Shown here: in pieces, positions 1 through 40,640 of the stretch | Layout of the letters: each line of letters starts with the position of its first letter | How positions within the stretch are numbered: position 1 is the stretch's first letter | Origin: a virus | Lineage: Duplodnaviria; Heunggongvirae; Uroviricota; Caudoviricetes | Virus record (IMG/VR): IMGVR_UViG_2541047698_000019 | Strand: one strand, 5' to 3' | DNA: 40,640 nucleotides | The notes under the pieces: model-generated | The model's database searches: none | The model's input: the letters and a program-made list of their open reading frames with translations, nothing else | What the model was told of the DNA's origin: nothing | Position numbers and translations under genes: made by a program

Positions 1-957
1 ATGTCAGGTATAATTTCAAGTGCAACAGAATTCTTCAATAATACACTTCATTCAAATCAATACGAAATTAAAGATGCGAGCAAAGAAAAAATAAAGGATA
101 TATATAATAAATCGGTTGATTATGCAACTGCGAATAATCGCGATGTGATTATTGCAAAAATAGATTTATTTATTCAAAAAATCACCCTTAATTTATGGAC
201 AGCAAGTATCAAAAATGTGTCGTTAATCAGCAGAATAAATGAACTCAAACTGTGGGTCGATAAGTGTATTGATGACTGCTCTCAAGAGCAATTAGGCGAT
301 CGTGATTATATCGCTTTATATGTAGACAGGGCGATTTTTCATTATGCGATTAGTTTTGTCTGTAATAAAGTAGAACATCAGACAGTAAGTCTCATAGACA
401 GATGTACTTTTGATGTAGCAAGCCCGAATGGACTCCCATCAACTATTCAACTATTTTATGAAAAATCTATTGATGATGAATCTATAGCTTCGTTACATCT
501 ACAAACTTTAGGTGATGGTTTTATAAATTTAGAAAATGCATATCATCAATATGACGATATTCGCTTAAAACCCTTGGCTTCCCTTTTAATTTCATGTTCA
601 TATGGTAGTGCATTAGCAGATCTGGTAGCTGCAGTGGATATTGATGAGTATTGCGAAAAATACATAACAGATCAGGTGAAAACGTTATCTCAACAAGAGA
701 TGAAAAAAAATCTGAAGGAGATGAAAAATCTGGCAGTCGCAGGGAAACTGGATTTCAATGACATTGTAACTGATATGAAACGTCAGGAAGACGAAGGAAA
801 ACGAGTCCTAAAAGACGTTACAAAAATGCATGGTGCGGCGCAGAAATTAAATGACTTCGTACAATCGTGTGACCCAGATTCAACGGAATTGATTCAAATT
901 CCAAACGATATCTCTAATTCAATTTATGATCTATTTGGTATTGAACTAGTAAAATAA
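1..957 (+). CDS. hypothetical protein, AT-rich, host flank upstream of the dusA promoter
   Basis: Full ORF from the track (318 aa) with ATG at position 1, followed by a hairpin terminator. Markedly AT-rich relative to the rest of the window. No family recognised. Confidence 0.45.
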
Positions 958-997
958 TATGTGAAGTTCTTCGATGGTATGGAAGGTATTACATAAA

Positions 998-1028
998 AGA
1001 ACCCAATGCTTATTGGGTTCTTTTTTTC
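998..1028 (+). terminator. rho-independent terminator after the 1-957 gene
   Basis: Stem agaacccaat / attgggttct with loop gctt, followed by a run of seven T. Confidence 0.6.
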
Positions 1029-1319
1029 TCTATCAGTGCTATTAGCAGGGAGAGATATCACCGTAGTTTAATGTGTGATTTTTATTTATCGTCGAACCTG
1101 GATTGTTTATCATTGGCCTTAACAAAGCTAACGGCTAATAAGATTATTTCCATCACTTCGTGAGAGCTTCATGCCTTGAGAGGATCTCAATTTTCTTTTG
1201 CAATGAGACAGGCGCTTCCTGTTGTTATGGTATAGTACCCCGCTATTGAGCCTCCTGAACAGTGATGCTGAATAACATAACCCCATGATATATCGATAAA
1301 ATAATCTCTACATTTGAAA

Positions 1320-1423
1320 ATGCACGGTAATTCTGAAATGCAAAAAATCAACCAAACCAGCGCAATGCCTGAAAAAACTGACGTTCACTGGAGTGGTCGG
1401 TTTAGCGTTGCACCAATGCTCGA
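1320..1423 (+). pseudogene. dusA: displaced original 5' end of dusA (about 35 codons) at the distal prophage junction
   Basis: ATG at 1320 opens a frame reading MHGNSEMQKINQTSAMPEKTDVHWSGRFSVAPMLD, about 80 percent identical in DNA to the start of the intact dusA at 39227, then runs into unrelated sequence and stops at 1440-1442. From memory this matches the E. coli K-12 DusA N-terminus. Confidence 0.7.
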
Positions 1424-1567
1424 TAGGATGTACCGTTTTTGAAAAACAAGTAGTTATACACTCTGTGGGAGCCTATTGGGAACCCGGCGTTTTCATTTCA
1501 AGGTGTAATCCATACGCGGCTTAAGAATGAGATATAATGCGATTTTTAGTGTTCCGCTTGAGAGGCC

Positions 1568-2104
1568 ATGATGCTTACCCTGGACGAGATAGGTCAATCA
1601 GTACGTAACAATATCCAGTTGATTATTGATCATGTCGGCTTACCTCTTGCTGTTGGTCCGCTCAGTGATGATGATTACAAGATTCTGTGTGGTGGCTATG
1701 GTGAGCTTGAATGGGACTATGCGTTAAGTACCTATGGCAACTCCAGAGAAAAGTATGAGTTCTGCATAAAACTTGTTCAGCAAGGTCGGGTTCAGGGAAT
1801 ACCATCAGGAGCAGCAATTTGTGTTTATGGGGTTGAAGAAAACATCTTTCGTATCCATATGATCGAAAGGTTTTCTAGAGAAGATGAATCTCACCCATTG
1901 AAAGGGCGCATGGTTTTACTCACTCTTATGAGTGCTTTTATATTTTGTAAAGCTGTTGAATGTAAAGTTGTCCACATTGTAGAGCCAGTACCAGAACTGG
2001 TGCAGTATTACGAGTCTTTTGGTTTCCGCATGGAACAGTGCGGTTATGTGATGTCGGCAGTCATTGATGAGCTGCAGGATATCTTTCTTAAATTTGCTCA
2101 GTAG
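1568..2104 (+). CDS. hypothetical cargo protein, possibly a divergent GNAT-like fold
   Basis: ORF track (178 aa), RBS gagagg upstream of ATG. C-terminal stretch LKGRMVLLTLMSAF...VQYYESFGF is reminiscent of acetyltransferase motifs A/B. Assignment tentative. Confidence 0.5.
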   Translation: MMLTLDEIGQSVRNNIQLIIDHVGLPLAVGPLSDDDYKILCGGYGELEWDYALSTYGNSREKYEFCIKLVQQGRVQGIPSGAAICVYGVEENIFRIHMIERFSREDESHPLKGRMVLLTLMSAFIFCKAVECKVVHIVEPVPELVQYYESFGFRMEQCGYVMSAVIDELQDIFLKFAQ

Positions 2105-2121
2105 GTATAGACGAGAAGGGT

Positions 2122-2134
2122 CTACAAATTGTAG
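2122..2134. repeat. 13-bp perfect palindrome CTACAAATTGTAG just after the 1568-2104 stop
   Basis: Read directly from the sequence; 6-bp arms with a 1-nt centre. Confidence 0.5.
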
Positions 2135-2209
2135 GATACCCGTCCAGATTACCTTAAAGGTACATCTATGGCAGTCGTTTTGTGCTTAAACTACTAAGAA
2201 ACGATGTCA

Positions 2210-2230
2210 CCAATCGACATGATCGATTGG
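2210..2230. repeat. inverted repeat CCAATCGA-catga-TCGATTGG upstream of the small ORF
   Basis: 8-bp perfect arms, 5-nt spacer, read directly. Possible operator. Confidence 0.5.
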
Positions 2231-2300
2231 CATAAGTTAGCGAAACAAGCTAGCTTTAAAGAGAGGGTTAGAGACGCCTTTACTGTCTCGGGAGTTTTCT

Positions 2301-2474
2301 ATGAAAGATCAAAAAGCAACCAAGCCACAGGTTAAGTTCGACACAATGAAAGCATTCGCAGGTATGGGTGCTGCTGTTGAAGTTCTGATGAAGGCTGCTC
2401 CTAATGCGTTCACTCACGCTACTGTCTCTGGTAAAGAGCAGCAGGGTAAGCTTCGTCGTCGCAAAGCAGCATGA
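2301..2474 (+). CDS. small basic hypothetical protein (57 aa)
   Basis: ATG at 2301 preceded by gggag at 6-nt spacing. Translation MKDQKATKPQVKFDTMKAFAGMGAAVEVLMKAAPNAFTHATVSGKEQQGKLRRRKAA. Below the ORF-track size cutoff. Followed by a terminator. Confidence 0.4.
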   Translation: MKDQKATKPQVKFDTMKAFAGMGAAVEVLMKAAPNAFTHATVSGKEQQGKLRRRKAA

Positions 2475-2493
2475 TCATAGCTGGTGCTTTTTG

Positions 2494-2519
2494 AAAACCC
2501 GCCTTTAGGCGGGTTTTTT
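2494..2519. terminator. bidirectional rho-independent terminator
   Basis: aaaa-cccgcc-ttta-ggcggg-tttttt. Sits between the convergent 2301-2474 (+) and 2522-2830 (-) genes. Confidence 0.7.
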
Positions 2520-2521
2520 CT

Positions 2522-2830
2522 TTAGTGATGTTCTTTGCCCTTCTGTTTGCCTGTTCTGACCTGTTCCCACTCGATACGTCCTTCTTCTCGTCTTTTGTCT
2601 ATGTATTCCGCAAGATCCTGAATATTGATGCAACGTTTTGCTTTTTGTGATGTGCCGATGCGATATGTTGGAACGGGCAACTTACAAGCGTTTGCTTTTG
2701 CTTCTGCCGTGGCTGGACTCATGCCAAAGTACTTTTGGCTAACTGCTGAGAGTTCAATGTTAGGGGTATTGAATTCAGCCATCAGTAAAAACAAGGTGTT
2801 CATAATTTTCTCCATCAAAACCGGCTGCAC
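2522..2830 (-). CDS. PrtN-like / excisionase-like small DNA-binding protein
   Basis: 102-aa ORF at the distal end of the leftward early operon. Resembles the pyocin-activator PrtN family often annotated as excisionase in prophages (from memory). Confidence 0.5.
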   Translation of the reverse strand: MQPVLMEKIMNTLFLLMAEFNTPNIELSAVSQKYFGMSPATAEAKANACKLPVPTYRIGTSQKAKRCINIQDLAEYIDKRREEGRIEWEQVRTGKQKGKEHH

Positions 2831-2839
2831 CCGGGAAAA

Positions 2840-3415
2840 TCATAATTCTGTGCTGGTGGCAGGAATTAATTTCTGCCAGATAGCGGAAACATATTTTGCC
2901 TGATGACGGGCATCGGCCAGGGCGTTGTGCCGTTCGCCATCGAAAGGCATGTCCATTTTGGGGTCGAATCCGATGTAACGCCCAAGCGTAACGATCGTGC
3001 GTACATCGTGGTCATTCCAGTATGCCCACGGGCAGATTTGTCCTGCTCGCTCATAAGCTCCACGTAAAATTACGTTGTCGAAGGTGGCCCCGTTACCCCA
3101 GACTTTTAAATATTTCGTATTGGCTGCGTGCCGGTTAATGAAATGATTTAGTTCTGAGAGAGCATCGCTGATCGACAAAGTATCATCAATACAGATTGCA
3201 GCTCGTGCTTCAGTGCTTTGTTTCAACCACCACAGGATGGTATCGCCGTCAGGTGTAGCTCCTTGCCCCATAGCACTTTCCAGGCTAACAACCGTATAGA
3301 ATTCTTGTCCGATGTCTCCGGTTTCTGGAGTGAAGAACACCGCGCCAATGGAAACGATCGGTGCATCCTTATTTTTCCCCATCGTCTCAAGGTCGATCAT
3401 TAAGTTGTTCATCAC
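2840..3415 (-). CDS. 3'-5' exonuclease (DEDDh / DnaQ-like)
   Basis: 191 aa. MIDLETMG...SIGAV near the N-terminus (Exo I motif) and H-x4-D (HNALAD) near the C-terminus. Confidence 0.7.
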   Translation of the reverse strand: MMNNLMIDLETMGKNKDAPIVSIGAVFFTPETGDIGQEFYTVVSLESAMGQGATPDGDTILWWLKQSTEARAAICIDDTLSISDALSELNHFINRHAANTKYLKVWGNGATFDNVILRGAYERAGQICPWAYWNDHDVRTIVTLGRYIGFDPKMDMPFDGERHNALADARHQAKYVSAIWQKLIPATSTEL

Positions 3416-4035
3416 TTCACCTCCTGCGGCGGTTCCGGTAGCGGCATCCAGTGAGTTGCTTGCTCAATACCATTACCCGGCTTAATCGTTGCATCTCCGC
3501 GCCGAAAGGTGCTTCCGGTATAGCGTGCGGAGCATATTAGCGGTTCAACCAGAGGGCTATCGAAATTCACCGAAATAAGCACGTTCTGGCCCTTTTCAGG
3601 CATTCGATCACTACAGCTTATCCAACCATCCGGAGTTACCGGAGAGTTGCCCGACAGCTCGTTCAACTTGTAAGTCTGGCTTACAGGTTCGGCACCATTA
3701 AGCATGGCGGCGCGGCAGGCGTTCCAGCCTTCATCAAAGCCGACTATGCCATTATTTAAAGACGGACGAGCATCTGGCACCACCGGCACTGGCTTGGCTA
3801 TATATAGCGGCTGAACATACCAGCCCTTTGATAACCAACTGTCAGCAATGTTTTTACTCCTCGTTATTGCCGGAATACCTAAGCCATTTTCTGAATGCAG
3901 CCATGCCACCGGCTCCTCTTCTAGCGATGCCAGAGCAATTTCATAAGCACGGCGCTCAATATCGTCTCGAACCTCTAGGCTGCTGATTCGTTCTTTGATT
4001 TCTTTAATCAGTTCTTTATTGGTAAATGTGGTCAT
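3412..4035 (-). CDS. DUF551-domain phage protein
   Basis: 207 aa. C-terminal W...HWMPLPEPP signature typical of DUF551. Start overlaps the upstream stop. Confidence 0.55.
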   Translation of the reverse strand: MTTFTNKELIKEIKERISSLEVRDDIERRAYEIALASLEEEPVAWLHSENGLGIPAITRSKNIADSWLSKGWYVQPLYIAKPVPVVPDARPSLNNGIVGFDEGWNACRAAMLNGAEPVSQTYKLNELSGNSPVTPDGWISCSDRMPEKGQNVLISVNFDSPLVEPLICSARYTGSTFRRGDATIKPGNGIEQATHWMPLPEPPQEVK

Positions 4036-4397
4036 TATGCTCCAGCCTCCGGCGCTTTTGGCATTACTGCCCAGTGAGTGATATTGAAGTTTTCAAGGTC
4101 CCCGACCTGAAATGTCCACTGCCATTCTCCGGTTTCTTTTTGTCCCCAGGTGTACCAGAGAGAACGCCAGCCAATCAGCCAGCCTTCTCCGTTAGCATCA
4201 AATAACAGAACACTTTCATTTGCTGGTGGCAGTTCAGCTGACACTGGTATTATTTTGTTTTCCAGTGCCGCACATTTAGCTTCAAGCGCGTCGAATTTAC
4301 GTACCAGGTACTCAGCATTTGTTTCGTTCACTTTCAGATCTCGCGGTACACATTTCCCGCGAAGAAACCCTTCCATTTCGAAAACATTCATGCGCAT
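4035..4397 (-). CDS. DUF551-like phage protein (paralogue of 3412-4035)
   Basis: 120 aa. C-terminal ...ITHWAVMPKAPE resembles the DUF551 signature. Confidence 0.45.
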   Translation of the reverse strand: MRMNVFEMEGFLRGKCVPRDLKVNETNAEYLVRKFDALEAKCAALENKIIPVSAELPPANESVLLFDANGEGWLIGWRSLWYTWGQKETGEWQWTFQVGDLENFNITHWAVMPKAPEAGA

Positions 4398-4951
4398 TTG
4401 CGTAACTCCGATAACTCGTTAAAACGTTCCATAAACATCCCGTAGGCATGGCTAGGTGCCAGTGGAATCACGTTGAACATCTCTGTTGCCGGGATGCCTT
4501 CCAGTACAGGCCAGAAAGAGCCATCATCAAGCCCGAGATCGCGGCGTTCGGTTGCCAGCATGATAAGATCGGCATATTTCACGGGCGTACTCATAACTGG
4601 GGGTAACCCGTATTTCTCACGGATTACGGCGTCAATTTTTTCTTCCATCCGTTTATAGTCAGGAAGAAGGCGTTTCAGTGGAGCGGGAATATCCTGGCAA
4701 TACGCTTCTGTTGCATCATGCATTAACGCTTCAAAAGCAAATTCCTGCGGCACCAGCTGGCTGCAAAGCACCGCATGTTGGGCGACACTGTAGAAGTGAG
4801 AAAGATGACCGGCAAAGCGGCAGATATTTGAAAGGGAAACCGCGATATCGTTAATCACGATGTCGTCTTTATTTATCTTGTCATAATAAAAATGCTTCCC
4901 GGAAAAAGTTTTAATAAATGACATTTTGTTCTCCGCGTATATGCGCTGCAC
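4388..4951 (-). CDS. HD-domain phosphohydrolase (YfdR-like 5'-deoxynucleotidase)
   Basis: 187 aa with H...HD metal-binding pattern (HLSHFYSVAQHAV ... MHDATEAY). Size and position match the prophage YfdR family. Confidence 0.65.
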   Translation of the reverse strand: MQRIYAENKMSFIKTFSGKHFYYDKINKDDIVINDIAVSLSNICRFAGHLSHFYSVAQHAVLCSQLVPQEFAFEALMHDATEAYCQDIPAPLKRLLPDYKRMEEKIDAVIREKYGLPPVMSTPVKYADLIMLATERRDLGLDDGSFWPVLEGIPATEMFNVIPLAPSHAYGMFMERFNELSELRKCA

Positions 4952-5051
4952 CGCGCTGAGTTTGGGTAAAAGGAAGCCCTCACCATCCGGTGATTATTGA
5001 GTTAATTACGTTTCCATAAATGCCCCCGCAGGGGCATTTGCAGTAATGAAA

Positions 5052-5876
5052 TCAGGCGGTGAAAGTACCAATAAAGGTTTCTACTTTGCTGTCTTTGAAT
5101 TTCTCAACAAGCAGATCACGAAATTCGTTAGCCATATCTTCCTGCACCGCTTCCAGCTGAATAATGCGCAGAACCAGTACAGGACGATCGCCAGTGATAA
5201 TGCTGAGGCGTAATTTAAACGGACGTTCTTTCAGACCTTCAAACGGAACGCATTTAAATTCAAATGCCACTGGCATAATGTCTTTGGTCTTCGCTTCGAC
5301 AGATTCCATCAGGGAGCGTTTGCCGCTGAAGTCATTATCTTCAAAATCAGCGGTCTGGTTTGCTTCAATCGTGATTTTACGGACTGCCGCAGCCGCTTTT
5401 GTTGCCTGAATAGCGTCACCATTAGCATCAAAGCCCACAAGGTAGTCGGCCCAGTCTTCAATCCATTCTGCCAGTGACTTCTGGGAGTTACGCTCGCCGT
5501 TAACAGACAACAGGGCAGAGAACGGTGCTGTCTTTTTCAGTTTGAGAGTGGCGGTGTTATCTGCGTGACCTGGTTCATCAATAGTACCCAGGTTAAGTAC
5601 ACTGACGGCACGCATATTATCAGCATCGATAAAGCAGCGGGTGCCTTCATCTGCAAGATCTTTAGAATAACGGGTAAAGTCATCGATGCTGGCAGTGGAA
5701 AGCGCACCACGGAAACGGAAGCGATTTAAATTAAATTTTTCCAGATCATGAATGCGGAAATTCTCAGGCAATGCCACAGCATCGGCACCAATCTTACTGA
5801 TAATTTCATTAACACCCTGAGCAGAAATAAGGGCATGGATTTGATTAATTGCGGTTGCGTCTAAGTTCTGAGACAT
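5052..5876 (-). CDS. YfdQ-like protein (DUF2303)
   Basis: 274 aa, the same length as E. coli CPS-53 YfdQ. Gene order 120/274/187/120 aa parallels yfdP-Q-R-S (from memory). Confidence 0.55.
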
Positions 5877-5941
5877 AATAAGTCCTCACTATATAAAGAT
5901 ATTCAGTGATGAGATAAATAATCAGTTAATTAAGAACGATA

Positions 5942-6304
5942 TTAATGACCTGCTGCGCGTAGTTTTCCGTCAGGTTCACCGGCAAGAGTCAGTAATTGTC
6001 CCTGGTCTTCCTGCAGAATAGTCAGGCGACCACCGCGATTGACATACATCGGCGTTTCGGTGGTGTCTTCTTCGGAAATTTTCCCGCGGTTAGTCGGGCG
6101 AACATATGAGAGTTTGTGTTTGATTTTCACACGGTTCTCATCAAATGGTTCGATTTCCAGGTTGAGTGAGACCTTACCTTTGGTTTTCGTGTTCATCACA
6201 CCGGAAGCGACTTCACTGAGAACAGCGCCGATTTTGGTTTCAAATACGCCGCCGTCCAGCTCCCCGATAAATGCCTGCACATCAGTACTGCGTTCGCTAG
6301 CCAT
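5942..6304 (-). CDS. hypothetical phage protein (YfdP-like by position)
   Basis: ORF track 5942-6532, trimmed to the ATG at 6304 (MASERSTDVQ...) which has a GAGGAG RBS 8 nt upstream; 120 aa. Confidence 0.5.
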   Translation of the reverse strand: MASERSTDVQAFIGELDGGVFETKIGAVLSEVASGVMNTKTKGKVSLNLEIEPFDENRVKIKHKLSYVRPTNRGKISEEDTTETPMYVNRGGRLTILQEDQGQLLTLAGEPDGKLRAAGH

Positions 6305-6352
6305 TTTGCTGCTCCTCATCATATCGACCCTGCAAGGTCGGTTAGTTTCTCC

Positions 6353-6441
6353 ACAAAACAGAGAAGAACACCTGCGGTGGCAGCCGCCCGGATGGATTGG
6401 GTTATGAGCCCGTCGTCCGGTGATGCTCTTCTCTGTTTTGT
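6353..6441. repeat. long inverted repeat: 15-bp perfect arms ACAAAACAGAGAAGA / TCTTCTCTGTTTTGT separated by about 59 nt
   Basis: Read directly. Lies in the intergenic region between the minus-strand early genes and the plus-strand moron. Confidence 0.5.
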
Positions 6442-6583
6442 AAAAAGAGCGGTACCAGCCGGAAGCAAGGGTACAAACTGGTACCGCCAGGACTACACAC
6501 AGCAATGAAACTATTGCCTGTCTTTTCACCACTTCAGGCTCGGTGGTATGCTGGAGTTCTCACACAGCCAGCAAGGAAACCTA

Positions 6584-6925
6584 ATGAACCAGTTTTATGT
6601 TCATGTTCGTCTGTTTGAAGCAACAGCCGAACAGACCAAAAAATTTGAAGAATTAATGCTTAACTTTCTGTACCAGAAAACAATCAAAGAGTCTGACGAT
6701 AGCTGCTGCAGACTGATTCCAGAGGGATATATCCTCAAAAGCACAATGAACTGCCAACAAATCCTTGATCAAACTTTTTCCATTGCTAACAGTGCTGGTG
6801 TTGACGCAAATATATTTGTCTGCAAATTTGAACAAAGCGTATGCTTACTTCCGTCTGCTTCCTTAGTTGGCAACGATTTTGTTCATCACGATCTTACGCC
6901 TAAGCCCATCAAGCTCGATTCTTAA
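6584..6925 (+). CDS. hypothetical AT-rich moron protein, antisense to the early-left operon
   Basis: ORF track 6548-6925; preferred start is the ATG 36 nt in (MNQFYVH...) with AAGGAA RBS. Candidate promoter TTCACC-N16-TATGCT upstream. About 40 percent GC. The 3' end overlaps 6863-7171 (-) by 63 bp. Confidence 0.35.
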   Translation: MNQFYVHVRLFEATAEQTKKFEELMLNFLYQKTIKESDDSCCRLIPEGYILKSTMNCQQILDQTFSIANSAGVDANIFVCKFEQSVCLLPSASLVGNDFVHHDLTPKPIKLDS

Positions 6926-7171
6926 TGCCTTAACCATTGTGTCGTGATAAACACGGCTCACCCTCTCTCCATTGCATGGCAGTGGGGTGATCGTGTTAGC
7001 CATGAAATTCATGAACTTGGTTCGATCAGGGTCTTGCGCCTCGCAAGTCTTTAATGCCTGTTTTGCTAACAAAATACGGGCCTCAGTGCCTGCATTTGGC
7101 TCTATCTGCTGCAAACGTTTAGCGTCTTCCAGCAACAATGCGATCACATGCTTCAAATCCTGCTCATTCAT
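6863..7171 (-). CDS. hypothetical protein, first gene of the leftward early operon
   Basis: 102 aa with GGAGAG RBS upstream of the start. Located immediately left of the OL-like operator cluster. Confidence 0.5.
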   Translation of the reverse strand: MNEQDLKHVIALLLEDAKRLQQIEPNAGTEARILLAKQALKTCEAQDPDRTKFMNFMANTITPLPCNGERVSRVYHDTMVKALRIELDGLRRKIVMNKIVAN

Positions 7172-7260
7172 CTATTCTCTCCACTGAAATCATCCGCTAA
7201 CGAATCATCCTGGACTTCATATGCCCCAGGCGGCTACTTCGTGGGCGTCCTGCCTGTTCG

Positions 7261-7320
7261 TTACTGCAACATCTTTAAGTTGTAATCTAGTTGTTGTTTT
7301 GGTTGTTGTCAACAACTTTA
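7261..7320. promoter_or_regulatory. OL/PL-like operator-promoter region with repeated GTTGTTG / CAACAACTTTA motifs
   Basis: 15-bp perfect palindrome GTTGTTGTCAACAAC (7302-7316) plus additional AGTTGT/GTTGTTG repeats. The same motif family recurs at 8221-8310. Confidence 0.5.
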
Positions 7321-7506
7321 TGTGGTTTTGACGGATGTGAAATGAGGGCAAGGGTTATCAAAAAAGGAGGTTGTATGGACGATGCGCTTTTAATTACACA
7401 AGGGACACTTTCCTTCCGTGATTGGAAACTCTCAAATCACGGGAGGAAGATTGAAAAGGCGGGTAATAATGGTAACTAAATTTCTGAAGGAAGGTTTTTT
7501 GATGCA

Positions 7507-8193
7507 TTACCAAGTGCGCGATGACCAGAATACTCTACCTATAACGTGAATTCTGGAACGCCTATCTTCGAAGGTGAGTATTTCATCTGGATACTCATCT
7601 TTATTGAAACTTCTTAGAATCAGACCACCGTCAGGTAAATTGATCAATATTTTAACTCTAAGTAATACGCCATCACGTATGGCATAAAGATCCCCATCAC
7701 GAATAGGAACCGTTTGGGAAACATCAACAGCAACAAAATCTCCATTGTTAAGTACAGGTAGTAAACTATTGCCCCAAATTTTTACGATCTTTGCATTGGA
7801 GACACATACACCAGCTTTTCTTAAATCAATCCTTCTTAGCGGGAACCAGTCTACAGTTGATTCAACTATTTCAGCCAAACATCCATTACCCGCTGATAAC
7901 TCGACATCTAGGACTGGAATGTTTGCAAAAATGTCAGGATCTAATGCTGTACTTTCAGCCTCCTTTACAACAAGGTCTGGGAAAGACGCGTTATCCTCAA
8001 TGCCCAATTGCAACCACTTTTGAGAAACCCCTAACACTTTAGCAATCTCTTTAATTTTCCGAGGCTGTTGAGTTTCTCCATTCTCGATTTTCGCTACGGA
8101 TTGTTGTGAAAGCCCAATTTTTTCAGCTAGTTGCGCCTGACTCATTCCTGCTTTTTCTCTTTCGCTTTTTAGTCTTTCTGCCAATGTTTTCAC
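7507..8193 (-). CDS. CI-like phage repressor (XRE-family HTH plus S24 LexA-like peptidase domain)
   Basis: 228 aa. N-terminal HTH (MSQAQLAEKIGLSQQSVAKIENG). C-terminal autocleavage-domain features (AG cleavage-site motif, S...K spacing). Non-ATG (GTG) start with GAGGGGGA RBS. Confidence 0.85.
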   Translation of the reverse strand: MKTLAERLKSEREKAGMSQAQLAEKIGLSQQSVAKIENGETQQPRKIKEIAKVLGVSQKWLQLGIEDNASFPDLVVKEAESTALDPDIFANIPVLDVELSAGNGCLAEIVESTVDWFPLRRIDLRKAGVCVSNAKIVKIWGNSLLPVLNNGDFVAVDVSQTVPIRDGDLYAIRDGVLLRVKILINLPDGGLILRSFNKDEYPDEILTFEDRRSRIHVIGRVFWSSRTW

Positions 8194-8220
8194 AACATAT
8201 CCCCCTCGTTTTTATTGAGG

Positions 8221-8310
8221 TTACAACTTTATGTTTTGGCTTTCCAACATCTAAAAGTTGTGATAAAAGTTGTTGTAGTTGTATAATCGAAGTTATCAAC
8301 AACTTTACTA
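8221..8310. promoter_or_regulatory. OR/PR/PRM-like divergent operator-promoter region
   Basis: Three copies of the ACAACTTTA / AAAGTTGTTG motif. TATAAT at about 8282-8287 oriented toward the cro-like gene. Lies between the divergent repressor and cro-like genes. Confidence 0.5.
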
Positions 8311-8330
8311 CTTACAGATAGGAGAAAGCT

Positions 8331-8579
8331 ATGACACCTGAGCAATTAGCCTTATCAGAGGCAATCGCTCTGGCTGGTGGTCAATCAGAATTGGCTCGGA
8401 AGCTCACAGCCAGCAGTGGTCGTTTAGTAAAGCAACAACATGTCTGGAACTGGTTGAACAGAGAAAAGCGTCCCCCTGCAAAGCTCTCGATATTTATTGA
8501 AATGACCACTGGCGTATCAAAAGAAAAATTACGTCCAGATATTTTTCAAAAGATTAAAGACTTATCAGATGGAAAGTAA
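8331..8579 (+). CDS. Cro-like / YdaS-like HTH regulator
   Basis: 82 aa, divergent from the repressor, AGGAG RBS. Small HTH protein. Confidence 0.65.
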   Translation: MTPEQLALSEAIALAGGQSELARKLTASSGRLVKQQHVWNWLNREKRPPAKLSIFIEMTTGVSKEKLRPDIFQKIKDLSDGK

Positions 8580-9159
8580 CCACAGTTTTAAGGAGATAGC
8601 CGTGGGTAAGCATCACTGGAAAGTAGAAAAACAGCCTGAGTGGTACGTGAAAGCTGTCAGAAAAACTATCGCAACATTGCCGGGTGGTTACGCTGAAGCA
8701 GCTGACTGGCTGGATGTAACAGAGAACGCATTATTTAACCGCCTTCGTGCTGATGGCGATCAGATTTTCCCGCTGGGATGGGCAATGATTTTGCAACGTG
8801 CTGGTGGAACTCACTTCATTGCTGACGCTGTGGCGCAGTCTGCAAATGGCGTCTTTGTGTCTCTTCCTGACGTCGAGGATGTGGACAACGCCGATATAAA
8901 CCAGCGCCTGCTGGAAGTCATCGAACAGATCGGGAGTTACTCAAAGCAGATTCGTTCGGCAATCGAAGATGGGGTAGTGGAGCCACACGAGCAGACAGCA
9001 ATTAATGATGAGTTGTATCTGTCAATTTCGAAGCTCCAGGAGCATGCAGCACTGGTCTACAAAATCTTTTGCGCTCCAGAAAAGAGTAACGCCCGCGAGT
9101 GTGCAGCTCCGGGCGTCGTGGCGTCGATTGCTTCTGGTTGTGGAGAAACTAACGCATGA
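8569..9159 (+). CDS. CII-like regulatory protein (YdaT family)
   Basis: 196 aa, directly downstream of the cro-like gene in the classic Cro/CII position. Family assignment from memory. Confidence 0.5.
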
Positions 9160-9547
9160 ACAGTTTAACAACACACTACCGTCGCTCGCAACTGATTGCG
9201 CTTCCTGTACCGGGTGGAAAAGCGAAGGTGGAGTATTGCTATGCAGTGAATGTACCAGGTGACAGGGAAATTGTAACCCACAGATTTGCAGAGTGGGCTG
9301 TGGGTGATTTCAACCGGCAGAAGGAGACAGTCCTTTGCAACAAGTTAACCGCTGGTTCAAAGATCACTACGGAGTGCCCGTCAGAGTCATTCGTTGGGAA
9401 CCGGAAACACAACGGGTTATCTACCTCCGCGAAGGCTATGAGCATGAATGCTTCAGTCCGCTCGAACAGTTTCGTCGTAAATTCAGGGAAATAGAGGTCG
9501 GTCATGAGCCTGTTAATGACATCCCAGCCCATTGTGATAAATCGTGA
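9156..9547 (+). pseudogene. hypothetical gene apparently split by a frameshift (ORFs 9156-9494 and 9335-9547)
   Basis: First ORF starts with an ATGA overlap on the CII-like stop. Its second half is low-complexity, while the overlapping frame ([27 protein letters not shown]...) has no internal ATG and ends by overlapping the replication-gene start. Confidence 0.3.
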
Positions 9548-10496
9548 TCTTGCATGCCGTATTGGTCTGAATGAGGCAATTGTGTTGCAGCAGCTTCATT
9601 ACTGGCTGAATGAAACGAATTCAGGCACTGAGCATGGCGGAATTCGCTGGGTTTATAACACGACAGAACAGTGGCTGGAGCAGTTTCCGTTCTGGTCAGA
9701 GTCCACTCTGAAACGCACATTTGCAAGCCTGAAATCACTTGGGGTTTTGCGTCGCGAGCAACTCAATAAATCGAAGCGTGACATGACCAACTTCTACACG
9801 ATCAACTATGAAAGTGAGCTTTTAGAAGAGGTCAAAGTGAACGAATCCATCAGGTCAAAATGCACTTCTCCATTGGGTCAAAGTGACCTGATGGATGGGC
9901 GCAAAATGACACGATCCATAGGTTCAAAACGACACGCTGTCATCGGGTCAAAATGGCCCAATGATCTTACAGAGAATACAACAGAGATTACTACAGAGAA
10001 TAAAACATCTTCTCGTCCGGACGCTTCGCAACCGGACACGCAAACGGCCGAACAGGAGTTTTTAACTCGCCATCCTGATGCGGTTGTATTCAGTCCTAAA
10101 AAGCGCCAGTGGGGAACGCAGGATGATTTGACCTGTGCACAGTGGCTCTGGAAAAAAATCATCGCCCTGTACGAGCAGGCCGCCGAATGTGACGGCGAAG
10201 TGGTTCGTCCCAAAGAACCGAACTGGACAGCCTGGGCAAACGAAATTCGCCTGATGTGTGTACAGGATGGGCGTACTCACAAACAAATCTGCGAGATGTA
10301 CAGCCGCGTCAGCCGCGATCCGTTCTGGTGCCGTAACGTGCTCAGCCCGTCGAAGCTGCGGGAAAAATGGGATGAGCTTTCCCTGCGCTTATCGCCGTCC
10401 GTCAGCACGTACACCGAAAAACGCGAAGACCCGTACTTCAAAGCCAGTTACGACAACGTGGACTACAGCCAGATCCCGGCAGGATTCAGGGGGTGA
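9504..10496 (+). CDS. phage replication initiation / replisome-organiser protein (N-terminal wHTH, DnaT-like C-terminal region)
   Basis: 330 aa, GAGGT RBS. Position and domain architecture are typical of lambdoid O-like / primosomal proteins. Confidence 0.6.
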   Translation: MSLLMTSQPIVINRDLACRIGLNEAIVLQQLHYWLNETNSGTEHGGIRWVYNTTEQWLEQFPFWSESTLKRTFASLKSLGVLRREQLNKSKRDMTNFYTINYESELLEEVKVNESIRSKCTSPLGQSDLMDGRKMTRSIGSKRHAVIGSKWPNDLTENTTEITTENKTSSRPDASQPDTQTAEQEFLTRHPDAVVFSPKKRQWGTQDDLTCAQWLWKKIIALYEQAAECDGEVVRPKEPNWTAWANEIRLMCVQDGRTHKQICEMYSRVSRDPFWCRNVLSPSKLREKWDELSLRLSPSVSTYTEKREDPYFKASYDNVDYSQIPAGFRG

Positions 10497-10987
10497 TCAT
10501 GAGTCTTTTGAATGACGTTCAGAAATTCATTGAAGCCCATCCGGGGTGTACTTCCGGAGACATTGCGGATGCTTTTGCAGGTTACTCACGGCAGCGCGTT
10601 CTGCAGTCAGCAAGCAAGTTACGTCAGAGTGGGCGTGTGGCTCACCGTTGTGAAGGAGATACACGCAGACATTTCCCACGCCTTACTGAGAGAGCGCAGG
10701 AGCCGGAACCACAACCAGTTCGTGAAACCAGACCTGTGCGCAATTTCTATGTCGGCACTAACGATCCCCGGGTGATTTTGTGCCTGACCCGCCAGGCGGA
10801 AGAACTGGAGTCAAGGGGCTTATACCGTCGTGCTGCAACCGTGTGGATGGCGGCATTCCGTGAAAGCCACTCCCAGCCAGAACGAAACAATTTTCTGGCA
10901 CGTCGTGAGCGGTGCTTACGGAAAAGCAGCAAGCGCGCTGCATCGGGTGAAGAGTGGTATCTGTCAGGGAATTACGTGGGGGCTTAA
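10493..10987 (+). CDS. putative regulator with PerC-like C-terminal region
   Basis: 164 aa. C-terminal GLYRRAATVWMAAF...RRERC resembles the PerC-family signature (from memory). Confidence 0.4.
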   Translation: MIMSLLNDVQKFIEAHPGCTSGDIADAFAGYSRQRVLQSASKLRQSGRVAHRCEGDTRRHFPRLTERAQEPEPQPVRETRPVRNFYVGTNDPRVILCLTRQAEELESRGLYRRAATVWMAAFRESHSQPERNNFLARRERCLRKSSKRAASGEEWYLSGNYVGA

Positions 10988-11593
10988 TGAGTAATAAATA
11001 TTGCCGGGCGCTGGTGGAACTGCGGAACAAACCAGCCCATGAACTGAAGGAAGTGGGCGATCAGTGGCGCACGCCGGATAACATTTTCTGGGGAATTAAC
11101 ACCCTGTTTGGCCCGTTTGTCCTGGATCTGTTTACTGACGGTGATAACGCCAAATGTACCGCGTATTACACGGCGGAAGACAACGCGCTGGCGCATGACT
11201 GGTCAGAACGTCTTGCGGAGCTTAAAGGTGCTGCCTTTGGTAATCCCCCATACAGCCGCGCCAGTCAGCATGAGGGGCAATACATCACCGGCATGCGTTA
11301 CATCATGAAACATGCCTGCCACCAGCGAAGTGTGGTGGCCGGAAGATGCAGATCATATTGCTTTTATTCGCGGGCGTATTGGTTTTGAACTGCCTGCCTG
11401 GTTTATCCCGAAAGATGAGAAGCAGGTGCCGACAGGCGCTTTCTTCGCTGGTGCTATTGCTGTTTTCGACAAGACCTGGAAGGGACCGGCAATCAGCTAC
11501 ATCGGGCGCGATGAACTTGAGGCATGTGGTGAGGCGTTTCTGGCGCAGGTTCGCCAGCAGGCGGAAAAACTGGTCAGGGAGATGGCGGCATGA
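10987..11593 (+). pseudogene. phage Dam-type N6-adenine DNA methyltransferase, apparently frameshifted (ORFs 10954-11388 and 11312-11593)
   Basis: First ORF carries the NPPY catalytic motif. A second overlapping frame continues protein-like sequence (EVWWPEDADHIAFIRGRIGFELP...). ATG for MSNKY at 10987. Confidence 0.55.
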
Positions 11594-11916
11594 CGACGTT
11601 AACTCAATGCCAGCAGCAGGTGCTGGATATGCTGATTTCTTACCAGAAAGAACGTGGCTTCCCGCCAACCAATCAGGAGGTGGCAACCATGCTGGGATAC
11701 CGTTCAGTGAATGCAGCGGTGGAGCATCTTCGCGCACTGGAGAAAAAAGGCGTCATCACGATAAAGCGTGGCGTGGCCCGGGGGATAACGCTTCATACTG
11801 CGATGAAGGACGACGACAGCGAGGCGGTCGGGATTATCCGCTCACTGCTTGCCGGTGAGGAAAACGCCAGGCTGCGTGCAACCCACTGGTTACATGAGAG
11901 GAGCCTGAAAGTATGA
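11590..11916 (+). CDS. LexA N-terminal DNA-binding-domain-like protein (no peptidase domain)
   Basis: 108 aa. LTQCQQQVLDMLISYQKERGFPPTNQEVATMLGYRSVNAAVEHLRALEKKGVI matches the LexA winged-helix pattern. Confidence 0.5.
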   Translation: MTTLTQCQQQVLDMLISYQKERGFPPTNQEVATMLGYRSVNAAVEHLRALEKKGVITIKRGVARGITLHTAMKDDDSEAVGIIRSLLAGEENARLRATHWLHERSLKV

Positions 11917-12302
11917 AGCTGATCCTTCCTTTCCCGCCCAGTGTGAACACGTACTGGCGACACCCCAACAAAGGGGCATTTGCTGGTAAGAGCCTGATAA
12001 GCGAGGCGGGGCGAAAATTTCAGAGCGCGGCGTGCGCAGCAATAGTTGAGCAGTTACGTCGTCTGCCGAAACCAACGTCGGCACCTGCTTCAGTGGAGAT
12101 CGTGTTGTTTCCTCCGGATAACCGGATCCGCGATCTGGGCAACTATAACAAGGCGCTGTTTGACGCCCTGACCCACGCGGGTGTGTGGGAAGACGACAGA
12201 CAGGTGAAAAGAATGCTGGTGGAGTGGGGACCGGTTATCCCGAAAGGGAAGGTCGAGATCACTATCAGTAAGTATGAGAAACCGGCGGGTGCAGCCGCCT
12301 GA
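11913..12302 (+). CDS. rusA: RusA-family Holliday-junction resolvase
   Basis: 129 aa. MKLILPFPPSVNTYW N-terminus and conserved acidic residues typical of RusA. Confidence 0.8.
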   Translation: MKLILPFPPSVNTYWRHPNKGAFAGKSLISEAGRKFQSAACAAIVEQLRRLPKPTSAPASVEIVLFPPDNRIRDLGNYNKALFDALTHAGVWEDDRQVKRMLVEWGPVIPKGKVEITISKYEKPAGAAA

Positions 12303-12321
12303 TTAAGAGGAGAAACGAAGT

Positions 12322-13131
12322 ATGAATAATCTGATGGTCATTGATGGTATTGAAGTTCGTCGTGATGCTTATGGGCGTTACAGCCTGAATGATCTGCATC
12401 GCGCAGCAGTAGCATCTGGTGCAAATGCCAGAACCAAGGAGCCAGGAAAGTTTCTTTCCAGCCAACAAACTGTTGAGCTTGTTCATGAATTGACCAACAC
12501 CCAGAATTTGGGTGTTGGCCCGGTGAGTGTGATTCATGGGGGAAATGAACGGGGAACGTATGTCTGCAAGGAACTGGTGTATGCCTATGCAATGTGGATC
12601 AGCCCGTCATTCCATCTGAAGGTGATCCGTACTTTCGATATGGTAACCAGCGCACCGGAAAAATTATCCGGACAGGCTGCTGACAAGATGCAGGCTGGTG
12701 TGATCCTGCTGGACTTTATGCGCCGGGAATTAAACCTGTCTAACTCATCAGTGCTTGGTGCCTGTCAGAAACTCCAGGAGGCTGTTGGCTTACCGAATCT
12801 GGCACCGCGCTATGCCATTGATGCTCCTGCTGATGCACACGATGGCTCAAGCCGCCCCACGCTGTCACTGAGTGCACTGCTGAAGCAGTATGGTATCCGC
12901 CTGACAGCTAATCAGGCATATCACCAGATGGCGAAGCTGGGGATCGTTGAACAACGTGAACGATACAGCCGTACCGCGATTAACAACATCAAAAAATTCT
13001 GGTCGCTGACCGCGAAAGGCTGCATGTTCGGCAAGAACATCACCAGTCCTGCAAATCCGCGCGAGACGCAGCCGCATTTCTTCGAATCCCGATTCCCTGA
13101 GCTGTTAAAGCTGCTCGATACCGTTCATTGA
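12322..13131 (+). CDS. KilA-N domain protein
   Basis: 269 aa with N-terminal KilA-N-like region (YSLNDLHRAA ... FHLKVIRTFD). Confidence 0.55.
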   Translation: MNNLMVIDGIEVRRDAYGRYSLNDLHRAAVASGANARTKEPGKFLSSQQTVELVHELTNTQNLGVGPVSVIHGGNERGTYVCKELVYAYAMWISPSFHLKVIRTFDMVTSAPEKLSGQAADKMQAGVILLDFMRRELNLSNSSVLGACQKLQEAVGLPNLAPRYAIDAPADAHDGSSRPTLSLSALLKQYGIRLTANQAYHQMAKLGIVEQRERYSRTAINNIKKFWSLTAKGCMFGKNITSPANPRETQPHFFESRFPELLKLLDTVH

Positions 13132-13132
13132 G

Positions 13133-14128
13133 GTGACCGTGAGAGCACTACTGACCCCTGAAATTGCCCCGCGTATGGGGATCGTATTGTTCAGACCAGG
13201 TTCAGAGCTGATGCCCTTGTTTATGCAGGGGCGTGTCCTGCTGGAGCCTGAGCCGGAACGTTATTCATCTTTCGCCAGTGGTGCCGTTCCGGCGGCATCA
13301 CAACCGCTGGCGGATGATCCTGCCGTTCGGGCCGTGTTCCGCAATGAGGCAGTGATCCGTCGTGCTGGTGGCGTGGAATGTCTTGAAAGCTGGTTACTTC
13401 GTGAAAAAGGCTGCCAGTGGCCTCATTCCGACTGGCACAGCGAGAACATGACAACAATGCGACACGCTCCGGGCGCAATCCGTCTGTGCTGGCACTGCGA
13501 TAACCAGCTGCGCGATCAGTTCACGGAACGGCTGGAATCAATGGCAACGGATAACTGTGCCCGCTGGGTGTTGTCTGTTGTGCGTCGGGATCTCGGTTTT
13601 GATGACAGTCATGTTGTGACAATGCCGGAACTGTGCTGGTGGCTGATTCGTAATGATCTGGCGGATGCCTTACCGGAAAGTGCAGCCCGTAAGGCACTGA
13701 GATTACCGAAGCCTGTTGTGCCGTCTGTTACCCGGGAAAGTGACCTTGTGCCTTCGGTTCCTGCCACCAGCATCATCCAGGATAAGGCGAAAAAGGTGCT
13801 GGCGCTGAAAGTGGATCCGGAGTCGCCGGAGTCTTTTATGTTACGCCCAAAACGTCGCCGCTGGGTTAATGAAAAGTACACGCGCTGGGTTAAGACACAG
13901 CCGTGTGCATGTTGTGGAAAGCCTGCTGATGATCCCCACCACCTGATAGGTCACGGTCAGGGGGGAATGGGTACAAAAGCGCATGACCTCTTTGTGTTGC
14001 CTTTGTGCAGAAAGCATCACGACGAGCTGCATGCGGATACCGTGGCATTTGAAGAGAAGTATGGCTCCCAGTTGGAGCTGATATTTCGTTTTATCGATCG
14101 TGCGCTGGCAACAGGCGTACTGGCGTAA
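13133..14128 (+). CDS. DUF968 (YdfU-like) protein with C-terminal HNH-like motif
   Basis: 331 aa. C-terminal CCGKPADDPHHLIGHGQGG...CRKHHDELH. Non-ATG (GTG) start. Confidence 0.55.
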   Translation: MTVRALLTPEIAPRMGIVLFRPGSELMPLFMQGRVLLEPEPERYSSFASGAVPAASQPLADDPAVRAVFRNEAVIRRAGGVECLESWLLREKGCQWPHSDWHSENMTTMRHAPGAIRLCWHCDNQLRDQFTERLESMATDNCARWVLSVVRRDLGFDDSHVVTMPELCWWLIRNDLADALPESAARKALRLPKPVVPSVTRESDLVPSVPATSIIQDKAKKVLALKVDPESPESFMLRPKRRRWVNEKYTRWVKTQPCACCGKPADDPHHLIGHGQGGMGTKAHDLFVLPLCRKHHDELHADTVAFEEKYGSQLELIFRFIDRALATGVLA

Positions 14129-14141
14129 GTGGAGAACGAGC

Positions 14142-14894
14142 ATGAACCTTGAAGCCTTACCGAAATATTACTCCCCGAAATCTCCAAAACTGAGCGATGA
14201 TGCACCGGCGACAGGCTCTGGTGGTTTAACAATTACGGATGTGATGGCTGCGCAGGGGATGGTGCAGTCGAAAGCACCGCTTGGGTTTGCCTTATTCCTG
14301 GCAAAAGTTGGTGTTCAGGATCCTCAGTTTGCGATTGAAGGTCTGCTCAATTACGCGATGGCACTGGATAACCCGACATTGAATAAATTGAGTGAAGAAA
14401 CCCGGCTACAGATCATTCCTTACCTTGTGAATTTTGCCTTTGCTGATTATTCCAGGTCTGCGGCAAGTAAGGCTCGCTGTGAGCATTGTGCAGGTACGGG
14501 ATTTCATAATGTATTGCGCGAAGTGGTGAAACACTCCAGAAGCGGGGAGTCTGTTATCAAGGAAGAGTGGGTGAAGGAACTATGTCAGCATTGTCATGGT
14601 AAGGGAGAAGTCAGCACAGCGTGCAGAGGGTGTAAGGGTAAAGGTATTGTCCTGGATGAAAAAAGGACCCGGCTTCATGGCACGCCTGTTTATAAGATTT
14701 GTGGGCGTTGCAATGGAAACCGGTTTAGCCGTTTACCAACCACACTGGCGCGGTGTCATGTCCAGAAGCTGGTACCAGCCCTGACTGATTATCAGTGGTA
14801 CAAAGGATATGCAGATGTCATTGATAAACTGGTGACAAAGTGCTGGCAGGAAGAAGCATATGCTGAGGCGCAATTAAGAAAAGTGACGAGATAA
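14142..14894 (+). CDS. late-gene antiterminator Q-like protein
   Basis: ORF track 14100-14894 trimmed to the ATG of MNLEALPKYY (GGAG RBS). Cys-rich zinc-binding cluster CxxC...CxxC. Located immediately upstream of the late promoter/terminator and lysis cassette. Confidence 0.65.
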   Translation: MNLEALPKYYSPKSPKLSDDAPATGSGGLTITDVMAAQGMVQSKAPLGFALFLAKVGVQDPQFAIEGLLNYAMALDNPTLNKLSEETRLQIIPYLVNFAFADYSRSAASKARCEHCAGTGFHNVLREVVKHSRSGESVIKEEWVKELCQHCHGKGEVSTACRGCKGKGIVLDEKRTRLHGTPVYKICGRCNGNRFSRLPTTLARCHVQKLVPALTDYQWYKGYADVIDKLVTKCWQEEAYAEAQLRKVTR

Positions 14895-14925
14895 ATGATT
14901 TTCGCCGAAGATAGCGACATGATTC

Positions 14926-14954
14926 TTGCATTTTTCAAAAAATCTGGTTAGGAT
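14926..14954 (+). promoter_or_regulatory. candidate late promoter (PR'-like) TTGCAT-N17-TAGGAT overlapping a 17-bp palindrome GTTAGGAttcTCCTAAC
   Basis: Hexamers and spacing read directly. Position downstream of Q and upstream of a strong terminator matches the lambdoid PR'/qut/tR' layout. Confidence 0.35.
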
Positions 14955-15000
14955 TCTCCTAACGATGGGCTTTGTGTGTCTACCGTTGATAATCTTCAAG

Positions 15001-15026
15001 AAACCGCCACCGAGCGGTTTTTTATT
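15001..15026 (+). terminator. rho-independent terminator (tR'-like)
   Basis: aaaccgc-caccga-gcggttt followed by a T-run. Confidence 0.6.
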
Positions 15027-15182
15027 GATGTCAATTGTGTTTTTAAGGCTCTCCTTCCTTAAAGTGTGTTGTACAAAAAACTGGCAGCCAGCTACGCTCA
15101 TTTTGAAAAAGTGACACCCTTCAATGTTTCTTTTGAATGGAATTGCTACCCATAAATCTCTATCAAAAACAGGAGAGCATAT

Positions 15183-15425
15183 ATGGTGGAGCGTTGTTCT
15201 GTTTGTGAGCAGTCATTAAGTTATTCACGAGAAGTTGAACAAGATGGCGTTGAATATAAATCTTGCCCAAAATGTTCTGCTGATGCCGGAGTGCACGTTT
15301 TTTATAAAACAATAGACTTTGGTTATAGGGATATGGGAGACGGAAGGCATATCGTTCAGTCATGGTGTCCGGCTTGTCGTTCTGGTGAAAAACCTTCTAT
15401 ACCACCAGCATTTAAATGTTGTTAA
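15183..15425 (+). CDS. small zinc-ribbon protein (moron between Q and the holin)
   Basis: 80 aa, AGGAG RBS. Two CxxC pairs (C5/C8, C28/C31), a third CxxC (C62/C65) and a terminal CC. AT-rich. Bracketed by terminators. Confidence 0.5.
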   Translation: MVERCSVCEQSLSYSREVEQDGVEYKSCPKCSADAGVHVFYKTIDFGYRDMGDGRHIVQSWCPACRSGEKPSIPPAFKCC

Positions 15426-15442
15426 CTCAATGAATTATAAAA

Positions 15443-15469
15443 AGAGGCTGCCTGTGGGCGGCCTTTTTT
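15443..15469 (+). terminator. rho-independent terminator after the zinc-ribbon gene
   Basis: gaggctgcc-tgtg-ggcggcc followed by tttttt. Confidence 0.65.
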
Positions 15470-15547
15470 GTGCACTACGCAACTTTTGCGACTCAGCGCT
15501 ATAACCAGCTTCTTTCCCTTCACTCGTTGCACTTCCGATAACCGGAG

Positions 15548-15898
15548 GTGGGAATTATGAAAATGCATAACGATCCTCATTCCTGGTCTGACTTACTTGA
15601 ATTATTACAGAGCTGGTGGCGTGGAGACACACCGCTGGGCGCAGTAATTATGTCGATCGTTATGGCTGGCTTGCGCATTGCCTATTTTGGCGGTGGTGGT
15701 GGCTGGAAGCGAAAAACGCTCGAGATTTTGCTCTGCGGCGCTCTGACGCTGACTTTTGCATCCGCTCTTGAGTATGTCGGATGGCCTAAATCGCTTTCTG
15801 TTGCCATTGGTGGTGGCGTTGGGTTGATCGGTGTCGATGCTATTCGTGGGGCTGCAATGAGAGTAATCGGTAACAAGTTTGGTGGCTCTAAGGAGTAA
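15548..15898 (+). CDS. holin
   Basis: 116 aa with hydrophobic segments, Gly-rich turn and charged C-terminus. Multi-Met N-terminus MGIMKMH suggests a dual-start holin/antiholin. Immediately upstream of the endolysin. Confidence 0.65.
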   Translation: MGIMKMHNDPHSWSDLLELLQSWWRGDTPLGAVIMSIVMAGLRIAYFGGGGGWKRKTLEILLCGALTLTFASALEYVGWPKSLSVAIGGGVGLIGVDAIRGAAMRVIGNKFGGSKE

Positions 15899-15901
15899 TT
15901 T

Positions 15902-16378
15902 ATGCAGGTACTAAATTCCCAGCGTAAAGCTTTCCTTGATATGGTGGCTTGGTCAGAAGGAACGGATAACGGACGACAACCGACACGTAACCACGGTTAT
16001 GACGTTATTGTCGGTGGTGAACTCTTCACTGATTACTCCGATCACCCTCGCAAACTTGTCACGCTAAACCCCAAACTCAAATCAACAGCCGCCGGACGTT
16101 ACCAGTTTCTTTCACGCTGGTGGGATGCTTACCGTAAACAGCTTGGCCTGAAAGATTTTTCTCCAGAAAGCCAGGACGCTGTAGCTCTGCAGCAGATTAA
16201 AGAGCGTGGCGCTTTACCGATGATTGATCGCGGTGATATCCGTCAGGCAATCGACCGTTGCAGCAATATCTGGGCTTCACTGCCGGGCGCTGGTTACGGT
16301 CAGTATGAACATAAAATCGGTGACCTGATTGCCCGGTTTAAAGAGGCTGGTGGGGTGGTAAATGAAGTTGAGCTATAA
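15902..16378 (+). CDS. endolysin, lambda R-like lytic transglycosylase
   Basis: 158 aa. NQRKAFLDMVAWSEGTDNGRQPTRNHGYDVIVGGELFTDYSDHP... is near-identical in pattern to lambda R (from memory). Confidence 0.9.
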   Translation: MQVLNSQRKAFLDMVAWSEGTDNGRQPTRNHGYDVIVGGELFTDYSDHPRKLVTLNPKLKSTAAGRYQFLSRWWDAYRKQLGLKDFSPESQDAVALQQIKERGALPMIDRGDIRQAIDRCSNIWASLPGAGYGQYEHKIGDLIARFKEAGGVVNEVEL

Positions 16379-16754
16379 GCTGGTTATCGCTGCTTTCTTC
16401 GTTACTGTCATTGGTTCTTTCATCTGGTCAGCCAACCACTACTACAACAAATATCAGTACGAAAAGAAACGTGCTGATGAGGCTGTACGAAATGCTGAAT
16501 CAGCAACAGCCATTACCAATAACGTCCTGCAATCACTACAAATCGTCAATACAGTTCTGGAGGCTAACCAGCATGCAAAACAGCAGATCGCACTGGAGTC
16601 ACAGAGAACCCAGGAAGATATCAAAGTGGCTGTTGCGGATGATGATTGTGCTTCACGTACTGTGCCTGCTGCCGCTGCTGACCGGTTGCGGAAGTACGCG
16701 GACAGTTTACGTGCAGGTTCCAACGATGCCGTTACCGGCGAACCTGCTCGCTGA
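16362..16754 (+). CDS. Rz-like inner-membrane spanin
   Basis: 130 aa. N-terminal TM segment then coiled-coil-like region. Overlaps the endolysin stop. Confidence 0.7.
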   Translation: MKLSYKLVIAAFFVTVIGSFIWSANHYYNKYQYEKKRADEAVRNAESATAITNNVLQSLQIVNTVLEANQHAKQQIALESQRTQEDIKVAVADDDCASRTVPAAAADRLRKYADSLRAGSNDAVTGEPAR

Positions 16755-16914
16755 AACTCCACAGCCAGTTATCCCCAATCCTCTGACTTATGGAGGTAGT
16801 CTGGATTTAAATGTCAGTTTATTGTCGGCATTATGGCAGTGCAATTTGGATAAAGCGGGGATTAGAAAGATAGAGGCGAGCCGGTCAGGTAGAAGTGAAT
16901 CAGGCTCAAAGTGA
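16639..16914 (+). CDS. Rz1-like outer-membrane lipoprotein spanin (overlapped architecture)
   Basis: +1 frame inside Rz, starting at the MM 76 codons into ORF 16411-16914. Lipobox LLTGC and a Pro-rich region. Extends about 160 nt beyond the Rz stop. Confidence 0.55.
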   Translation: MMIVLHVLCLLPLLTGCGSTRTVYVQVPTMPLPANLLAETPQPVIPNPLTYGGSLDLNVSLLSALWQCNLDKAGIRKIEASRSGRSESGSK

Positions 16915-17064
16915 AGCGGAAAAGCTCTTCGGCATAAGGTGACATAATAATAATTACAGTCAACTGACTTTTGGAACGAAACATGTTTAACCTCCTTAAT
17001 TGATGTTATTCGAGTGATGAAGGCATTCTGTCCTTCTGTAGTGTCCAGTAAATCAAACAGGAAA

Positions 17065-17086
17065 CTTGTCCAACGTGTTGGACAAG
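17065..17086. repeat. 22-bp perfect palindrome CTTGTCCAACGTGTTGGACAAG
   Basis: Read directly. Intergenic between the lysis cassette and the HNH/terminase genes. Confidence 0.6.
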
Positions 17087-17206
17087 CCTCTCCATTAGTG
17101 AGTTGTATTGATCACAACTCTACAAAGAATTCATTACTGGGTAGATGAAAATAGTTTCACGATGAATGGAGGAGGCTATGTCGGTGGCTTCTTCATTGGA
17201 GTACAT

Positions 17207-17557
17207 ATGCCATCACGAATCCCAAAAGCCTGCCGTGTTCGTGGCTGCCGCCATACCACCACAGACCCGTCAGGCTACTGCGAAAGCCACAAAAGCGAAG
17301 GCTGGAAGCAATACAAGCCAGGACAATCCCGTCATCAGCGCGGCTACGGTTCGAAATGGGATGCTATCCGTGAACGTGTACTGAAGCGTGACAAAGGCCT
17401 GTGTCAGTTATGTCTGCGTGTCGGTGTGGTGCGTGAGGCGAAAACCGTTGACCACATCATCCCTAAAGCACATGGCGGCACTGATGCCGACAGTAATCTG
17501 CAGAGTCTGTGCTGGCCGTGCCACAAGGCGAAGACGGCCCGTGAACGGCTTAAGTGA
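17207..17557 (+). CDS. HNH endonuclease (terminase-associated)
   Basis: ORF 17108-17557 trimmed to MPSRIPKACR (GGAG RBS). HNH motif DHIIPKAHGG...N...CWPCH. Immediately upstream of the terminase genes. Confidence 0.75.
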   Translation: MPSRIPKACRVRGCRHTTTDPSGYCESHKSEGWKQYKPGQSRHQRGYGSKWDAIRERVLKRDKGLCQLCLRVGVVREAKTVDHIIPKAHGGTDADSNLQSLCWPCHKAKTARERLK

Positions 17558-17673
17558 TAATAATTCTCAACTTCCTGAGGGGAGGGGCGGGTCAAATCTC
17601 TGTGACCTGACGTCTTCCGGACTGCCCGCCCCATCGTTTTTTTATACCCGCGAAAAATGAAATTTAACCAGGA

Positions 17674-18177
17674 GTGCCGCATATGGCTGGAACGGCGGGG
17701 CGTTCCGGGCGTCGCCCCAAGCCAACGGCGCGCAAGGCGCTGGCCGGAAACCCCGGCAAGCGAGCCCTGAATAAAGATGAACCTGTTTTTACGCCCATCA
17801 AAGGTGTTGAGCCACCGGAGTGGTTCGCTGAAGAAGATCTCCCTCTCGCTACGATCATGTGGCAACTGACAACTAAAGAACTCTGCGGTCAGGGCCTGCT
17901 GTGCGTGACTGACCTCGCGGTGCTTGAGCGGTGGTGCGTGGCCTACGAGTTCTGGCGACGTGCCGTGAAAAATATTGCCAGACAGGGCAACACCATCACC
18001 GGTGCAATGGGCGGTATGGTCAAAAATCCGGAGCTGACCGCCAAAAAAGAACAGGAGTCCGAGATGAGCAGCACGGGGGCAATGCTCGGACTCGACCCCA
18101 GCAGCCGCCAGCGTCTGATTGGCCTGGCGGGGCAGAAGAAAGCCACTAACCCGTTTCTGAAAATCATCGAATCATGA
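17674..18177 (+). CDS. terminase small subunit
   Basis: 167 aa, basic N-terminus, directly upstream of and overlapping the large terminase. Preceded by a GC-rich hairpin plus T-run in 17590-17640 that may be a terminator or cos-related. Confidence 0.7.
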
Positions 18178-19907
18178 GCCGGAAATCTTACCCCAACGTA
18201 AATGCTGCCAATCAGTATGCCCGTGATGTCGTGCGCGGAAAGATTGTGGCCTGCCAGTTTGTGATTCAGGCCTGCCAGCGCCATCTTGATGACCTGATGG
18301 CGGAAAAAAGTAAGTCGTTTCGTTACCGCTTCGACAAGGACCTGGCTGAACGGGCCGCGAAATTTATTCAGCTGTTGCCGCACACCAAGGGTGAGTGGGC
18401 ATTCAAACGGATGCCCATCACGCTGGAGCCGTGGCAGCTATTTGTGATCTGCTGTGCGTTTGGCTGGGTCAATAAAGGCACCCGGTTGCGCCGCTTCCGG
18501 GAGGTGTATACCGAAATCCCCCGTAAGAACGGCAAATCAGCAATCTCTGCCGGTGTTGCCCTGTATTGTTTTGCCTGTGATAACGAGTTTGGCGCGGAAG
18601 TGTATTCCGGTGCCACGACAGAGAAACAGGCGTGGGAAGTCTTTCGCCCGGCGCGACTGATGTGTAAACGCACACCCATGCTGACGGAAGCGTTCGGGAT
18701 TGAGGTTAACGCTTCAAACATGAACCGTCCGGAGGATGGCGCGCGGTTTGAACCGCTGATCGGTAACCCCGGTGATGGTTCATCACCCCACTGTGCGGTG
18801 GTGGATGAATATCACGAGCACGCCACCGATGCGCTTTACACCACGATGCTTACCGGGATGGGGGCGCGACGTCAGCCACTGATGTGGGCCATCACCACCG
18901 CCGGGTACAACATTGAGGGGCCGTGCTACGACAAGCGGCGGGAAGTCATCGAGATGCTCAACGGCTCGGTGCCTAACGATGAACTGTTCGGGATCATCTA
19001 TACCGTTGACGAAGGTGACGACTGGACCGACCCGCAGGTGCTGGAAAAAGCCAATCCAAATATTGGCGTGTCGGTTTATCGCGAATTTTTGTTAAGTCAG
19101 CAGCAGCGTGCGAAAAATAACGCCCGCCTGGCAAACGTCTTTAAAACAAAACACCTCAATATCTGGGTGTCGGCGCGTTCGGCTTATTTCAATCTGGTGA
19201 GCTGGCAGAGCTGCGAGGATAAATCACTGACCCTTGAGCAGTTCGAGGGGCAACCGTGCATTCTGGCCTTTGACCTGGCGCGTAAGCTGGATATGAACAG
19301 CATGGCGCGACTTTATACCCGCGAGATTGACGGTAAAACGCATTACTACAGTGTGGCCCCGCGCTTCTGGGTACCGTATGACACGGTGTACAGCGTCGAG
19401 AAAAATGAAGATCGCCGGACAGCCGAACGCTTTCAGAAATGGGTGGAAATGGGCGTCCTGATCGTTACCGATGGTGCAGAGGTGGATTATCGCTACATCC
19501 TCGAAGAGGCCAAAGCGGCGAACAAAATCAGCCCGGTCAGTGAGTCACCCATCGACCCTTTCGGGGCGACCGGGCTGTCACATGACCTTGCTGATGAAGA
19601 CCTGAATCCCGTTACTATCGTCCAGAACTTCGCCAATATGTCCGACCCGATGAAAGAGCTGGAAGCAGCGATTGAATCGGGGCGCTTTCATCATGACGGC
19701 AATCCCATCATGACCTGGTGTATCGGCAATGTGGTCGGCAAAAACATGCCTGGTAACGATGATTTAGTGAAGCCCGTCAAGGAGCAGGCGGAAAACAAAA
19801 TCGATGGTGCGGTTGCACTGATTATGACGATCGGTCGGGCAATGCTCAAAGAACCTGACGATTTCCTCTCATCTCTTGATCCGGACGATGATCTCTTAAT
19901 TCTATGA
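18174..19907 (+). CDS. terminase large subunit
   Basis: 577 aa. ATPase then nuclease architecture, with Walker-type segments and conserved acidic residues. Confidence 0.9.
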
Positions 19908-20065
19908 AATCACTAATTGCTGATGTTATCGGGCTGGCTGGTTTTGGCCTGCTTACGTGCGGGGTTTACCTGCAGTTTGGTATGGCTCCGGCTCTGATTT
20001 TGTCCGGTGCTTTACTGCTGGTGGGCGCACTGGCTATGGCCAGAAGGGGGACGCGTGCTGCTTGA
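19904..20065 (+). CDS. small hydrophobic protein (53 aa)
   Basis: ATGA overlap with the TerL stop. Translation [53 protein letters not shown]. Not in the ORF track because it is under 60 aa. Confidence 0.35.
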
Positions 20066-21281
20066 TGCTCTGTTCAGAAGTAAATCACTGGAGAATCCTT
20101 CCACCCCGATAACCGGTGATGCCGTTGATACTGATGGGCTGTTCCGGGCAGACGTTTATGTCAGTCCTGAGACTGCGATGAAACTGGCTGCGGTGTATTC
20201 CTGTATCTATGTCCTGTCTTCCAGCCTTGCCCAGATGCCGTTGCATGTTATGCGCAGGCACAAGGGGAAGGTTGAACCCGCACGCGATCATCCGGCGTTT
20301 TATCTGGTTCATGATGAGCCCAATACCTGGCAAACCAGCTACAAATGGCGCGAACTGAAGCAACGTCACATCCTTGGCTGGGGGAATGGGTATACCTGGG
20401 TGAAACGTAATCGTCGCGGTGAAGTCATATCCCTGGATTGCTGTATGCCGTGGGAAACGACGCTGATGAATACTGGTGGCCGATATACCTACGGTTTGTA
20501 CAACGAATATGGGGCGTTTGCGATCAGTCCGGACGATATGATCCACATCCGTGCGCTGGGTAATAATCAGAAGATGGGGCTGAGTCCGATTATGCAACAT
20601 GCCGAAACAATAGGCATGGGGATGAGCGGTCAGAAGTACACAGAAAGCTTCTTCAGCGGTAATGCCCGTCCGGCGGGGATAGTATCCGTTAAAAGCGGAC
20701 TCAATAAGGAAAGCTGGGGCTGGCTTAAAGATCAGTGGCAGAAGGCATCGCAGGCGTTACGCCGCCAGGAAAACAAAACCATGCTGCTGCCAGCCGATCT
20801 GGATTACAAGGCACTGACTGTGTCGCCAGTTGACGCTCAGATCATTGACATGATGAAGCTGAACCGTTCAATGATCGCCGGTATTTTCAATATTCCTGCG
20901 CACATGATTAATGACCTCGAAAAAGCCACCTTCTCCAATATTTCTGCGCAGGCGATTCAGTTTGTCCGCTACACGATGATGCCGTGGGTGACGAACTGGG
21001 AGCAGGAGCTTAACCGTCGCTTGTTTACCCGCGCTGAGTTAGCCGCCGGGTATTACGTCAGGTTCAATCTGACGGGGCTTTTACGCGGAACTCCGCAGGA
21101 GCGCGCGCAATTCTATCACTTCGCTATTACCGATGGATGGATGAGCCGTAATGAGGCCCGCGCATTCGAGGATATGAATCCGGTTGAAGGGCTGGATGAG
21201 ATGCTGGTAAGCGTGAATGCTGCTAACCCGGCAGGAGATTTTAAGCCCCCAAAAAATGATGAGGGAAAAACCAATGAATGA
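20055..21281 (+). CDS. portal protein (HK97 family)
   Basis: ORF 20007-21281. Start uncertain: GTG at 20055 with AGGGGGA RBS, or ATG at 20007. Size and position are typical of a portal. Confidence 0.8.
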   Translation: MLLDALFRSKSLENPSTPITGDAVDTDGLFRADVYVSPETAMKLAAVYSCIYVLSSSLAQMPLHVMRRHKGKVEPARDHPAFYLVHDEPNTWQTSYKWRELKQRHILGWGNGYTWVKRNRRGEVISLDCCMPWETTLMNTGGRYTYGLYNEYGAFAISPDDMIHIRALGNNQKMGLSPIMQHAETIGMGMSGQKYTESFFSGNARPAGIVSVKSGLNKESWGWLKDQWQKASQALRRQENKTMLLPADLDYKALTVSPVDAQIIDMMKLNRSMIAGIFNIPAHMINDLEKATFSNISAQAIQFVRYTMMPWVTNWEQELNRRLFTRAELAAGYYVRFNLTGLLRGTPQERAQFYHFAITDGWMSRNEARAFEDMNPVEGLDEMLVSVNAANPAGDFKPPKNDEGKTNE

Positions 21282-21876
21282 CCGTGAAATCCGTTGTTAC
21301 AGCGGTGAGGTGCGTGCTGAGAGGCATGACGATAACCCGGCGCACATTATCGGTTATGGATCGGTGTTTGACTGTCGTTCTGAGCTGATATTCGGTTCAT
21401 TCCGCGAAATCATCCGGCCCGGCGCTTTTGACGATGTGCTTGGTGATGATGTACGCGCACTGTTTAACCACGATCCTAATTTTATTCTTGGGCGTAGTGC
21501 AGCAGGCACGCTGAATCTTTCAGTTGATGAGCGCGGATTACGCTATGACATCCAGGCTCCGGAGACACAGACCATTCGTGATCTGGTGCTGGCCCCGATG
21601 CAACGTGGAGATATTAACCAGTCATCTTTCGCTTTCCGTGTCGCCCGTGACGGTGAGGAGTGGTATCAGGATGAGGATGGGGTTGTTATTCGCGAGATAA
21701 CCCGCTTTTCCCGTCTGCTGGATGTCAGTCCTGTGACATATCCTGCCTATCAGGAGGCTGACTCGGCTGTTCGCTCCATGAAAGCATGGCAGGAGGCGCG
21801 CAACAGCGGCGCGCTACAGAAAGCCATTAATCAACGTATGGCGCGTGAACGCGTCCTGACCCTTCTTAACGCGTAA
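21274..21876 (+). CDS. prohead protease (HK97 gp4-like)
   Basis: ORF 21217-21876 trimmed to MNDREIR with RBS. Sits between the portal and the capsid. Confidence 0.75.
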   Translation: MNDREIRCYSGEVRAERHDDNPAHIIGYGSVFDCRSELIFGSFREIIRPGAFDDVLGDDVRALFNHDPNFILGRSAAGTLNLSVDERGLRYDIQAPETQTIRDLVLAPMQRGDINQSSFAFRVARDGEEWYQDEDGVVIREITRFSRLLDVSPVTYPAYQEADSAVRSMKAWQEARNSGALQKAINQRMARERVLTLLNA

Positions 21877-21886
21877 AGGAAACATC

Positions 21887-23116
21887 ATGAAACTGCATGA
21901 ACTGAAACAGAAACGTAATACTATCGCAACTGACATGCGCGCCCTGAATGAAAAAATTGGTGATAACGCATGGACGGAAGAGCAGCGCACTGAGTGGAAC
22001 AAAGCAAAATCCGAACTGGAAGCGCTTGATGAACGAATTGCACGCGAAGAAGAACTGCGTCGTCAGGATCAGGCGTACATTGAAAGCAATGAGGAAGAGC
22101 AGCGTCAGAATCTTGATCCGGAAAACAATCCGCAACAGGATGAGAAACGAGCTCAGGTTTTTGATAAGTGGATGCGTCACGGTGCCAGTGAGCTGACATC
22201 AGAAGAACGAAAGGCGTTGCGTGAACTTCGTGCTCAGGGTGTAGCTCAGGATGAAAAGGGCGGATATACCGTACCAGAAACATTCCTGGCGAAAGTTGTT
22301 GAGAAGATGAAATCCTACGGTGGCATCGCCAGTGTGGCGCAGATTCTGACCACTTCTGACGGTCGCACTATGGAGTGGGCAACAGCTGATGGTACTTCCG
22401 AAGTTGGTGTTCTGCTGGGCGAAAATGAAGAAGCCGGTGAAGAAGACACCGATTTCGGTATGGGAAGCCTTGGGGCGCTCAAAATGACATCGAAAATCAT
22501 TCGTGTGTCTAATGAGTTGTTGCAGGACAGCGCGATCGATATGGAAGCTTATCTTGCCCGTCGCATTGCTGAACGTATTGGTCGTGGTGAAGCCCGTTAT
22601 CTGATTCAGGGAACTGGTGCTGGTACGCCTAAACAACCCAAAGGGCTGGCAGCATCAGTGACCGGCACAACACAGACTGCCGCGGCAAATGCGGTGAAAT
22701 GGCAGGAAATTCTGGCTCTGAAACACAGCATTGATCCTGCATATCGTCGCGGACCGAAATTCCGCCTGGCGTTTAACGATAATACGCTGAAACTGATCAG
22801 TGAGATGGAAGACGGTCAGGGACGCCCTTTATGGTTGCCGGATATTGTTGGTGTGGCACCTGCTTCAGTGTTGAATGTACCGTATGTCATTGATCAGGAA
22901 ATTGATGATATCGGGGCGGGTAAAAAATTCATGTTCTGTGGTGACTTTGATCGCTTCATTATCCGTCGTGTGCGATACATGATTCTTAAACGTCTGGTTG
23001 AGCGTTACGCGGAATATGATCAGACCGGTTTTCTGGCCTTCCATCGTTTTGACTGTATCCTGGAAGACACCTCTGCCATTAAAGCGCTGGTGGGGAAAGG
23101 TAGCGTTGGTGGTTGA
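21887..23116 (+). CDS. major capsid protein (HK97 fold, with N-terminal delta/scaffold domain)
   Basis: 409 aa. Coiled-coil-rich N-terminal about 100 aa, then capsid body. Followed by hairpin attenuators in 23120-23190. Confidence 0.85.
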   Translation: MKLHELKQKRNTIATDMRALNEKIGDNAWTEEQRTEWNKAKSELEALDERIAREEELRRQDQAYIESNEEEQRQNLDPENNPQQDEKRAQVFDKWMRHGASELTSEERKALRELRAQGVAQDEKGGYTVPETFLAKVVEKMKSYGGIASVAQILTTSDGRTMEWATADGTSEVGVLLGENEEAGEEDTDFGMGSLGALKMTSKIIRVSNELLQDSAIDMEAYLARRIAERIGRGEARYLIQGTGAGTPKQPKGLAASVTGTTQTAAANAVKWQEILALKHSIDPAYRRGPKFRLAFNDNTLKLISEMEDGQGRPLWLPDIVGVAPASVLNVPYVIDQEIDDIGAGKKFMFCGDFDRFIIRRVRYMILKRLVERYAEYDQTGFLAFHRFDCILEDTSAIKALVGKGSVGG

Positions 23117-23194
23117 TTAGTCTTTTTACGTAATACAGCACGCCGCGTAATGCGGTTTTTTTGTGCCCGCGTTCTGGCGGGCACAGGAGGTTTT

Positions 23195-23518
23195 ATGCTG
23201 TTAAAAATGGAAGAGATTAAGCTTCAGCTTCGTCTGGATGATGATTTCTCTGATGAAGATGAGTTGCTTGAACTGCTTGGGAAGGCCGCTCAGAGTCGGA
23301 CGGAAAACTTCCTTAACCGTACGTTGTATGCAACCGCAGATGACAGGCCTGCGGATGATCCTGATGGGCTTGTGATATCTGATGATGTGAAGCTGGCGCT
23401 CCTGCTACTTGTCAGCCATTTCTACGAAAACCGCTCAACGGTTACAGACGTTGAGAAAATGGAGTTGCCAATGAGTTTTAACTGGTTGGTTGCTCCTTAT
23501 CGCCTTATACCACTATGA
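23195..23518 (+). CDS. head-tail connector / DNA-packaging protein (gp6-like)
   Basis: ORF 23150-23518 trimmed to MLLKMEEIK (AGGAGG RBS). Confidence 0.6.
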   Translation: MLLKMEEIKLQLRLDDDFSDEDELLELLGKAAQSRTENFLNRTLYATADDRPADDPDGLVISDDVKLALLLLVSHFYENRSTVTDVEKMELPMSFNWLVAPYRLIPL

Positions 23519-23925
23519 AAATTCGTCAGGCGCAGACCAGCGCAACCTACATTCTGCCGGACCCCGGCGAACTGAATAAACGTGTCCTGATCCGCCAGCG
23601 GGTGGATATGCCCGCGGATAACTTTGGCGTGGAGCCTCAATACCCGGTTGCGTTCCGGGCATGGGCGAAGGTTATCCAGACCAGTGCCACCACCTGGCAG
23701 GAAACCGCGCAGATCGGAGACGCCATCACCCATTACATCACCATTCGCTACCGCTGGGGGATCACTGCTGATTATGAGGTGGTCTGTGATGACAGTGTGT
23801 ACCGGGTGAAACGTCAGCGTGATCTGAACGGGGCGCGGCGCTTTCTGCTGCTGGAGTGTACGGAACTGGGTGCCGAAGAACAAATGGGAGGACGCAGTGG
23901 ATCAGACAGCATTTTTACACGTTGA
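23515..23925 (+). CDS. head-tail joining / head closure protein
   Basis: 136 aa, ATGA-coupled start. Position after the gp6-like connector. Confidence 0.6.
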   Translation: MKIRQAQTSATYILPDPGELNKRVLIRQRVDMPADNFGVEPQYPVAFRAWAKVIQTSATTWQETAQIGDAITHYITIRYRWGITADYEVVCDDSVYRVKRQRDLNGARRFLLLECTELGAEEQMGGRSGSDSIFTR

Positions 23926-24421
23926 TTTCAAACAACCGGAGGAGATGGAGTTTAACCGTGCCAGGCTCCGAAGGGCATTTGTTCAAATCGGGCGTGTCTA
24001 TATGCGTGATGCCCGGCGGCTGGTGATGCGACGTGGTCGGTCTGCTCCAGGTGAAAACCCCGGCTATCAGACCGGACGACTTGCGCGTTCTATAGGTTAT
24101 TACGTCCCCCGTAAAAGCTCCCGTCGTTCTGGCCTGATGGTCAGGATTTCCCCTAACCAGAAAAACGGGCAGGGTAACCGGCGTTTTCCTGAAGGTTCTG
24201 CGTATTATCCGGCGTTTCTGTATTACGGTGTGCGTCATGCCGCATACGGGATGAGCAAAAAGGATAAGCGCCAGAAAAAGCAGCATTCATCCCGCTGGCG
24301 GCTGGCACCACGTAATAACTTTATGGCTGATGTCATCGACCAGCGTCGTTACTGGACACAAAAGTTACTGTCCCGTGAGTTACAGCGGTCATTACGTCCT
24401 GTAAGAAGGAAAAAAACATGA
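23897..24421 (+). CDS. HK97 gp10-like tail-component protein
   Basis: ORF 23870-24421. Likely GTG start at 23897 with GGGAGG RBS. Basic protein. Confidence 0.5.
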   Translation: MDQTAFLHVDFKQPEEMEFNRARLRRAFVQIGRVYMRDARRLVMRRGRSAPGENPGYQTGRLARSIGYYVPRKSSRRSGLMVRISPNQKNGQGNRRFPEGSAYYPAFLYYGVRHAAYGMSKKDKRQKKQHSSRWRLAPRNNFMADVIDQRRYWTQKLLSRELQRSLRPVRRKKT

Positions 24422-24978
24422 AACTGACTCCTGTTATTGCTGCGCTGCGTGCCCGCTGCCCGTATTTTGAAAACCGGGTGGCAGGCGCGGCCCAGTTCAA
24501 AAATCTGCCGGAGGTCGGAAAGCTGAAACTCCCGGCGGCATATGTGGTACCGGGGGATGATTCTCCGGGAGAAAACAAAAGCCAGACCGACTACTGGCAG
24601 GAGCTGAAAGAGGGTTTCTCCGTGGTTGTCATACTGAGTAACGGGCGTGATGAGCGCGGTCAGTTTGCCTCGTATGATGTGGTGGACGATGTCCGGCAGA
24701 TGCTCTTTAAGGCCCTGCTGGGCTGGAACCCGGAAGCGTGCGGTAACCCGATTACCTATGACGGCGGCACGCTGCTGGATCTGAATCGTCATGAGCTGAT
24801 TTATCAGTTCGATTTTTCGGTCATCAGCGAGCTGACTGAAGACGATACCCGCCAGCAGGATGACCTGAACAGTCTGGATGAACTGCAAACGCTGGCGATT
24901 GATGTTGATTATCTTGAGCCCGGTAACGGGCCTGACGGCGATATCGAACATCACACCGAAATAACCCTTCCTTCCTGA
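24418..24978 (+). CDS. tail completion/terminator-like protein (upstream of the sheath gene)
   Basis: 186 aa, translationally coupled. Positional inference from Mu/SfV-type tail clusters. Confidence 0.45.
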   Translation: MKLTPVIAALRARCPYFENRVAGAAQFKNLPEVGKLKLPAAYVVPGDDSPGENKSQTDYWQELKEGFSVVVILSNGRDERGQFASYDVVDDVRQMLFKALLGWNPEACGNPITYDGGTLLDLNRHELIYQFDFSVISELTEDDTRQQDDLNSLDELQTLAIDVDYLEPGNGPDGDIEHHTEITLPS

Positions 24979-24986
24979 GGATCCTC

Positions 24987-25157
24987 ATGTTTGTCAAACC
25001 TGTTAAAGGGCGGTCAGTTCCTGATCCTGCCCGCGGCGACCTTTTGCCCGCCGAAGGGCGAAATGTTGATGAGAACAACTACTGGCTGCGCCGTGAAGCA
25101 GCGGGTGATATCCGGCGCGTGAATAAAAAGGTGAACACCGATGACGATAAGCTTTAA
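24987..25157 (+). CDS. small DUF2635-like protein (56 aa)
   Basis: ATG with GAGGA RBS. Translation MFVKPVKGRSVPDPARGDLLPAEGRNVDENNYWLRREAAGDIRRVNKKVNTDDDKL. This family typically precedes sheath genes (from memory). Overlaps the sheath start. Confidence 0.4.
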   Translation: MFVKPVKGRSVPDPARGDLLPAEGRNVDENNYWLRREAAGDIRRVNKKVNTDDDKL

Positions 25158-26637
25158 CACCATTCCGTCGAATACGCTGGTTCCGTTGTTTTATGCGGAA
25201 ATGGATAACCAGGCGGCGAATACTGCACAGGACAGCCGAGCATCGCTGCTGATTGGTCATGCCAATAACGGTGCAGAGATTGTTGCCAACAGTCTGGTAC
25301 TGATGCCGTCGGCAGACTATGCACGCCAGATTTGTGGTGCGGGAAGTCAGCTGGCGCGTATGGTCGAGGCTTATCGCCAGACTGACCCGTTTGGCGAGCT
25401 GTATGTGATTGCCGTTCCGGAAGCCACAGGCGCGGCGGCAACGGTTACGCTGACGGTGACCGGGGCAGCAACCGAAACCGGCACGGTGAATGTGTATGTG
25501 GGACGTACCCGCGTGCAGGCACCGGTGACCAACGGCGATAACGTCACGACGATTGCCAGCAGTATCAAAGATGCCATCAATGCCGTTCCGGCCCTGCCGT
25601 TTACGGCCTCATCTTCGGCAGGCGTGGTCACACTGACCGCGCGTCATAAGGGGCTTTGCGGGAATGAAATTCCTGTCAGCCTCAATTACTACGGCTTTGG
25701 TGGGGGCGAAGTGCTGCCAGCGGGCGTACAGATTGCCGTGGCGACGGGTACCGCCGGAACGGGTGCTCCGGTTCTCACCGGCGCGGTGGCTGCAATGGCG
25801 GATGAGCCGTTTGATTATATCGGCCTGCCGTTCAACGACACGGCCTCCGTTAACACGCTGGTGACCGAGATGAACGATACCAGCGGTCGCTGGAGCTATG
25901 CGCGTCAGCTGTATGGTCATGTGTATACGGCAAAGACCGGCACGCTGTCAGAACTGGTGACCGCAGGTGACCAGTTTAACCAGCAGCACATTACCCTGGC
26001 GGGGTACGAAAAAGACACCCAGACGCCTGCCGACGAGCTGGCGGCAAGCCGTACCGCCCGCGCAGCGGTGTTTATCCGCAACGATCCGGCACGTCCCACG
26101 CAGACCGGTGAGCTGGTGGGTATGCTGCCTGCGCCGAAGGGGAAACGGTTCACGATGACCGAACAACAGACCCTGCTGTCTCATGGCGTGGCAACGGCGT
26201 ATGTCGAAAGCGGGGTACTGCGCATTCAGCGTGATGTCACCACGTACAGGAAAAACGCTTACGGGGTTGCGGATAACAGCTACCTCGACAGCGAGACGCT
26301 GCATACCAGCGCGTATGTACTGCGCAAACTGAAATCCGTCATTACCAGTAAGTACGGGCGTCACAAGCTTGCCAGTGACGGTACCCGCTTTGGTCCTGGT
26401 CAGGCGATTGTCACCCCGGCGGTGATCAAAGGGGAACTGCTGGCAACCTACCGTCAGCTCGAGCGTGCGGGGATCGTGGAAAACTACGAACTGTTCAAGC
26501 AGTACCTGGTTGTGGAGCGTGATGCCAGCGATCCGAACCGCCTGAACACGCTGTTCCCGCCTGACTATGTTAACCAGTTGCGTGTCTTTGCCGTGGTTAA
26601 CCAGTTCCGTCTTCAGTATTCAGAGGAGTCTGCATAA
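25141..26637 (+). CDS. contractile tail sheath protein
   Basis: 498 aa. Size and position match Mu gpL-like sheath proteins. Confidence 0.85.
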   Translation: MTISFNTIPSNTLVPLFYAEMDNQAANTAQDSRASLLIGHANNGAEIVANSLVLMPSADYARQICGAGSQLARMVEAYRQTDPFGELYVIAVPEATGAAATVTLTVTGAATETGTVNVYVGRTRVQAPVTNGDNVTTIASSIKDAINAVPALPFTASSSAGVVTLTARHKGLCGNEIPVSLNYYGFGGGEVLPAGVQIAVATGTAGTGAPVLTGAVAAMADEPFDYIGLPFNDTASVNTLVTEMNDTSGRWSYARQLYGHVYTAKTGTLSELVTAGDQFNQQHITLAGYEKDTQTPADELAASRTARAAVFIRNDPARPTQTGELVGMLPAPKGKRFTMTEQQTLLSHGVATAYVESGVLRIQRDVTTYRKNAYGVADNSYLDSETLHTSAYVLRKLKSVITSKYGRHKLASDGTRFGPGQAIVTPAVIKGELLATYRQLERAGIVENYELFKQYLVVERDASDPNRLNTLFPPDYVNQLRVFAVVNQFRLQYSEESA

Positions 26638-26993
26638 TGGCCCGTATCGGGGGAACCTGTTATTTCAAAATTGACGGTCAGCAGCTATCGCTGACCGGCG
26701 GCATTGAGGTGCCCATGAACAGGACGGTCAATGATGACATCATCGGCCTGGACGGCTCAGTGGACCGCAAGGAAACTCACCGTGCGCCTTATGTCAAAGG
26801 GACCTTCAAGGTGCCGAAGAATTTTCCGGTGAACAAAATCACCTCGTCTGATGAGATGACAATCACTGCCGAGCTGGCGAACGGTCAGGTCTATGTACTG
26901 TCGTCTGCCTGGCTGCACGGCGAAGCGAACCATAATGCCGAAGAAGGCACGGTTGATCTTGAGTTCCACGGTGAAGAAGGGGATTACCAGTAA
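26637..26993 (+). CDS. tail tube protein
   Basis: 118 aa, ATGA-coupled to the sheath stop. Confidence 0.8.
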   Translation: MARIGGTCYFKIDGQQLSLTGGIEVPMNRTVNDDIIGLDGSVDRKETHRAPYVKGTFKVPKNFPVNKITSSDEMTITAELANGQVYVLSSAWLHGEANHNAEEGTVDLEFHGEEGDYQ

Positions 26994-27262
26994 TGAAAGA
27001 GCTTGAGTTAAAGAAACCGATTACCGCTCATGGCGAGACACTCTCCGTACTGGAGTTTGATGAGCCCACCGGGAAAGATGTCCGCGAGCTGGGATATCCC
27101 TACCAGATGAATCAGGATGAGTCCGTCAGACTTCTGGCGCATGTGGTATCGAAATACATCGTGCGGCTGGCGAAAGTGCCGCAAAGCTCTGTCGACCAGA
27201 TGTCTCCGGCAGACCTGAATGCAGCGGCGTGGCTTGTGGCCGGTTTTTTCCTCCAGGCCTGA
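26993..27262 (+). CDS. tail assembly chaperone (short form)
   Basis: 89 aa. Lies between the tube and tape-measure genes. Ends just after the slippery site. Confidence 0.6.
   Translation: MKELELKKPITAHGETLSVLEFDEPTGKDVRELGYPYQMNQDESVRLLAHVVSKYIVRLAKVPQSSVDQMSPADLNAAAWLVAGFFLQA
27244..27250 (+). other. -1 programmed ribosomal frameshift slippery heptamer T TTT TTC; the shifted frame extends the chaperone to 27411
   Basis: Zero-frame codons GGT TTT TTC. The -1 frame continues as FFPPGLTAEYLTDRFF... (ORF 27229-27411). Confidence 0.55.
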
Positions 27263-27403
27263 CGGCTGAATACCTCACTGATCGCTTCTTTGACTGCGCC
27301 AGCTACTGGCGCATTAATCCCTTCGAATTGCTGAATATGCCGATCAGTGAAATTCCCTTGCTGGTCAGTCAGGCAAACAGGATAGAGCAGGAGAAACGCA
27401 CAC

Positions 27404-29239
27404 ATGGCTGAATTTGAGCTTAAGGCGTTGATCACCGGTGTCGACAGGCTTTCTCCCGCGCTGTCGAAAATGCAAAAGAAAATCCGGGGATTTAAACGCC
27501 AGGCGGAAGAAGCGTCACAGGGTGGGCTGGCGCTTGGTGGCGGACTGGCAGCGGGTCTGACGCTTTCCCTGAAATCTTATGCCGATCAGGAAAACGCCGC
27601 CACCGGGCTGAAAGTCGCCATGATGGATGCGAACGGCGAGGTTGGAAAGAGCTTTCAGGACATCAATAAACTGGCTATTGGCCTGGGTAACCAGCTACCC
27701 GGTACAACGGCTGATTTCCAGAACATGATGCAGATGCTGGTGCGTCAGGGGATCCCGGCAGAAAACATTCTTGGCGGTGTGGGTAAAGCGACAGCTTATC
27801 TTGCGGTACAACTGAAAAAAACACCGGAAGCGGCTGCTGAGTTTGCTGCAAAGATGCAGGATGCTACCGGAACGGCGTCAGAAGACATGATGGGGCTGTT
27901 CGACACTATCCAGAAGGCGTTTTATCTGGGCGTTGACGATACCAACATGTTGTCCTTCTTCACTAAAACCAGTTCTGTTCTGAAGATGGTGAATAAGGAC
28001 GGACTTCAGGCTGCACAGAGCCTTGCCCCTATCAGCGTCATGATGGATCAGATGGGGATGAACGGGGAGTCGGCAGGTAATGCCCTGCGAAAAGTTATCC
28101 AGTCCGGATTAAGCGTTAAGAAAATCAGGGACGTCAATAAAGTCATGGCCCGCCAGAAACTCGGGGGGCAGCTCGATTTTACTGACGGCAAAGGGAGTTT
28201 TGGCGGTCTTGATAACATGTTTAAGCAACTGGCAAAGCTGCGAAAACTGACCGACGTTAAGCGAACAGGTGTACTTAAGGCAATATTTGGTGATGATGCC
28301 GAAACCCTTCAGGTGGTCAATGCTCTGATCGATAAAGGAAAGGATGGTTACGATCAGATCCAGCAGAAGATGAATAAACAGGCCAGCCTGAATAAACGTG
28401 TTCAGGCACAGCTTGGTACGCTGTCCAACCTGTGGGAGGCAATGACGGGGACCGCAACTAACGGTCTTGCAGCTATTGGCGGCGCATTTTCTGGTGACGC
28501 TAAAAATATCACGCAATGGCTGGGGGAGTTGGGGGAAAAATTCACGAAGTTTGCGGATGAAAATCCCCGGGTTATTCGCGGCGTCGTCGGGCTTGCTGCC
28601 GGTCTTGCGATTCTGAAACTGGGATTGATGGGCGTGGGCAGTGCCATCAGTATTGTCAGCAGGATCATGTCGATGACGCCGATTGGCATGATTGCGACGG
28701 CGATTGCTCTGGCTGCGGGATTAATTATCACTAACTGGGATGTTGTCGGACCTTATTTCAAGAAGCTCTGGGAAACCATTGGTCCTTATTTTGAGGCTGG
28801 CTGGGAACTTCTGAAGAAGGTTTTTGCCTGGTCGCCGCTGGGGATGGTAATCAATAACTGGGGACCGGTTGTTAAGTGGTTTCAGGATATGTGGGACAAG
28901 CTGAAGCCAATTATTGAGTGGTTTACCGACAGTTCCGGTGACACGGTCGATGCCATTAACTCTGCGCAGTGGGGCGCGGGTGCTTATGATGCTTATGGGA
29001 CGGGAATACCGGCACGGGGATACACACCTTATCAGGCGGTGGATCCGGCTCAGTCAAACAACGCCTCCGATGCCACAGGCCCGAATCCCTTCATGATTAA
29101 CAAAGCTTCTGCGCCAAAAGTTGATGGTGAGATCAAGGTCTCTTTTGTGAATTCGCCTCCGGGTATGCGGGTTATGGAAACGCGATCCAGCGGTTTTGAT
29201 GTCAGCCATGATGTTGGCTATACGCGCTTTGGCAGGTAA
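27404..29239 (+). CDS. tail tape measure protein
   Basis: 611 aa, Ala/Gly-rich with a hydrophobic central region. Confidence 0.85.
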   Translation: MAEFELKALITGVDRLSPALSKMQKKIRGFKRQAEEASQGGLALGGGLAAGLTLSLKSYADQENAATGLKVAMMDANGEVGKSFQDINKLAIGLGNQLPGTTADFQNMMQMLVRQGIPAENILGGVGKATAYLAVQLKKTPEAAAEFAAKMQDATGTASEDMMGLFDTIQKAFYLGVDDTNMLSFFTKTSSVLKMVNKDGLQAAQSLAPISVMMDQMGMNGESAGNALRKVIQSGLSVKKIRDVNKVMARQKLGGQLDFTDGKGSFGGLDNMFKQLAKLRKLTDVKRTGVLKAIFGDDAETLQVVNALIDKGKDGYDQIQQKMNKQASLNKRVQAQLGTLSNLWEAMTGTATNGLAAIGGAFSGDAKNITQWLGELGEKFTKFADENPRVIRGVVGLAAGLAILKLGLMGVGSAISIVSRIMSMTPIGMIATAIALAAGLIITNWDVVGPYFKKLWETIGPYFEAGWELLKKVFAWSPLGMVINNWGPVVKWFQDMWDKLKPIIEWFTDSSGDTVDAINSAQWGAGAYDAYGTGIPARGYTPYQAVDPAQSNNASDATGPNPFMINKASAPKVDGEIKVSFVNSPPGMRVMETRSSGFDVSHDVGYTRFGR

Positions 29240-29299
29240 TGAAAAATTAATCTGTTAATGAGTCCCACTCCGGTGGGATTTTTTATGTACGGAGTTTAT

Positions 29300-30628
29300 A
29301 TGACGTGGAAAGACAGACTTCAGGACGCGTCATTTCGCGGTGTGCCGTTTAAGGTTGAAGAAGAAAGTGCGGGAACCGGTCGTCGTGTGGAAACGCACGA
29401 ATACCCGAACCGCGACAAACCCTATACCGAAGACCTGGGGAAAATCACTTTCCGCCCGTCCATCACAGCTTATGTGGTGGGAGATGACTGCTTTGACCAG
29501 CGCGATCGCCTGATTGACGCGCTGAATAAACCCGGTCCCGGCACGCTTGTCCATCCGACTTACGGTGAGCTGAAAGTCTGTGTTGACGGAGAGGTTCGGG
29601 TCAGCACATCGAAGAGTGAAGGGCGTATTGTCCGCTTTGACCTGAAGTTTGTCGAAGCGGGAGAACTCTCTTACCCCACTTCAGGTGCGGCGACGGCGCA
29701 GACGCTGATGTCATCCTGTTCTGCACTGGATGACTGCATCAGTGACAGCTTCAGTGGTTTCAGTATCGATGGCGTGGCAGATTTTGTGCAGAACGACGTC
29801 GTCGGTAATGCCAGCACAATGCTTGGGTATGTTTCTGATGCGATGAAAGTGGTGGATTCTGCCGTATCGGATGCCGCCAGGCTGTTGCAGGGGGATATCT
29901 CGGTACTTCTGCCGCCGCCATCGTCAGGCAAAAATTTCGTTGAGCAGGTGCAGAAAATGTGGCGTACCGGGAAACGCCTTTATGGTAACGCCAGCGACCT
30001 GGTCACCATGATCAAAACGCTTTCCGGTGTCAGCCTCGGCAGCGATCTGCAACCGCGCGGCGTCTGGAAAACGGACAGTAAAACCACCGCCACGGCGACG
30101 CAGCAGCGTAACGTGGTTGCCAGCACCCTTCGTACGACCGCAATCAGCGAAGCGGCGTATGCCGTCACACGATTGCCTGCGCCCACAACTTCCGCGGTGA
30201 TGCAGAATGCCACAGTGGGGCAGTCAACAACACCCGCGCAGAGCACCGGCTGGCCTTCTGTCACGCATCCGGCACTGAACAATGCACCGGCGGTGAAAAA
30301 CACGGTTGACCTGCCAACGTGGGAAGAACTGACCGACATTCGCGACACACTGAATACGGCAATTGATAAGGAGTTGTCCCGTACAACCAGTGATGCGCTG
30401 TTTCTGGCGCTGCGCCGGGTGAAAGCAGATCTGAATGCGGATATCAACACGCGCCTTGAACAGTCTGCACGGATCATTCAGCGCACGCCGGATGAGGTTT
30501 TACCCGCGCTGGTGCTGGCGGCGACCTGGTTTGATAACGCGGCGCGTGACGCGGACATTATCCGGCGTAATGCCATTACGCATCCCGGCTTTGTGCCGGT
30601 GATCCCTCTGAAGGTGCCAGTGCAATGA
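29300..30628 (+). CDS. DNA circularisation protein (Mu gpN-like)
   Basis: ORF 29258-30628 trimmed to MTWKDRLQDASFRGVPF (GGAG RBS). Confidence 0.7.
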   Translation: MTWKDRLQDASFRGVPFKVEEESAGTGRRVETHEYPNRDKPYTEDLGKITFRPSITAYVVGDDCFDQRDRLIDALNKPGPGTLVHPTYGELKVCVDGEVRVSTSKSEGRIVRFDLKFVEAGELSYPTSGAATAQTLMSSCSALDDCISDSFSGFSIDGVADFVQNDVVGNASTMLGYVSDAMKVVDSAVSDAARLLQGDISVLLPPPSSGKNFVEQVQKMWRTGKRLYGNASDLVTMIKTLSGVSLGSDLQPRGVWKTDSKTTATATQQRNVVASTLRTTAISEAAYAVTRLPAPTTSAVMQNATVGQSTTPAQSTGWPSVTHPALNNAPAVKNTVDLPTWEELTDIRDTLNTAIDKELSRTTSDALFLALRRVKADLNADINTRLEQSARIIQRTPDEVLPALVLAATWFDNAARDADIIRRNAITHPGFVPVIPLKVPVQ

Positions 30629-31704
30629 ACGATAACGTCACGCTACGGGTAAATGGCCGGGAGTGGAATGGCTGGACATCGGTGCGCATCGGTGCCGGTG
30701 TTGAACGACTGGCGCGGGATTTCAGTGTGGAGATCACCCGCCAGTGGCCGGGAGATGAGGGTATTACCACGCTTCAGCCGCGCATTAAAAACGGTTCAAA
30801 AGTGGAAGTGCTGATTGGTGATGAGCTGGTGATCACCGGCTGGGTGGAGGCGACGCCCGTTCGTTACGATGCCCGTTCGGTCAGCACCGGTATTGCCGGA
30901 CGTAGTCTGACCGCTGATCTGATTGACTGTGCAGCCGAACCGACACAGTTTAACGGACGATCGCTGGTACAGATTGCGCAGGCGCTTGCTGCGCCTTTCG
31001 GCATTGAGGTGGTGAACAGCGGTGCGCCGTCGGGTGTTATTCCTGATGTCCAGCCTGATCACGGTGAAACGGTGATTGAGGTGATCAACAAAATACTTGG
31101 TCAGCAGCAGGCGCTGGCTTACGACGACCCGCACGGCAGGCTGGTGATTGGCGGTATTGGCTCAACGCGGGCACATACCGCGCTGGTACTCGGGGAAAAC
31201 ATCCTTTCCTGCGATACGGAGAAGAGTATCCGGGAGCGGTTTTCTGTTTACCAGGTGGCGGGGCAGCGTGCCGGAAACGATGATGATTTCGGTGAGGCCA
31301 CCACCACCGCGCTGCGGGCCCGCACAGAGGACGCATTTATTGCCCGTTACCGTCCGATGTATATCAGGCAGACAGGGCAGGCTACGGGGGCAGGCTGTAT
31401 TGCGCGTGCTGACTTTGAAGCCCGGCAACGGGCGGCGCGGACGGATGAAACCACCTATGTGGTGCAGGGCTGGCGACAGGGTAACGGTACGCTGTGGCAG
31501 CCCAACCAGCGGGTGATTGTCTTCGATCCGGTCTGTGGTTTCGACAATACCGAACTGCTTGTCTCGGAAGTCACGTTTACTCAGGACCAGAACGGCACCC
31601 TGACGGAAATCCGTGTCGGCCCGCCTGATGCTTATCTGCCTGAACCCGAAGCCCCCGGCGCGCGGAAAAAGAAAAAAGCCAGAGTACAGGAGGACCCGTT
31701 CTGA
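30625..31704 (+). CDS. baseplate hub / tail protein (Mu gpP-like)
   Basis: 359 aa. Position and N-terminal pattern. Confidence 0.7.
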   Translation: MNDNVTLRVNGREWNGWTSVRIGAGVERLARDFSVEITRQWPGDEGITTLQPRIKNGSKVEVLIGDELVITGWVEATPVRYDARSVSTGIAGRSLTADLIDCAAEPTQFNGRSLVQIAQALAAPFGIEVVNSGAPSGVIPDVQPDHGETVIEVINKILGQQQALAYDDPHGRLVIGGIGSTRAHTALVLGENILSCDTEKSIRERFSVYQVAGQRAGNDDDFGEATTTALRARTEDAFIARYRPMYIRQTGQATGAGCIARADFEARQRAARTDETTYVVQGWRQGNGTLWQPNQRVIVFDPVCGFDNTELLVSEVTFTQDQNGTLTEIRVGPPDAYLPEPEAPGARKKKKARVQEDPF

Positions 31705-32252
31705 TGAGGACGATTGAAGCCATGCAGCGACAACTCCTCGGCCTGATTGGGCGGGCCGTGGTGAAAAGCATCAGTGCCGCCACGAAATGTCAGACCGTGG
31801 ATGTGTCCCTGATTGCCGGTGAACCCAAAGCCGGGGTTGAACATCTTGAACCCTACGGTTTTACCGCAAGGGCAAACAGCGGTGCGGAAGCGGTGGTGTT
31901 GTTTCCGGATGGCGACCGTTCTCATGCGGTGGTTGTTACGGTGTCGGACCGTCGCTACCGCCTGAAAGGGCTGCAGACGGGTGAGGTGGCTGTCTATGAC
32001 GATCAGGGGCAGTCCGTGACGCTGACCCGGGAGGGGATCGTGGTGGACGGTGCAGGTAAAACGATCACGTTTCGCAATGCGCCTAAGGCACGTTTTGAAA
32101 TGGACCTGGAAGTGACCGGACAGGTGAAAGACCTGTGCGACTCCGGCGGCACCACCATGTCAGCGATGCGGCTTGCCTATAACGGGCATCGTCACAGAGA
32201 GAACGGTCAGGGCAGTAACACCGACAAACCTGATAAAGCGATGGAGGCATGA
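31704..32252 (+). CDS. baseplate assembly protein V (spike)
   Basis: 182 aa. Confidence 0.7.
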   Translation: MRTIEAMQRQLLGLIGRAVVKSISAATKCQTVDVSLIAGEPKAGVEHLEPYGFTARANSGAEAVVLFPDGDRSHAVVVTVSDRRYRLKGLQTGEVAVYDDQGQSVTLTREGIVVDGAGKTITFRNAPKARFEMDLEVTGQVKDLCDSGGTTMSAMRLAYNGHRHRENGQGSNTDKPDKAMEA

Positions 32253-32677
32253 TGGAAGTGTGGCTGACGGTGAACGGTAAACGCACCTGCGCCAGCGCAC
32301 CGCTGGATCCGCTGACCCGCGCCGTGGTGATTTCCCTGTTTACCTGGCGGCGGGCGGAGCCTGATGACAATGCCGACGTCCCGATGGGATGGTGGGGGGA
32401 TACCTGGCCTGCGGTACAGAATGACCGTTACGGCTCCCGACTGTGGCTGCTTCAACGCAGCAAACTGACCAATCAACTGGTGCAGACGGTAAGGGGGTAT
32501 ATCCGCGAATGCCTGCAATGGATGATTGATGACGGCGTGGTGTCCCGTATTGATCTGGATATCCGCCGCACCGGGATTAATGAACTGGGTAACAGTATCA
32601 CTCTCTGGCGTCGTGACGGACCGGTAATGATTTCTTTTGATGATCTGTGGAGTGCGATAACGCATGGCGAACAGTGA
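32249..32677 (+). CDS. baseplate protein (Mu gp46-like)
   Basis: 142 aa. Confidence 0.6.
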   Translation: MMEVWLTVNGKRTCASAPLDPLTRAVVISLFTWRRAEPDDNADVPMGWWGDTWPAVQNDRYGSRLWLLQRSKLTNQLVQTVRGYIRECLQWMIDDGVVSRIDLDIRRTGINELGNSITLWRRDGPVMISFDDLWSAITHGEQ

Positions 32678-33722
32678 ATTTCAGCGCCCGACGCTGGCAG
32701 AAAATATCAGTATGCTCCGTAACGATTTATTCGCCAGGCTGGACGTCAGCGACACGCTCCGGCGCATGGATGAAGACGTGCGGGCAAAGGTGTATGCGGC
32801 GGCGCTGCATACGGTTTACGGTTACATCGATTATCTGGCAATGAACATGCTGCCTGACCTGTGCGATGAGTCCTGGCTGGCGCGACATGCTGCGATGAAA
32901 CGGTGTCCGCGCAAGGGGGCCACGGCTGCCAGCGGGTATATGCGCTGGGAAGGTGTCAGCGATGGCCTGAAGGTGACCGCCGGGAGTGTTATTCAGCGCG
33001 ATGACCTGGTTCAGTACATGGCAACTGCCGATGCAACCAGCTCCGGTGGTGTCCTGCGCGTGCCGATCGCATGCTCAAATGCAGGCGCGGTCGGTAACGC
33101 TGACGACGGTTCGGCATTAATCCTGGTCACGCCGGTGAATGGTCTGCCGTCTTCCGGTGTGGCTGACACCCTGACAGGCGGATTTGATACTGAAGAGCTG
33201 GAAACGTGGCGCGCCCGCGTCATTGAGCGGTATTACTGGACGCCGCAGGGCGGGGCTGACGGGGACTATGTCGTCTGGGCTAAAGAAGTGCCCGGCATTA
33301 CCCGCGCATGGACATACCGTCACTGGATGGGAACGGGAACTGTCGGTGTGATGATTGCCAGCAGTGACCTGATTAATCCCATTCCGGAAGAATCAACGGA
33401 AACGGCGGCAAGACAACATATCGGGCCACTGGCCCCGGTGGCAGGCTCTGATTTGTATGTGTTCAGGCCGGTGGCACATACGGTGGATTTTCATATCCGC
33501 GTGACGCCGGACACACCGGAAATACGGGCTGCCATCACCGCGGAGTTGCGTTCGTTCCTGCTGCGTGATGGTTATCCGCAGGGAGAACTGAAGGTATCGC
33601 GTATCAGTGAGGCGATTTCCGGTGCGAACGGGGAATACAGCCATCAGTTGCTTGCACCGGCAGACAATATCTCCATTGCAAAAAATGAACTGGCGGTTCT
33701 GGGGACGATTTCATGGACGTGA
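32664..33722 (+). CDS. baseplate J-like protein (Mu gp47-like)
   Basis: 352 aa. Confidence 0.75.
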
Positions 33723-34297
33723 CAAACGATGATTACATCCGTCTGTTGTCGGCACTGTTGCCCCCCGGTCCGGCGTGGTCAGCCAGCGATCCGGCGATTG
33801 CCGGTGCGGCACCGTCATTAACCCGCGTTCATCAGCGTGCGGATGCCCTGATGCGGGAGCTGGATCCGCGCACCACCACCGAACTGATAAACCGCTGGGA
33901 GCGTCTGTGCGGCCTGCCGGATGAATGTATTCCGGCAGGGACACAGACCCTTCGCCAGCGTCAGCAACGACTGGATGCGAAGGTTAACCTGGCGGGCGGC
34001 ATCAATGAGGATTTTTACCTTGCACAGCTTGCTGCCCTGGGCAGACCAGACGCCACCATCACGCGATACGACAAAAGCACGTTCACCTGCTCATCGGCCT
34101 GTACTGACGCGGTGAATGCGCCGGAATGGCGGTATTACTGGCAGGTCAACATGCCAGCCGCCACCAACACCACCTGGATGACATGTGGCGATCCCTGTGA
34201 TTCCGCACTGCGTATCTGGGGCGACACCGTTGTCGAGTGTGTGCTTAACAAACTCTGCCCGTCGCATACCTACGTAATTTTTAAATATCCGGAGTAA
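33713..34297 (+). CDS. tail protein (Mu gp48-like, DUF2313)
   Basis: 194 aa. Confidence 0.65.
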
Positions 34298-34300
34298 TTC

Positions 34301-35305
34301 ATGCATCGTATAGACACGAAAACCGCGCAGAAGGATAAGTTCGGCGCGGGTAAGAACGGTTTTACCCGTGGTAACCCCCAGACCGGCACGCCTGCTACCG
34401 ATCTGGATGATGACTACTTTGACATGTTGCAGGAAGAGCTTTGTGGCGTGGTGGAGGCATCCGGTGCCAGCCTGGAGAAGGGGCGAAACGACCAGTTGCT
34501 TACCGCGCTTCGTGCGCTGCTGTTAAGCCGCAAGAATCCGTTTGGTGATATCAAATCGGATGGCACGGTGAAAACGGCTCTCGAAAACCTTGGTTTGGGA
34601 GATGGAACAGGAAGACTCATTGCAGTGTACCGGATTGACACATCCCGGCAAATTACACTGCCGAAAGATGCCAGGTTTGTTGTGGCAGATATGATTGGTG
34701 GCGGAGGCGGCGGTGGCAGTAACTCCACGACCGTACAACCCGGATATGCGTCAGCAGGGCAGGGCGGGAATTCAGGTAGCCGTGTGGTAGCAAAATTCAC
34801 AGTTGATGCCAGTCAGAAAATTAATATTACTATTGGCGCAGGTGGTGCGGGGGGCGTGACAACTCCCGCAACCGGAGCTAATGGAAGTGACGGTGGGGCT
34901 ACGATTATCGACGGTATTACAGCTACTGGTGGGCGAGGTGGAGCTAAGGGGGCAGCATTTAATGTTCTGCCAACCGGCGGGCCTACAGCGATTCAGAATG
35001 CTAATAACACCATTCCTGGAGGAGCAGAATTGATAGCACAGCATCTCGGGTATGGTGGAAGCTCTGGATTTCTGTTCTCGGATAAAAATGCGATTGGCGG
35101 GAAAGGGGCTGACTCTGAATTCGGAGTGGGCGGTGTGGCAGTCGGAATTAGCTCAGGAGTCAATGCATCGACGGGAAAAAATGCCACAGGTAATGGCTCT
35201 GGCGGAAGCGGCGCGGTCTCTATTTATGGATCAGGGTCTACCGGGGTGTCTATGTCGGGTGGAGCAGGGGCTGACGGTCTGGCGATTTTGTGGGTATACG
35301 GCTAA
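34301..35305 (+). CDS. tail fibre protein with glycine-rich C-terminal region
   Basis: 334 aa. Conserved N-terminal attachment region then Gly/Ser/Ala-rich repeats. Confidence 0.7.
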
Positions 35306-35700
35306 TGAACAGATACGCATTAATTAAAAACAATATTGTTGTTAATATCGTTGTTTGGGATGGCGCAGGAGATATGTTTGCCGATTTTAAGGCAGTTAAT
35401 ATCTCTGGTGTTGCAGTTGATATTGGATGGATCTATGACGGAAATAATTTCACAGCCCCCCCCGAACCTGAGAAAACTAAAGAACAGTTAATCCAGGAAG
35501 CAGAACTCGAAAAAGAAGGGCGCATACGTGCTGCAAATGATTTTATTAACAGCAAGCAGTGGCCCGGTAAAGCGGCTATTGGTCGTCTGAAAGGTGACGA
35601 ACTGGAGCAATATAATTTGTGGCTGGATTATCTGGACGCACTGGATGCTGTAGATACTTCAACTGCACCAGAAATAGACTGGCCTCAGCAATCAGAATAA
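35305..35700 (+). CDS. tail fibre assembly protein
   Basis: ORF 35290-35700 trimmed to the ATG of [10 protein letters not shown]. Confidence 0.6.
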   Translation: MNRYALIKNNIVVNIVVWDGAGDMFADFKAVNISGVAVDIGWIYDGNNFTAPPEPEKTKEQLIQEAELEKEGRIRAANDFINSKQWPGKAAIGRLKGDELEQYNLWLDYLDALDAVDTSTAPEIDWPQQSE

Positions 35701-35727
35701 AAATATGGGGCAGCGCCCCATATTTCT
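35701..35727. terminator. bidirectional rho-independent terminator
   Basis: aaa-atatggggc-agc-gccccatat-ttt between the convergent tail-fibre-assembly (+) and acyltransferase (-) genes. Confidence 0.7.
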
Positions 35728-35736
35728 CGTTGACTG

Positions 35737-36783
35737 TCATATTAAAGCTTTTCGTAAAAGTGTCTTGCCGATTAAAACACCTCTTCGCTCTACAAGCTTG
35801 TGCGCAAAATAACAAACTATAAATAACAATAATAATATTTGAATGTTACTATTGATGTATTTAATTCCGATTTTATTAACTACTAATAACAAAGAGTCCC
35901 AAATCCAGTTATGAAATAAGTACACAGCATAAGTCATTTCAGATAGCAAATTGCATGCTTTGGATTCAATGAATCTATCTTTAAATAACCACGAACAAAG
36001 AAAAATAACAGTTCCTGTGAATGCGTAGTTGTAGTGCCCCCAGAATGGGTTTATTTTTTCAATGAGAGATAAATGAAGATAGAACATAGTTACGATGGAT
36101 ATTAAAGCAACAATCCGATTAACTAACTTATGCTCTGTAAGGTACACTACTACACCTATAAACAAAAATGGCGTATACAAGGTGAAGTAAGCATTATGAA
36201 AATCCTTCGCTACAGGGAAAGGATTAATGGTGGATATAAATAATGATATAAAAAGTAGTAGAACTGTTAAAACGTTTCCTTTATTTATGAGTCCGACTTT
36301 TTTAACCAAACCCATAAACACATAGAACAGCATTTCTATTCTTAACGTCCATTCAACACCAGCCAATGAAAGAGGTGTGTTAAAGAAATCGCCTATAAGC
36401 AATAATCTAGGTATTATTATGCTCAGAGGTGGAATGTTTCCACCATTATAGTATTGGATCAACATTTCAGCTAAAACAGCAAAAATATAGAGTGGGTATA
36501 TTCTAAATATTCTTTTTAAATAAAATTCAAAAGTTGCTTCTTTTTGTAGTACGTGGGTGATGATGTACCCTGAAACAAGAAAGAAGATCACAACCCCCAT
36601 TGCACCACCGAAACTGGCATCTGCTAGTAATCCGTAAAAAAGCCTCAGTGTAACGTGGTTACTTGGATCGTTCGCCAACGAAGATAAATCTTTGTTGAAC
36701 TTATGACCTAACACCACAAGGGAGAACGCAATTACACGCATGTAATCTAAAAAAAGAATTCGACGATTGTTCATGATTTTCAT
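35737..36783 (-). CDS. acyltransferase family 3 membrane protein (O-antigen acetylase, Oac-like)
   Basis: 348 aa polytopic membrane protein with the family-typical N-terminal FLDYMRVIAFSLVVLGH region. Very AT-rich. Confidence 0.75.
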   Translation of the reverse strand: MKIMNNRRILFLDYMRVIAFSLVVLGHKFNKDLSSLANDPSNHVTLRLFYGLLADASFGGAMGVVIFFLVSGYIITHVLQKEATFEFYLKRIFRIYPLYIFAVLAEMLIQYYNGGNIPPLSIIIPRLLLIGDFFNTPLSLAGVEWTLRIEMLFYVFMGLVKKVGLINKGNVLTVLLLFISLFISTINPFPVAKDFHNAYFTLYTPFLFIGVVVYLTEHKLVNRIVALISIVTMFYLHLSLIEKINPFWGHYNYAFTGTVIFLCSWLFKDRFIESKACNLLSEMTYAVYLFHNWIWDSLLLVVNKIGIKYINSNIQILLLLFIVCYFAHKLVERRGVLIGKTLLRKALI

Positions 36784-36858
36784 TTAATTTATTGAGTTGT
36801 GATCATTTTATAGCAACTAACCATTGTTAGCTATGCTGTCACCTTGTAAACAAGATGG

Positions 36859-37185
36859 TTATGTGACATCACCGTCGATCCAGTCCTCCCACCACTGCAT
36901 CATTTCTCTGCGCTTATCGAGATACTGAGCATGGTTATAAATCCAACGCACAGATCCGCCGTTGGCATGCGCCAGTTGAGCTTTAATGACTTTGCGACGC
37001 AACTCAATAATCAAGAGCATGGAGTCAATCATCCAATCATCAATTGATCGAGAATTGAAGTGGTTGTTGAGACAAAACTGAGACACACAAAGCCTTGCAC
37101 TTGATTGCAAGGCTTTGGGCTCTTCTGTGGGGGCTACATGTCTGAAGAGCGTTGTGCCGTATTTGTGACATGCATATAACAACAT
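36859..37185 (-). CDS. hypothetical protein (doubtful)
   Basis: 108-aa ORF with no convincing RBS and no family recognised. May be a remnant. Confidence 0.25.
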   Translation of the reverse strand: MLLYACHKYGTTLFRHVAPTEEPKALQSSARLCVSQFCLNNHFNSRSIDDWMIDSMLLIIELRRKVIKAQLAHANGGSVRWIYNHAQYLDKRREMMQWWEDWIDGDVT

Positions 37186-37266
37186 AATGCATCAACTTTC
37201 TGTTTGTGCCATCAGCTATGGCTTAGTGAATGCAGTTAATGCTTGCTAGAATGATTGGTGCTACAG

Positions 37267-37293
37267 ATTCGTAATGCGAAGGTTGTAGGTTCG
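37267..37293 (+). other. tRNA-Thr-like fragment (anticodon-arm to T-arm segment), not a functional tRNA
   Basis: ATTCGTAATGCGAAGGTTGTAGGTTCG closely resembles the corresponding part of enterobacterial tRNA-Thr (thrW, from memory), but the flanking sequence cannot form the acceptor, anticodon or T stems. Confidence 0.4.
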
Positions 37294-37452
37294 TCCCCCT
37301 TTTCAGTACTACCTAAATCAATAAGTTACCTAACTTTCAGTTATGACAGAAAGATATATATGCCAAGTAAAGTATAGAGAAACTGTCAAAGCAATAAAGG
37401 CTGGTGCTCCGTGTGTGGCGGCTGATGTATAGACATTTATGCAGATGAAACG

Positions 37453-37478
37453 AAAAAAAGCCCGCATCTGCGGGCTTT
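37453..37478 (-). terminator. rho-independent terminator on the minus strand
   Basis: On the minus strand: aagcccgc-agat-gcgggctt followed by seven U. Lies about 250 nt downstream of the dinI-like gene. Confidence 0.65.
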
Positions 37479-37594
37479 CATGTCATTAGGGCACTGCGGC
37501 TCCTTTGCGTATCCTTTTTGTTTCCTCACAGTCTGGTCGGTGCCCTGCTGAGACCAATAACTTCCAGTTTTTGTTAGTGTTATCCTTACACCGT

Positions 37595-37608
37595 CCAATC
37601 ATGATTGG
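37595..37608. repeat. 14-bp perfect palindrome CCAATCATGATTGG
   Basis: Read directly. Shares the CCAATC/GATTGG half-sites with the inverted repeat at 2210-2230. Confidence 0.5.
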
Positions 37609-37730
37609 TGGGCTGGCGGGAGTTGAAACTGCAGGCACGTCGTATGCAAGAACATGCTGTGGCTGGCTGCTTTACTTTCGATAGTGCGAGTATTGAATGA
37701 TTTCCAGCCGTTACCGATTTTACGTGTTAA

Positions 37731-37979
37731 TTAGTGAACAAACCACTCGTCAGCAGATTCCCAGGTATCTTTCAGAGTCTCCTGAACAAAAGTTTTTACA
37801 GAATCCTTATCTGCGGTGCGTGTAACAGAAAGGCCATCGTTGCTGGTGGCTTTTACGATCACCTCTACATCATCATAACGTTTACTGATGCGTCGGGTTA
37901 ATTCTTCCTTTAACGCGTCCACAGCACCGGTTGGCATTTTAGTCATTTTTTCTTTGGCTATGCAGATTTCAATACGCAT
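37731..37979 (-). CDS. DinI-like DNA-damage-inducible protein
   Basis: 82 aa. [10 protein letters not shown]...[17 protein letters not shown] parallels E. coli DinI (from memory). AGAGGGA RBS. Confidence 0.8.
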
Positions 37980-37992
37980 AAAAGTCCCTCTA

Positions 37993-38040
37993 TACTGTGT
38001 TTGTATACAGTGTTATTTTTAACTGTATGGATAAACAGTG
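37993..38040. promoter_or_regulatory. two tandem LexA (SOS) boxes upstream of the dinI-like gene
   Basis: TACTGTGTTTGTATACAGTG and AACTGTATGGATAAACAGTG both fit CTGT-N8-ACAG. Confidence 0.65.
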
Positions 38041-39138
38041 TCAAGAGGTCTTATTTCTGCTCCTTTGGAGCTCTTCAAAACGATTATGTAAAGATTTCGG
38101 ATACAGTTCGGTATATACCTGCCATAGCACGTTTAATGAACGATGCCCTGTAACTTGGGCGACTTCCTCAATACTAAAACCAGCCTCAAATAAGCGACTT
38201 GCCCCTTCTCTACGCAAATCATGGTATCGCAGATCTTTAATACCTAATTTGCTTCTTACCCTCTGAAATCCCGCAGTAACAGAAGTGCTGTTATATGGAA
38301 AAATGAATTCCGATTTTTGGGGCTGTCGTTGGACGATATCCCAGGCTTCCCCAAGCAAGGCTACTTTCATGTGGTTGCCTTCCTTTTTGCGTGGATCTTT
38401 CCTGTCTCTTACGAGTATAGATTTTTGTTCTTGGTCGAGATCTTCCCATCGTAACCGGCATACTTCTCCGATTCGCATACAGGACCACACAGAAAATTTG
38501 AGGATATCAACGAACGGAATTTTTGAGCATTTATGAGTAGATCGTTGTTGAAGGCCTTCAATGAGCATGTCCAGTTCATCAGATGCTGGTCTACGATTAC
38601 GACGGTTTGATTTACCAATCAAACCAAGTTTAAGTAGATATGGACGAGCGCTTTTCGCTGGGTTTGATGTGTAATTAATTCCGTATACAGGTTTGGCTGC
38701 ATCCAGAACACTGCCAAGATAACTAACATCGTGGCTGACTGTTGCTGGACCTGCACCAGCGTTGTTTCTTAGCCTGCAATGTTCAATTACGTCATTTTCG
38801 GTCAGTTCGGATAGTTTGATCGCGGAGATGTCACTATCCATAAGCAGTTCCAGCACATATCTTTTAGTACGGCCTGCTTTACCTCCGGCATTTGGGTCAT
38901 TTAAATATTTGTGTAGTAAGTCACGGACTGTAAGTCCGTCAACTGCATTTGATGATGGAATGCCATATAGATCTAATTCCATCACTTTCTGTGTACCCCA
39001 TGTTTTGGCATGGGCATGTTTAGGGAATGTTTTGCTTTCCCTGTAAGTGATAACACCTTTTTCTTTGATAATCACATTACAGCGATAGCGTGGTGTGCCA
39101 TCGGATTTTAGTCGTTTCTCTATGTTATAGTACGCCAT
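38041..39138 (-). CDS. tyrosine integrase (dusA-associated integrase type)
   Basis: 365 aa. C-terminal catalytic region with R...H-x-x-R...Y pattern (HDLRR, GHRS, Y near the C-terminus). Adjacent to and divergent from dusA. Confidence 0.9.
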   Translation of the reverse strand: MAYYNIEKRLKSDGTPRYRCNVIIKEKGVITYRESKTFPKHAHAKTWGTQKVMELDLYGIPSSNAVDGLTVRDLLHKYLNDPNAGGKAGRTKRYVLELLMDSDISAIKLSELTENDVIEHCRLRNNAGAGPATVSHDVSYLGSVLDAAKPVYGINYTSNPAKSARPYLLKLGLIGKSNRRNRRPASDELDMLIEGLQQRSTHKCSKIPFVDILKFSVWSCMRIGEVCRLRWEDLDQEQKSILVRDRKDPRKKEGNHMKVALLGEAWDIVQRQPQKSEFIFPYNSTSVTAGFQRVRSKLGIKDLRYHDLRREGASRLFEAGFSIEEVAQVTGHRSLNVLWQVYTELYPKSLHNRFEELQRSRNKTS

Positions 39139-39158
39139 TACACGACCTCGTTATTTCG

Positions 39159-39193
39159 GGTTCCCATAAAATGTGGGAACCTGTGCGGGAACC
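39159..39193. repeat. inverted repeat GGTTCCCA-N7-TGGGAACC followed by a direct repeat GCGGGAACC in the int/dusA intergenic region
   Basis: Read directly. Candidate integrase arm-type site or operator within the phage-supplied dusA promoter region. Confidence 0.45.
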
Positions 39194-39226
39194 TAACGCG
39201 AGAAAAATAGCCTGAAATGTTCAAAA

Positions 39227-39330
39227 ATGCACGATAATCCTGAAACACAGAAAACTAATCAAACCAGCGTGATGCCTGAAAAAACTGGCGCTTACTGGAG
39301 TTCCCGGTTTAGCATTGCTCCTATGCTCGA
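39227..39330 (+). repeat. phage-supplied replacement 5' end of dusA (direct-repeat copy at the right junction)
   Basis: About 80 percent identical to 1320-1423. Identity ends in a shared ATGCTCGA, after which this copy continues as dusA and the left copy as phage DNA. Confidence 0.7.
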
Positions 39331-40264
39331 CTGGACGGACAGACATTGCCGCTATTTCTTGCGTCTGCTTTCCCGCAATACGTTGCTGTATACCGAAATG
39401 GTGACTACAGGGGCGATTATTCACGGTAAAGGTGATTACCTGGCGTACAGTGAAGAAGAACATCCGGTAGCATTGCAACTGGGCGGTAGCGATCCGGCGG
39501 CGCTGGCGCAGTGTGCAAAGCTGGCAGAAGCGCGCGGATATGATGAGATCAACCTGAATGTCGGCTGCCCGTCTGACCGGGTGCAGAACGGCATGTTTGG
39601 GGCGTGTCTGATGGGTAATGCGCAGCTGGTTGCCGACTGCGTGAAAGCGATGCGCGATGTGGTGTCGATTCCGGTGACGGTGAAAACGCGTATTGGCATC
39701 GACGACCAGGACAGCTATGAATTTCTCTGCGATTTCATCAACACCGTTTCCGGCAAAGGCGAGTGTGAGATGTTCATCATCCACGCACGTAAAGCCTGGC
39801 TTTCGGGGTTAAGCCCGAAAGAAAACCGTGAAATCCCGCCGCTCGATTATCCGCGTGTGTATCAACTGAAGCGTGACTTTCCGCATCTGACAATGTCGAT
39901 TAACGGTGGCATCAAGTCGCTGGAAGAGGCTAAAGCGCATTTGCAACATATGGATGGCGTGATGGTCGGGCGCGAAGCGTATCAGAATCCGGGTATTCTG
40001 GCGGCGGTAGACCGAGAGATCTTTGGTTCCTCGGATACCGATGCCGATCCGGTGGCGGTAGTGCGCGCCATGTATCCGTACATTGAGCGTGAACTCAGCC
40101 AGGGGACGTATCTTGGCCATATTACCCGGCATATGCTGGGCTTGTTCCAGGGTATTCCTGGCGCGCGGCAGTGGCGGCGTTATTTAAGTGAAAATGCCCA
40201 TAAAGCGGGTGCAGACATTAATGTGCTGGAACACGCGCTCAAACTGGTGGCGGATAAGCGTTAA
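39227..40264 (+). CDS. dusA: tRNA-dihydrouridine(20/20a) synthase DusA
   Basis: 345 aa. TIM-barrel Dus-family signatures and near-identity to E. coli DusA outside the first about 35 residues. Confidence 0.95.
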
Positions 40265-40346
40265 CTTTTCACCAAAAAATAGTCAAATTCACCACGCCCT
40301 GCGCACCGTCGCGGGGCGTTTTGCTGTTAAATCAATAGATTATTTT

Positions 40347-40362
40347 TGGCATGATTCTTGTA
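40347..40362 (+). promoter_or_regulatory. candidate sigma-54 promoter for pspG (TGGCAT-N5-TTGT)
   Basis: TGGCATGATTCTTGT about 40 nt upstream of the pspG start. pspG is known to be PspF/sigma-54 dependent. Confidence 0.4.
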
Positions 40363-40397
40363 ATGCCAGCAAGAGATTTCATATTTGGGAGAGCATC

Positions 40398-40640
40398 ATG
40401 CTGGAACTACTTTTTGTGATTGGCTTTTTTGTCATGTTGATGGTCACCGGCGTTTCGTTGCTGGGCATTATCGCCGCGCTGGTTGTGGCGACGGCCATTA
40501 TGTTCCTCGGCGGTATGCTGGCATTGATGATTAAGTTGCTGCCGTGGTTACTCCTGGCGATTGCGGTGGTGTGGGTTATTAAGGCGATTAAAGCACCAAA
40601 AGTGCCGAAATATCAGCGTTATGACCGCTGGCGTTACTAA
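40398..40640 (+). CDS. pspG: phage shock protein G
   Basis: 80-aa hydrophobic protein MLELLFVIGFFVMLMVTGVSLLGIIAALVV... matching E. coli PspG. ORF track 40188-40640 trimmed to this Met. Confidence 0.9.
   Translation: MLELLFVIGFFVMLMVTGVSLLGIIAALVVATAIMFLGGMLALMIKLLPWLLLAIAVVWVIKAIKAPKVPKYQRYDRWRY

Follow-up and report, generated by a model that had tools for sequence, protein, structure and literature searches.

The window analyzed here, a stretch of 40,640 nucleotides, carries a 37.9-kb prophage that, as read from sequence, interrupts dusA, a tRNA-modification gene of E. coli, after its first 104 bases and supplies a copy of its first 35 codons, so that the gene is whole. The arrangement is common and previously published, and the earlier work covers the whole mechanism, the replacement promoter and N-terminus included (Farrugia 2015; Balasubramanian 2019; Durand 2021). 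Very probably, a temperate phage integrated in the 5′ end of dusA by tyrosine-recombinase site-specific recombination and replaced the start of the gene. The attP bears diverged dusA codons 1–35, divergent from the adjoining int, and strand exchange would occur within an 8-bp core, ATGCTCGA, encoding the Met-Leu-Asp of the conserved APMLD motif in the first TIM barrel strand of DusA. At the left junction, the host promoter and first 35 codons are cut off from the gene, leaving a 40-aa stub. At the right junction, the phage 5′ segment continues in frame into host codons 36 onward, so that the chimeric DusA is intact, and its transcription must begin in phage DNA. Excision would employ the integrase and a PrtN/RdfN-type factor from the other side of attP. 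The junctions, attP, attB, core, intact reading frame and identities of int and of the candidate recombination directionality factor (RDF) are established at the level of sequence comparison.

The Repeat and the Host Site

The original prediction placed copies of a repeat of about 100 bp some 38 kb apart, and a 104-nt direct repeat is indeed present at 1320–1423 and 39227–39330, 82% identical with 19 mismatches. A repeat search of the window gave 1317–1433 versus 39224–39340 (80% identity, spacing 37,907), by far the longest direct repeat found. The two copies encode the same residue at 24 of 34 complete codons; 14 codons differ, 4 of them synonymously and 10 non-synonymously. Both peptides quoted in the prediction are correct translations. 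The host side comprises the following:

1–957, plus strand: DUF2713 family gene (yjbM-like), host flank, usual upstream neighbor of dusA (Pfam PF10897, E = 2.6e-67; position as in K-12-type and ETEC4069 annotation)
958–1319, plus strand: native host intergenic region, presumed host dusA promoter (candidate)
1320–1442, plus strand: stranded native dusA 5′ end, a 40-aa stub (35 host codons, 5 phage codons, stop)
40398–40640, plus strand: pspG, host flank, usual downstream neighbor of dusA (K-12-type order dusA-pspG-qorA-dnaB; sequence read)

The left copy had been taken for the host dusA start running into phage DNA, and the comparison agrees: it is 100% identical to K-12-type dusA across all 104 nt and diverges thereafter, being of the mEp460 attP type from 1424. 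It translates as MHGNSEMQKINQTSAMPEKTDVHWSGRFSVAPMLD, then RMYRF and a stop in foreign DNA. The equivalent stub is a partial pseudogene in RefSeq and is labeled "tRNA-dihydrouridine synthase, incomplete" in ETEC4069. The copy adjoins its usual neighbors zur and yjbM (DUF2713), the normal zur-yjbM-dusA surroundings. The 250 nt before its ATG are near-identical to K-12; they differ by two substitutions and, about 245 nt ahead of the start codon, by 1 nt in length. This intergenic region contains a yjbM terminator-like hairpin at 995–1024 and an extended −10-like TGgTATAGT at 1228–1236, in the 13-mer TATGGTATAGTAC at 1226–1238.

Removing 37,907 bp recreates a 600-nt attB, made of the left copy and the host DNA past the core, which is matched at 100.0% in E. 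coli strain 7/2, and aligns base for base with the K-12-type locus. Of 5426 complete E. coli genomes, 3638 have this site without interruption. The phage-type stretch 39139–39322 (184 nt, the int–dusA′ intergenic region plus codons 1–32) occurs in 742 of the 5426, and at least 80% of 38000–39900, the int and dusA span, is matched in 733 genomes. Decay of int is seen in other strains, by an IS66 cut in TUM9812 and a frameshift in O111:H8 08-4347.

The Integration Module and the Prophage Body

1424–39322: prophage body, 37,907 bp with one core counted (structural genes like those of the myovirus SfV, regulation and replication genes of lambdoid type, mEp460-type integration module)
38041–39138, minus strand: dusA-associated tyrosine integrase, 365 aa (Pfam PF00589, E = 7.5e-21)
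2522–2830, minus strand: PrtN-domain protein, candidate RDF of RdfN type (Pfam PF11112, E = 4.2e-23)
1568–2518, plus strand: two-gene cargo cassette in dusA orientation (GNAT-fold protein 1568–2104; 57-aa ORF 2301–2474; terminator-like hairpin 2493–2518)

The intact dusA does lie beside the integrase, as had been noted; the two are divergently oriented, with 88 bp between int and the right copy. The integrase is identical to mEp460 Int at 361 of 365 residues (99%), and R222, H306, R309, H332 and Y342 align with the R-H-R-H-Y catalytic motifs of XerA (5hxy). The mEp460 Int has been named among the homologues of the dusA-associated integrases (DAI; Farrugia 2015, PMC4482086). Across attP from int is the PrtN-domain ORF, whose RefSeq homologue is named "pyocin activator PrtN family protein" and starts at the ATG at 2803. 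In dusA-specific elements, RdfN was shown to act as the RDF (PMC8409611), and by analogy the PrtN-domain protein is probably the excision factor here.

In the late region, the deposited phage genome SKA5 covers 79% of 14400–39200 at 97.6% identity, and SfV covers 67% at 97.7%. Regulation and replication genes include a CI-like repressor (7507–8193, minus strand), a CII-like gene (8569–9159) and an O-like gene (9504–10496). Both cassette genes belong to families of unknown function (phrog_4350 and phrog_2741), and the AlphaFold2 model of the 1568–2104 protein (pLDDT 90.7) has only GNAT acetyltransferases as top PDB matches. Between the stub and 1568, no terminator-like hairpin satisfied the scan. 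An O-antigen-type acyltransferase cargo gene is also found beside an att end.

A fixed, defective prophage, unable to excise any longer and with its N-terminus now a permanent host allele, is an unlikely reading. Such decay is seen elsewhere, in the int of TUM9812 and O111:H8 08-4347; this prophage is a mosaic with relics of three other integration modules; and the complete-genome set holds no identical prophage, the closest having 82% coverage. Against this, Int is full length and nearly identical to that of an isolated phage, and the prophage retains an intact RDF candidate, two intact cores and two intact arms, in agreement with the free-phage attP. The repressor, replication, lysis and large structural ORFs are open, and SKA5 is closely related over most of the late region. 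The prophage is presumably still able to excise.

The Chimeric dusA and Its Presumed Phage Promoter

39227–40264, plus strand: intact chimeric dusA, 345 aa (phage codons 1–32, core codons 33–35, host codons 36–345)
39227–39322, plus strand: phage-supplied replacement dusA 5′ end, codons 1–32 (19/104 nt differ from K-12 across the full 104-nt repeat; 99% to mEp460 attP)
39121–39133, plus strand: candidate phage promoter element TATGTTATAGTAC, with an extended −10-like TGtTATAGT at 39123–39131 (lenient scan; weak; hypothetical)

The chimeric protein passes the NCBIfam DusA equivalog model NF008774 with 560.6 bits over residues 19–344 (cutoff 269) and matches the Pfam Dus family at E = 7.8e-105. 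PGAP calls the same fusion an intact dusA in every sampled lysogen. The resident DusA had been described as a chimera with its first 35 or so residues and its promoter from the phage. The N-terminus is as described. The promoter is presumably phage-derived as well, since phage DNA fills the 37.9 kb upstream and the neighboring gene points the other way, but a consensus scan of 38800–39400, between int and dusA′, found no sigma-70 site. The candidate element lies within int codons 2–6 on the opposite strand. It shares 12 of 13 positions with the 13-mer from upstream of the host gene, at a similar distance to the ATG, a match reached by 5 of 300 shuffles, and it is kept in 7 of 7 phage-type sequences aligned. 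Expression from an element-supplied promoter has been demonstrated only for another dusA element (PMC8409611).

The restoration could be illusory, the in-frame fusion being a by-product of the integrase's need for homology and the chimeric dusA being expressed little or not at all, so that a non-essential gene is knocked down. We consider this improbable. It would fit the lack of a consensus promoter, the lack of an obvious Shine–Dalgarno sequence upstream of the chimeric gene by eye, the non-synonymous changes in 10 of the 14 differing codons, and the significantly lower dusA expression found after integration of a different element (Durand et al., PMC8409611). However, that same work demonstrated expression after integration. 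Here, the start codon, frame and 35 codons are kept, far beyond the roughly 21-bp att site that the family needs (PMC4482086), and the copies of the conserved strand RFS(V/I)APMLD differ only by V to I. The ORF is also annotated as intact in all sampled lysogens, even those with a truncated or frameshifted integrase. Genuine replacement of the gene start remains the preferred reading, and the chimeric enzyme is presumably active.

The Phage Attachment Site and the Common Core

1416–1423: left copy of the 8-bp common core ATGCTCGA (host-type through 1423, mEp460-attP-type from 1424)
39323–39330: right copy of the core (last phage-specific base 39322, T versus host A; host sequence from the core on)
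1424–1484: distal attP arm, 61 bp, common to otherwise differing dusA phages (SKA5 and Lys8385Vzw matches stop 61 nt past the core)
39139–39226: int–dusA′ intergenic region, proximal attP arm (kept in mEp460, SKA5, Lys8385Vzw, and O157 and O111 lysogens)

A 1200-nt attP rebuilt from 38731–39330 plus 1424–2023 is contiguous in free phage mEp460 at 98.8–99.0% identity. In that phage the right copy stands in unbroken sequence between int and the counterpart of window position 1424 onward, and therefore the right copy is the phage-borne one. Some other lysogens match the left junction only as far as 1484. The distal arm has two TGGGA(A/G)CC motifs (1466–1473 and 1477–1484), and the proximal arm has three TGGGAACC-type motifs (39159–39166 on the minus strand, 39174–39181 and 39186–39193). 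Five such motifs thus occur in 253 nt against an expectation of 0.2 (Poisson P about 3e-6); they are candidate arm sites for the integrase.

The crossover had been placed in shared sequence at the 3′ edge of the repeat, and at both junctions the host/phage switch is bracketed by the core, which encodes Met33, Leu34 and the first two bases of Asp35. In a nine-sequence alignment, the window's attL is attB-left plus attP-right and its attR is attP-left plus attB-right, and Megablast alignments of empty-site genomes end precisely at 1423. In the O157 644-PT8 lysogen, attR changes from phage to host sequence 11 nt or more upstream of the core; therefore, either the exchange point varies among lineages or some attP variants differ. 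That attR, and the identical runs of 16, 10, 9 and 8 nt within the 104-bp segment, would also suit RecA-dependent homologous recombination in the homeologous segment rather than integrase exchange in the core. This is very unlikely. Runs of 16 nt or less at 82% identity are poor RecA substrates, both junctions of the window switch exactly at the core, and experiments with the 97.7%-related phage 1720a-02 arrived at the same position (PMC6328086).

The reverse assignment, with the right copy as the native dusA start and the left one element-borne, has nothing but the symmetry of a direct repeat in its favor and is refuted by the K-12 comparison, the free-phage attP and the attB genomes: the K-12 type and thousands of prophage-free E. 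coli genomes have the left version (1320–1423) contiguous with dusA, and the right version stands beside int in free phage genomes and beside an integrase gene or its remnant in the lysogens inspected.

Relation to Known Systems

Integration by site-specific exchange in the core agrees with the DAI and the dusA-specific islands and prophages (Farrugia et al. 2015, NAR, PMC4482086), which have an Rci-related tyrosine recombinase and semi-conserved flanking direct repeats, enter dusA at a single position near its start and bring a substitute 5′ end that extends over the first TIM-barrel strand. There is no essential difference, except for the length of the phage copy in E. coli (104 nt, 82% to host).

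The carriers of the module differ. The mEp460 phage is lambdoid, whereas the carrier here is an SfV-like myovirus. The int-side DNA of Stx2 phage 1720a-02 (phi-stx2dact), in Citrobacter rodentium dusA, is 97.7% identical to that of the window. That phage integrates about 100 bp into dusA, with a 7-base core within ...CCCATGCTCGACTGGA... and observed regeneration of attP, and an in-frame phage-encoded dusA′ (phi-dusA′) adjoins its int (Balasubramanian et al. 2019, PMC6328086). Its host is another species and it is itself a lambdoid Stx-converting siphovirus, whereas the phage in the window has an SfV-like head and tail module and no stx.

Phages of the SfV type integrate at tRNA sites (thrW), and intS lies beside tRNA-Arg in a related E. 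coli prophage that shares the tail-fiber and acyltransferase block. In the window, relics are all that is left of the tRNA-type intS module, and the dusA type is the active one, as in SKA5. The SfV-like serotype-converting myoviruses of Shigella and E. coli (SfV, SfII, SfI, SfIV and Escherichia phage SKA5) are 96–98% identical to this prophage in the late region and carry acyltransferase cargo by the att end, as here.

Regeneration of a functional gene from an element copy of the disrupted end is also known from the SXT ICE (prfC) and the tRNA/tmRNA phages P22, P4 and SfV. These differ in target genes and integrase families, and the tRNA phages restore a 3′ end, for which no promoter is needed. 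[quoted passage not shown] 2021, PMC8409611). It and the Vibrio dusA-specific elements also have a PrtN-domain RDF (RdfN) across attP from int. It differs in being a mobilizable island under IncC AcaCD rather than a phage, and in having an unrelated promoter sequence (PMC8409611). Its N-terminus is 61% identical to the native one, versus about 71% here (24/34 full codons; 25/35 with the shared Asp35).

Origin of the Two dusA 5' Ends

The original prediction placed two copies of the dusA 5' end at 1320-1423 and 39227-39330, and both are there. They lie within the longest direct repeat in the window (1317-1433 and 39224-39340; 117 nt, 80% identity, spacing 37,907), on which a repeat search and a pairwise alignment are concordant. 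The coding 104 nt (1320-1423 versus 39227-39330) contain 19 mismatches. These fall in 14 codons, 4 with synonymous and 10 with non-synonymous differences; 24 of the 34 full codons specify the same residue. Stretches of identity reaching 8 nt or more are limited to those of 10, 16, 8 and 9 nt and an 8-mer, ATGCTCGA, at the 3' edge. The reading frames opened by the two copies are as follows.

Reading frames starting in the repeated segments
1320-1442, plus strand: stub of 40 codons, MHGNSEMQ...APMLD, then RMYRF and a stop
39227-40264, plus strand: dusA reading frame of 345 codons, opened by the right copy

The assignment of the copies to host and phage comes from a base-by-base alignment to a K-12-type prophage-free locus, in which the gene order is zur, the DUF2713 gene yjbM, dusA, pspG, qorA and dnaB. 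The left copy is 100% identical to nucleotides 1-104 of the native dusA of that locus. The DNA upstream of it is near-identical to K-12, departing from it by two substitutions and by 1 nt in length, and the identity stops sharply at 1424. The right copy departs from K-12 up to 39322 and is host sequence from ATGCTCGA onward. The version carried natively by K-12-type dusA is therefore the left one, standing beside its normal upstream DNA, and the right copy is phage-derived, as had been claimed. The two checks that could have overturned the prediction, on the native version of dusA and on the neighbourhood of the left copy, thus both came out in its favour. It is also clear that the resident DusA has a phage-derived N-terminus, fused in frame to a remainder that has the K-12 DusA sequence from residue 36. 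The original observation is real and was correctly interpreted, its promoter clause being a deduction.

Attachment Sites and Crossover

Both parental sites can be rebuilt from the window and found intact elsewhere. The rebuilt attB (600 nt, 1124-1423 joined to 39331-39630) is uninterrupted in 3638 of 5426 complete genomes, and its match in E. coli strain 7/2 is 100.0% identical. The rebuilt attP (1200 nt, 38731-39330 joined to 1424-2023) is contiguous in the free lambdoid phage mEp460 at 98.8-99.0% identity. Both matches lend indirect support to excision as a circle, which would regenerate attP and wild-type dusA. We aligned nine att sequences: attR and attL of the window, attB of K-12, attP from each of three phages, and sequences from three further lysogens. 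In this alignment, attL reads as the left half of attB followed by the right half of attP, and attR as the left half of attP followed by the right half of attB. The last phage-specific base in attR is 39322 and the first in attL is 1424; the exchange is therefore bracketed to the shared 8-bp ATGCTCGA (1416-1423 and 39323-39330). This bears out the placement of the crossover at the 3' edge of the repeat. Within the conserved APMLD strand, the core supplies the codons of Met33 and Leu34 and two bases of the Asp35 codon, and the insertion point in dusA is after nucleotide 104. The position agrees with phage 1720a-02, for which a seven-base core was defined experimentally inside the C. rodentium attB string TCCAGTCGAGCATGGGAGC (PMC6328086). 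The core of the window agrees with this attB string as given in that paper, and the int side of 1720a-02 is 97.7% identical to the window.

On the side of the core away from int, otherwise different phages share only 61 bp of attP (1424-1484). Two TGGGA(A/G)CC motifs close this stretch, and the interval from int to dusA', the phage-supplied dusA 5' end, has another three, making five in 253 nt where 0.2 are expected (P ~3e-6). These TGGGAACC motifs are candidate arm-type integrase sites.

Some of the sequences compared depart from this pattern. In attR of E. coli O157 644-PT8, the 11 nt directly left of the core are host-type (GCGTTGCACCA) and everything farther left is phage-type (alignment columns ~229-238). 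Therefore, unlike in the window, the switch between phage and host lies off the core; it could reflect an attP variant, or later gene conversion or recombination between the homeologous repeats in some lineages. The deposited "circular" genome of phage Lys8385Vzw has the core ATGCTCGA twice in tandem (alignment columns ~237-254), an artefact, most likely, that arose when a prophage sequence including both att cores was circularised. Finally, in some E. coli genomes (H204, H205) the match to the rebuilt attB begins just a few bases ahead of the core (query 285-600) and the mEp460-type 5' segment is absent, which suggests other, more divergent elements at the same dusA site.

Integrase and Putative Excision Factor

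Recombination genes on either side of attP
38041-39138, minus strand: tyrosine integrase, 365 aa (Pfam Phage_integrase, E=7.5e-21)
2522-2830, minus strand: PrtN-domain protein (PF11112, E=4.2e-23), candidate excision factor, on the far side of attP from int

The integrase gene lies 88 bp from the start of dusA' (39227), and its product is identical to mEp460 Int at 361 of 365 residues. By alignment, R222, H306, R309, H332 and Y342 fall on the conserved catalytic motifs of XerA (5hxy), so the R-H-R-H tetrad and nucleophilic tyrosine of tyrosine recombinases are present. The family of dusA-associated integrases (DAI) was defined by Farrugia et al. 2015, with Rci as its closest relative and mEp460 among its phage members; its elements have flanking semi-conserved direct repeats with a 21-bp att consensus (PMC4482086). 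The mEp460 record itself remarks on a likeness to BcepIL02 Int and on an INT_Rci domain. The window shows an int adjoining the 5' end of dusA, an element inserted there, semi-conserved flanking direct repeats and an element-supplied dusA 5' end. A PrtN-domain protein, RdfN, was shown to be the excision factor of dusA-specific elements and is encoded across attP from int (Durand et al. 2021, PMC8409611). The PrtN-domain frame of the window has the same placement relative to attP, and we consider it a candidate for that function.

The Chimeric dusA and Its Promoter

The in-frame fusion yields a full-length target protein of 345 aa, which scores 560.6 bits against the NCBIfam DusA equivalog NF008774 (cutoff 269) over residues 19-344. 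The strand RFS(V/I)APMLD is kept, with V to I as the sole change. PGAP calls the fusion an intact dusA in every lysogen sampled and the left stub a partial pseudogene.

Whatever promoter serves the chimera would have to lie in the phage, since the 37.9 kb upstream are phage and the adjacent gene is divergent. A consensus sigma-70 promoter scan of the region between int and dusA' (38800-39400) gave 0 matches, and a lenient scan of the region gave weak candidates only, TGtTATAGT at 39123-39131 and TAAAAT at 39167. The consensus scan of the host upstream region gave one plus-strand match (1119-1147), which is about the shuffle level; a second match in the same scanned stretch is on the minus strand in phage DNA (1597-1568). 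The element-borne promoter is accordingly a prediction from the gene arrangement. Work in E. coli K-12 has demonstrated, for a different dusA element, that the element supplied a promoter and 35 new N-terminal residues and that expression was somewhat lowered (PMC8409611).

The upstream regions of the host dusA and of dusA' have in common a 13-mer, TATG(G/T)TATAGTAC, identical at 12 of 13 positions (1226-1238 and 39121-39133). It lies 94 nt before the ATG in the host and 106 nt before it in the phage, where it overlaps int codons 2-6. It reads as an extended -10, TGnTATAGT (TGgTATAGT in the host, TGtTATAGT in the phage). A similarity of this degree was reached by 5 of 300 shuffles, and the likeness is suggestive only of a candidate promoter element.

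The Cassette beside the Left Junction

Features inside the left junction
1568-2104, plus strand: GNAT-fold protein, first gene past the junction (AF2 model, pLDDT 90.7)
2301-2474, plus strand: conserved ORF of 56-58 aa, second gene of the cassette
2493-2518: terminator-like hairpin of the cassette

The GNAT-fold protein has no match in Pfam, NCBIfam or PADLOC. The PDB fold matches of its model are all GNAT, including the toxins KacT, AtaT and TacT among many others. PADLOC also gave no defence-system match when run on eight cargo or early ORFs. The GNAT gene is always paired with the ORF of roughly 57 aa, and the same two-gene cassette occurs in prophages of Citrobacter, Edwardsiella, Photorhabdus and Shewanella, where it follows the Q antiterminator, precedes the lysis genes or lies between tail genes. 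Since it takes these other positions in other genera, the pair is a mobile moron outside the dusA system, and a conserved rule tying it to the dusA site by capture of the host promoter is ruled out.

Read-through from the host promoter into the cassette is possible in this particular lysogen. It would belong to a reciprocal swap of two transcription units on integration, a reading that we think unlikely. The phage would carry, besides its mimic of the N-terminus, a diverged copy of the extended -10 of the dusA promoter (TATGnTATAGTAC), and transcription from the stranded host promoter would pass the 40-aa stub and run on into the GNAT and 57-aa cassette (1568-2474). As the copy of the extended -10 lies inside int codons 2-6 and is flanked by candidate arm sites, Int occupancy could under such a swap modulate dusA expression. 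The cassette would then be a lysogen-specific conversion module driven by a host promoter.

The Prophage Body and Apparent Remnants of Other Integration Modules

The prophage, a mosaic of 37,907 bp, has CI-, CII- and O-like genes. Its late region (14400-39200) is covered to 79% by phage SKA5 at 97.6% identity and to 67% by SfV at 97.7%. It shares the head, tail and packaging module of SfV-like myoviruses, but those integrate at a tRNA gene with an SfV/IntS-type integrase, whereas this prophage sits in dusA and retains of such a module only a C-terminal IntS remnant and a tRNA-Thr-like fragment. The same mosaic was not found in complete E. coli genomes, the best reaching 82% coverage at 96%. 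The att-proximal cargo region includes relics of three other integration modules.

Cargo and relics near the right junction
35737-36783, minus strand: Acyl_transf_3 O-acetyltransferase, cargo
36859-37185, minus strand: C-terminal remnant of an IntS-type integrase, adjoining the acyltransferase gene
37267-37329: fragment resembling the 3' end of tRNA-Thr (about 82% similarity, blastn)
37455-37627: stretch with ~88% identity to the last ~23 nt of ssrA (tmRNA) and about 150 nt of adjacent island DNA

A related prophage in E. coli HCP4S3_I4 has the same tail-fibre and acyltransferase block followed by an intact intS and tRNA-Arg. This comparison indicates that the ancestor of the window phage probably used argW and exchanged its integration module later. 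In thousands of E. coli genomes the tRNA-Thr 3' end adjoins an island that bears an integrase; the segment 37267-37329 resembles this end and the junction, and is apparently what is left of a tRNA-Thr-type att site. No RNA gene was called in the window, this fragment included, by ARAGORN or by Rfam at gathering thresholds, and an Rfam E-value scan of 37150-37400 returned noise only. An ssrA-adjacent counterpart of 37455-37627 is found in Nissle 1917 and many other strains, and a similar copy, without annotation, lies near 1.107 Mb in K-12; the stretch is apparently the remnant of an ssrA-type att region. In a megablast of the cargo region (35700-38040) against phages, a known-phage match appeared only in the DinI part.

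Frequency and Relation to Known Systems

The stretch 39139-39322, comprising the int-dusA' intergenic region and dusA' codons 1-32, is present in 742 of 5426 genomes, and at least 80% of 38000-39900 (int through dusA) is matched in 733. In about 14% of complete E. coli genomes, then, the first 32 residues of DusA are of phage origin. The int gene beside dusA is damaged in two strains, truncated by an IS66-family element in TUM9812 and frameshifted in O111:H8 08-4347. Since both still have a chimeric dusA annotated as intact, the N-terminus from the phage can become fixed as an allele of the host.

Every element of the original interpretation is already known from work published in 2015 to 2021. 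The target site, the replacement 5' end and its first barrel strand were described by Farrugia 2015 (PMC4482086). The same integrase type was reported in an E. coli Stx phage, with junctions verified experimentally and an in-frame phi-dusA' (Balasubramanian 2019, PMC6328086), and the new promoter and N-terminus as well as RdfN by Durand 2021 (PMC8409611). A 2026 DusA paper gives dusA integration biology as established background (PMC13136901). The significance beyond correct annotation is slight. What the arrangement does explain is why pipelines call dusA twice, 38 kb apart, once as intact and once as a "partial tRNA-dihydrouridine synthase" pseudogene. As a clean case of gene-restoring integration, the window fixes the prophage boundaries to the base (1424 to 39322/39330). 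[quoted passage not shown]

Follow-up and report, generated by a model that had tools for sequence, protein, structure and literature searches.

A mobile two-gene cassette encoding a predicted GNAT-fold protein and a small basic partner in dusA-integrating lambdoid prophages

The window (the whole 40,640-nucleotide stretch of viral DNA analysed here) holds an E. coli prophage that carries at the dusA attachment site, beside its left junction, a cassette of two genes parted by a structured spacer (Table 1). Base-by-base comparison with phage mEp460 places the attL crossover at ~1417-1441, where host dusA gives way to mEp460-identical sequence. The promoter and first codons of the dusA fragment left at attL are oriented into the cassette; between this fragment and orf178 no + strand terminator was found in the scan, and the ORF list holds no gene upstream of orf178 as far as attL. 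The same list puts both ORFs of the cassette, 1568-2104 and 2301-2474, on the + strand, in agreement with the earlier note that they run opposite to the adjacent phage genes, since xis and the 3'-5' exonuclease gene are on the - strand.

Table 1. Positions of the cassette, its elements and its neighbours in the window
Feature	Position	Strand	Basis or remark
Host dusA 5' fragment at attL	1314..1442	+	ORF list; RefSeq: truncated tRNA-dihydrouridine synthase
Exchangeable cargo in the dusA-prophage hotspot (P1, GNAT gene, structured spacer)	1485..2287	+	
Candidate P1 -10, TATAAT	1533..1538	+	Conserved hexamer upstream of orf178
orf178/177, predicted divergent GNAT-fold protein	1571..2104	+	mEp460 gp23, WP_000956557, phrog_4350
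Candidate internal promoter P2, TAGACG (2108-2113)-18-TAGGAT (2132-2137)	2108..2137	+	Conserved hexamers
Stem-loop A	2146..2167	+	Conserved core UUACC/GGUAA 2150-2162; outer stem covaries
Stem-loop M	2169..2209	+	Variable sequence, stem kept; deleted in two loci
Stem-loop B (CCAAUCGA/UCGAUUGG)	2210..2230	+	Second 'palindrome' of the earlier note
Stem-loop C	2234..2256	+	Helix 2: compensatory changes in 4/8 pairs
Stem-loop D, GAGAC/GUCUC (2271-2289), with Shine-Dalgarno GGGAG of orf57 (2290-2294)	2271..2294	+	
orf57, conserved small basic protein	2301..2474	+	mEp460 gp24, WP_000654815, phrog_2741
Conserved 3' UTR (TAGCTGGTGCTTTTTG) and intrinsic terminator	2475..2518	+	Terminator stem 2493-2518
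Phage excisionase xis (PrtN family)	2522..2830	-	First backbone gene right of the slot; outside the cassette
3'-5' exonuclease	2840-3415	-	Neighbour of xis

Both are genuine coding genes, judged by their substitution patterns: dN/dS is 0.03-0.20 for orf57 and ~0.05 for orf178, the latter in comparisons with unsaturated synonymous sites only. Synonymous divergence of orf57 (pS 0.23-0.43) is far below that of the GNAT gene (0.75-0.93). The first ORF exists as the earlier note described it, with the exception of its start. Because a GAGAGG ribosome-binding site occupies 1560-1565 and all homologues start with MLTL..., translation most likely begins at the second ATG (1571), giving a protein of 177 aa, as is also annotated in RefSeq and in the mEp460 record. 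The 57-aa ORF is present as described, with 9 Lys and 3 Arg. A further ORF of 43 aa (2204-2335) was not counted as a gene, since it overlaps hairpin B and its start falls inside a variable loop. The module is indeed uncharacterised: it has no match in Pfam, NCBIfam or PADLOC (PADLOC-DB 2.0, E <= 1, for either protein), PHROG families 4350 and 2741 are of unknown function, and a literature search by accession and topic returned no description of either protein.

The weak C-terminal motif that had hinted at a GNAT protein agrees with the predicted fold of orf178, beta1-alpha1-alpha2-beta2-4-alpha3-beta5-alpha4-beta6, the arrangement by which the GNAT superfamily is recognised. Judged by this model, orf178 is a divergent GNAT-fold protein resembling acetyl-CoA-dependent acyltransferases. 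The divergence is considerable. There was no Pfam match at E <= 1, hence neither Acetyltransf_1 nor a relative of it; PF00583 was matched by one of 56 family members (E = 0.0058); and no GNAT-toxin model, nor any GNAT HMM, was matched at family thresholds. In the PDB profile search the best match had E = 0.003, and TacT, AtaT and KacT were absent from the sequence matches. The best structural matches include NatD, Ard1/Naa, RimI and RimJ together with GNAT toxins, and the likeness to the toxins is no higher than that to RimI, NatD and SpeG. The beta4-alpha3 loop reads H-P-L-K-G-R-M (108-114) in place of the canonical Q/R-x-x-G-x-G/A; by alignment the acetyl-CoA motif (PLKGRM) is degenerate, with just the central Gly retained, and H108, P109, L110, G112 and M114 are invariant in the close family.

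The two genes travel together over a wide range of divergence. Among ~95 loci with homologues of at least 64% identity, orf57 invariably lies 156-197 nt downstream of the orf178 homologue, and a small ORF comes after every homologue examined that has downstream sequence, to ~21% identity. Most of these ORFs look like the 57-aa protein, and a GNAT gene lacking one was never found among the loci with downstream sequence. Distant GNAT homologues (~21-36% identity; Shewanella, phage and integrative-element contigs) have an ORF of 52-92 aa next downstream, in one case by just 1-2 nt, and three of these small ORFs share an FDT/helix/AAP pattern and a K-x-AA end. By this comparison the two genes form a conserved pair. 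The cassette occurs in 358 of 5,426 complete E. coli genomes (~6.6%), including O157:H7, O111 and O145 lineages, and is also carried by prophages of many Enterobacterales. In E. coli the pairing is asymmetric, with orf57 in 562 genomes against 358 for the GNAT gene. A reading in which orf57 is the toxin and the GNAT protein its neutraliser was rejected because orf57 stands intact without the GNAT gene in ~204 genomes.

That the module is variable cargo, as the earlier note suspected, was borne out by comparison with related dusA prophages: in E. coli, exactly 1485-2287 is swapped for other two-gene modules. Homology with four alternative-cargo prophages ends on the left at 1484 and resumes on the right at 2288 in variants that keep orf57, or at ~2546-2552. 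Replacement was seen in Lys8385Vzw and SKA5 as well as in many prophages of E. coli. In E. coli dusA prophages the replacing modules consist of a Panacea antitoxin and its partner (two kinds) or of a 189-aa protein and a YafO-family toxin; no cargo found in the slot matches any PADLOC model. The GNAT half alternates with toxin-antitoxin modules in dusA prophages. The cassette also occupies a second slot, between antiterminator Q and holin, in Citrobacter/Salmonella-type and Edwardsiella prophages. The earlier note is right that the cargo is att-proximal, lies on the opposite strand and ends at a terminator. It is not tied to the att junction, since in other genera it sits in the Q-lysis slot. 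The unit found in the two slots, attP-xis and Q-lysis, comprises a promoter-like element, the GNAT gene, the spacer, the small gene and the terminator, and its distribution shows it to be mobile between the two, both of them classical sites of morons in lambdoid prophages.

We conclude that 1485-2518 is a phage moron that appears self-contained, as close relatives may have other cargo in its stead and its location varies from one phage genome to another. Its terminator is clear and conserved, and its promoters are candidates drawn solely from conserved hexamers at fixed positions. The terminator stem has 11-bp arms and a T-run, and is kept with the 3' UTR and the cassette in all genomic contexts. 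The earlier note called it bidirectional. This holds for the + strand; on the - strand, where the stem is succeeded by just four T and went uncalled in the scan, termination is only plausible.

Since orf57 stays intact beside PanAT modules, it may serve some separate function. One could go further and regard the pair as two independent genes that co-travel, with orf57, its leader and the terminator forming a small phage regulatory protein or RNA element, upstream of which the GNAT gene, an unrelated moron gene, was inserted. The ~204 genomes that keep orf57 with PanAT cargo, in which the exchange breaks immediately upstream of the orf57 ribosome-binding site, suit this view, as do the promoter-like element of orf57 and its low synonymous divergence and conserved 3' UTR, which suggest RNA-level or recombination constraints of its own. 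However, the pairing persists at ~21-36% GNAT identity, in at least four genomic contexts and once at a distance of 1-2 nt; chance hitch-hiking is therefore an inadequate account, and we consider independence of the two genes distinctly unlikely. Very improbable is a role as a small-molecule acetyltransferase detoxifying an antibiotic or anti-phage metabolite (of the streptothricin, aminoglycoside or microcin-C type) and so benefiting the lysogen or phage through resistance: the matches are marginal and of a kind that any GNAT would give, an enzyme of resistance has no need of an obligate small partner or of a structured leader, and the alternatives in the slot are toxin-antitoxin modules.

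The 196-bp spacer between the genes combines conserved promoter-like hexamers with five or six stem-loops that show compensatory changes. Nearly all homologous loci with upstream sequence have TAnAAT at a distance of 37-42 nt ahead of the orf178 start; P1 has a weak -35 and went uncalled in the consensus scan. The P2 hexamers and their 17/18-nt spacing are constant in all non-Edwardsiella loci, with the sequence between them varying, and within this region lie the palindrome at 2122-2134 and an inverted repeat whose arms are 2108-2112 and 2120-2124. Both candidate promoters are consensus-weak and neither was called by the promoter scan. Seven palindromic elements lie in 1400-2560, against 2.2 expected from shuffles. 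Of the two palindromes reported as perfect, 2122-2134 is so (6+1+6) and 2210-2230 is not, having 8-bp arms and a 5-nt loop; a third, again 6+1+6, lies at 2150-2162. The suggestion that the pair are operators is less apt for 2210-2230, which is better explained as a member of the conserved stem-loop series with compensatory changes. The 2122-2134 element, which overlaps the spacer and -10 of TAGACG-18-TAGGAT and is only partly conserved as a palindrome, could still be an operator.

Folding of the spacer is stronger than expected (RNAfold z = -3.8), and its helices are paired in 87% of cells, against at most 43% when the partners are slid. Cells with changes on both sides number 30, compared with 10.2 in shuffles, and none of 500 shuffles reached the observed value. 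In stem-loop B (helix 1), 88.5% of cells are paired, two pairs have changed on both sides, and G-U variants are many. The strand of the hairpins is mildly supported by an excess of G-U over A-C (54 vs 30), and the + strand folds better than the other in most, not all, loci. The only Rfam 15 matches were sub-threshold and on the terminator, with none in the spacer, and no tRNA or tmRNA was found. A type III toxin-antitoxin system was rejected, as the hairpins differ among themselves and are not tandem repeats. An sRNA-17 has been reported from an mEp460-like prophage of E. coli K1 (PMC7719688); the spacer is not this RNA, the sequence of which matches window positions 6449-6487, outside the module.

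The small partner is much better conserved than the GNAT protein. It has an invariant 22-residue core (FDT...G.G..V..LMKAAP) and the C-terminus RRRKAA, and AlphaFold2 predicts, at low confidence (pLDDT 61), a central helix only, with disordered basic tails. No Pfam domain and no RHH or HTH domain was found in it. The C-terminal tails of the partners (RRRKAA, KPKAA, SKQAA) are basic and end in Ala-Ala; next to known ClpX degrons such as MuA RRKKAI and ssrA ...LAA (PMC8138137, table 1) they look alike, which is a resemblance only. A type I toxin-antitoxin system was rejected, since orf57 is not hydrophobic. Several features speak against a toxin-antitoxin reading: orf178 matches no GNAT-toxin model, resembles the toxins no more than it does RimI, NatD or SpeG, and has a degenerate acetyl-CoA motif; orf57, which is found complete next to PanAT modules, lacks RHH or HTH and lies downstream of the GNAT gene, the reverse of the TacAT/AtaRT order; a 196-nt gap is unusual in a type II operon; and the candidate promoters are weak, with mild support for the strand of the hairpins.

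With toxin-antitoxin modules filling the same slot in related prophages, the cassette is a good candidate, though an unproven one, for a new system of toxin-antitoxin-like or anti-phage type. We tentatively suggest, as the best reading though somewhat less likely than not, that it is a toxin-antitoxin-like or defence moron in which a putative GNAT effector is held by a labile small neutraliser. According to this model, the GNAT protein would be the effector or toxin, acetylating a cellular or phage target, and orf57 its neutralising or regulatory partner. The chain of stem-loops after P2 would form the 5' leader of orf57; its own promoter and a stabilising leader could keep orf57 in excess, and a ClpX-type C-terminal degron could render it labile. 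Once synthesis of orf57 stopped or the protein was degraded, upon phage infection or loss of the prophage, the GNAT protein would be freed and growth arrested, with abortive infection, exclusion or prophage stabilisation as the outcome. In a lysogen, further transcription of the cassette may come from the host dusA promoter left orphaned at attL.

The GNAT protein may also be no toxin at all. As a protein or RNA acetyltransferase it would remodel a component of the host or of an incoming phage, much as AcrVA5, a GNAT anti-CRISPR, acts on Cas12a; lysogenic conversion, superinfection exclusion or anti-defence would follow, with orf57 serving as substrate, specificity adaptor or activator. The presence of N-terminal and ribosomal-protein acetyltransferases (NatD, Ard1/Naa, RimI, RimJ) among the best structural matches is consistent with this, the invariant core of orf57 would fit binding to a conserved cellular target, and co-transcription with late genes in the Q-lysis slot would suit a function in lytic growth. 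Yet the slot is otherwise occupied by toxin-antitoxin modules, and a neutraliser would better account for the degron-like tail and for the asymmetry by which the GNAT gene is never alone. We regard this reading as rather unlikely.

The toxin-antitoxin-like or defence reading, if true, would give a GNAT-based module of unprecedented layout, with an effector, a conserved multi-hairpin leader and a tiny domain-less partner in that order, and would come with a sharply bounded attP-xis cargo hotspot in widespread dusA-integrating lambdoid prophages of E. coli. This hotspot could be mined for more systems, as all alternatives seen in it are TA-like and none has a PADLOC match. One may speculate on a more elaborate, undescribed three-part system in which GNAT effector, ClpXP-labile neutraliser and multi-hairpin RNA leader sense infection or prophage loss and trigger acetylation-mediated arrest; this is unlikely, and if correct it would constitute a new anti-phage or addiction family and make attP-xis a defence/TA hotspot comparable to those of P2/P4. 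Since the cassette occurs in 358/5,426 complete E. coli genomes, major STEC lineages among them, any part it plays in excluding phages or maintaining the prophage would have a bearing on Stx-phage ecology. Whatever the function, the conserved pair and the structured RNA are cheap, well-defined experimental targets in a cultivable phage, mEp460.

Among known systems, the cassette resembles the GNAT/RHH type II modules TacAT, AtaRT, KacAT and ItaRT in joining a ~175-aa GNAT-fold protein to a small protein on a mobile element; those toxins are among the best structural matches of orf178, and the slot is shared with TA modules. In contrast to them, orf178 falls outside the toxin clade by sequence (no NCBIfam or Pfam match), the 57-aa partner has no RHH/DUF1778 domain and lies downstream, where the GNAT/RHH antitoxin is upstream, and a 196-nt structured spacer with a promoter-like element parts the genes. 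MqsRA, HigBA and HicAB are type II modules of reversed gene order, with a separate promoter for the antitoxin. The cassette shares with them a larger putative effector first, a small partner second and a promoter-like element before the second gene; it differs in its unrelated protein families and in that orf57 has no DNA-binding domain, and to our knowledge its long stem-loop leader has no counterpart among these modules. The prophage defence hotspots of P2/P4 (Rousset et al. 2022, PMC9122126) are similar in being sharply bounded backbone slots with alternative small cargo modules, whereas here the phage is lambdoid and dusA-integrating, the slot is attP-xis and the cargos match no PADLOC model. 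Phage morons are promoter-gene-terminator units, for example in HK97/HK022 and lambda bor/lom (PMC3594210). Like these, the cassette stands as a unit by itself, having promoter-like elements and ending in a terminator; it is present in some close relatives and absent from others, its position differs between phage genomes, and its transcription opposes the flanking operon. Unlike these, it has two genes and a structured RNA spacer, and its type of cargo is new. The Panacea (PanA) modules (Kurata et al. 2022, PMC8832971) have unrelated proteins, with the antitoxin first and the genes close together. They nevertheless occupy exactly the same slot in sister dusA prophages, with the left boundary at 1484, and one PanAT variant shares the right end of the cassette, orf57 plus terminator.

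The window is a segment of an E. coli chromosome with a lambdoid prophage inserted in the 5' end of dusA. Positions 1300-2600 are 99.3-99.7% identical to many E. coli chromosomes, annotated in RefSeq as a truncated tRNA-dihydrouridine synthase, two hypothetical proteins and a PrtN-family protein. Phage mEp460 is 99.4% identical to 1440-2518, and its circular gene order is dinI and int (leftward), attP, gp23 and gp24 (rightward), the latter two being the cassette genes, then xis, exo and the early-left genes (leftward). Comparison with mEp460 also places the attL crossover (Table), since scattered differences from the phage's own dusA-like 5' segment lie to its left and near-identity to its right. 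The stranded host dusA promoter and first codons at attL point into the cassette, with no terminator-like site between, and this promoter may switch on or boost cassette transcription only in lysogens, by integration. Four E. coli 'plasmid' records (NZ_CP081716, NZ_CP081794, NZ_CP081704 and NZ_CP126947) also hold the whole module, at 99.5-99.9% identity; the first three, being of phage-genome size (37-44 kb), may be circular phage genomes that were assembled as plasmids. Elsewhere in the window, the DUF2713 gene upstream of dusA is intact; in several other E. coli genomes its annotation records a frameshift. Over 39 nt, with a single mismatch, the window agrees with the 5' part of sRNA-17, an ArcA-regulated 193-nt sRNA from an mEp460-like prophage of E. 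coli K1 RS218 (PMC7719688); as the downstream probe sequence of that study is absent from this prophage, it seems to carry a 'degenerate' form.

Both ORFs of the earlier note exist, with the start of the first moved to 1571 (177 aa, not 178) by its ribosome-binding site and all homologues. A TAnAAT hexamer stands 37-42 nt ahead of this start codon in nearly every locus having upstream sequence. The 3' UTR of orf57, TAGCTGGTGCTTTTTG, and the terminator after it are conserved, and homology stops directly after. This terminator, described as bidirectional in the earlier note, is clear on the + strand; on the - strand its T-run has only four T and was not called by the scan. Prophages of the Citrobacter/Salmonella type and of Edwardsiella carry the cassette between the antiterminator Q gene and the holin, where the terminator preceding it probably corresponds to tR'. 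These borders and this second location make the cassette a moron in the classical sense (PMC3594210), present in two canonical moron slots. In four loci a conserved 63-aa ORF and an N6/N4 DNA methyltransferase gene, between cassette and holin, are further moron-like cargo of the same late-region slot.

Table. Coordinates of the cassette, its surroundings and related loci (L numbers, fetched homologous or sister loci)
Locus	Feature	Position	Strand	Details
Window	DUF2713 gene	1-957	+	
Window	Host dusA promoter and first codons, and the stretch on to the cassette genes	1314-1568		
Window	attL crossover	~1417-1441		
Window	TATAAT hexamer	1533-1538	+	then GAGG ribosome-binding site
Window	GNAT gene	1571-2104	+	
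Window	First palindrome	2122-2134		6+1+6
Window	Third small palindrome	2150-2162		
Window	43-aa ORF	2204-2335	+	overlaps stem-loop B and orf57 start
Window	Second palindrome	2210-2230		8-bp arms, 5-nt loop
Window	orf57	2301-2474	+	
Window	Terminator	2493-2518		
Window	sRNA-17 match	6449-6487	+	
L012-L015	63-aa ORF, methyltransferase gene	9020-10917		
L011 (Shewanella)	56-aa small ORF			GNAT identity 36%; gap 163 nt; MK.RK...G.A...M.AAP...GKE..G...KAA
L102	60-aa small ORF			GNAT identity 32%; gap 1-2 nt; FDT motif; downstream of tail-fibre genes
L110	58-aa small ORF			GNAT identity 34%; gap 143 nt; C-terminus SKQAA
L105	52-aa small ORF			GNAT identity 24%; gap 110 nt; adjoins integrase; C-terminus PKAA
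L108	92-aa small ORF			GNAT identity 21%; gap 66 nt; downstream of lysis genes; unlike orf57
L019, L020, L113	Panacea-domain antitoxin (PF13274, E = 1.8e-18), 128-aa protein, orf57	L019 2486-3474		right boundary 2288
L021	Panacea-domain antitoxin, 128-aa protein, orf57, CoiA-like nuclease gene	3820-4854		right boundary 2288
L111	Different Panacea protein, 182-aa protein, no orf57	1910-2954		right boundary about 2546
L112	189-aa protein, YafO-family toxin, no orf57	1922-2940		right boundary about 2552

As the earlier note supposed, neither product falls in a characterised family: the 177-aa protein has no match in Pfam, NCBIfam or PADLOC and belongs to PHROG 4350, which has no annotated function, and orf57 (PHROG 2741) has no domain. 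The 177-aa family is small, with 79 representatives at E <= 0.001 among 1.8 billion proteins in word-indexed and exhaustive HMM searches, and its named members are confined to Gammaproteobacteria. The GNAT hint of the earlier note is borne out by an AlphaFold2 model (pLDDT 86.5, pTM 0.84; 24-sequence alignment), which has the canonical GNAT strand/helix order plus an extra N-terminal and C-terminal helix. Residues invariant in the close family include H96 and E99 (strand 4), Y147 in YY.SFGF, and H108-P-L-x-G112-x-M114, which sits in the loop that binds the CoA pyrophosphate in GNATs; family-wide, W48 never varies and Y147 hardly does, and the canonical Q/RxxGxG/A motif is kept only partly. The protein is thus a GNAT by predicted fold whose sequence has diverged beyond the reach of GNAT sequence models and of assignment to a subfamily. 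Among the best Foldseek matches in the PDB are AtaT, KacT and TacT3, level with RimI, SpeG and NatD, and the viral structural matches are generic GNATs. The GNAT lies outside the known toxin clade, which speaks against a toxin-antitoxin-like role; a modifying enzyme that is not toxic, for which orf57 would serve as adaptor or substrate, seems to us unlikely. The family profile also matches nourseothricin acetyltransferase (E = 0.003), and we regard a small-molecule resistance enzyme as highly improbable.

orf57 is 68-100% identical across Enterobacterales, with the invariant core FDT..AF.GMGAAVEVLMKAAP; AlphaFold2 gives, at low confidence, no structure beyond a central helix, its basic ends being disordered. 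orf57 lies 156-197 nt downstream in all of the roughly 95 fetched loci whose GNAT homologue is at least 64% identical, and pairing with a small ORF persists well below that (Table). A profile search with diverse partners matches only 'hypothetical' proteins, many sharing a contig, or adjacent locus tags, with GNAT homologues. With their basic residues and final Ala-Ala, the C-termini are reminiscent of C-terminal ClpX signals such as RRKKAI of MuA and ...LAA of ssrA (PMC8138137). The pairing is asymmetric: orf57 is found without the GNAT gene, the GNAT gene, among loci with downstream sequence, not without a partner. Both genes are under purifying selection (dN/dS 0.03-0.20 for orf57, about 0.05 for the GNAT gene). 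Synonymous divergence of orf57 (pS 0.23-0.43) is far below that of the adjacent GNAT gene (0.75-0.93), and the 18 nt from its stop codon to the terminator are almost invariant across genera, which suggests either frequent recombination through the segment or a constraint at the RNA level (an antisense RNA, or an sRNA derived from the 3' UTR).

The spacer between the genes is structured. Alignment of 19-20 distinct spacers reveals the hexamers TAGACG and TA(G/C)GAT, always 17-18 nt apart with variable intervening sequence. Together they make a promoter-like element (P2), and in many loci its -35 overlaps the stop codon of the GNAT gene. Next come stem-loops A, M, B, C and D, then a Shine-Dalgarno sequence. 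Loops vary and stems are kept; M and C differ almost wholly in sequence between clades yet still form stems. In stems B, C and D, counted over related sequences from which the scored structure was itself drawn, 87% of cells pair (at most 43% with partners slid by 1-3 columns), six pairs change on both sides, double-change cells number 30 against 10.2 +/- 2.9 in shuffles (0/500 reach the observed value), and covariation scores 0.280, compared with 0.201 for shuffles and no more than 0.098 for slid partners. Folding of the window spacer exceeds that of shuffles (z = -3.8 to -3.9), as does that of most homologous spacers, usually more strongly on the + strand; for L008, L096, L099 and L100 the excess is weak, and for the Edwardsiella spacer there is none. 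G-U pairs exceed A-C (54 vs 30), which weighs mildly for an RNA that is read from the + strand; the spacer matches nothing in Rfam. This conservation identifies the second of two palindromes proposed as perfect operators as stem-loop B, and it is not perfect. The first is perfect and falls within the spacer and -10 of P2, a possible operator site; its TACA...TGTA motif is kept in most, not all, clades. The 43-aa ORF is probably not a gene, as the loop holding its ATG is variable among loci.

That the module is variable cargo holds on comparison with related dusA prophages, where alternative modules fill the attP-xis slot from a common left boundary at window 1484 (Table, right boundaries also in window coordinates). 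All are two-gene toxin-antitoxin-type modules without a PADLOC match, so the slot has the look of an unexplored hotspot. The xis family is present in 741 of 5,426 complete E. coli genomes, orf57 in 562 and the GNAT gene in 358 (all at least 99% identical); cassette carriers include O157:H7, O111 and O145 strains. Since orf57 persists beside the Panacea module, it may act independently, which speaks against a toxin-antitoxin-like unit; two independent genes are an improbable reading.

The GNAT fold, the obligatory partner and its asymmetry, the structured leader with promoter-like elements, the mobile unit running from putative promoter to terminator and the slot given over to toxin-antitoxin-like cargo together fit best a toxin-antitoxin-like or abortive-infection module, a reading that we hold tentatively. 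On this reading, the GNAT would be the effector and orf57 a labile neutraliser, held in excess by its own promoter and leader, and the host dusA promoter may add lysogen-specific transcription. The partner is downstream and has no DNA-binding domain, which counts against this reading. Neither protein nor the spacer RNA is described in the family and RNA libraries or the literature searched. Of known kinds of system, GNAT type II toxin-antitoxin systems come nearest; the cassette differs from them in gene order, in the type of partner and in its structured spacer.

Follow-up and report, generated by a model that had tools for sequence, protein, structure and literature searches.

How does a plus-strand gene come to lie within an early phage operon whose genes are all on the minus strand, and what might it do there? 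The window analysed here, a stretch of 40,640 nucleotides from a virus of the Caudoviricetes (IMG/VR record IMGVR_UViG_2541047698_000019), raises this question in its leftward early region, where a first-pass annotation made from the sequence had described a short antisense frame as an inserted moron. Its account of the strands was right: minus-strand ORFs run from about 2522 to 7171, and a CI-like repressor gene lies on the same strand at 7507-8193. The 113-aa plus-strand ORF is also present as claimed, and converges on an early gene:

6584-6925, plus strand: ymfI coding sequence, 113 aa; residues 1-83 form a predicted ferredoxin-like (GhoS/Cas2-like) core and residues 84-113 a predicted disordered tail.
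6863-7171, minus strand: ymfJ coding sequence, 102 aa, the putative first gene of the PL transcript (phrog_12693; e14 annotation).
6863-6925, both strands: convergent overlap of the ymfI and ymfJ coding sequences, 63 bp (ORF list and e14 annotation).

The antisense frame is ymfI, a gene under purifying selection

The product of the plus-strand ORF matched the NCBIfam model NF051477, a curated equivalog named 'YmfI family phage protein', over residues 1-90 with 159.9 bits (E = 1.7e-47), against a curated cut-off of 140 bits for this whole-protein HMM. The gene is already known: it is ymfI (b1143) of e14, a cryptic prophage in E. coli K-12, and is an uncharacterised prophage accessory gene; the window copy shares ~95% nucleotide identity with the e14 copy. 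We found no functional study of YmfI in the literature, and no Pfam match for either YmfI or YmfJ. The ORF list also offers a longer start for ymfI at 6548 (125 aa), whose ATG falls within the -10 hexamer of the promoter described below. The gene is rare in E. coli (303 of 5426 genomes, 285 of the 303 carrying the e14 type), and a tblastn search with YmfI of 50,697 phage records found it in no isolated phage.

Comparison of homologues indicated that the plus frame is read as protein. Outside the overlap, dN/dS of ymfI was 0.09-0.23 at dS of 0.6-1.2; variation was distributed over the three codon positions as 28/20/64, a third-position bias; and the homologues differed by an in-frame indel of one codon in a variable loop. 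This purifying selection on the plus frame rejects the outcome that the first-pass annotation had itself named as fatal to its reading, namely that these codons are conserved only as part of minus-strand genes. Of the 113 codons, 93 are free of any minus-strand gene. Its remark on base composition also stood: ymfI has a GC content of 0.392, compared with 0.499 in the window as a whole and 0.52 in the intergenic sequence upstream; the repressor gene is likewise AT-rich (0.402).

A conserved putative promoter heads a slot for exchangeable cargo

Upstream of ymfI lie the elements that would express it:

6525-6552, plus strand: putative ymfI promoter, with the -35 hexamer TTCACC at 6525-6530, a 16-nt spacer containing a CCAC...GTGG dyad, and the extended -10 TGgTATGCT (TGGTATGCT) at 6544-6552, of which the hexamer TATGCT occupies 6547-6552.
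6553-6583, plus strand: ymfI 5'UTR, with the Shine-Dalgarno sequence AAGGAA at 6573-6578.

The promoter, TTCACC-N16-TATGCT, is where it had been proposed to be, as is the ribosome-binding site, which ends 5 nt ahead of the ATG. The promoter matches the consensus at 8 of 12 positions, which is why our consensus scan did not list it, and extended -10 motifs are no more frequent in the window than chance predicts (3 found, 3.97 expected). Our call is one that rests on conservation of the sequence rather than on its match to the consensus. Indeed, the promoter block is kept ahead of both close and distant YmfI homologues, and also in SfV, where the cargo is different; its 24-nt core, including the extended -10, occurs in at least 120 IMG/VR viral contigs. 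In 115 of 119 usable loci an ORF led by a Shine-Dalgarno sequence starts 29-33 nt past the block, and 12 mutually unrelated families, including YmfI, are represented among these cargo ORFs. The UTR GGAGTTCTCACACAGCCAGCAAGGAAA is common to 7 different cargo families, whose sequences diverge from the start codon on.

The flanks tell the same story. The sequence on either side of the slot is common to the window and to SfV, SfIV, SfII and further relatives, whereas the interior of these relatives is different and has no ymfI; this is the presence/absence polymorphism among related prophages for which the first-pass annotation had advised looking. Other plus-strand cargo sits at the slot in SfV, 689R6, PhiR29 and 118970_sal3. 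The position is kept for YmfI homologues of 25-50% identity, and the slot geometry recurs in many Enterobacteriaceae prophages of differing immunity types. One sister cargo family is BssS-like; a PADLOC search of the alternative cargo returned a single weak candidate match (PDC-M14A, E = 9e-4) and no convincing defence system.

Two annotations from relatives were considered and set aside. STMMW_20121, a lysogen-expressed antisense gene of ST64B (PMC7067206), was a candidate for this site, but we found no clear cargo ORF at the slot in that prophage. In SfV, an annotated 'putative terminator' (positions 2973-3005 of locus L001) overlies the ribosome-binding site of the unannotated SfV cargo ORF and is not the terminator of the ymfJ unit.

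The polymorphism, the conserved promoter, UTR and Shine-Dalgarno sequence, the selection on the frame and the stranded RNA-seq of the e14 copy (below) thus support the proposal of an inserted moron with its own promoter, antisense within the leftward early operon. We regard it as very probable that ymfI is a genuine gene, carried as a moron in an exchangeable slot.

The long inverted repeat belongs to the leftward operon

To the left of the promoter lie three minus-strand elements:

6442-6487, minus strand: intrinsic terminator of the PL/ymfJ transcript, with a stem of 6478-6487 and 6449-6458, a 19-nt loop and the U-run UCUUUUU at 6448-6442.
6353-6441, minus strand: long hairpin whose outer stem has 19-25 bp and whose interior is branched; it follows immediately on the U-run of the terminator and lies in the 5' leader of yfdP.
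5942-6304, minus strand: yfdP, the gene that follows the terminator and hairpin in the leftward operon; PF27127 (YfdP) was found in the related locus L003.

The first-pass annotation had noticed a 15-bp perfect inverted repeat at the hairpin, just upstream of the moron. The repeat is there: its perfect 15-nt arms (6353-6367 and 6427-6441) extend to 25-nt arms at 84% complementarity, and it is the only one of its kind in the window, with none arising in 100 shuffles. Folding, which had been suggested as a check, gave a structured hairpin with a region z-score of -4.46, and a 10-sequence alignment contained compensatory double changes in 3 of the 19 outer-stem pairs. The repeat is no part of the moron, as the hairpin is found in phages without ymfI (ST64B, phiNP, LLS, Eeyore, mEp460 and Stx2c phages); it forms a module with the terminator and the yfdP leader in the operon on the minus strand. 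The terminator stem differs by lineage (GGCGGUACCAG, GUCGGCGUC, UGCCCAUC), and a hairpin and U-run are always retained; our scan missed this terminator because its loop exceeds 8 nt. Rfam gave nothing above gathering thresholds in the window, and in six related loci only IsrK and C4 RNAs, both elsewhere, meaning that no known RNA family explains the hairpin, the terminator or the promoter region.

A transcript from PL would be antisense to the whole ymfI unit

We confirmed that ymfI overlaps its convergent neighbour by 63 bp. The overlap is identical in e14 and is retained, at 42-72 bp, in Salmonella, Klebsiella and Enterobacter loci, where the context of ymfJ and a CI repressor is also found. 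The C-terminal ~40 aa of YmfJ form a conserved module, of which the last 20 codons and the stop lie opposite the ymfI tail; dS is lower in the overlap than in the ymfI core, consistent with a dual coding constraint on the sequence. Two further elements bear on how far the transcripts might extend:

7312-7284, minus strand: PL-like promoter TTGACA-17-TAGATT, a 10/12 match from the consensus scan.
7033-7057, plus strand: candidate terminator of the ymfI transcript, within ymfJ, reading CTTGCG-CCT-CGCAAG and then TCTTTAATGC; a tentative assignment from the scan.

The PL-like promoter would drive ymfJ and the leftward operon, an assignment supported by its position between the repressor gene and ymfJ. 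Because a PL transcript ending at 6442-6487 would cover all of ymfI, the 63-bp overlap of the coding sequences understates the antisense extent. The candidate plus-strand hairpin is kept in e14 and, with a loop change, in the Salmonella locus, and is missing where the N-terminal domain of the partner differs. Downstream of ymfI there is the convergent ymfJ and no co-directional ORF. One Klebsiella locus, and no other, carries a 36-aa hydrophobic ORF on the other strand. The PL leader (7172-7280, minus strand) folds no better than shuffles (z = -0.04), and so we make no claim of a put/nut-like structured RNA. A single-sequence structure model of YmfJ was all helical at low confidence (pLDDT 53), and PADLOC had no match for YmfI, YmfJ or YfdP.

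The e14 copies of both genes figure in published transcriptomes. The ymfI-ymfJ pair belongs to the MG1655 core excludome (PMC12288877): of 58 samples analysed by stranded RNA-seq, at least 50% had overlapping transcription of the pair, showing that the two e14 genes, the K-12 copies rather than those of the window, are transcribed with overlap in ordinary cultures. The list for the lytic YmfT iModulon includes the flanking ymfH and ymfJ, and ymfI is absent from it (PMC12132413); in the late SOS response of K-12, the increase is log2 4.8 for ymfJ and only about 2 for ymfI (PMC11002266). The stranded overlap and the absence of ymfI from the YmfT list support, for the e14 copy, the earlier suggestion that the moron is expressed apart from the lytic programme.

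The predicted fold of YmfI points to GhoS

What our analysis adds to the family is a predicted ferredoxin-like fold for YmfI, with GhoS as its best solved structural match by two methods; the modelled fold is of the GhoS/Cas2-like kind. The Foldseek E value for GhoS is only 1e-2, ACT/RAM/HMA-type domains score nearly equally, and the fold is very common. Among viral structures, Foldseek matched uncharacterised proteins only. A sequence-profile search of the PDB with YmfI gave no match even at E ≤ 10, and YmfI itself gave none to the Pfam GhoS family (PF11080) at the same limit.

Distant relatives may provide a bridge. Among 1.8 billion proteins the YmfI profile recovered P0037 (E = 7e-6) and P0041 (E = 3e-4), which score 24.2 and 28.8 bits on PF11080, above its gathering threshold of 21 bits; four more relatives score 12.7-18.7 bits, below it. 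Alignments of the YmfI family to E. coli GhoS by hhalign were weak (P = 0.031 and 0.0077) and both in one register. Arg28 is reported to be the chief catalytic residue of GhoS (PMC4010927); opposite it, in both alignments, stand Glu22 in YmfI and His in the wider family, a column assignment that is uncertain because the alignments are weak. No co-directional toxin gene resembling ghoT lies beside ymfI. We conclude that YmfI is probably homologous to the GhoS superfamily; that its function is directed at RNA is a possibility we put forward tentatively.

A model for ymfI and its alternatives

The explanation we favour, and think reasonably probable, is that ymfI is a moron in a promoter-supplied slot facing the PL operon, with a small ferredoxin-fold product distantly related to the GhoS/Cas2-like family. 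The host is an SfV/e14-like lambdoid prophage, and the slot, which brings the promoter, lies on the strand opposite the PL operon in the position of lambda sieB. In the lysogen, the promoter at 6525-6552 would produce a short ymfI mRNA running into the 3' part of ymfJ. On inactivation of the repressor, PL would fire and the ymfJ transcript would reach the terminator at 6442-6487, and would hence be antisense to the whole ymfI unit, including its ribosome-binding site and promoter. Polymerase collision or duplex RNA may then render the ymfI and ymfJ units mutually exclusive, leaving ymfI a lysogeny-only gene. The likeliest activity of YmfI in the lysogen would be specific RNA binding or cleavage; its targets might be leaky transcripts of the resident PL operon or those of an incoming related phage, and its role might be a back-up to repressor immunity, or exclusion. 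In many relatives, kil or kilR lies right after the slot in the PL operon. A more far-reaching version, which we consider unlikely, is that this is an undescribed plug-in slot of lambdoid prophages in Enterobacteriaceae. Its fixed promoter, 5'UTR and Shine-Dalgarno sequence would face the PL operon shortly ahead of the first terminator of that operon, with at least 12 families exchangeable at the start codon and silenced by PL read-through on induction. YmfI and a second, divergent slot lineage would be GhoS/Cas2-like RNA-directed guards, akin to type V antitoxins without a dedicated toxin, that back up repressor immunity in lysogens by degrading early-left transcripts, kil for example, whether leaked from the prophage or brought in by another phage.

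The alternative that survives best, for which we rate the chances as low, is that YmfI is a superinfection-exclusion or abortive-infection protein with a non-RNA mechanism, which would make it a counterpart of SieB in function, its ferredoxin-like fold being incidental. The slot and its orientation are those of lambda sieB, the K-12 prophage expresses the gene, and many alternative small cargo genes occupy the slot, as at defence and exclusion hot spots. However, YmfI resembles neither SieB nor any PADLOC model in sequence, is small, soluble and without a membrane segment, unlike SieB, and has no known defence gene among its sister cargo families, one of which is the BssS-like family noted above.

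We think it improbable that YmfI and YmfJ are two halves of an obligate module, such as a toxin-antitoxin-like pair whose expression is coupled by the overlap. The two travel together with a 42-72 bp overlap in E. coli, Salmonella, Klebsiella and Enterobacter, and both the C-terminal module of YmfJ and the tail of YmfI are highly conserved; but the families do not constantly co-occur, as distant YmfI relatives are paired with an unrelated protein (of the SfV-orf33 type, in locus L016) or with one that has no such module (of 66 aa, in locus L012), and YmfJ-type partners carry three different N-terminal domains. Since the YmfI tail is missing from relatives of ~92 aa and is predicted to be disordered, its conservation can be explained by its encoding YmfJ on the opposite strand.

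Still less probable is that the plus-strand RNA is itself functional, regulating expression of ymfJ and from PL in cis as an antisense RNA, with an incidental ORF. Convergent overlapping transcription is documented for e14, and OOP and sas are antisense RNAs that control neighbouring phage genes elsewhere; against this, purifying selection on the plus frame is strong outside any overlap, in 12 cargo families the promoter is followed at a fixed interval by the Shine-Dalgarno sequence and start codon, and protein homologues remain recognisable in the slot down to 25% identity, although an antisense effect may add to that of the protein. The idea that the frame is a chance opening antisense to the early operon, to which its shortness and its lack of a Pfam domain or characterised function might lend themselves, is refuted by the comparative data, namely the low dN/dS with its third-position bias, the curated equivalog, the 93 codons clear of any minus-strand gene and the conserved promoter and Shine-Dalgarno sequence, and retains practically no probability.

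Returning to the moron with a GhoS-like product, the locus provides two functional leads: the GhoS/Cas2-like fold and family assignment, suggesting an RNA target, and a conserved, promoter-supplied slot with at least 12 alternative small genes, sited where PL would switch the slot off on induction. Because ymfI is an uncharacterised y-gene of K-12, any functional lead is directly testable in the best-studied bacterium. Should phage or host RNA prove to be the target of the cargo in lysogens, the slot would hold a lysogeny-only family at a position so far known only for sieB; should it not act on RNA, ymfI remains an ordinary moron.

Comparison with known systems

The nearest likeness is to e14, which shares with the window the YmfI family, the neighbouring ymfJ and CI-like repressor genes, the 63-bp overlap and the promoter block. 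Unlike e14, the window prophage is of full size and SfV-like, with yfdP/Q/R at the left and a different immunity region, whereas xisE/intE lie directly left of the e14 locus; between terminator and promoter, moreover, e14 and SfV have ~150 bp of conserved non-coding DNA that is missing from the window.

GhoS (YjdK; PF11080; PDB 2LLZ), a type V antitoxin endoribonuclease with Cas2 as a structural relative, resembles YmfI in being a small (~95 aa), stand-alone ferredoxin-like protein. It differs in residing in a chromosomal two-gene operon with ghoT, whereas ymfI is prophage cargo convergent with an early phage gene and followed by no ghoT-like membrane toxin gene; YmfI, in addition, has a tail of an extra 20-30 residues and, in the weak alignments, Glu opposite Arg28.

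Lambda sieB, like ymfI, runs against PL and comes immediately behind the first PL gene (in the lambda annotation, sieB at 34482-35036 on the plus strand and N at 35037-35438 on the minus strand), and is expressed from the prophage, as is the e14 copy of ymfI. SieB is larger than YmfI and membrane-associated; the two have no sequence or fold relation, and no SieB match to YmfI was found in Pfam, PHROG functions or PADLOC. The ymfI gene is not known to have an internal Esc-like start, a processed antisense RNA or an exclusion phenotype, and the literature searched gave no phenotype data for it. Ranade and Poteete reportedly found in 1993 that sas, the antisense RNA to P22 sieB, is processed from the PL transcript. 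In P22, the output of sieB is controlled by sas (PMC12197685; PMC7067206).

As in convergent excludons, the ymfJ-unit terminator lies beyond the whole of ymfI, and the ymfI-ymfJ pair is listed in the core excludome; excludons are defined by mutually exclusive expression, and the report for this pair is of overlapping transcription units only. With lambdoid morons, finally, ymfI shares a putative promoter of its own, a deviant GC content (0.39 against 0.50), presence or absence among relatives and, in e14, prophage-state expression. It differs from them in that its own terminator is at most a candidate, and in that the promoter, UTR and Shine-Dalgarno sequence are part of the slot and not of the insert, the point of exchange being the start codon.

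ymfI is an annotated gene under purifying selection

The first-pass annotation had described an AT-rich plus-strand moron inside the leftward early operon. Its 113-aa ORF (ymfI), Shine–Dalgarno (SD) sequence, promoter-like hexamers and inverted repeat are all present in the sequence; ymfI is indeed AT-richer than its surroundings (GC 0.392 against 0.499 for the window), and the ORF list confirms the 63-bp overlap with a convergent early gene, ymfJ.

Features of the ymfI locus in the window
4388-4951, minus: HD-domain protein (ORF and domain search)
5052-5876, minus: YfdQ/DUF2303 (ORF and domain search)
5942-6304, minus: YfdP (ORF and domain search)
Within 6305-6583, minus: small hairpin and yfdP SD (fold, third element)
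6353-6367 / 6427-6441: perfect 15-nt inverted repeat (repeat search)
6441-6353, minus: long hairpin formed by that repeat, directly after the U-run (fold)
6487-6449, minus: hairpin followed by UCUUUUU, U-run 6448-6442 (fold)
6525-6552, plus: putative ymfI promoter, TTCACC-16 nt-TATGCT (sequence)
5 nt 5' of the ymfI ATG, plus: SD AAGGAA (sequence)
6584-6925, plus: ymfI ORF, 113 aa (sequence)
6863-7171, minus: ymfJ ORF, 102 aa, convergent, 63-bp overlap with ymfI (ORF list)
7312-7284, minus: strong PL-like promoter, TTGACA-17-TAGATT (promoter scan)
7507-8193, minus: CI-like repressor, HTH_3 and Peptidase_S24 (ORF and domain search)

The feature is already annotated: its product matches the NCBIfam equivalog NF051477, 'YmfI family phage protein' (159.9 bits; cut-off 140), and the layout is that of the K-12 prophage e14, whose annotated order is ymfH (minus), ymfI (plus), ymfJ (minus), ymfK/cohE (minus), likewise with a 63-bp ymfI/ymfJ overlap. 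YmfI matches phrog_8894 and YmfJ phrog_12693. The 1-kb region occurs in 303 of 5426 genomes searched; prophages of 18 complete E. coli genomes match it at 99.5-99.7% identity, and ymfI is ~95% identical to the e14 copy of K-12 and derivatives; the close family (at least 74% identity) is narrow, comprising Escherichia, Klebsiella, Raoultella, Enterobacter and Salmonella. No functional study of YmfI was found in the literature searched, where the E. coli papers naming ymfI do so for deletions, in tables of SOS genes or as part of the excludome.

We compared ymfI of the window and six further loci by pairwise Nei–Gojobori analysis over the 93 codons free of minus-strand gene overlap. dN/dS was 0.09-0.23 at dS 0.6-1.2, variable sites per codon position numbered 28/20/64, and length varied by a single in-frame one-codon indel; in the 20-codon overlap with ymfJ, dS fell below that of the ymfI core, as expected from double coding constraint. 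The low dN/dS and third-position excess outside the overlap reject the reading in which minus-strand genes alone account for the conservation of these codons, and the comparison shows ymfI to be a real gene.

A conserved promoter block carries exchangeable cargo

Alignment with related prophages bore out the presence/absence polymorphism of a moron: SfV, SfIV, SfII, vB_EcoM-689R6, PhiR29 and others matched both flanks of the 1-kb query but not its interior. In a three-way alignment the left flank, including the inverted repeat and putative promoter, is near-identical in the window, e14 and SfV (U82619), and the identity of SfV to the window ends exactly after the -10 hexamer. There, behind the same promoter, SfV carries a different, unannotated 81-aa ORF (2993-3238, plus) with its own good SD, which converges on orf33 with an 83-bp overlap and has no Pfam or PADLOC match; other relatives have plus-strand ORFs of 144 aa, 242 aa or 138 aa at this place.

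The promoter block has a 24-nt core, CCACTTCAGGCTCGGTGGTAT[GC]CT, which a scan of IMG/VR located in at least 120 contigs. Among the matches listed, an SD-led ORF begins 29-33 nt past the -10 in 115 of 119 usable loci, and these ORFs fall into at least 12 unrelated families: the SfV-type 81-aa protein is commonest (58/115 loci), followed by a 76-aa zinc-ribbon-like protein and YmfI (16 loci each), while a BssS-family protein (PF13991, E 2e-16) and another, divergent GhoS-like protein (94 aa; PF11080 score 18.7 bits) each occur at one comparison locus (L045 and L028, respectively) and one other IMG/VR locus. Recognised defence genes are absent from these families. Seven families have the entire 5'UTR (GGAGTTCTCACACAGCCAGCAAGGAAA) in common and diverge from the start codon on. 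Because promoter, UTR and SD are shared before differing ORFs, the alignments show a conserved slot within which coding sequences are exchanged.

The sigma-70 promoter proposed for ymfI holds up in part. The block is conserved and its spacing to the ORFs is fixed, but it agrees with the consensus at 8/12 positions, a weak match that the consensus scan did not list, and the window shows no enrichment of TGNTATNCT, so the case for a promoter rests on conservation and spacing, not on the match. Its -10 has an extended TG (TGgTATGCT) that is invariant even before YmfI relatives of 25-50% identity; the -35 varies among YmfI relatives (TTCACC, TTAGCC, TCGCCA).

Between the terminator and the ymfI promoter, e14 (L002 ~4190-4400), SfV (L001 ~2757-2920), ST64B (L019 2690-2815) and Klebsiella loci carry ~150 bp of non-coding sequence that has no counterpart in the window (6505/6506 junction) and no match in Rfam. 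Two blocks within it are well conserved: GTGCCGGGTGCCTCCCGGTG, a hairpin, and CCGCGTGCGCTnAGCCGCATTCACC, the second being found in 67 of 109 IMG/VR loci having the promoter, among the matches listed.

The inverted repeat belongs to the leftward operon

No other repeat of the kind at 6353-6441 occurs in the 40.6-kb window, and 100 shuffles gave none. On the minus strand, as PL transcript, 6305-6583 folds well (z -4.46) into the three elements listed. The first hairpin differs in stem sequence by lineage, yet hairpin and U-run are kept in 10/10 loci, the behaviour of an intrinsic terminator. In the long hairpin, three pairs of the 19-bp outer stem show compensatory double changes. Both elements also occur in phages without ymfI or any evident cargo (ST64B, phiNP, LLS, Eeyore, mEp460, cdtI, Stx2c); the repeat is therefore part of the terminator/yfdP-leader module of the leftward operon and not of the moron beside which it had been placed. 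The long hairpin could be an RNase III site, a yfdP translational control element or part of an antitermination system.

A PL transcript stopping at this terminator would be the ymfJ mRNA, its 3' part antisense to all of ymfI, RBS and promoter included, so that the predicted antisense stretch would reach far beyond the 63-bp coding overlap. The yfdP frame is open further upstream, through hairpin and terminator (196-aa ORF, 5942-6532, minus), and the K-12 counterpart of this stretch is annotated as ymfH (L002 4002-4313). Since ymfH falls on these conserved RNA structures, it probably does not encode a protein.

Other RNA features were noted nearby. The PL-transcript leader (7199-7262, PL to ymfJ start) is near-identical in the window, e14 and SfV despite differing immunity regions and, in SfV, a different first gene; ST64B shows a compensatory change (CCTGG...CCAGG versus CCGGT...ACCGG). 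It could be a nut- or put-like site, but this reading could not be supported, the leader folding no better than shuffled sequence (z -0.04). Just 3' of the repressor stop codon on the minus strand, a 17-nt inverted repeat (7410-7448, 88% complementary, 5-nt loop) may be the repressor gene's terminator. Rfam gave no match anywhere in the window. In the rightward operon of related prophages, IsrK and C4 antisense RNA genes are adjacent (L001 5542-5730, L003 8744-8932, L016 3460-3645).

Position is conserved while partners vary

Even in prophages where the repressor, Cro type and left-hand genes (Kil, KilR, YdfE) differ, YmfI relatives of 25-50% identity hold the same placement: each is a plus-strand gene set between the repressor-proximal PL gene and the remainder of the operon, and overlaps its partner by 4-55 bp. 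Across the aligned loci, position is conserved. YmfJ-type partners are mosaic, with three unrelated N-terminal domains before a conserved C-terminal module of ~40 residues (..PC.G.GVSRVYHDTMVKALRIEL..LR..I..NEIV.N; window 6863-7171, minus, and comparison loci L004, L006, L008, L009 and L013). One distant relative's partner is an SfV-orf33-type protein, and another's is a 66-aa protein without this module.

Separately, in a Klebsiella prophage (L004, 2522-2632, minus) a 36-aa strongly hydrophobic ORF (MSRNGIRSLIIVLAICLVAWSATIIKILHVTGVFNG) between the slot and a lambda-Kil homologue could encode a small membrane peptide of the early-left operon.

YmfI resembles GhoS in predicted fold

In an AlphaFold2 model based on 17 family members, residues 1-83 form a confident core of b-a-b-a-b order (block pLDDT 84-93 except one loop), and the tail from residue 84 on is predicted to be disordered. 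Searching 1.8 billion representative proteins with the family profile found ~92-aa relatives that lack the tail. Two distant relatives exceed the Pfam GhoS gathering score of 21 (P0041, 28.8 bits; P0037, 24.2 bits) and several others fall just under it; YmfI itself does not match the Pfam GhoS model. Direct hhalign comparisons of the YmfI family with GhoS are weak (P 0.031 and 0.0077) and share the same register, which sets Arg28, reported as the key catalytic residue of GhoS (PMC4010927), against Glu22 in YmfI and, in the wider family, against a conserved His. No toxin gene of the ghoT type runs in the same direction as ymfI at this locus. On this evidence we rate YmfI as GhoS/Cas2-like in predicted fold and, with moderate confidence, as a remote homologue; it is neither a demonstrated GhoS family member nor a demonstrated RNase. 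The codons of the tail lie across from those for the conserved C-terminal helix of YmfJ; the tail looks like a reading-frame extension into the partner's antisense strand, and constraint on YmfJ can explain its high conservation.

Expression and possible role

Published data bearing on independent expression, as first proposed, all come from the e14 copy. Overlapping ymfI/ymfJ transcription has been shown in K-12: the pair is in the core convergent excludome of MG1655, defined as opposite-strand transcription units overlapping in at least 50% of 58 strand-specific RNA-seq samples (ExcludonFinder; PMC12288877). In a multi-omics SOS study, late induction reached log2 4.8 for ymfJ and about 2 for ymfI (PMC11002266), and the YmfT (e14 lytic) iModulon of a Reg-Seq preprint includes ymfH and ymfJ and omits the intervening ymfI (PMC12132413). 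These data agree with prophage-state transcription of ymfI under separate control. YmfJ protein has been detected in K-12 after SOS induction.

We propose that in the lysogen the extended -10 promoter would transcribe ymfI constitutively or under host control, and that on induction PL read-through would silence it, confining its role to lysogeny. A GhoS-like YmfI might bind or cut RNA. Candidate targets are early-left transcripts, either leaking from the resident prophage (in many relatives the slot is followed by kil or kilR) or made by an incoming relative. One rival is an exclusion protein acting by another mechanism. A YmfI–YmfJ pair would fit the convergent overlap in the window and e14, but is weakened because partners vary among YmfI relatives, which argues against an obligate protein pair. 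A purely antisense RNA function is likewise weakened by the comparative data, which exclude a spurious ORF.

Already known are ymfI, the ymfI/ymfJ overlap and, in general terms, antisense morons at the sieB position. Two elements appear to be new relative to the literature searched: the remote GhoS-like assignment, and the reading of the site as a conserved promoter-UTR-SD slot that takes cargo from at least 12 families. The layout of ymfI matches that of lambda, where sieB (34482-35036, plus) abuts and converges on N (35037-35438, minus), the first PL gene. For P22, the antisense RNA sas was reportedly found by Ranade and Poteete in 1993 to be processed from the PL transcript. This RNA switches sieB translation products (PMC12197685, PMC7067206).

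Follow-up and report, generated by a model that had tools for sequence, protein, structure and literature searches.

Two overlapping open reading frames in an Escherichia coli prophage both resemble phage Dam-type methyltransferases, and the question they raise is whether the locus holds one broken gene, two genes, or a product of assembly. We analyzed the window surrounding them, a 40,640-nucleotide stretch of viral DNA (IMG/VR record IMGVR_UViG_2541047698_000019). The two ORFs lie on the plus strand at 10954/10987-11388 (frame 0) and 11312-11593 (frame 1), with an overlap of 77 nt. A sequence-only reading had described them as a Dam-type methyltransferase split across two overlapping frames with the catalytic NPPY motif in its N-terminal part, a description that survives on every one of these points. 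The features of the locus are as follows.

10987..11388, plus strand: N-terminal fragment ORF of the methyltransferase pseudogene (from PF05869, TIGR01712 and identity to the intact gene)
11242..11253, plus strand: motif IV NPPY, encoded AAT CCC CCA TAC, residues 86-89 (read from the sequence)
11315..11317, plus strand: deletion junction, 47 bp absent (from alignment with intact genes and prefix/suffix computation)
11317..11593, plus strand: C-terminal remnant, codons 127-217 and stop (from PF05869, TIGR01712 and identity to the intact gene)

Against the Pfam Dam family (PF05869), the N-terminal part covers profile positions 3-82 (E 1.1e-25, 90.7 bits) and the C-terminal part positions 97-167 (E 3.3e-10, 40.3 bits), both above the curated cut-off of 28.1 bits. 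The NCBIfam equivalog model for phage N-6-adenine-methyltransferase, TIGR01712, matches the N-terminal part over positions 1-85 at 129.6 bits, compared with a cut-off of 97.05, and the C-terminal part alone over positions 98-165 at 88.2 bits, which is under that cut-off. An intact homologue is matched end to end (positions 1-165) at 253.9 bits. Both ORFs are pieces of one PF05869/TIGR01712 phage N-6-adenine-methyltransferase gene, at a level far beyond chance. The form required of catalytic motif IV, (D/N)PP(Y/F/W), is present as NPPY, and it aligns with NPPYS in every homologue aligned. A functional member of these families is a single ORF spanning the whole profile; in the window the halves occupy different frames and TIGR01712 positions 86-97 are absent. 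The gap between the two pieces amounts to ~12-14 profile positions, and more than one base must therefore have been lost.

The ATG at 10987, which overlaps the stop codon of the upstream PerC/YfdN gene, is the annotated start in intact homologues. From this codon the N-terminal ORF encodes 110 authentic residues (nt 10987-11316), followed by 23 out-of-frame residues, CHQRSVVAGRCRSYCFYSRAYWF, up to a TGA stop at 11386-11388. The C-terminal remnant is in the +1 frame with respect to the N-terminal part. A chance ATG at 11312 opens its frame, and gene callers start it at GTG 11330.

To define the lesion we used as reference the intact 654-bp gene of E. coli FDAARGOS_1295, which encodes a 217-aa protein (WP_001522181.1) annotated as “phage N-6-adenine-methyltransferase”, in place of the 133-aa truncated product of the window. 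The two DNA sequences are identical at every base except for one 47-bp gap at window position 11316, and the same 47-bp gap appears in alignment with the gene of E. coli STEC309. The frame change had previously been attributed to a single-base indel; alignment with intact homologues replaces that idea with a 47-bp deletion, a lesion of another size altogether. The sequence absent from the window is CAGTGCCATGCGTGATAAAGGCGGGCGCTATGTTTTCCTGATCAAAG, and the junction reads ...AAACATGCC|TGCCACC.... Lost with it are codons 111-125 and two bases of codon 126, corresponding to residues SAMRDKGGRYVFLIKA, and the frame is shifted. In the alignment of homologues, the deleted residues sit just after NPPY and make up a glycine-containing turn together with the helix end before it and the conserved hydrophobic strand after it. 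A search of the PDB by sequence found no relative.

The breakpoints themselves share very little. The prefix of 330 nt and the suffix of 278 nt held in common with the intact gene exceed the 607 nt of the window gene by 1 nt, which leaves a microhomology of a single base, the C at 11316. Direct-repeat slippage was rejected as the origin of the deletion on this ground, and a repeat search found no repeats that bracket it. Short TGCCA repeats do occur close to each breakpoint, but slippage from one to the other would remove 45 or 51 bp and keep the frame, not 47 bp. A hairpin-mediated deletion was also rejected, since the intact region, folded as a single strand, gains no stability over shuffled sequence (z = -0.43).

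An indel is formally symmetrical, and this symmetry is all that speaks for reading the 47 bp as an insertion in other genomes and the window as the ancestral state. The homologues speak otherwise. We compared proteins from Salmonella phages ST64B and Chi, Xanthomonas phage XAP3, Aeromonas phage BUCT551, Vibrio phage K72 and orf32 of VT2-Sakai. These homologues, at ~25-70% identity, are all single ORFs that continue through the deleted segment, which aligns to a conserved pattern of G-x-x followed by a hydrophobic strand (YVFLIK, TIWLTK or VVMLVP). Because such distant homologues are continuous across it, the 47-bp segment is ancestral and belongs to the conserved core of the fold. Even those at 25-50% identity, from the Salmonella, Xanthomonas, Aeromonas and Vibrio phages and VT2-Sakai, encode the residues in frame, and the PF05869 and TIGR01712 profiles contain the deleted positions, so that an insertion elsewhere can be regarded as already refuted. 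The ST64B coding sequence in this comparison, sb44, is 894 bp long and reaches well past its methylase match.

The same comparisons bear on whether the two ORFs might together form a functional enzyme, either as two reassembling subunits or through a +1 ribosomal frameshift that joins them. Both fragments still score as family members, and the stop codon of the N-terminal frame occurs in the context TGG TTT TGA A, where tRNA-Phe could slip +1 into the C-terminal frame. Rescue by such a slip at TTT TGA was nevertheless rejected, since the product would retain the 23 nonsense residues and be short of 39 authentic ones; sixteen conserved core residues would be absent regardless of how the ORFs were expressed. 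Inspection of the sequence upstream of ATG 11312 and GTG 11330 revealed no evident Shine-Dalgarno sequence at either, and neither a conserved split nor a recoding signal nor a partner gene was found. The split is not conserved: near and distant homologues examined are all single ORFs, and the junction occurs in 0 of 5,426 complete E. coli genomes. The flanks are moreover 100% identical to the intact allele, which leaves no time for adaptation to a divided state. A split or recoded enzyme is, on this evidence, extremely improbable. The sequence-only reading had named two genuinely separate genes in homologues as the finding that would speak against it; instead the gene is continuous in ~1,718 E. 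coli genomes and 317 phage records, in keeping with a single ancestral gene that was interrupted in the window.

The reality of the deletion can be judged from its recurrence in other assemblies. The exact 133-aa truncated protein is deposited as GenBank EQN88353.1 (E. coli HVH 25). Three contigs, each from a different GenBank assembly, encode it; all carry the junction and all are 100% identical to the window in DNA, which places the origin of the window in this clone.

GCA_000456365.1 (E. coli HVH 25): 729-kb contig, 100% identical over 20.4 kb
GCA_907175065.1: 48-kb contig, 100% identical over 12.0 kb
GCA_903974725.1: 5-kb contig, 100% identical over 5.1 kb

The lesion is thus reproduced in three assemblies with different contig structures, which may not be independent isolates: they are 100% identical over the shared stretch and could represent one strain sequenced again. 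The smallest contig, that of GCA_903974725.1 (window 6350-11406), stops only 90 bp past the junction, which suggests a second near-identical copy of the downstream region, possibly in another prophage with an intact methylase.

Such duplication speaks in favor of an artefact, in which the true genome would carry an intact 654-bp gene and the gap would have been made by the assembler. E. coli often has several near-identical copies of this gene, in up to 4 places per genome, which complicates short-read assembly, and one of the three contigs ends only 90 bp beyond the junction. Against this, the identical junction appears in three assemblies whose contig structures are quite different, and since the breakpoints have a single base pair in common, a collapse of k-mers or overlaps could not have joined them without spanning reads. 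The usual artefacts are also homopolymer indels, such as the change in an A-run of STEC309, and not losses of 47 bp. The recurrence of the junction and the near absence of shared sequence at the breakpoints make an assembly artefact very unlikely. The earlier choice between pseudogenisation and assembly error is accordingly settled in part: the first stands, while the second is countered by the three matching junctions and the 1-bp microhomology. We estimate a probability of about 0.93 that the locus is a real, lineage-specific pseudogene produced by one 47-bp deletion, neither a sequencing error nor a new kind of gene, as judged from the comparison of sequences. The deletion is recent, as the DNA on either side of it shows 100% identity with an intact allele.

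To assess how widely the allele and its intact counterpart are distributed, we searched complete E. coli genomes with a 751-nt probe of the locus. Matches were found in 2,650 of the 5,426 genomes. Coverage of the probe reached 80% or more in 1,718 of these, which corresponds approximately to a gene of intact length. Among the matches listed, every full-length one consists of two pieces that together span 47 bases more than the query. A junction-only probe (22+22 nt), which cannot seed on intact genes, had no match in the same 5,426 genomes, and the exact 39-nt junction was absent from GTDB representative genomes, JGI metagenome contigs and IMG/VR. The deletion allele is rare and confined to one lineage. 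Within the phage collection, an unbroken match to at least 80% of the protein was obtained in 317 records, and phage copies of the intact protein are 98-99% identical to it.

The pseudogene resides within a complete-looking prophage of ~38 kb (window 958-39226), integrated at dusA and equipped with an SfV/SKA5-like head and contractile tail. In the late region it shares 97-98% identity with phage SKA5 and with the group of SfV, SfII, SfI and SfIV. The flanking and neighboring genes are listed below.

1-957: DUF2713 gene, on the flank opposite dusA
9504-10496: replication-region protein
10493..10987, plus strand: PerC-family (YfdN) gene (PF06069), with a TAA stop that overlaps the methyltransferase ATG by 1 nt
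11590..11916, plus strand: 108-aa LexA DNA-binding-domain protein (PF01726, E 2.9e-19)
11913-12302: RusA
38041-39138, minus strand: tyrosine integrase, adjoining dusA
39227-40264: dusA, followed by pspG

The early-right genes are linked by overlaps of 1-4 nt and follow the order replication-region protein, PerC/YfdN, methylase pseudogene, LexA-like, RusA, KilA-N, DUF968 and Q. The intact gene of E. coli and Shigella SfV-type phages (“dam” of SfV, SfII, mEp460 and SKA5) occupies the same position as the pseudogene, and these prophages share the order PerC/YfdN, dam, LexA-like, RusA. The 108-aa LexA-like gene is conserved directly downstream of the methylase; its product contains the LexA DNA-binding domain only, with no S24 peptidase domain, and is variously annotated as “LexA repressor”. 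Two cargo genes lie on the minus strand between the tail-fibre assembly gene and the integrase: an acyltransferase of the Acyl_transf_3 family (35737-36783), which could be O-antigen-modifying and serotype-converting like those of Shigella phages, and a DinI-like protein (37731-37979).

The methylase can be missing from this module altogether. CFT073 and many genomes like it have no methylase here, and the stop codon of yfdN directly overlaps the start of the LexA-like gene. Among complete E. coli genomes with the module, about one third are without a full-length copy. The methylase, at window 10985-11593, is an optional cassette whose boundaries coincide exactly with those of the ORFs. A remnant of the same gene, likewise adjoining yfdN, is found in K-12 as yfdM, within the cryptic prophage CPS-53/KpLE1. 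It has 96% identity over window 10901-~11253 and is cut just after NPPY. In K-12, everything downstream has been lost by a large prophage deletion and yfdM is fused to a tail-fibre (gp53-like) remnant, whereas the window allele has a small internal deletion within a prophage that otherwise looks complete; the gene was inactivated independently in K-12, and in a different way. Given the prophages of CFT073 type that do without it and the K-12 remnant, the gene is dispensable cargo. Host Dam may also make phage Dam redundant, if the phage enzyme also targets GATC. A separate change occurs in E. coli STEC309 and its sister STEC3xx/4xx strains, where 1 bp is lost from an A5 run near the 3' end of the methylase and the gene is marked “frameshifted” by PGAP. 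Several genomes show this loss, but they come from one laboratory, so that it may be either genuine or a sequencing error in a homopolymer.

Several prophage methyltransferases of E. coli invite comparison with this gene. Orf32 of VT2-Sakai, annotated “DNA methyltransferase”, likewise belongs to PF05869 (E 6.4e-65) and contains NPPYS. Its gene lies in the nin/early-right region of a lambdoid phage, and like the window gene it is an orphan, unaccompanied by a partner nuclease. It differs from the window gene in its low identity (30% over 144 aa) and its shorter length (175 aa). We take orf32 to be M.EcoVT2Dam, the Dam methylase of phage VT2 that Radlinska and Bujnicki cloned in 2001, with GATC presumably as its target. 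PMC6602927 places M.EcoVT2Dam among Dam homologues and cites its cloning to Radlinska and Bujnicki 2001. M.EcoGII and M.EcoGV resemble the window gene in being prophage-encoded orphan adenine methyltransferases of E. coli. M.EcoGII is a non-specific adenine methylase of the beta class with DPPY and FxGxG motifs, and neither it nor M.EcoGI is reported to be expressed during normal growth of strain C227-11 (PMC5778455). M.EcoGV/M.EcoPA8orf6770P is an MT-A70-type methyltransferase of Stx phages with a DPPW motif; it methylates 16S rRNA and is described as weakly expressed in STEC O104 (PMC10810198). Identity of the window gene with M.EcoGII or with M.EcoGV/M.EcoPA8orf6770P was rejected, as these belong to other families and have DPPY or DPPW where the window has NPPY. 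Annotation of the family is uneven: in RefSeq phage records NC_003444, NC_021857, NC_019716, NC_004313, NC_025442 and others, members of PF05869 are named “phosphoadenosine phosphosulfate reductase”, which looks like a propagated misannotation.

The course of events that we propose begins with a single 47-bp deletion, with 1 bp of microhomology, which struck a prophage orphan N-6-adenine DNA methyltransferase gene in the early-right operon, called “dam” in SfV/SfII-type phages and yfdM in K-12 nomenclature. This deletion removed core residues following NPPY and shifted the last 91 codons into another frame. The product predicted from ATG 10987 is 133 aa long; it retains NPPY, ends in 23 nonsense residues and is without the C-terminal 40% of the enzyme. 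From the frameshift and the lost core segment we infer that no active methyltransferase would be made from the window allele. The ATG of the LexA-like gene overlaps the methyltransferase TGA (ATGA) and is preceded by its own GGGAG Shine-Dalgarno sequence ~11 nt upstream; because this ribosome-binding site is retained, the premature stop at 11388 probably has little or no polar effect on that gene. The lesion is recent, limited to a single lineage, and tolerated since the gene is dispensable accessory cargo. That the loss is adaptive, for example by evading methylation-dependent restriction or defence or by altering induction, or that the 133-aa NPPY fragment acts as a regulatory or dominant-negative protein, seems highly improbable.

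The locus is an ordinary one, a pseudogene of a very common and already annotated prophage gene. Gene calls on the three assemblies divide it into two Dam-family genes, one of 133 and one of 87 residues, and the correct annotation is one pseudogene, frameshifted by a 47-bp internal deletion. The junction could serve as a marker of the HVH 25-like clone. In predictions of the methylome or of restriction evasion for this prophage, the methyltransferase should be counted as inactive.

Follow-up and report, generated by a model that had tools for sequence, protein, structure and literature searches.

The interval between the antiterminator gene Q and the holin gene of an E. coli lambda-like prophage contains a real gene under purifying selection, ORF80, which encodes an 80-residue protein with predicted zinc-ribbon sites and which is absent from most otherwise syntenic prophages. 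The reading that we prefer, at a probability of about 50%, is that ORF80 is a separately transcribed accessory moron in the late operon, and that its product is a nucleic-acid- or nuclease-associated modulator of restriction/modification. Lambdoid morons are promoter-gene-terminator units between backbone genes; Stx lies in the Q-to-S interval, and the lambda morons bor and lom, located at other sites, act on host fitness. In the window, i.e. the whole stretch of 40,640 nucleotides that was analysed, Q ends at 14894 and the holin starts at 15557 with the accessory ORF80 between them; the original prediction of a Q-to-lysis moron site holds. The order is Q, late promoter, terminator, ORF80, second terminator, and holin, and the features considered here are as follows.

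14142..14894, + strand: antiterminator Q gene of the Q82/YdfT type (PF03589, E 1.4e-52; RefSeq CDS mapped from L001)
14926..14969, + strand: candidate late promoter pR' (layout compared with lambda pR')
14998..15026, + strand: intrinsic terminator, taken to be tR' of the late leader (folding, U-run)
15062..15443, + strand: extent of the ORF80 cassette (homology breakpoints)
15111..15124, + strand: inverted repeat GTGA-N6-TCAA of CRP/FNR type (spacing kept in relatives)
15144..15152, + strand: extended -10-like TGcTACCCA (TGnTA hardly varies among relatives and lies 31-36 nt 5' of the start codon)
15171..15175, + strand: Shine-Dalgarno sequence AGGAG, 7 nt 5' of the ATG (read from the sequence; kept in relatives)
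15183..15425, + strand: ORF80, predicted 80-aa two-zinc ribbon protein (WP_001306866.1; phrog_7682; PHROG match, conserved Cys/His, dN/dS)
15440..15469, + strand: intrinsic terminator after ORF80 (hairpin with U-run)
15557..15898, + strand: lambda-S-family holin, first gene of the lysis cassette (PF05106, E 5e-28; RefSeq annotation)

Late leader and terminators

The candidate late promoter consists of TTGCAT (14926-14931), a 17-nt spacer, a -10-like TAGGAT (14949-14954), 6 nt, and AACGATGGG (14961-14969), the last of which resembles a sigma70 pause-inducing element. A candidate late promoter overlapping a 17-bp palindrome had been proposed here, and the palindrome GTTAGGA-TTC-TCCTAAC indeed lies at 14947-14963, overlapping the TAGGAT element. 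Lambda pR' (TAAATT-tgactc-AACGATGGG) and the window (TAGGAT-tctcct-AACGATGGG) share the same spacing and the same 9-mer, although the -35 and -10 hexamers are unlike those of lambda. As in lambda-type late promoters, the sequence lies just 3' of Q, carries a pause element resembling a -10 at +1 to +6, and is followed by a terminator, and an intrinsic terminator after the pause element is likewise found in the lambda late leader (pR'-qut-tR', the 6S RNA region). In contrast, the two Q proteins belong to different families (PF03589 in the window, PF06530 in lambda), and the terminated leader would be ~65 nt long in the window as compared with 194 nt in lambda. Variants of pR' with identical layout occur in GF131 and ST648, and the segment 14895-15034, here called the Q leader, accompanies this Q in 151 E. 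coli genomes.

Both terminators that had been proposed to bracket ORF80 were borne out. The first hairpin (14998-15026; 15001-15026 as originally proposed) has a dG of -13.5 kcal/mol and a z of -3.8, with 1 of 200 shuffles as good, and its stem shows a compensatory change in GF131 (AACCGC/GCGGTT to ACCCGC/GCGGGT). The second (15440-15469; originally 15443-15469) has a dG of -19.6 kcal/mol and a z of -3.8, with none of 200 shuffles as good; 13 loci keep it, 10-25 nt past the stop codon, with compensatory changes in two of its stem pairs. Because a simple pattern scan of the window reported neither of these + strand terminators, the calls rest on folding and conservation; the same scan reported no + strand promoter, and the promoter calls are based on how the sequence compares with lambda and relatives. 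Neither the interval nor the window as a whole gave a hit above threshold in Rfam or tRNA scans. The holin gene has a Met-Lys-Met dual start at 15557/15563 (compared with the start of lambda S).

The ORF80 gene and its product

An AT-rich ORF of 80 aa with CxxC pairs and its own ribosome-binding site had been predicted, and it is present at 15183-15425, preceded by AGGAG at 15171-15175. Its GC content is 40.7% and its GC3 is 23.5%, as compared with a GC3 of 47-48% for Q and the holin, and the base composition is thus foreign relative to the flanking phage genes. Homologues form 20 clusters at 57-99% identity, all but one of them 78-80 aa long, and 112 representatives of the family were found at the 50% level. 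The median dN/dS is ~0.13 (pS 0.65-0.83 versus pN 0.15-0.31, synonymous sites being saturated), and variable alignment columns number 50, 44, and 77 at codon positions 1, 2, and 3, respectively. ORF80 is therefore a real gene under purifying selection.

The protein contains three cysteine pairs (C5/C8, C28/C31, and C62/C65) plus C79. Five residues (C5, C8, C28, C31, and H38) do not vary across homologues, and three more (C62, C65, and C79) hardly vary. These residues suggest a core Cys4 site (C28, C31, C62, and C65) and an accessory Cys3His clasp (C5, C8, H38, and C79), and the protein would accordingly bind two zinc ions, one per predicted site. Three elements, namely the CxxC at the N-terminal end, the His, and the C-terminal Cys, tend to be kept or lost together: all of them are present in 138 of 178 homologues, none in 27, and only some in 13. 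The AF2 model has a pLDDT of 84, and the protein has no signal peptide and no membrane segment.

ORF80 matches phrog_7682, a family of unknown function, over its full length (E 7.2e-60, residues 1-80 on profile positions 1-80), and the database label of WP_001306866.1 is hypothetical only. Pfam and NCBIfam scans gave no significant match; PF13453 Zn_ribbon_TFIIB (14.9 bits, cut-off 22), PF09723 Zn_ribbon_8 (12.9 bits, cut-off 34.4), and TIGR02605 FmdB (19.5 bits, cut-off 31.3) all scored below the curated cut-offs. The model gave no significant fold match, and no fold or sequence similarity to characterised DNA-binding or anti-restriction proteins was found. The best hit of a PDB-sequence profile search, the CSL/DPH3 zinc finger (E 0.14), was judged to be noise, and single-sequence matches to large PA14-repeat proteins were judged to be spurious; a comparison with lambda orf-64 was negative. 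A tblastn search of 50,697 GenBank phage records returned no match to ORF80, the sources found being prophages and metagenomic contigs only, and nothing on the protein was found in the literature.

Upstream element and distribution of the cassette

Apart from pR', a promoter-like element belonging to the ORF80 unit itself is conserved; the original prediction did not include it. An inverted repeat followed after 19 nt by TGnTA (equivalently, GA-N6-TC, 21 nt, TGnTA) recurs with constant spacing in 35 of the 65 distinct upstream regions, while the sequence between the two has diverged among relatives. If TGcTACCCA is the -10, transcription is predicted to start near 15159 and the inverted repeat would be centred at -41.5; an alternative -10, CATAAA, is present at 15152-15157. 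The window hexamers are weak (-10 TACCCA, -35 ATGTTT). Three traits recall class II CRP/FNR promoters, namely an inverted repeat of 14-16 bp around a GA-N6-TC core, its predicted centre at -41.5 from the putative start, and the weak -35. The half-sites in the window are hybrid (GTGA...TCAA), unlike canonical class II sites. Scored against TGTGA-N6-TCACA for CRP and TTGAT-N4-ATCAA for FNR, the window repeat matches 7/10 consensus positions for each; relatives reach up to 9/10, with mean matches of 7.4/10 for FNR and 6.8/10 for CRP. At 7/10, the window repeat could also bind a factor other than CRP or FNR. ST648 has a related perfect CRP site, which is too near its ORF for a class II activator role.

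An inverted repeat around -40 with a poor -35 is also characteristic of the C-boxes of restriction-modification (R-M) controller (C) proteins, and the candidate promoter of ORF80, with no good -35 and its repeat predicted around -40, is similar in this respect. We nevertheless favour a host factor over self-binding, because the half-sites do not covary symmetrically with the protein; a role as ORF80's own operator was rejected in that changes in the left half-site have no counterpart in the right one. The repeat was also rejected as an RNA hairpin, since the stems have just 3-5 bp and vary from one locus to another. Regulation of divergent defence cargo by ORF80 was rejected as well: the cargo differs per locus and there is none in the window, and in prophages with lambda/QuuD-type Q a candidate late-promoter element lies between cargo and ORF80.

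ORF80 was found in 24 of 5426 complete E. coli genomes, as compared with 151 for the Q leader, and most of the latter carry other cargo in the slot. GF131 and ST648, for example, have different small genes there. ORF80 is thus an accessory gene in a slot of varying cargo. The left edge of the cassette is set at 15062, where homology with E7476 starts (E7476 has two extra genes upstream), and the right edge is set at 15443, since homology with ST648, a strain with different cargo, resumes at 15444.

A second result not contained in the original prediction is that ORF80 relatives fill the slot recurrently, with four or more different holin types following them. Among Enterobacterales prophages, which here represent two Q families and no fewer than four holin types, the promoter-like element and the terminator that flank ORF80 are kept. 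Of 35 distinct loci, 24 have the start of a holin-like membrane ORF no more than 700 nt downstream, sometimes with other cargo (a methylase or unknown ORFs) between the ORF80 homologue and the holin. In prophages with lambda/QuuD-type Q, the homologue sits 3' of a conserved candidate late-promoter element, which in 438 E. coli genomes lies between minus-strand cargo and the lysis genes. The Q-to-holin interval of relatives is crowded with conflict genes, including GmrSD+HEPN, RelA_SpoT+NA37, and M78+HTH. ORF80 is like lambdoid morons in its Q-to-holin slot 3' of pR'/tR', its patchy presence, its atypical composition, its own terminator, and its promoter-like element. It differs from them in that their cargo is a toxin or an envelope protein and not a small cytoplasmic zinc protein, and in that relatives of the same gene recur in the slot before several unrelated holin families. 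The interval is the lambdoid site of Shiga toxin and, in the relatives studied here, of many defence systems; since ORF80 relatives fill it across genera, Q families, and holin families with their own elements, ORF80 is a good candidate for a lysogen-relevant function.

Possible functions of ORF80

The family-wide neighbourhood points to DNA modification. A DNA methyltransferase lies within two ORFs in 16 of 33 species-representative loci of the family (D12 in 11, N6_N4 in 9, and MT-A70 in 3 cases), and DpnII is found twice. In one locus (L046) the order is D12 methyltransferase, zinc ribbon, DpnII, and methyltransferase; in another (L044), a zinc ribbon joined to HNH stands between two methyltransferases. 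HNH nucleases (P0081, P0096, P0114, and P0102) carry the ORF80-type domain as their N-terminal module, and in P0041 it is fused to an HTH. In the window itself the neighbours are Q and the holin, with no adjacent methyltransferase or nuclease gene, and a phage Dam-type methylase is located ~4 kb upstream. An R-M association seen in distant phyla need not hold for the enterobacterial subfamily.

Because relatives form part of R-M operons and, in some cases, are joined to HNH nucleases, the functional options originally put forward (a regulator, an anti-defence factor, or an exclusion factor) narrow towards DNA modification and restriction; and since they are also found beside phage orphan methyltransferases and fused to HTH, we propose that ORF80 binds nucleic acid or a nuclease or methylase. 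In the lysogen, pR' transcripts would end at 15001-15026, and ORF80 would be expressed from its own weak promoter, with an extended -10 and a site for a CRP/FNR-family activator near -41.5. These transcripts would end at 15440-15469, and the holin would therefore be insulated from them. Upon induction, Q-modified RNA polymerase would pass both terminators, so that ORF80 would also become the first late protein. The protein would most likely modulate DNA restriction/modification, as a controller or a restriction-alleviation factor. The late-operon position is unusual for classical anti-restriction genes.

A more specific version of this reading, which is tentative and on balance unlikely, would make the ORF80 family a previously unrecognised group of zinc-ribbon proteins that partner or control restriction endonucleases, above all in GATC-type systems (Dam-class methylase plus DpnII/HNH), a free copy having been captured by lambdoid prophages as a CRP/FNR-controlled cassette that heads the lysis operon and reprograms host restriction/modification in lysogens and during late growth. 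Like C proteins, some members of the ORF80 family are encoded by small genes inside R-M operons, although C proteins are helix-turn-helix proteins and ORF80 is a zinc ribbon. The link to methyltransferases, DpnII, and HNH provides a testable idea for a widespread small zinc protein, namely that it may modulate or partner restriction enzymes, and if control of CRP/FNR type is true, this would be a case of prophage cargo that responds to the physiology of its host. Should none of these readings hold, ORF80 is one more hypothetical moron.

Improbable in our estimation is that ORF80 is an anti-defence decoy, i.e. a free zinc-ribbon module which poisons or competes with HNH or DpnII-type enzymes in new hosts. 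The same domain is found N-terminally on HNH nucleases, one of them between two methylases, the interval of relatives is full of conflict genes, and ORF80 is a small protein encoded by a phage. However, late or lysogenic expression would be mistimed for shielding incoming DNA, and the co-encoding of the stand-alone gene with a nuclease in R-M operons points to a partner or controller more than to an inhibitor. Nor was any known anti-restriction family matched. Lar and Ral are, like ORF80, small and prophage-encoded, Lar is cysteine-rich, and modulation of restriction or modification is shared with them as a possibility, but they are early or nin-region genes and not late-operon morons; the similarity of ORF80 to the Lar-like phrog_6422 is below threshold (E 0.7, with no single stretch passing), and there was no match to Pfam Lar.

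To the same degree improbable is a restriction-independent role in lysogenic conversion or superinfection exclusion, in which ORF80, switched on by host CRP/FNR, would change the physiology of the host or block other phages. Such a role would fit the moron architecture, the conserved site resembling that of a host regulator, and the effect on host fitness of classic morons at this site, such as Stx. Against it, ORF80 has neither a signal peptide nor a membrane segment, none of the 5027 models of PADLOC-DB v2 matched it at E <= 1, and the neighbourhood across the family is one of DNA methylases and nucleases.

A role in lysis is judged less likely than one in restriction/modification. The explanation here, which we regard as quite improbable, is that ORF80 is a lysis-cassette accessory, acting as the first late protein to tune holin or endolysin expression or timing, for instance as a Com-like translational regulator of the message that follows. 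It is favoured by position, a holin-like ORF being found downstream in most loci across several holin types and both Q families, and Mu Com offers a precedent as a small zinc-finger translational activator of the next gene, mom. Com and ORF80 are both small phage zinc proteins with the CxxC...CPxC pattern, ORF80 family members often adjoin a DNA-modification gene, and one remote homologue is labelled Com at its source. On the other hand, Mu Com is without the conserved second half of ORF80 (FGxRxMGDGxxxxQSWCxxCR), hhalign between the two gave a probability of 4.3% over 27 columns, and no Pfam Com match was obtained at E <= 1. Moreover, ORF80 is missing from most prophages that have this Q leader or this holin, a terminator and sometimes other cargo separate it from the holin, the protein has no membrane segment, and distant relatives reside in R-M operons with no lysis genes nearby.

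Finally, it is highly improbable that ORF80 lacks a function or is a remnant in decay, despite shortened variants (55 aa in P0019, 43 aa in P0068 and P0218) and the lack of PGAP annotation in 7 of the 24 carrier genomes, given that purifying selection is strong, the Cys/His ligands are invariant or nearly so across many genera, and the ribosome-binding site, promoter-like element, and terminator are all kept.

ORF80 in its prophage setting

The window, a lambdoid E. coli prophage, shows 100% identity to E. coli strain 47-1826 across the 653 bp compared, and the gene order in that strain is nin-region genes, DUF968, Q, ORF80 (the 80-aa zinc-ribbon ORF), holin, endolysin, Rz/Rz1, HNH, and terminase. 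The palindrome, the two terminators, and the 80-codon ORF with its RBS listed in the original prediction were all found between Q and the holin gene.

Features of the Q-to-holin interval (window coordinates)
ends 14894: Q antiterminator (PF03589, E 1.4e-52)
14947-14963: 17-bp palindrome
14998-15026, + strand: first hairpin with U-run (folding z -3.8 versus shuffled controls)
15183-15425, + strand: ORF80, 80 codons, AGGAG ahead of the ORF
15440-15469, + strand: second hairpin with U-run (folding z -3.8 versus shuffled controls)
15557-15898: lambda-S-family holin (PF05106, E 5e-28) with a Met-Lys-Met dual start

A simple consensus promoter/terminator scanner, run on window 14700-15700, missed both + strand terminators, and its negatives are unreliable here. 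Scanning for tRNAs found none, and no Rfam family exceeded the gathering score. A phage Dam-type methylase is encoded ~4 kb upstream of ORF80.

ORF80 is a real gene. It is annotated in RefSeq as hypothetical protein WP_001306866.1 and is matched end to end by phrog_7682 (unknown function, E 7e-60); the protein family is already catalogued and this type of element is well known, and a literature search found no paper on the protein. A first homologue search gave 20 clusters of 57-99% identity, Citrobacter among them and all but one of 78-80 aa, and an exhaustive search gave 112 representatives at the 50% level; shortened variants (P0019, P0068, and P0218) are rare. C5, C8, C28, C31, and H38 are invariant in the alignment, and C62, C65, and C79 nearly so. 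Among 16 homologues from the compared loci, pN is 0.15-0.31 and pS 0.65-0.83 with synonymous sites saturated, the median dN/dS is 0.13 (finite values only), and the third codon position varies most (50, 44, and 77 variable columns at positions 1, 2, and 3). Selection excludes a non-functional ORF.

Candidate late leader and cargo slot

The candidate late promoter previously proposed over the 17-bp palindrome has a layout that matches lambda pR', the lambda sequence having been fetched for comparison. Lambda has TTGACT, 17 nt, TAAATT, tgactc, AACGATGGG, and the window has TTGCAT, 17 nt, TAGGAT, tctcct, AACGATGGG, with identical spacing and an identical 9-mer, which in lambda contains the sigma70-dependent pause-inducing element, the site of Q loading. 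GF131 and ST648 carry promoter variants of the same layout, and in GF131 there is also a compensatory change in the terminator stem. The stretch from promoter to terminator, the first 140 nt past Q, is common to 151 E. coli genomes; the whole Q-to-holin interval is common to only 23. Given the lambda-like spacing and 9-mer and this widely shared block, 14926-15026 is best read as a candidate pR' followed by tR', the terminator of the late leader; on this reading, termination would yield a leader of about 65 nt.

ORF80 is accessory, with just 24 carriers among 5426 complete E. coli genomes, and compositionally foreign, with a GC3 of 23.5% versus 47-48% in Q and holin. In GF131, where Q, pR', and tR' are unchanged, the slot corresponding to window 15035-15547 is filled by another ORF, Cys-rich and of 59 aa (MSNTRCSNESCNKEF...ICPYCGH; L003 3203-3382), with its own RBS and hairpins downstream; thus, the slot takes alternative small zinc-ribbon-like cargo. 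In ST648, Q is related and the leader is a variant that keeps the layout; an unrelated 67-aa ORF (L116 2281-2484) comes next. Homology to the window restarts 3' of this cargo exactly at the second terminator, 15444, the terminator and the holin leader being shared. In E7476, which carries ORF80, homology to the window begins at 15062. These breakpoints place the limits of the ORF80 cassette at roughly 15062-15443. The rarity, foreign GC3, and alternative cargo support the original interpretation of ORF80 as a moron. E7476 has two added + strand genes of 335 aa and 187 aa between Q and ORF80 (L002 1272-2855), neither with a Pfam match, and a terminator after them, upstream of the ORF80 cassette.

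Relatives, flanking elements, and the other Q family

The context survey drew on 39 species-representative genome loci and 60 loci from IMG/VR, together with nine assembled contexts. The family gene of Enterobacterales prophages is located between Q and the lysis genes, with either Q family (PF03589 or PF06530) and across holins (lambda-S, Phage_holin_8 with holin_3_7, P21-type, and others); of 35 distinct loci, 24 have a holin-like membrane ORF whose start is less than 700 nt 3' of the gene. The gene is accompanied by two flanking features. One is a terminator 10-25 nt past the stop codon, kept in 13 loci with compensatory changes in two pairs. The other is a promoter-like upstream layout (A-tract, xxGA-N6-TCAx, 19 nt, TGnTA, and 31-36 nt to ATG), the exact spacing of which is kept in 35 of 65 distinct upstream regions while the intervening sequence has diverged. 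Photorhabdus homologues (L025-L036; 82-86 aa as listed ORFs) adjoin small multidrug resistance (PF00893) genes, not lysis genes, and have a different upstream inverted repeat, CAGTG-N6-CACTG.

If TGn is an extended -10, a -35-like xxGAxx would lie 17 nt upstream and the inverted repeat would be centred at -41.5 from the predicted start, which is the geometry of class II CRP/FNR promoters. Matches average 7.4/10 to the FNR consensus and 6.8/10 to the CRP consensus over 25 distinct repeats, and the window repeat, GTGACACCCTTCAA, scores 7/10 for both. The left half-site varies without corresponding right-half changes, which favours a tolerant host factor over ORF80 itself as the candidate binder. 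Because the window hexamers (TACCCA, ATGTTT) are weak and the start site is a predicted one, this promoter is likely but unproven. A perfect CRP consensus, TGTGATCTTCATCACA, precedes the unrelated 67-aa ORF of ST648 (L116 2224-2239); its GATCTTCATCA also occurs in the inverted repeat of ORF80 cassettes of the Citrobacter/Enterobacter type. The ST648 site lies only 29 nt before the ATG, which is too near for class II activation.

Prophages with PF06530-type Q carry minus-strand, defence-like cargo directly after Q, overlapping the Q stop codon in one locus, so that the part of the interval nearest Q stands out as a hotspot for cargo. Examples are M78 peptidase with HTH, HEPN and GmrSD with a C5 methylase, RelA_SpoT with NA37, and two unknown genes with an MBL-fold hydrolase. 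Between the cargo and the lysis genes comes a conserved element, CTAACGCGTACGC...TGTTAAGAGTGG, which is present in 438 E. coli genomes, whether or not they carry ORF80, and contains a palindrome whose variants (GCGTACGC, TGTGGTCCACA, and TGCGGTCCGCA) covary.

Features of PF06530-type-Q loci (locus coordinates)
L004 3783-4705: opposite-strand cargo after Q
L006 2949-4800: opposite-strand cargo after Q
L008 2732-4809: opposite-strand cargo after Q
L054 46-2381: opposite-strand cargo after Q
L004 4846-4885: conserved element
L053 2501-2547: conserved element
L054 2501-2557: conserved element

The element is probably the late promoter or Q-binding region of the lambda/QuuD-type (PF06530) Q. So read, Q and its promoter would be separated by the defence cargo, and ORF80 would lie downstream of the late promoter in both Q systems. 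No obvious terminator was seen between the element and ORF80 in these loci, and that ORF80's own terminator acts as their tR' is speculation.

Predicted zinc sites and a proposed link to restriction-modification

AlphaFold2, with a 21-sequence alignment, gave a compact model (pLDDT 84, pTM 0.69) in which short strands and a helix starting at C62-C65 resemble a treble clef. Shorter relatives retain only C28/C31/C62/C65, and the N-terminal CxxC, H38, and the C-terminal Cys co-occur (all three in 138 homologues, none in 27, and some in 13); from this we infer a core Cys4 site and a Cys3His clasp tying both termini together.

The family domain is also the N-terminal module of HNH nucleases (P0081, P0096, P0114, and P0102), and in P0041 it comes after an HTH. 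Of 33 species-representative loci, 16 encode a DNA methyltransferase no more than two ORFs from the family gene; the classes across these 33 loci are D12/Dam (11), N6_N4 (9), and MT-A70 (3), and DpnII endonucleases occur twice and a DUF6996/6997/7226 protein five times. In Xenorhabdus, Sodalis, Proteus, and Kosakonia prophages a methylase immediately adjoins the zinc-ribbon gene. Nuclease fusion in some systems and nuclease adjacency in others suggest a physical or regulatory link of the family with restriction enzymes or their DNA substrate. Since the window copy has no methylase or nuclease neighbour, we only infer that such a function transfers to it.

In the best model, ORF80 is an accessory unit with a transcript of its own inside the late operon. 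A lysogen would express it from a dedicated CRP/FNR-type promoter, with the ORF80 terminator insulating the holin; once Q acts, a second phase of expression would make it the first late protein. The product, a predicted two-zinc protein, most likely modulates DNA restriction or modification; the rival roles, each less likely, are an accessory part in lysis, action as an anti-restriction decoy, and conversion or exclusion. It is the association with restriction-modification and the conserved host-factor-like promoter that merit experiment.

Family genes also lie inside restriction-modification operons of Firmicutes and other phyla, the following being among the clearest cases.

Restriction-modification operons with a family zinc-ribbon gene (locus coordinates)
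L046 837-3700: D12 methylase, zinc-ribbon gene, DpnII, N6_N4 methylase
L044 2864-5840: D12 methylase, zinc-ribbon-HNH fusion (379 aa), N6_N4 methylase
L039 1827-4255: D12 methylase, DUF6996/6997/7226 protein, zinc-ribbon gene

The order seen in L039 recurs in L048, L050, L051, and L038.

Follow-up and report, generated by a model that had tools for sequence, protein, structure and literature searches.

An AT3 acyltransferase gene carried beside the tail fibre genes of an SfV-like prophage in Escherichia coli dusA, and its probable role in O-antigen modification

Introduction

Does an AT-rich acyltransferase gene found next to the tail fibre genes of a tailed phage belong to the phage as lysogenic-conversion cargo and, if it does, which glycan would its product modify? 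The gene lies in a 40,640-nt stretch of DNA, here called the window, and was proposed in a preliminary description to encode an enzyme that acetylates the O-antigen of the host. Acyltransferases of the AT3 family act on diverse acceptors, including capsule, enterobacterial common antigen (ECA), peptidoglycan, glucans and Nod factors (PMC9558356), so membership of the family leaves the acceptor unfixed. We considered the protein, the element that carries it, its surroundings in that element and the contexts of its homologues together.

Results

An intact AT3 gene

The acyltransferase ORF (35737-36783, minus strand) encodes 348 aa without internal stops. NCBI begins identical homologues at the fourth codon, an ATG at 36774, and this alternative start gives 345 aa. 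Pfam PF01757 (Acyl_transf_3) matches residues 10-323 over profile positions 2-316 of 326 (E=1.6e-23), with 83.8 bits against a curated cut-off of 31 bits. The profile search found no second Pfam domain in the 348 aa, and the protein ends 25 residues past the AT3 match and is AT3-only. No model in the NCBIfam library matched it, and no relatives of solved structure were found by sequence.

AT3 proteins have an R/K-X10-H motif in TMH1, in which the Arg and His are essential, and an RXXR motif in TMH3 (PMC9833829, PMC9558356). A further motif, V-X-X-F-F-X-(I/V/L)-S-G-(F/W/Y), has also been given (PMC9558356). All three are present and are conserved in an alignment of 79 homologues. The first is R16-X10-H27, with H27 invariant and R16 at least 90% conserved, and the second, R91-I-F-R94, is at the cytoplasmic face of TMH3 and has both Arg invariant. 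In the third, V64-V-I-F-F-L-V-S-G-Y73, residues F67, F68, S71 and G72 are invariant and V64 is at least 90% conserved. Alignments of 18 and 79 homologues show E144-W-T-L-R-x-E150, H291 and E332 to be likewise invariant or conserved at 90% or more.

The AF2 model (pLDDT 93.6, pTM 0.91) contains approximately 10 long helices, and the predicted structure is a polytopic fold of about 10 transmembrane helices around a central cavity, which resembles solved transmembrane acetyl-CoA:glycan acetyltransferases. Two eukaryotic transmembrane acyl-CoA:glycan acyltransferases of solved structure, HGSNAT and GWT1, are larger and only 11-14% identical to the window protein, and the likeness to them is one of fold and mechanism, not of family membership. 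Comparison with copies that share 84-90% nucleotide identity in the coding sequence gave dN/dS values of 0.12-0.13, which reflect purifying selection. Judged from its sequence, the gene encodes an intact, AT3-only transmembrane acyltransferase; the initial assignment to the acyltransferase-3 family of membrane proteins is borne out by the PF01757 match, the motifs and the uninterrupted ORF.

The gene is carried by a prophage in dusA

The right flank of the window is E. coli dusA-pspG (99.7% identity). Elements that integrate specifically in dusA place their integrase gene beside the dusA 5' end, bring a replacement for that end and have a far, imperfect direct repeat (PMC4482086). The same arrangement was found here. 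An intact tyrosine integrase gene of the dusA-targeting type (38041-39138, minus strand; Pfam Phage_integrase) marks the prophage end and is adjacent and divergent to dusA (39227-40264). The phage-supplied dusA 5' end on the attR side (39224-39340, plus strand) is a direct repeat of the displaced original dusA 5' end on the attL side, which forms the left prophage border (1317-1433, plus strand). The 117 nt repeats are imperfect (80% identity) and are spaced 37,907 bp apart.

The region between these borders encodes a cI-type repressor (HTH and S24 peptidase) and also contains a CII-like gene and early genes. Up to the N-terminus of the fibre, the backbone matches SfV with 97.7% identity, and the head and tail genes are approximately 97% identical to those of SfII, SfI and SfIV. 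As the dusA repeats, integrase, repressor and SfV-like head and tail genes lie within one set of borders, we conclude from the sequence that the acyltransferase gene is cargo of a complete 37.9 kb SfV-like temperate myovirus integrated in E. coli dusA. The preliminary description had called the gene lysogenic-conversion cargo beside tail fibre genes, and its location inside a complete temperate prophage, in a slot used for O-antigen modification (see below), agrees with this.

The tail module upstream, all on the plus strand, includes a Baseplate_J gene (32664-33722) and a Gp48-like gene (33713-34297), both of the Mu/SfV-type baseplate, followed by genes for a 334 aa tail fibre (34301-35305; Pfam Gly_rich_2, residues 117-330, E=4.7e-14) and a tail-fibre assembly chaperone (35290-35700; Pfam Caudo_TAP, E=7e-21). 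The N-terminal 100 aa or so of the fibre are a baseplate adaptor common to SfV, and similarity to SfV ends at 34602. From approximately 34579, where an ALENLGLG linker is found, the fibre is the glycine-rich receptor-binding part of a mobile cassette described below.

On the other side of the acyltransferase gene is a recombination scar (36859-37329, minus strand) made up of an integrase stub and pieces that resemble the attP side of related phages. The stub (36859-36987) comprises approximately the final 43 codons, at the 3' end, of an IntS-type (argW) integrase gene, matches an NCBIfam integrase C-terminus model and is 92.6% identical to the 3' end of Sf6 int. Two further pieces, 37017-37116 and 37267-37329, share approximately 80% identity with the gtrA-int intergenic (attP-side) region of SfV and SfII. 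A tRNA-like string at 37270-37300 was rejected as a tRNA and is a scrap that resembles the SfV attP-side spacer; tRNA and Rfam scans of the whole window returned nothing. Between the acyltransferase gene and the intact integrase gene there is also a second small cargo gene, DinI-like (37731-37979, minus strand; Pfam DinI, E=1.6e-19).

Composition, terminator and promoter

The SfV-like structural genes have a GC content of 0.534 and the prophage as a whole 0.503, whereas the acyltransferase gene is at 0.335 (GC3 0.335). It forms the prophage's most AT-rich kilobase, and only 0.25% of 1047 bp windows are equally AT-rich. The gene and the fibre and chaperone genes are on opposite strands and convergent, and the acyltransferase and chaperone stop codons are 36 nt apart. 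A GC-rich hairpin (35699-35727) lies in this gap; the minus strand forms 13 pairs (dG -20.2 kcal/mol, z -5.1) and the plus strand 11 (dG -16.9 kcal/mol, z -3.6), and none of the shuffles (0/200) folded as well. A terminator pattern scan flagged the hairpin on the minus strand only, owing to a weaker T-run on the plus strand. The hairpin is thus predicted to terminate the acyltransferase transcript and probably that of the late operon too. Of the features put forward at the outset, the strong AT bias relative to the phage backbone and the convergence with the fibre genes both hold, while a bidirectional terminator is firm for the acyltransferase strand and plausible for the other.

An extended -10 box, TGCTATAAAAT (36805-36815, minus strand), was recognized in an alignment of seven upstream regions, taken from loci with acyltransferase regions 82-99% identical to that in the window. 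Read on the strand of the gene, TGCTATAAA (36815-36807) is the sole upstream element kept in all seven cassette variants. A promoter scan returned a weaker -35/-10 match at 36850-36823. The extended -10 box is probably the gene's own promoter, and its conservation is consistent with autonomous expression. With this predicted box, the terminator hairpin, an opposite-strand position and a low GC content, the gene has the form of an autonomous unit of foreign composition, as oac genes do.

Dam/OxyR sites are a phase-variation signature of the gtr and oafB operons. The only trace of such a signature upstream of the acyltransferase gene is two GATC sites (at approximately 36801 and 36876), neither of which is kept in the divergent variants of the cassette.

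The serotype-conversion slot

In SfV, the fibre chaperone gene is followed by a terminator, gtrV-gtrB-gtrA on the opposite strand, and int. In SfII, the terminator is followed by the AT3 gene oacD, an IS element, gtrII/B/A and int. The Sf6 order is tailspike, terminator, a convergent oac, and IntS, while oacB of Sf101 is convergent with a tail protein gene and oac of phiV10 with a tail fibre gene. The window gene, too, belongs to a temperate phage and has the receptor-binding protein gene on one side and int/att on the other, as in Sf6, SfII, Sf101 and phiV10. By this comparison of sequences, it sits in the serotype-conversion slot of its own phage lineage.

The likeness to Sf6 Oac (OacA) extends to the protein. 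Both are stand-alone AT3 proteins of approximately 340 aa with shared motifs, both match PHROG 3333, and both genes are convergent to a receptor-binding gene with a terminator between. An IntS-type integrase adjoins Sf6 oac, and the argW version of the window cassette has exactly that layout. However, the proteins share only 24% identity, can be aligned only over the N-terminal 190 or so residues and are not orthologues, and Sf6 is a podovirus with a tailspike whereas the window phage is a myovirus with a fibre. In SfII, which has a backbone approximately 97% identical at the nucleotide level, OacD (SfII_25) is also AT3-only and of similar length (349 aa), and its gene is in the slot downstream of the fibre chaperone, on the opposite strand and with its own terminator. 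Yet OacD has no detectable sequence similarity to the window protein and no PHROG match, and SfII has gtrA/B/II and integrates at thrW, whereas the window phage lacks gtr genes and is in dusA. The SfV gtrA-gtrB-gtrV genes occupy the identical slot, in the same orientation between fibre chaperone and int, and the presumed purpose, alteration of the O-antigen in lysogens, would be the same. Scraps of the SfV gtrA-int spacer remain at 37017-37329. The SfV cassette differs in using three proteins for glucosylation rather than a single protein for what is here a predicted acylation.

The genes for phiV10 Oac (from a phage of E. coli O157) and Sf101 OacB are convergent with a fibre or tailspike gene, and phiV10 oac is annotated as responsible for O-antigen acetylation and superinfection immunity (PMC9558356), but the proteins belong to other AT3 clades; WecH (76 bits) is the nearest relative of phiV10 Oac, which does not match the window protein. 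OafA and OafB of Salmonella, family-II GtrC of the BTP1 prophage, and OatA share the AT3 domain and the R-X10-H and RXXR motifs, and OafB is prophage-borne and blocks the tailspike of its own phage (PMC9558356). Unlike the 348 aa window protein, OafA, OafB and OatA have a fused C-terminal periplasmic SGNH domain.

Relatedness to characterized acyltransferases

Among characterized AT3 proteins, the nearest to the window protein is Sf6 OacA (42.7 bits), followed by Sf101 OacB (33.9 bits). WecH (20.0 bits, E 0.76) and OpgC (18.1 bits, E 3.3) are at noise level, and a subfamily profile gave them 11.4 and -7.7 bits, respectively; no meaningful similarity to these K-12 proteins was found. PHROG 3333, 'O-acetyltransferase', is common to the window protein (292 bits) and Sf6 Oac (230 bits). 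No similarity to OacD or phiV10 Oac was detectable, and the window protein is not orthologous to any of the characterized Oac proteins compared (OacA, OacB, OacD and phiV10 Oac). A tblastn search of 50,697 phage records with the acyltransferase returned four weak matches, 25-30% identical, in three phages (Erwinia, Pantoea and Halomonas).

Sf6 Oac used in the same way does not find OacB, OacD or phiV10 Oac, and on sequence the characterized phage Oacs are polyphyletic. As they are mutually unrelated at this level, the class is not defined by orthology, and missing orthology is weak evidence against an O-antigen acceptor. The preliminary description had allowed that the protein might fall in a non-O-antigen subgroup of acyltransferases; with OacA and OacB nearest and WecH and OpgC at noise, the comparisons do not place it there. 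The comparison with characterized Oacs, which it had also called for, came out in favour in that OacA and OacB are the nearest relatives, but the relationship is at the level of the family only (approximately 24% identity) and does not extend to OacD or phiV10 Oac.

We found no paper on the subfamily to which the acyltransferase belongs, and it has no characterized member. Several Legionella species encode homologues 40-42% identical to the acyltransferase, which raised the question of whether Lag-1, the L. pneumophila O-antigen legionaminic acid 8-O-acetylase, is a member. This was dropped, as none of the 120 relatives listed for the L. drozanskii homologue is from L. pneumophila or named Lag-1. 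The Kapi1 study showed that candidate genes picked by homology may fail to explain an observed O-antigen modification. The O-antigen cluster of the host, and with it the O-antigen type, lies outside the 40,640-nt window.

Contexts of the homologues

All enterobacterial homologues with a visible phage context are tail-to-tail with a fibre, chaperone or tailspike gene. Six phage types are represented: SfV-like, another myovirus, lambdoid, P2-like, P22-like and Mu-like. The SfV-like phages are at dusA and argW and the different myovirus is in APEC strain BEN2908. Further copies are in lambdoid prophages at the bio locus, in strain DX6, in a Mu-like contig, in a P2-like Citrobacter prophage (between the fibre chaperone and sheath genes), beside a P22-like tailspike gene in Enterobacter and in a prophage remnant in Trabulsiella. 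Two enterobacterial homologues (45-50% identity) have neither phage nor polysaccharide genes nearby.

More distant chromosomal homologues, 37-47% identical, were found in Pseudomonas, Legionella, Nitrospina and others. In two Legionella species the gene is downstream of rmlB-rmlA, and in a third it is beside GNAT and DegT genes. When the 118 neighbours at 32 chromosomal loci were examined, the commonest Pfam families were Hexapep, RmlB-like dehydratase, NTP_transferase, GT2, FdtA, GtrA and DegT; the enrichment in glycan genes comes from only 4-6 of the 32 loci, in a count made without a formal control. At that strength, these neighbours point to dTDP-sugar or O-antigen-type glycans.

A cassette shared between phages

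Comparison of the window with BEN2908 revealed that 34579-36919 is shared at 98.4% identity, while the tail modules are otherwise unrelated. The shared segment begins at the ALENLGLG linker and includes the fibre tip, the chaperone gene, the hairpin, the acyltransferase gene and the first bases of the integrase stub. An SfV-like prophage in argW shares 31000-36987 with the window, and this version, which carries the same acyltransferase allele, has the full IntS gene. Copies in the lambdoid prophages, DX6 and Trabulsiella retain only the 3' end of the chaperone gene together with the acyltransferase gene; this part of the chaperone gene forms the cassette's conserved left stub and is retained beside the acyltransferase gene in E26, DX6 and Trabulsiella. 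The DinI gene also accompanies the acyltransferase gene in DX6, Trabulsiella and the P0002 contig. As the window has a stub of the IntS gene that is complete in the argW version, the cassette of the dusA phage seems to derive from a relative that integrated in argW, with the DinI gene and the dusA integrase module gained afterwards.

The glycine-rich fibre accompanies the acyltransferase in three backbones. However, between loci with 87% acyltransferase identity, that of the fibres falls to 45%, and the fibres of other carriers are unrelated. The pairing of the two that had been noted in the window is real in three backbones; the linkage, as far as sequences reveal it, is frequent and not obligatory.

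On these alignments, a mildly new observation is that the fibre tip, chaperone and acyltransferase genes travel together from phage to phage, as a single cassette with conserved stubs at its ends. The cassette would run from the NLGLG linker through the glycine-rich fibre tip, chaperone, terminator and acyltransferase to the 3' stub of the integrase gene. We suggest tentatively, as a possibility that falls short of being probable, that the acyltransferase gene is not an independent moron but half of a portable 'recognise-and-mask' cassette. If so, recombination at the stubs would give a phage, in one step, a new host-range determinant and an enzyme that masks the same receptor in lysogens.

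Distribution

The exact protein is already public as 'acyltransferase family protein'. The exact allele was found in 302 blocks of a public assembly collection, and the context is dusA in 23/24 contigs read among its carriers. The gene is in 6/5,426 complete E. coli genomes. Copies approximately 99% identical at the nucleotide level have been kept in several phage types and integration sites.

Discussion

The fibre-convergent contexts in phages, the sugar-nucleotide genes near chromosomal homologues and the family relatedness to OacA and OacB lead us to favour O-antigen O-acetylation. The gene is likely a lysogenic-conversion 'moron' encoding a stand-alone AT3 O-acyltransferase that acetylates the host O-antigen, a reading that rests on comparison and on analogy with characterized phages. 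In a lysogen, transcription would begin at the gene's own promoter, run opposite to the silent late operon and end at the shared hairpin. The ten-helix protein would reside in the inner membrane and bind cytoplasmic acetyl-CoA in the central cavity, lined by R16, H27, R91 and R94, and, at the periplasmic face, the acetyl group would be transferred to a hydroxyl on a sugar in the O-antigen repeat. Acetylated O-antigen would have a changed serological epitope, and adsorption might be hindered for phages that use the unmodified polymer, those of its own kind included. The logic would be the same as that of oac in Sf6 or phiV10 and of gtr in SfV. The interpretation offered in the preliminary description is supported.

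The same type of enzyme, with the same moron logic, could instead modify another envelope glycan or transfer an acyl group other than acetyl. Candidate acceptors are K-antigen or group 4 capsule, colanic acid, ECA, LPS core, periplasmic glucans and peptidoglycan, all of which are modified by AT3 proteins (PMC9558356), and the subfamily lacks a characterized member. The tail backbone of the carrier BEN2908 is different, so the receptor need not be O-antigen, and the fact that phiV10 Oac most resembles the ECA enzyme WecH shows that sequence clade and acceptor are only loosely coupled. On the other hand, WecH and the periplasmic glucan enzyme OpgC are at noise level against the window protein, which also lacks the SGNH domain of the peptidoglycan enzyme OatA. 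Moreover, the characterized AT3 proteins encoded in this phage slot all act on O-antigen, and the neighbours of the chromosomal homologues (RmlA/B, FdtA, DegT and GtrA) are of the dTDP-sugar or O-antigen type. A different acceptor or acyl group is, in our estimation, rather unlikely.

We consider it very unlikely that the gene is a silent or decaying passenger, left over from an older argW phage between the fibre genes and the new dusA integrase module. AT-rich foreign DNA is commonly silenced in E. coli, a truncated IntS gene and attP-like scraps flank the gene, and the HCP4S3_I4 copy is split by a frameshift. Against this, the window copy is full length and keeps all catalytic motifs, the dN/dS values are low (0.12-0.13), nearly identical copies (approximately 99%) persist across phage types and integration sites, the upstream -10 box is conserved and the exact allele occurs in 302 collection blocks. 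The truncated second integrase gene and a composition very unlike that of the phage might also be taken to mean that the gene is a host chromosomal gene or an island remnant outside the phage genome, and so no phage cargo at all. This is scarcely credible for a gene located between the chaperone gene and a functional integrase gene, inside a 37.9 kb element bounded by dusA repeats, with the same arrangement in 23/24 contigs that carry the exact allele.

The acyltransferase is an uncharacterized member of a well-known and ordinary class of lysogenic-conversion cargo, and it offers no conceptual advance on the Sf6, SfII and phiV10 paradigm. O-acetylation alters the recognition of O-antigens by antibodies. 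If the favoured reading, acetylation of the host O-antigen, is correct, the prophage would give the O-antigen of the E. coli strains that carry it an O-acetyl epitope that in-silico serotyping, which uses the O-antigen gene cluster, would not predict, and the susceptibility of these hosts to O-antigen-dependent phages could change. The locus would then be the first testable member of a large uncharacterized AT3 subfamily that extends to Pseudomonas, Legionella and many other Proteobacteria.

Sequences flanking the acyltransferase

The 24 nt at window positions 34579-34602, which encode ALENLGLG, mark the point where similarity to Shigella phage SfV stops and resemblance to the unrelated tail fibre of BEN2908 starts. 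This stretch resembles a conserved linker at which recombination could exchange fibre tips.

On the other side of the acyltransferase, the interval separating it from the DinI-like gene (window 36859-37329) is a mosaic scar. It includes the 3' remnant of an integrase gene of the IntS (argW) type, amounting to the final ~43 codons and 92.6% identical to the 3' end of the Sf6 int, and two further pieces that are ~80% identical to the gtrA-int (attP-side) spacer of SfV and SfII. A stretch resembling window 36873-37293 (about 82-85% identity) was found in approximately half of complete E. coli genomes.

A second strong hairpin (window 37453-37478; stem-loop gcccgc-atct-gcgggc) lies downstream of DinI. 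With an A-run on one side and a T-run on the other, it probably terminates transcription in both directions and so insulates DinI from the acyltransferase unit. The DinI-like gene (window 37731-37979) and the acyltransferase are also found together in DX6, Trabulsiella and the P0002 contig. As these prophage ends otherwise differ, the association suggests that the two genes form a recurrent cargo arrangement.

The prophage is 37.9 kb and is delimited by a 117 nt imperfect direct repeat (window 1317-1433 and 39224-39340; 80% identity) that is the duplicated 5' end of dusA. The working 5' end of dusA comes from the prophage's own DNA. Just inside the left border is a 178 aa ORF (window 1568-2104) that has no Pfam match and may be cargo at the element's opposite end.

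Relatives of the cassette and the acyltransferase

Some copies of the cassette, which comprises the fibre tip, chaperone, hairpin, acyltransferase and integrase stub, are decaying, as a frameshift has divided the acyltransferase of E. coli HCP4S3_I4 into two CDS (L001 8140-9177) and BEN2908 has a disrupted fibre chaperone (L002 7707-8101). A homologue that shares 62% identity with the acyltransferase was found in a Citrobacter-type P2-like prophage (L098 6001-7053), where it has a tail-fibre chaperone on one side and the sheath gene on the other. Phage P2 has its Z/fun exclusion gene at this position.

The homologues in Pseudomonas (L004 and L015) are less AT-rich than the acyltransferase in the window, with a GC content 10-15 points below that of the surrounding DNA, while those in Legionella (L022 and L025) match the composition of the genome. 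As the homologues are GC-poor relative to their Pseudomonas surroundings yet match Legionella, a low-GC origin for this subfamily is hinted at.

The product of phiV10 oac (L094 23636-24652), a characterised O-antigen acetylase, is far closer to the ECA acetyltransferase WecH (76 bits against K-12 wecH, L095 10888-11883) than it is to any of the other phage Oacs. Thus, AT3 clade and acceptor are only loosely coupled.

Follow-up and report, generated by a model that had tools for sequence, protein, structure and literature searches.

Temperate phages of the kind considered here carry tail genes, a cargo gene, attP and the integrase gene in this order. It is standard in phage mosaicism that integration modules move between phages as cassettes whose junctions lie at gene or site boundaries, and the locus described below leaves this understanding unchanged. 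Functional attPs of thrW-integrating phages, such as SfX, SfV, HK446, HK542, mEpX2 and P22-like prophages, contain a perfect 46-nt 3' part of thrW that runs from the anticodon loop to CCA, and the HK446 record annotates its site as 'attP ... similar to thrW'. The ssrA-integrating phages include phage LLS, whose record annotates a 'tmRNA pseudogene' together with attP, and lambdoid prophages with a comparable arm at ssrA. In Sf6, the 3' end of int lies immediately upstream of the AT3 acyltransferase gene oac, and in P22-like genomes partial int pseudogenes stand beside attP. HK633 has an annotated attP of 81 bp, and dusA-specific integrases are known from prophages and genomic islands (Farrugia et al. 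2015, PMC4482086).

The window analysed here is a stretch of 40,640 nucleotides of virus DNA (IMG/VR record IMGVR_UViG_2541047698_000019; Caudoviricetes), in which we studied the interval 36784-37730. No credible intact gene is found in this interval. Its left neighbour is an AT3 acyltransferase gene (35737-36783, minus strand; PF01757), and its right neighbour a DinI-like gene (37731-37979, minus strand; PF06183), beyond which the dusA-specific tyrosine integrase (38041-39138, minus strand; PF00589) forms the current integration module. As with other dusA-specific integrases, it abuts the dusA 5' end, which is re-supplied by the phage; dusA runs from 39227 onward, so that the prophage is inserted in the 5' end of this gene. 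The module lies outside the interval with the relics and replaced the older modules. In the structural genes to the left, identity to the Shigella phage SfV is 97.5%, and the closest whole phage is Escherichia phage SKA5 (97.6%).

In our reading, to which we give a probability of about 85%, the interval holds a stack of non-functional remains, left as one integration cassette after another was replaced. Recombination with another phage would replace the integrase side of the module, while a cargo-side piece of the old module would stay, namely an attP arm with its core or, if the module was of the Sf6 type, the int 3' end. Layer 1, the leftmost, would be the stub of an IntS-type int from an argW-type module. 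Layer 2 would be a thrW-type attP arm and core with a decayed tRNA-restoring part, and layer 3 an ssrA-type arm consisting of the tmRNA 3' end, the trailer and a terminator. Layer 4 would be an HK633-type att-like segment that now moves with dinI, next to the working dusA-specific integrase. Each element belongs to a known class (thrW attP, ssrA arm, partial int, dusA-specific integrase), and the first three are present here as relics, not as working members. Alignments document the identities and boundaries of the pieces, the loss of the cognate integrases and the neutral-looking divergence; the order and number of the replacement events are tentative, given the few relatives sampled. Intact modules beside the same pieces are found in E. 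coli HCP4S3_I4 (intS with tRNA-Arg), in NZ_CP141750.1 (int and xis) and, for the ssrA arm, in E. coli Ecol_732 and LLS. In the literature searched, no description of such a relic stack was found.

Next to the acyltransferase gene, positions 36784-36858 (minus strand) form its intergenic leader, in which a weak sigma-70-like site (36850-36823; 9/12 promoter match) is no better than those in shuffled sequences. It is followed, from 36859 to about 36995 on the minus strand, by the 3' remnant of an integrase gene of the Sf6/HK620/IntS type, a pseudogene of about 43 codons and the stop codon. The translation of this stub, ...AQLAHANGGSVRWIYNHAQYLDKRREMMQWWEDWIDGDVT*, matches the C-terminus of Sf6 Int, and positions 36880-36987 are 92.6% identical to the int 3' ends of Sf6 and HK633. 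The full PF00589 catalytic domain of a tyrosine integrase, with its Arg, His and Tyr, is absent; only the C-terminal codons remain, and they give no Pfam match. The leader and the stub, compared over the wider stretch 36701-36987, are 96% identical to an SfV-like prophage of E. coli HCP4S3_I4, which carries the same acyltransferase, there split into two CDS, and then an intact intS and tRNA-Arg (argW).

The order of the stub and the acyltransferase gene is that of int and oac in Sf6. However, the window differs from Sf6 and the P22-like phages in that its stub is 96% identical to the intact intS of an SfV-like E. coli prophage, and its acyltransferase shares only about 24% identity with Sf6 Oac. 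A tblastn search of all phage records gave no match to the acyltransferase above about 30% identity, and on these two values the candidates Oac, OacB and OacC were rejected. An O-antigen-modifying role is plausible from the position of the gene. A similar, SfII-like context has been described for oacC (PMC4206707).

The same IntS/Sf6-type stub stands beside attP in P22-like thrW phages with a similar truncation point, and homologous stubs are annotated as "partial integrase" in RefSeq. For example, E. coli HS contains the same stub, a homologous spacer and a thrW attP, and the circular 47.9-kb P22-like genome NZ_CP141750.1 contains stub, spacer and thrW attP followed by an intact SfX-type int and xis. 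The combination of stub and thrW arm is therefore an older block, which was not made in this prophage. More generally, blocks of at least two layers are common to P22-like and lambdoid phages; therefore the layers were not all laid down here, and they spread by homologous recombination.

The largest ORF of the interval (108 aa; 36859-37185, minus strand) runs through the stub, and a real small protein gene might be suspected here, because the frame is uninterrupted, begins with ATG and has the same orientation as the acyltransferase gene. However, the ORF is a chimera: only its last 43 or so residues correspond to the integrase C-terminus, without most of the catalytic domain, and the part before them crosses a conserved hairpin and P-arm DNA, where a 5-bp indel in the homologues breaks the frame. 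It belongs to no Pfam family, and RefSeq treats the homologous stubs as integrase fragments. We regard a protein-coding gene at this place as hardly credible, and a composite of leftover pieces remains the preferred reading of this ORF.

The second piece is an attP relic of the thrW type. Its P arm, of the SfX/HK446 type, covers 37017-37266 (plus strand) and is 82-83% identical to SfX, HK446 and the attR of Z142-1, the last being where a P22-like prophage of E. coli Z142-1 ends on the thrW side. The alignments with the thrW-type attPs extend from 37046 or 37070 to 37331 or 37341, with arm homology from 37017, and the distal arm (37017-37116) is 79% identical to the P arm of SfV, which lies in the gtrA-int spacer. 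Altogether, the window shares with the thrW attPs of SfX, SfV, HK446, HK542, mEpX2 and the P22-like prophages a P arm of about 250 bp (79-83%) with its hairpin, a core that starts in the anticodon loop at tRNA nt 31, the sequence TAAATCAATAAGTTAC and the placement between cargo gene and int. It differs from them by a degraded 3' part of the core, by deletions of 10 bp and 5 bp in the P arm relative to the functional copies, and by the lack of int and xis. The hairpin is a perfect 12-bp hairpin at 37088-37117, which is kept in SfX, HK446 and HK633. The HK633 copy follows int directly, and by analogy the hairpin is probably the former tI/sib-like terminator of the lost int, with lambda tI/sib as what we take to be its counterpart.

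The decayed core occupies 37267-37312 (plus strand). Its first part, ATTCGTAATGCGAAGGTTGTAGGTTCG at 37267-37293, corresponds to nt 31-57 of E. coli K-12 thrW, the tRNA-Thr(CGU) gene, from the anticodon loop to the T loop, and 26 of 27 positions are identical, with C48T as the only change. No other place in the window matches the 27-mer when up to 3 mismatches are allowed, and 100 shuffled sequences gave no match. The rest of the core, corresponding to nt 58-76, is degraded. In this tRNA-restoring part (37294-37312), 9 of 20 alignment columns differ, including a 1-nt deletion, compared with 35 of 258 (about 14%) in the rest of the homologous stretch (Fisher p=0.0012, post hoc). Hardly any change is seen in the anticodon-loop half of the core or in the 16 bp that follow the core, unlike in 37294-37312. 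Relaxed constraint, selection against thrW homology or a different source are possible causes of this decay, and the same derived state of the core, including the 1-nt deletion, is present in the homologous block of E. coli EC9682.

A tRNA-Thr gene was rejected, because the 5' half is missing and the T stem and the 3' strand of the acceptor are degraded. ARAGORN reported no tRNA and no tmRNA over the window, and the Rfam tRNA model gave no match even at E<=10. Another thrW 3' fragment that starts in the anticodon loop and results from site-specific integration is ptwF, found in E. coli K-12 at the right end of CP4-6. However, ptwF is an intact copy at a junction between prophage and chromosome, while the copy in the window is decayed, lies inside the prophage and stands beside a phage P arm. 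A ptwF-like junction copy was rejected as the source, since the 3' part of K-12 ptwF is intact.

After the core, a spacer at 37313-37341 (plus strand) leads up to the stop codon of the former SfX-type int and contains the 16-bp sequence mentioned above, which is conserved in SfX, SfV and HK446. The homology to SfX, HK446 and NZ_CP141750.1 stops 6-17 bp into their int CDS, and therefore the cognate integrase gene was removed from about its stop codon. Between 37341 and dinI no int is found, and the cognate xis is missing as well. Of the parts of a functional thrW-type attP, the homologous P arm is thus present, and the intact 46-nt core and the adjacent int and xis are absent.

The initial annotation had described the 27-nt segment as resembling tRNA-Thr and unable to fold into a tRNA, and had explained it as a relic attP left by a replaced integration module in a prophage with SfV-like layout and a dusA-specific integrase. 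The segment is real and does not fold as a tRNA, its surroundings align with the attP regions of SfX and SfV, and the layout agrees with the structural genes and the insertion in dusA. The explanation by a relic attP is correct for this piece but incomplete, as the thrW relic is one of four layers, besides the IntS stub, the ssrA arm and the HK633-type segment. Use of thrW by the immediate ancestor of the phage does not follow from it: in the closest relative that carries this acyltransferase, an intact IntS is found at argW.

Right of the thrW relic are 50 bp of unassigned filler (37342-37391), which match only prophages of the E. coli EC9682 type and contain no ORF and no RNA family. The stretch 37320-37460, which includes this filler, is complete in 19 of 5426 complete E. 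coli genomes.

The third piece is the arm of an ssrA-integrating phage on the minus strand. It is composed of a distal arm, a terminator and a tmRNA 3' trailer (37392-37605), followed by a relic of ssrA itself, its last 23 nt (37606-37628). Three sequences are homologous to 37392-37628: a lambdoid prophage's arm at ssrA in E. coli Ecol_732 (88.7% identity), the native 3' end of ssrA in strain E166 with the DNA downstream of it (88.6%), and the flank of the LLS attP (83%). An ssrA-type trailer and terminator of the kind that replaces the host 3' flank is thus found at 83-89% identity. The intrinsic terminator lies at 37479-37456 (minus strand), and the arm continues 65 bp beyond it. A 14-bp palindrome, CCAATCATGATTGG, at 37595-37608 is part of the tmRNA trailer and is present in all sources of the ssrA arm.

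The ssrA relic carries one deletion and one substitution, and the alignment of the ssrA 3' end reads TTTCAACTCCCGCCAGC-CCACCA against GTTCAACTCCCGCCAGCTCCACCA. A pattern search for ssrA at up to 3 mismatches missed the relic owing to the 1-nt deletion, and it was recovered by BLAST alignment. The tmRNA 3' end, CCAATCATGATTGG and the terminator occur in the same order and orientation, at 83-89% identity, in the LLS 'tmRNA pseudogene' and in the lambdoid arms at ssrA. In contrast to LLS, the window retains only the last 23 nt of ssrA, and most of the 20-bp crossover core GAATTACGGGCGCGGGTTCA is missing. No ssrA-type int follows, and neither a tmRNA gene nor a functional ssrA attP is present.

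The flank of ssrA deserves an observation in its own right. The native 150 bp 3' of ssrA in prophage-free E. coli (strain E166, L007:1501-1652; window 37454-37605), with the trailer palindrome and the terminator among them, are 83-89% identical to the attP arms of ssrA-integrating phages. Judged from these alignments, either the phages may have copied the host flank, or the host flank may itself be of phage origin.

The decamer ATGATTGGTG has two copies in the interval (37251 and 37601) and another at 34691. The copy at 37601 is the complement of the tmRNA CCA end and trailer, and that at 37251 belongs to the SfX-type P arm. By simple arithmetic, chance alone should produce about 0.4 repeated 10-mers in 947 bp, and the shuffle test for the individual pattern is post hoc. 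We rejected the decamer as a meaningful repeat, since its two local copies lie in blocks of unrelated origin and their number is at chance level.

The fourth piece, at 37629-37730 (minus strand), is an att-like segment of the HK633 (ykgJ/yagV) type, which forms the 3' flank of dinI and is 89% identical to the HK633 attP. The integrase beside the copy in the window is of the dusA type and not IntS-like. In SKA5, the segment lies downstream of dinI, and it also accompanies dinI in the other E. coli prophages sampled. As it travels with dinI, the segment could be no more than the 3' flank of this gene. SKA5 has the dusA int and dinI in common with the window and none of the left-hand relics: its homology to the window begins at 37625, the identity over 37625-38050 is 96.5%, and the SKA5 integrase is annotated immediately beyond.

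Segments of this type are also found elsewhere. In HK446 (L001:1501-1584), one lies just upstream of the phage's own functional thrW attP, so that stacked att relics exist in cultured lambdoid phages as well. Moreover, the ykgJ-ecpE spacer of E. coli Ecol_AZ162 (L009:2501-2661) matches window 37627-37788. This ykgJ-ecpE (yagV) region is the attB region of HK633-type phages and holds an 18-codon relic of the dinI 3' end (VQETRKGTRRPANEWFLH*) together with the att-like segment; with a dinI relic inside it, the attB looks like the scar of an old prophage end.

The blocks on the right are shared as a unit. From the decayed core to beyond dinI (37267-38045), the window is contiguous with lambdoid prophages such as that of E. 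coli EC9682 at 91.8% identity. The P arm left of the core is of the SfV type in the EC9682 prophages and of the SfX type in the window, and the arm type changes precisely at 37267, where the core begins on its left side. Such a switch fits recombination within a short shared identity as well as an Int-mediated exchange.

The second of these mechanisms leads to a different account, in which the fossil thrW core is a secondary, attB-like landing pad for the Int of co-resident phages, and module swaps are driven by Int exchange and not by homologous recombination. It would explain why the same decayed core and right flank are combined with different P arms in the window and EC9682, and the anticodon-loop half of the core with its left flank is indeed identical to functional attPs except for C48T. 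The crossover-proximal half of the thrW core is almost intact (26/27), so that a residual recombination activity is conceivable. The start of the ssrA relic, in turn, lies inside the LLS attP core, where a GCGG(G/T)TTC microhomology to the HK633-type segment occurs. However, homologous recombination in the shared 27-46 nt of identity would also place a breakpoint at the core, the remaining breakpoints fall at the ends of genes (the int stop codon) or within int and not at cores, and the region shown codes for no integrase of the thrW or ssrA type. We therefore regard the landing-pad mechanism as unlikely. It is equally doubtful that fossil att cores in general serve as portable pseudo-attB sites, with the thrW core half and perhaps the ssrA stub used for docking and for swaps of arms and modules. 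If this were true, the stack would both record and promote integrase-mediated switching of specificity from argW to thrW, ssrA and dusA.

A further alternative is that the region encodes a functional sRNA, or that it serves as a long regulatory 3' UTR of dinI co-opted from tRNA and tmRNA fragments. There is an SOS-box-like promoter region upstream of dinI, and the strong terminator about 250 nt past the dinI stop codon points to a long 3' UTR that includes the tmRNA 3' end. A weak match to Rfam STnc350 was obtained as well, at 29 bits against a threshold of 60. However, nothing in the interval exceeds the Rfam gathering scores, and the sub-threshold matches are of the terminator-hairpin type and far below these scores. 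Apart from the hairpin conserved in thrW- and HK633-type modules, folding is ordinary: the energy of the putative dinI 3' UTR equals that of shuffled sequences (z=0.0), and 37186-37490 on the plus strand gives z=-0.9. SKA5 does without the whole ssrA arm and keeps only about 105 bp after dinI.

The divergence of the relics points in the same direction. Compared with the EC9682 block, they differ by about 10-13%, which resembles the third codon positions of dinI (9 of 83) and not dinI overall (5%). This single pairwise comparison fits neutral drift of DNA that was left behind. Over the last 23 nt of ssrA, the window and EC9682 are identical (23 of 23), which could hint at constraint, the numbers being tiny. 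Taken together, a functional RNA appears very improbable, and leftovers of replaced modules remain our reading.

The initial annotation had proposed a possible sRNA or regulatory element on account of the terminator, the palindrome and the repeated decamer. All three features are present, the first two being inherited parts of the ssrA arm and the third a chance-level repeat; the proposal itself gains no support from the Rfam, folding and divergence results above. On sequence comparison, the terminator, the palindrome and the tRNA-like features stem from att-site relics rather than from an sRNA. The ssrA-derived terminator is the one element likely to matter today. From its position, it would now end dinI transcription and insulate the acyltransferase gene.

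A second copy of the prophage was found in a different genome, on IMG/VR contig IMGVR_UViG_2541047884_000011. Over 12.7 kb of phage DNA (26616-39327), the two copies differ at 2 sites, while 43 sites differ within 1.3 kb of the host dusA-pspG flank, the first of them at 39328. The contrast between 2 phage and 43 host differences indicates recent horizontal spread, in which the dusA module works and the relics ride along. The same comparison places the right boundary of the prophage before 39328, inside the dusA 5' end. The full arrangement is absent from the complete E. coli genomes in the collection searched. The fossil thrW core has no match in the GTDB species representatives, and its single match in IMG/VR is the second copy of this prophage.

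The interval is thus a compact record of how a temperate phage lineage changes its insertion site, in an SfV-like, possibly O-antigen-modifying prophage that was built from blocks common to P22-like and lambdoid phages and has recently been mobile via its dusA module. For annotation, 0.9 kb of seemingly empty DNA is explained, and the example cautions that neither the 108-aa ORF nor a tRNA fragment nor an sRNA should be annotated in this region.

Two minor features adjoin the relics. Between dinI and the integrase gene there are two LexA-box-like CTGT-N8-ACAG motifs (37995-38010 and 38023-38038), which suggest that dinI may be under SOS control. At the position of window 35290-37625, which comprises a tail-fibre assembly gene, the acyltransferase gene and the relic stack, SKA5 carries a DNA invertase and an invertible tail-fibre cassette (L013:2318-4424). 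Judging from this alignment, the whole cargo and tail-tip region appears to be exchangeable.
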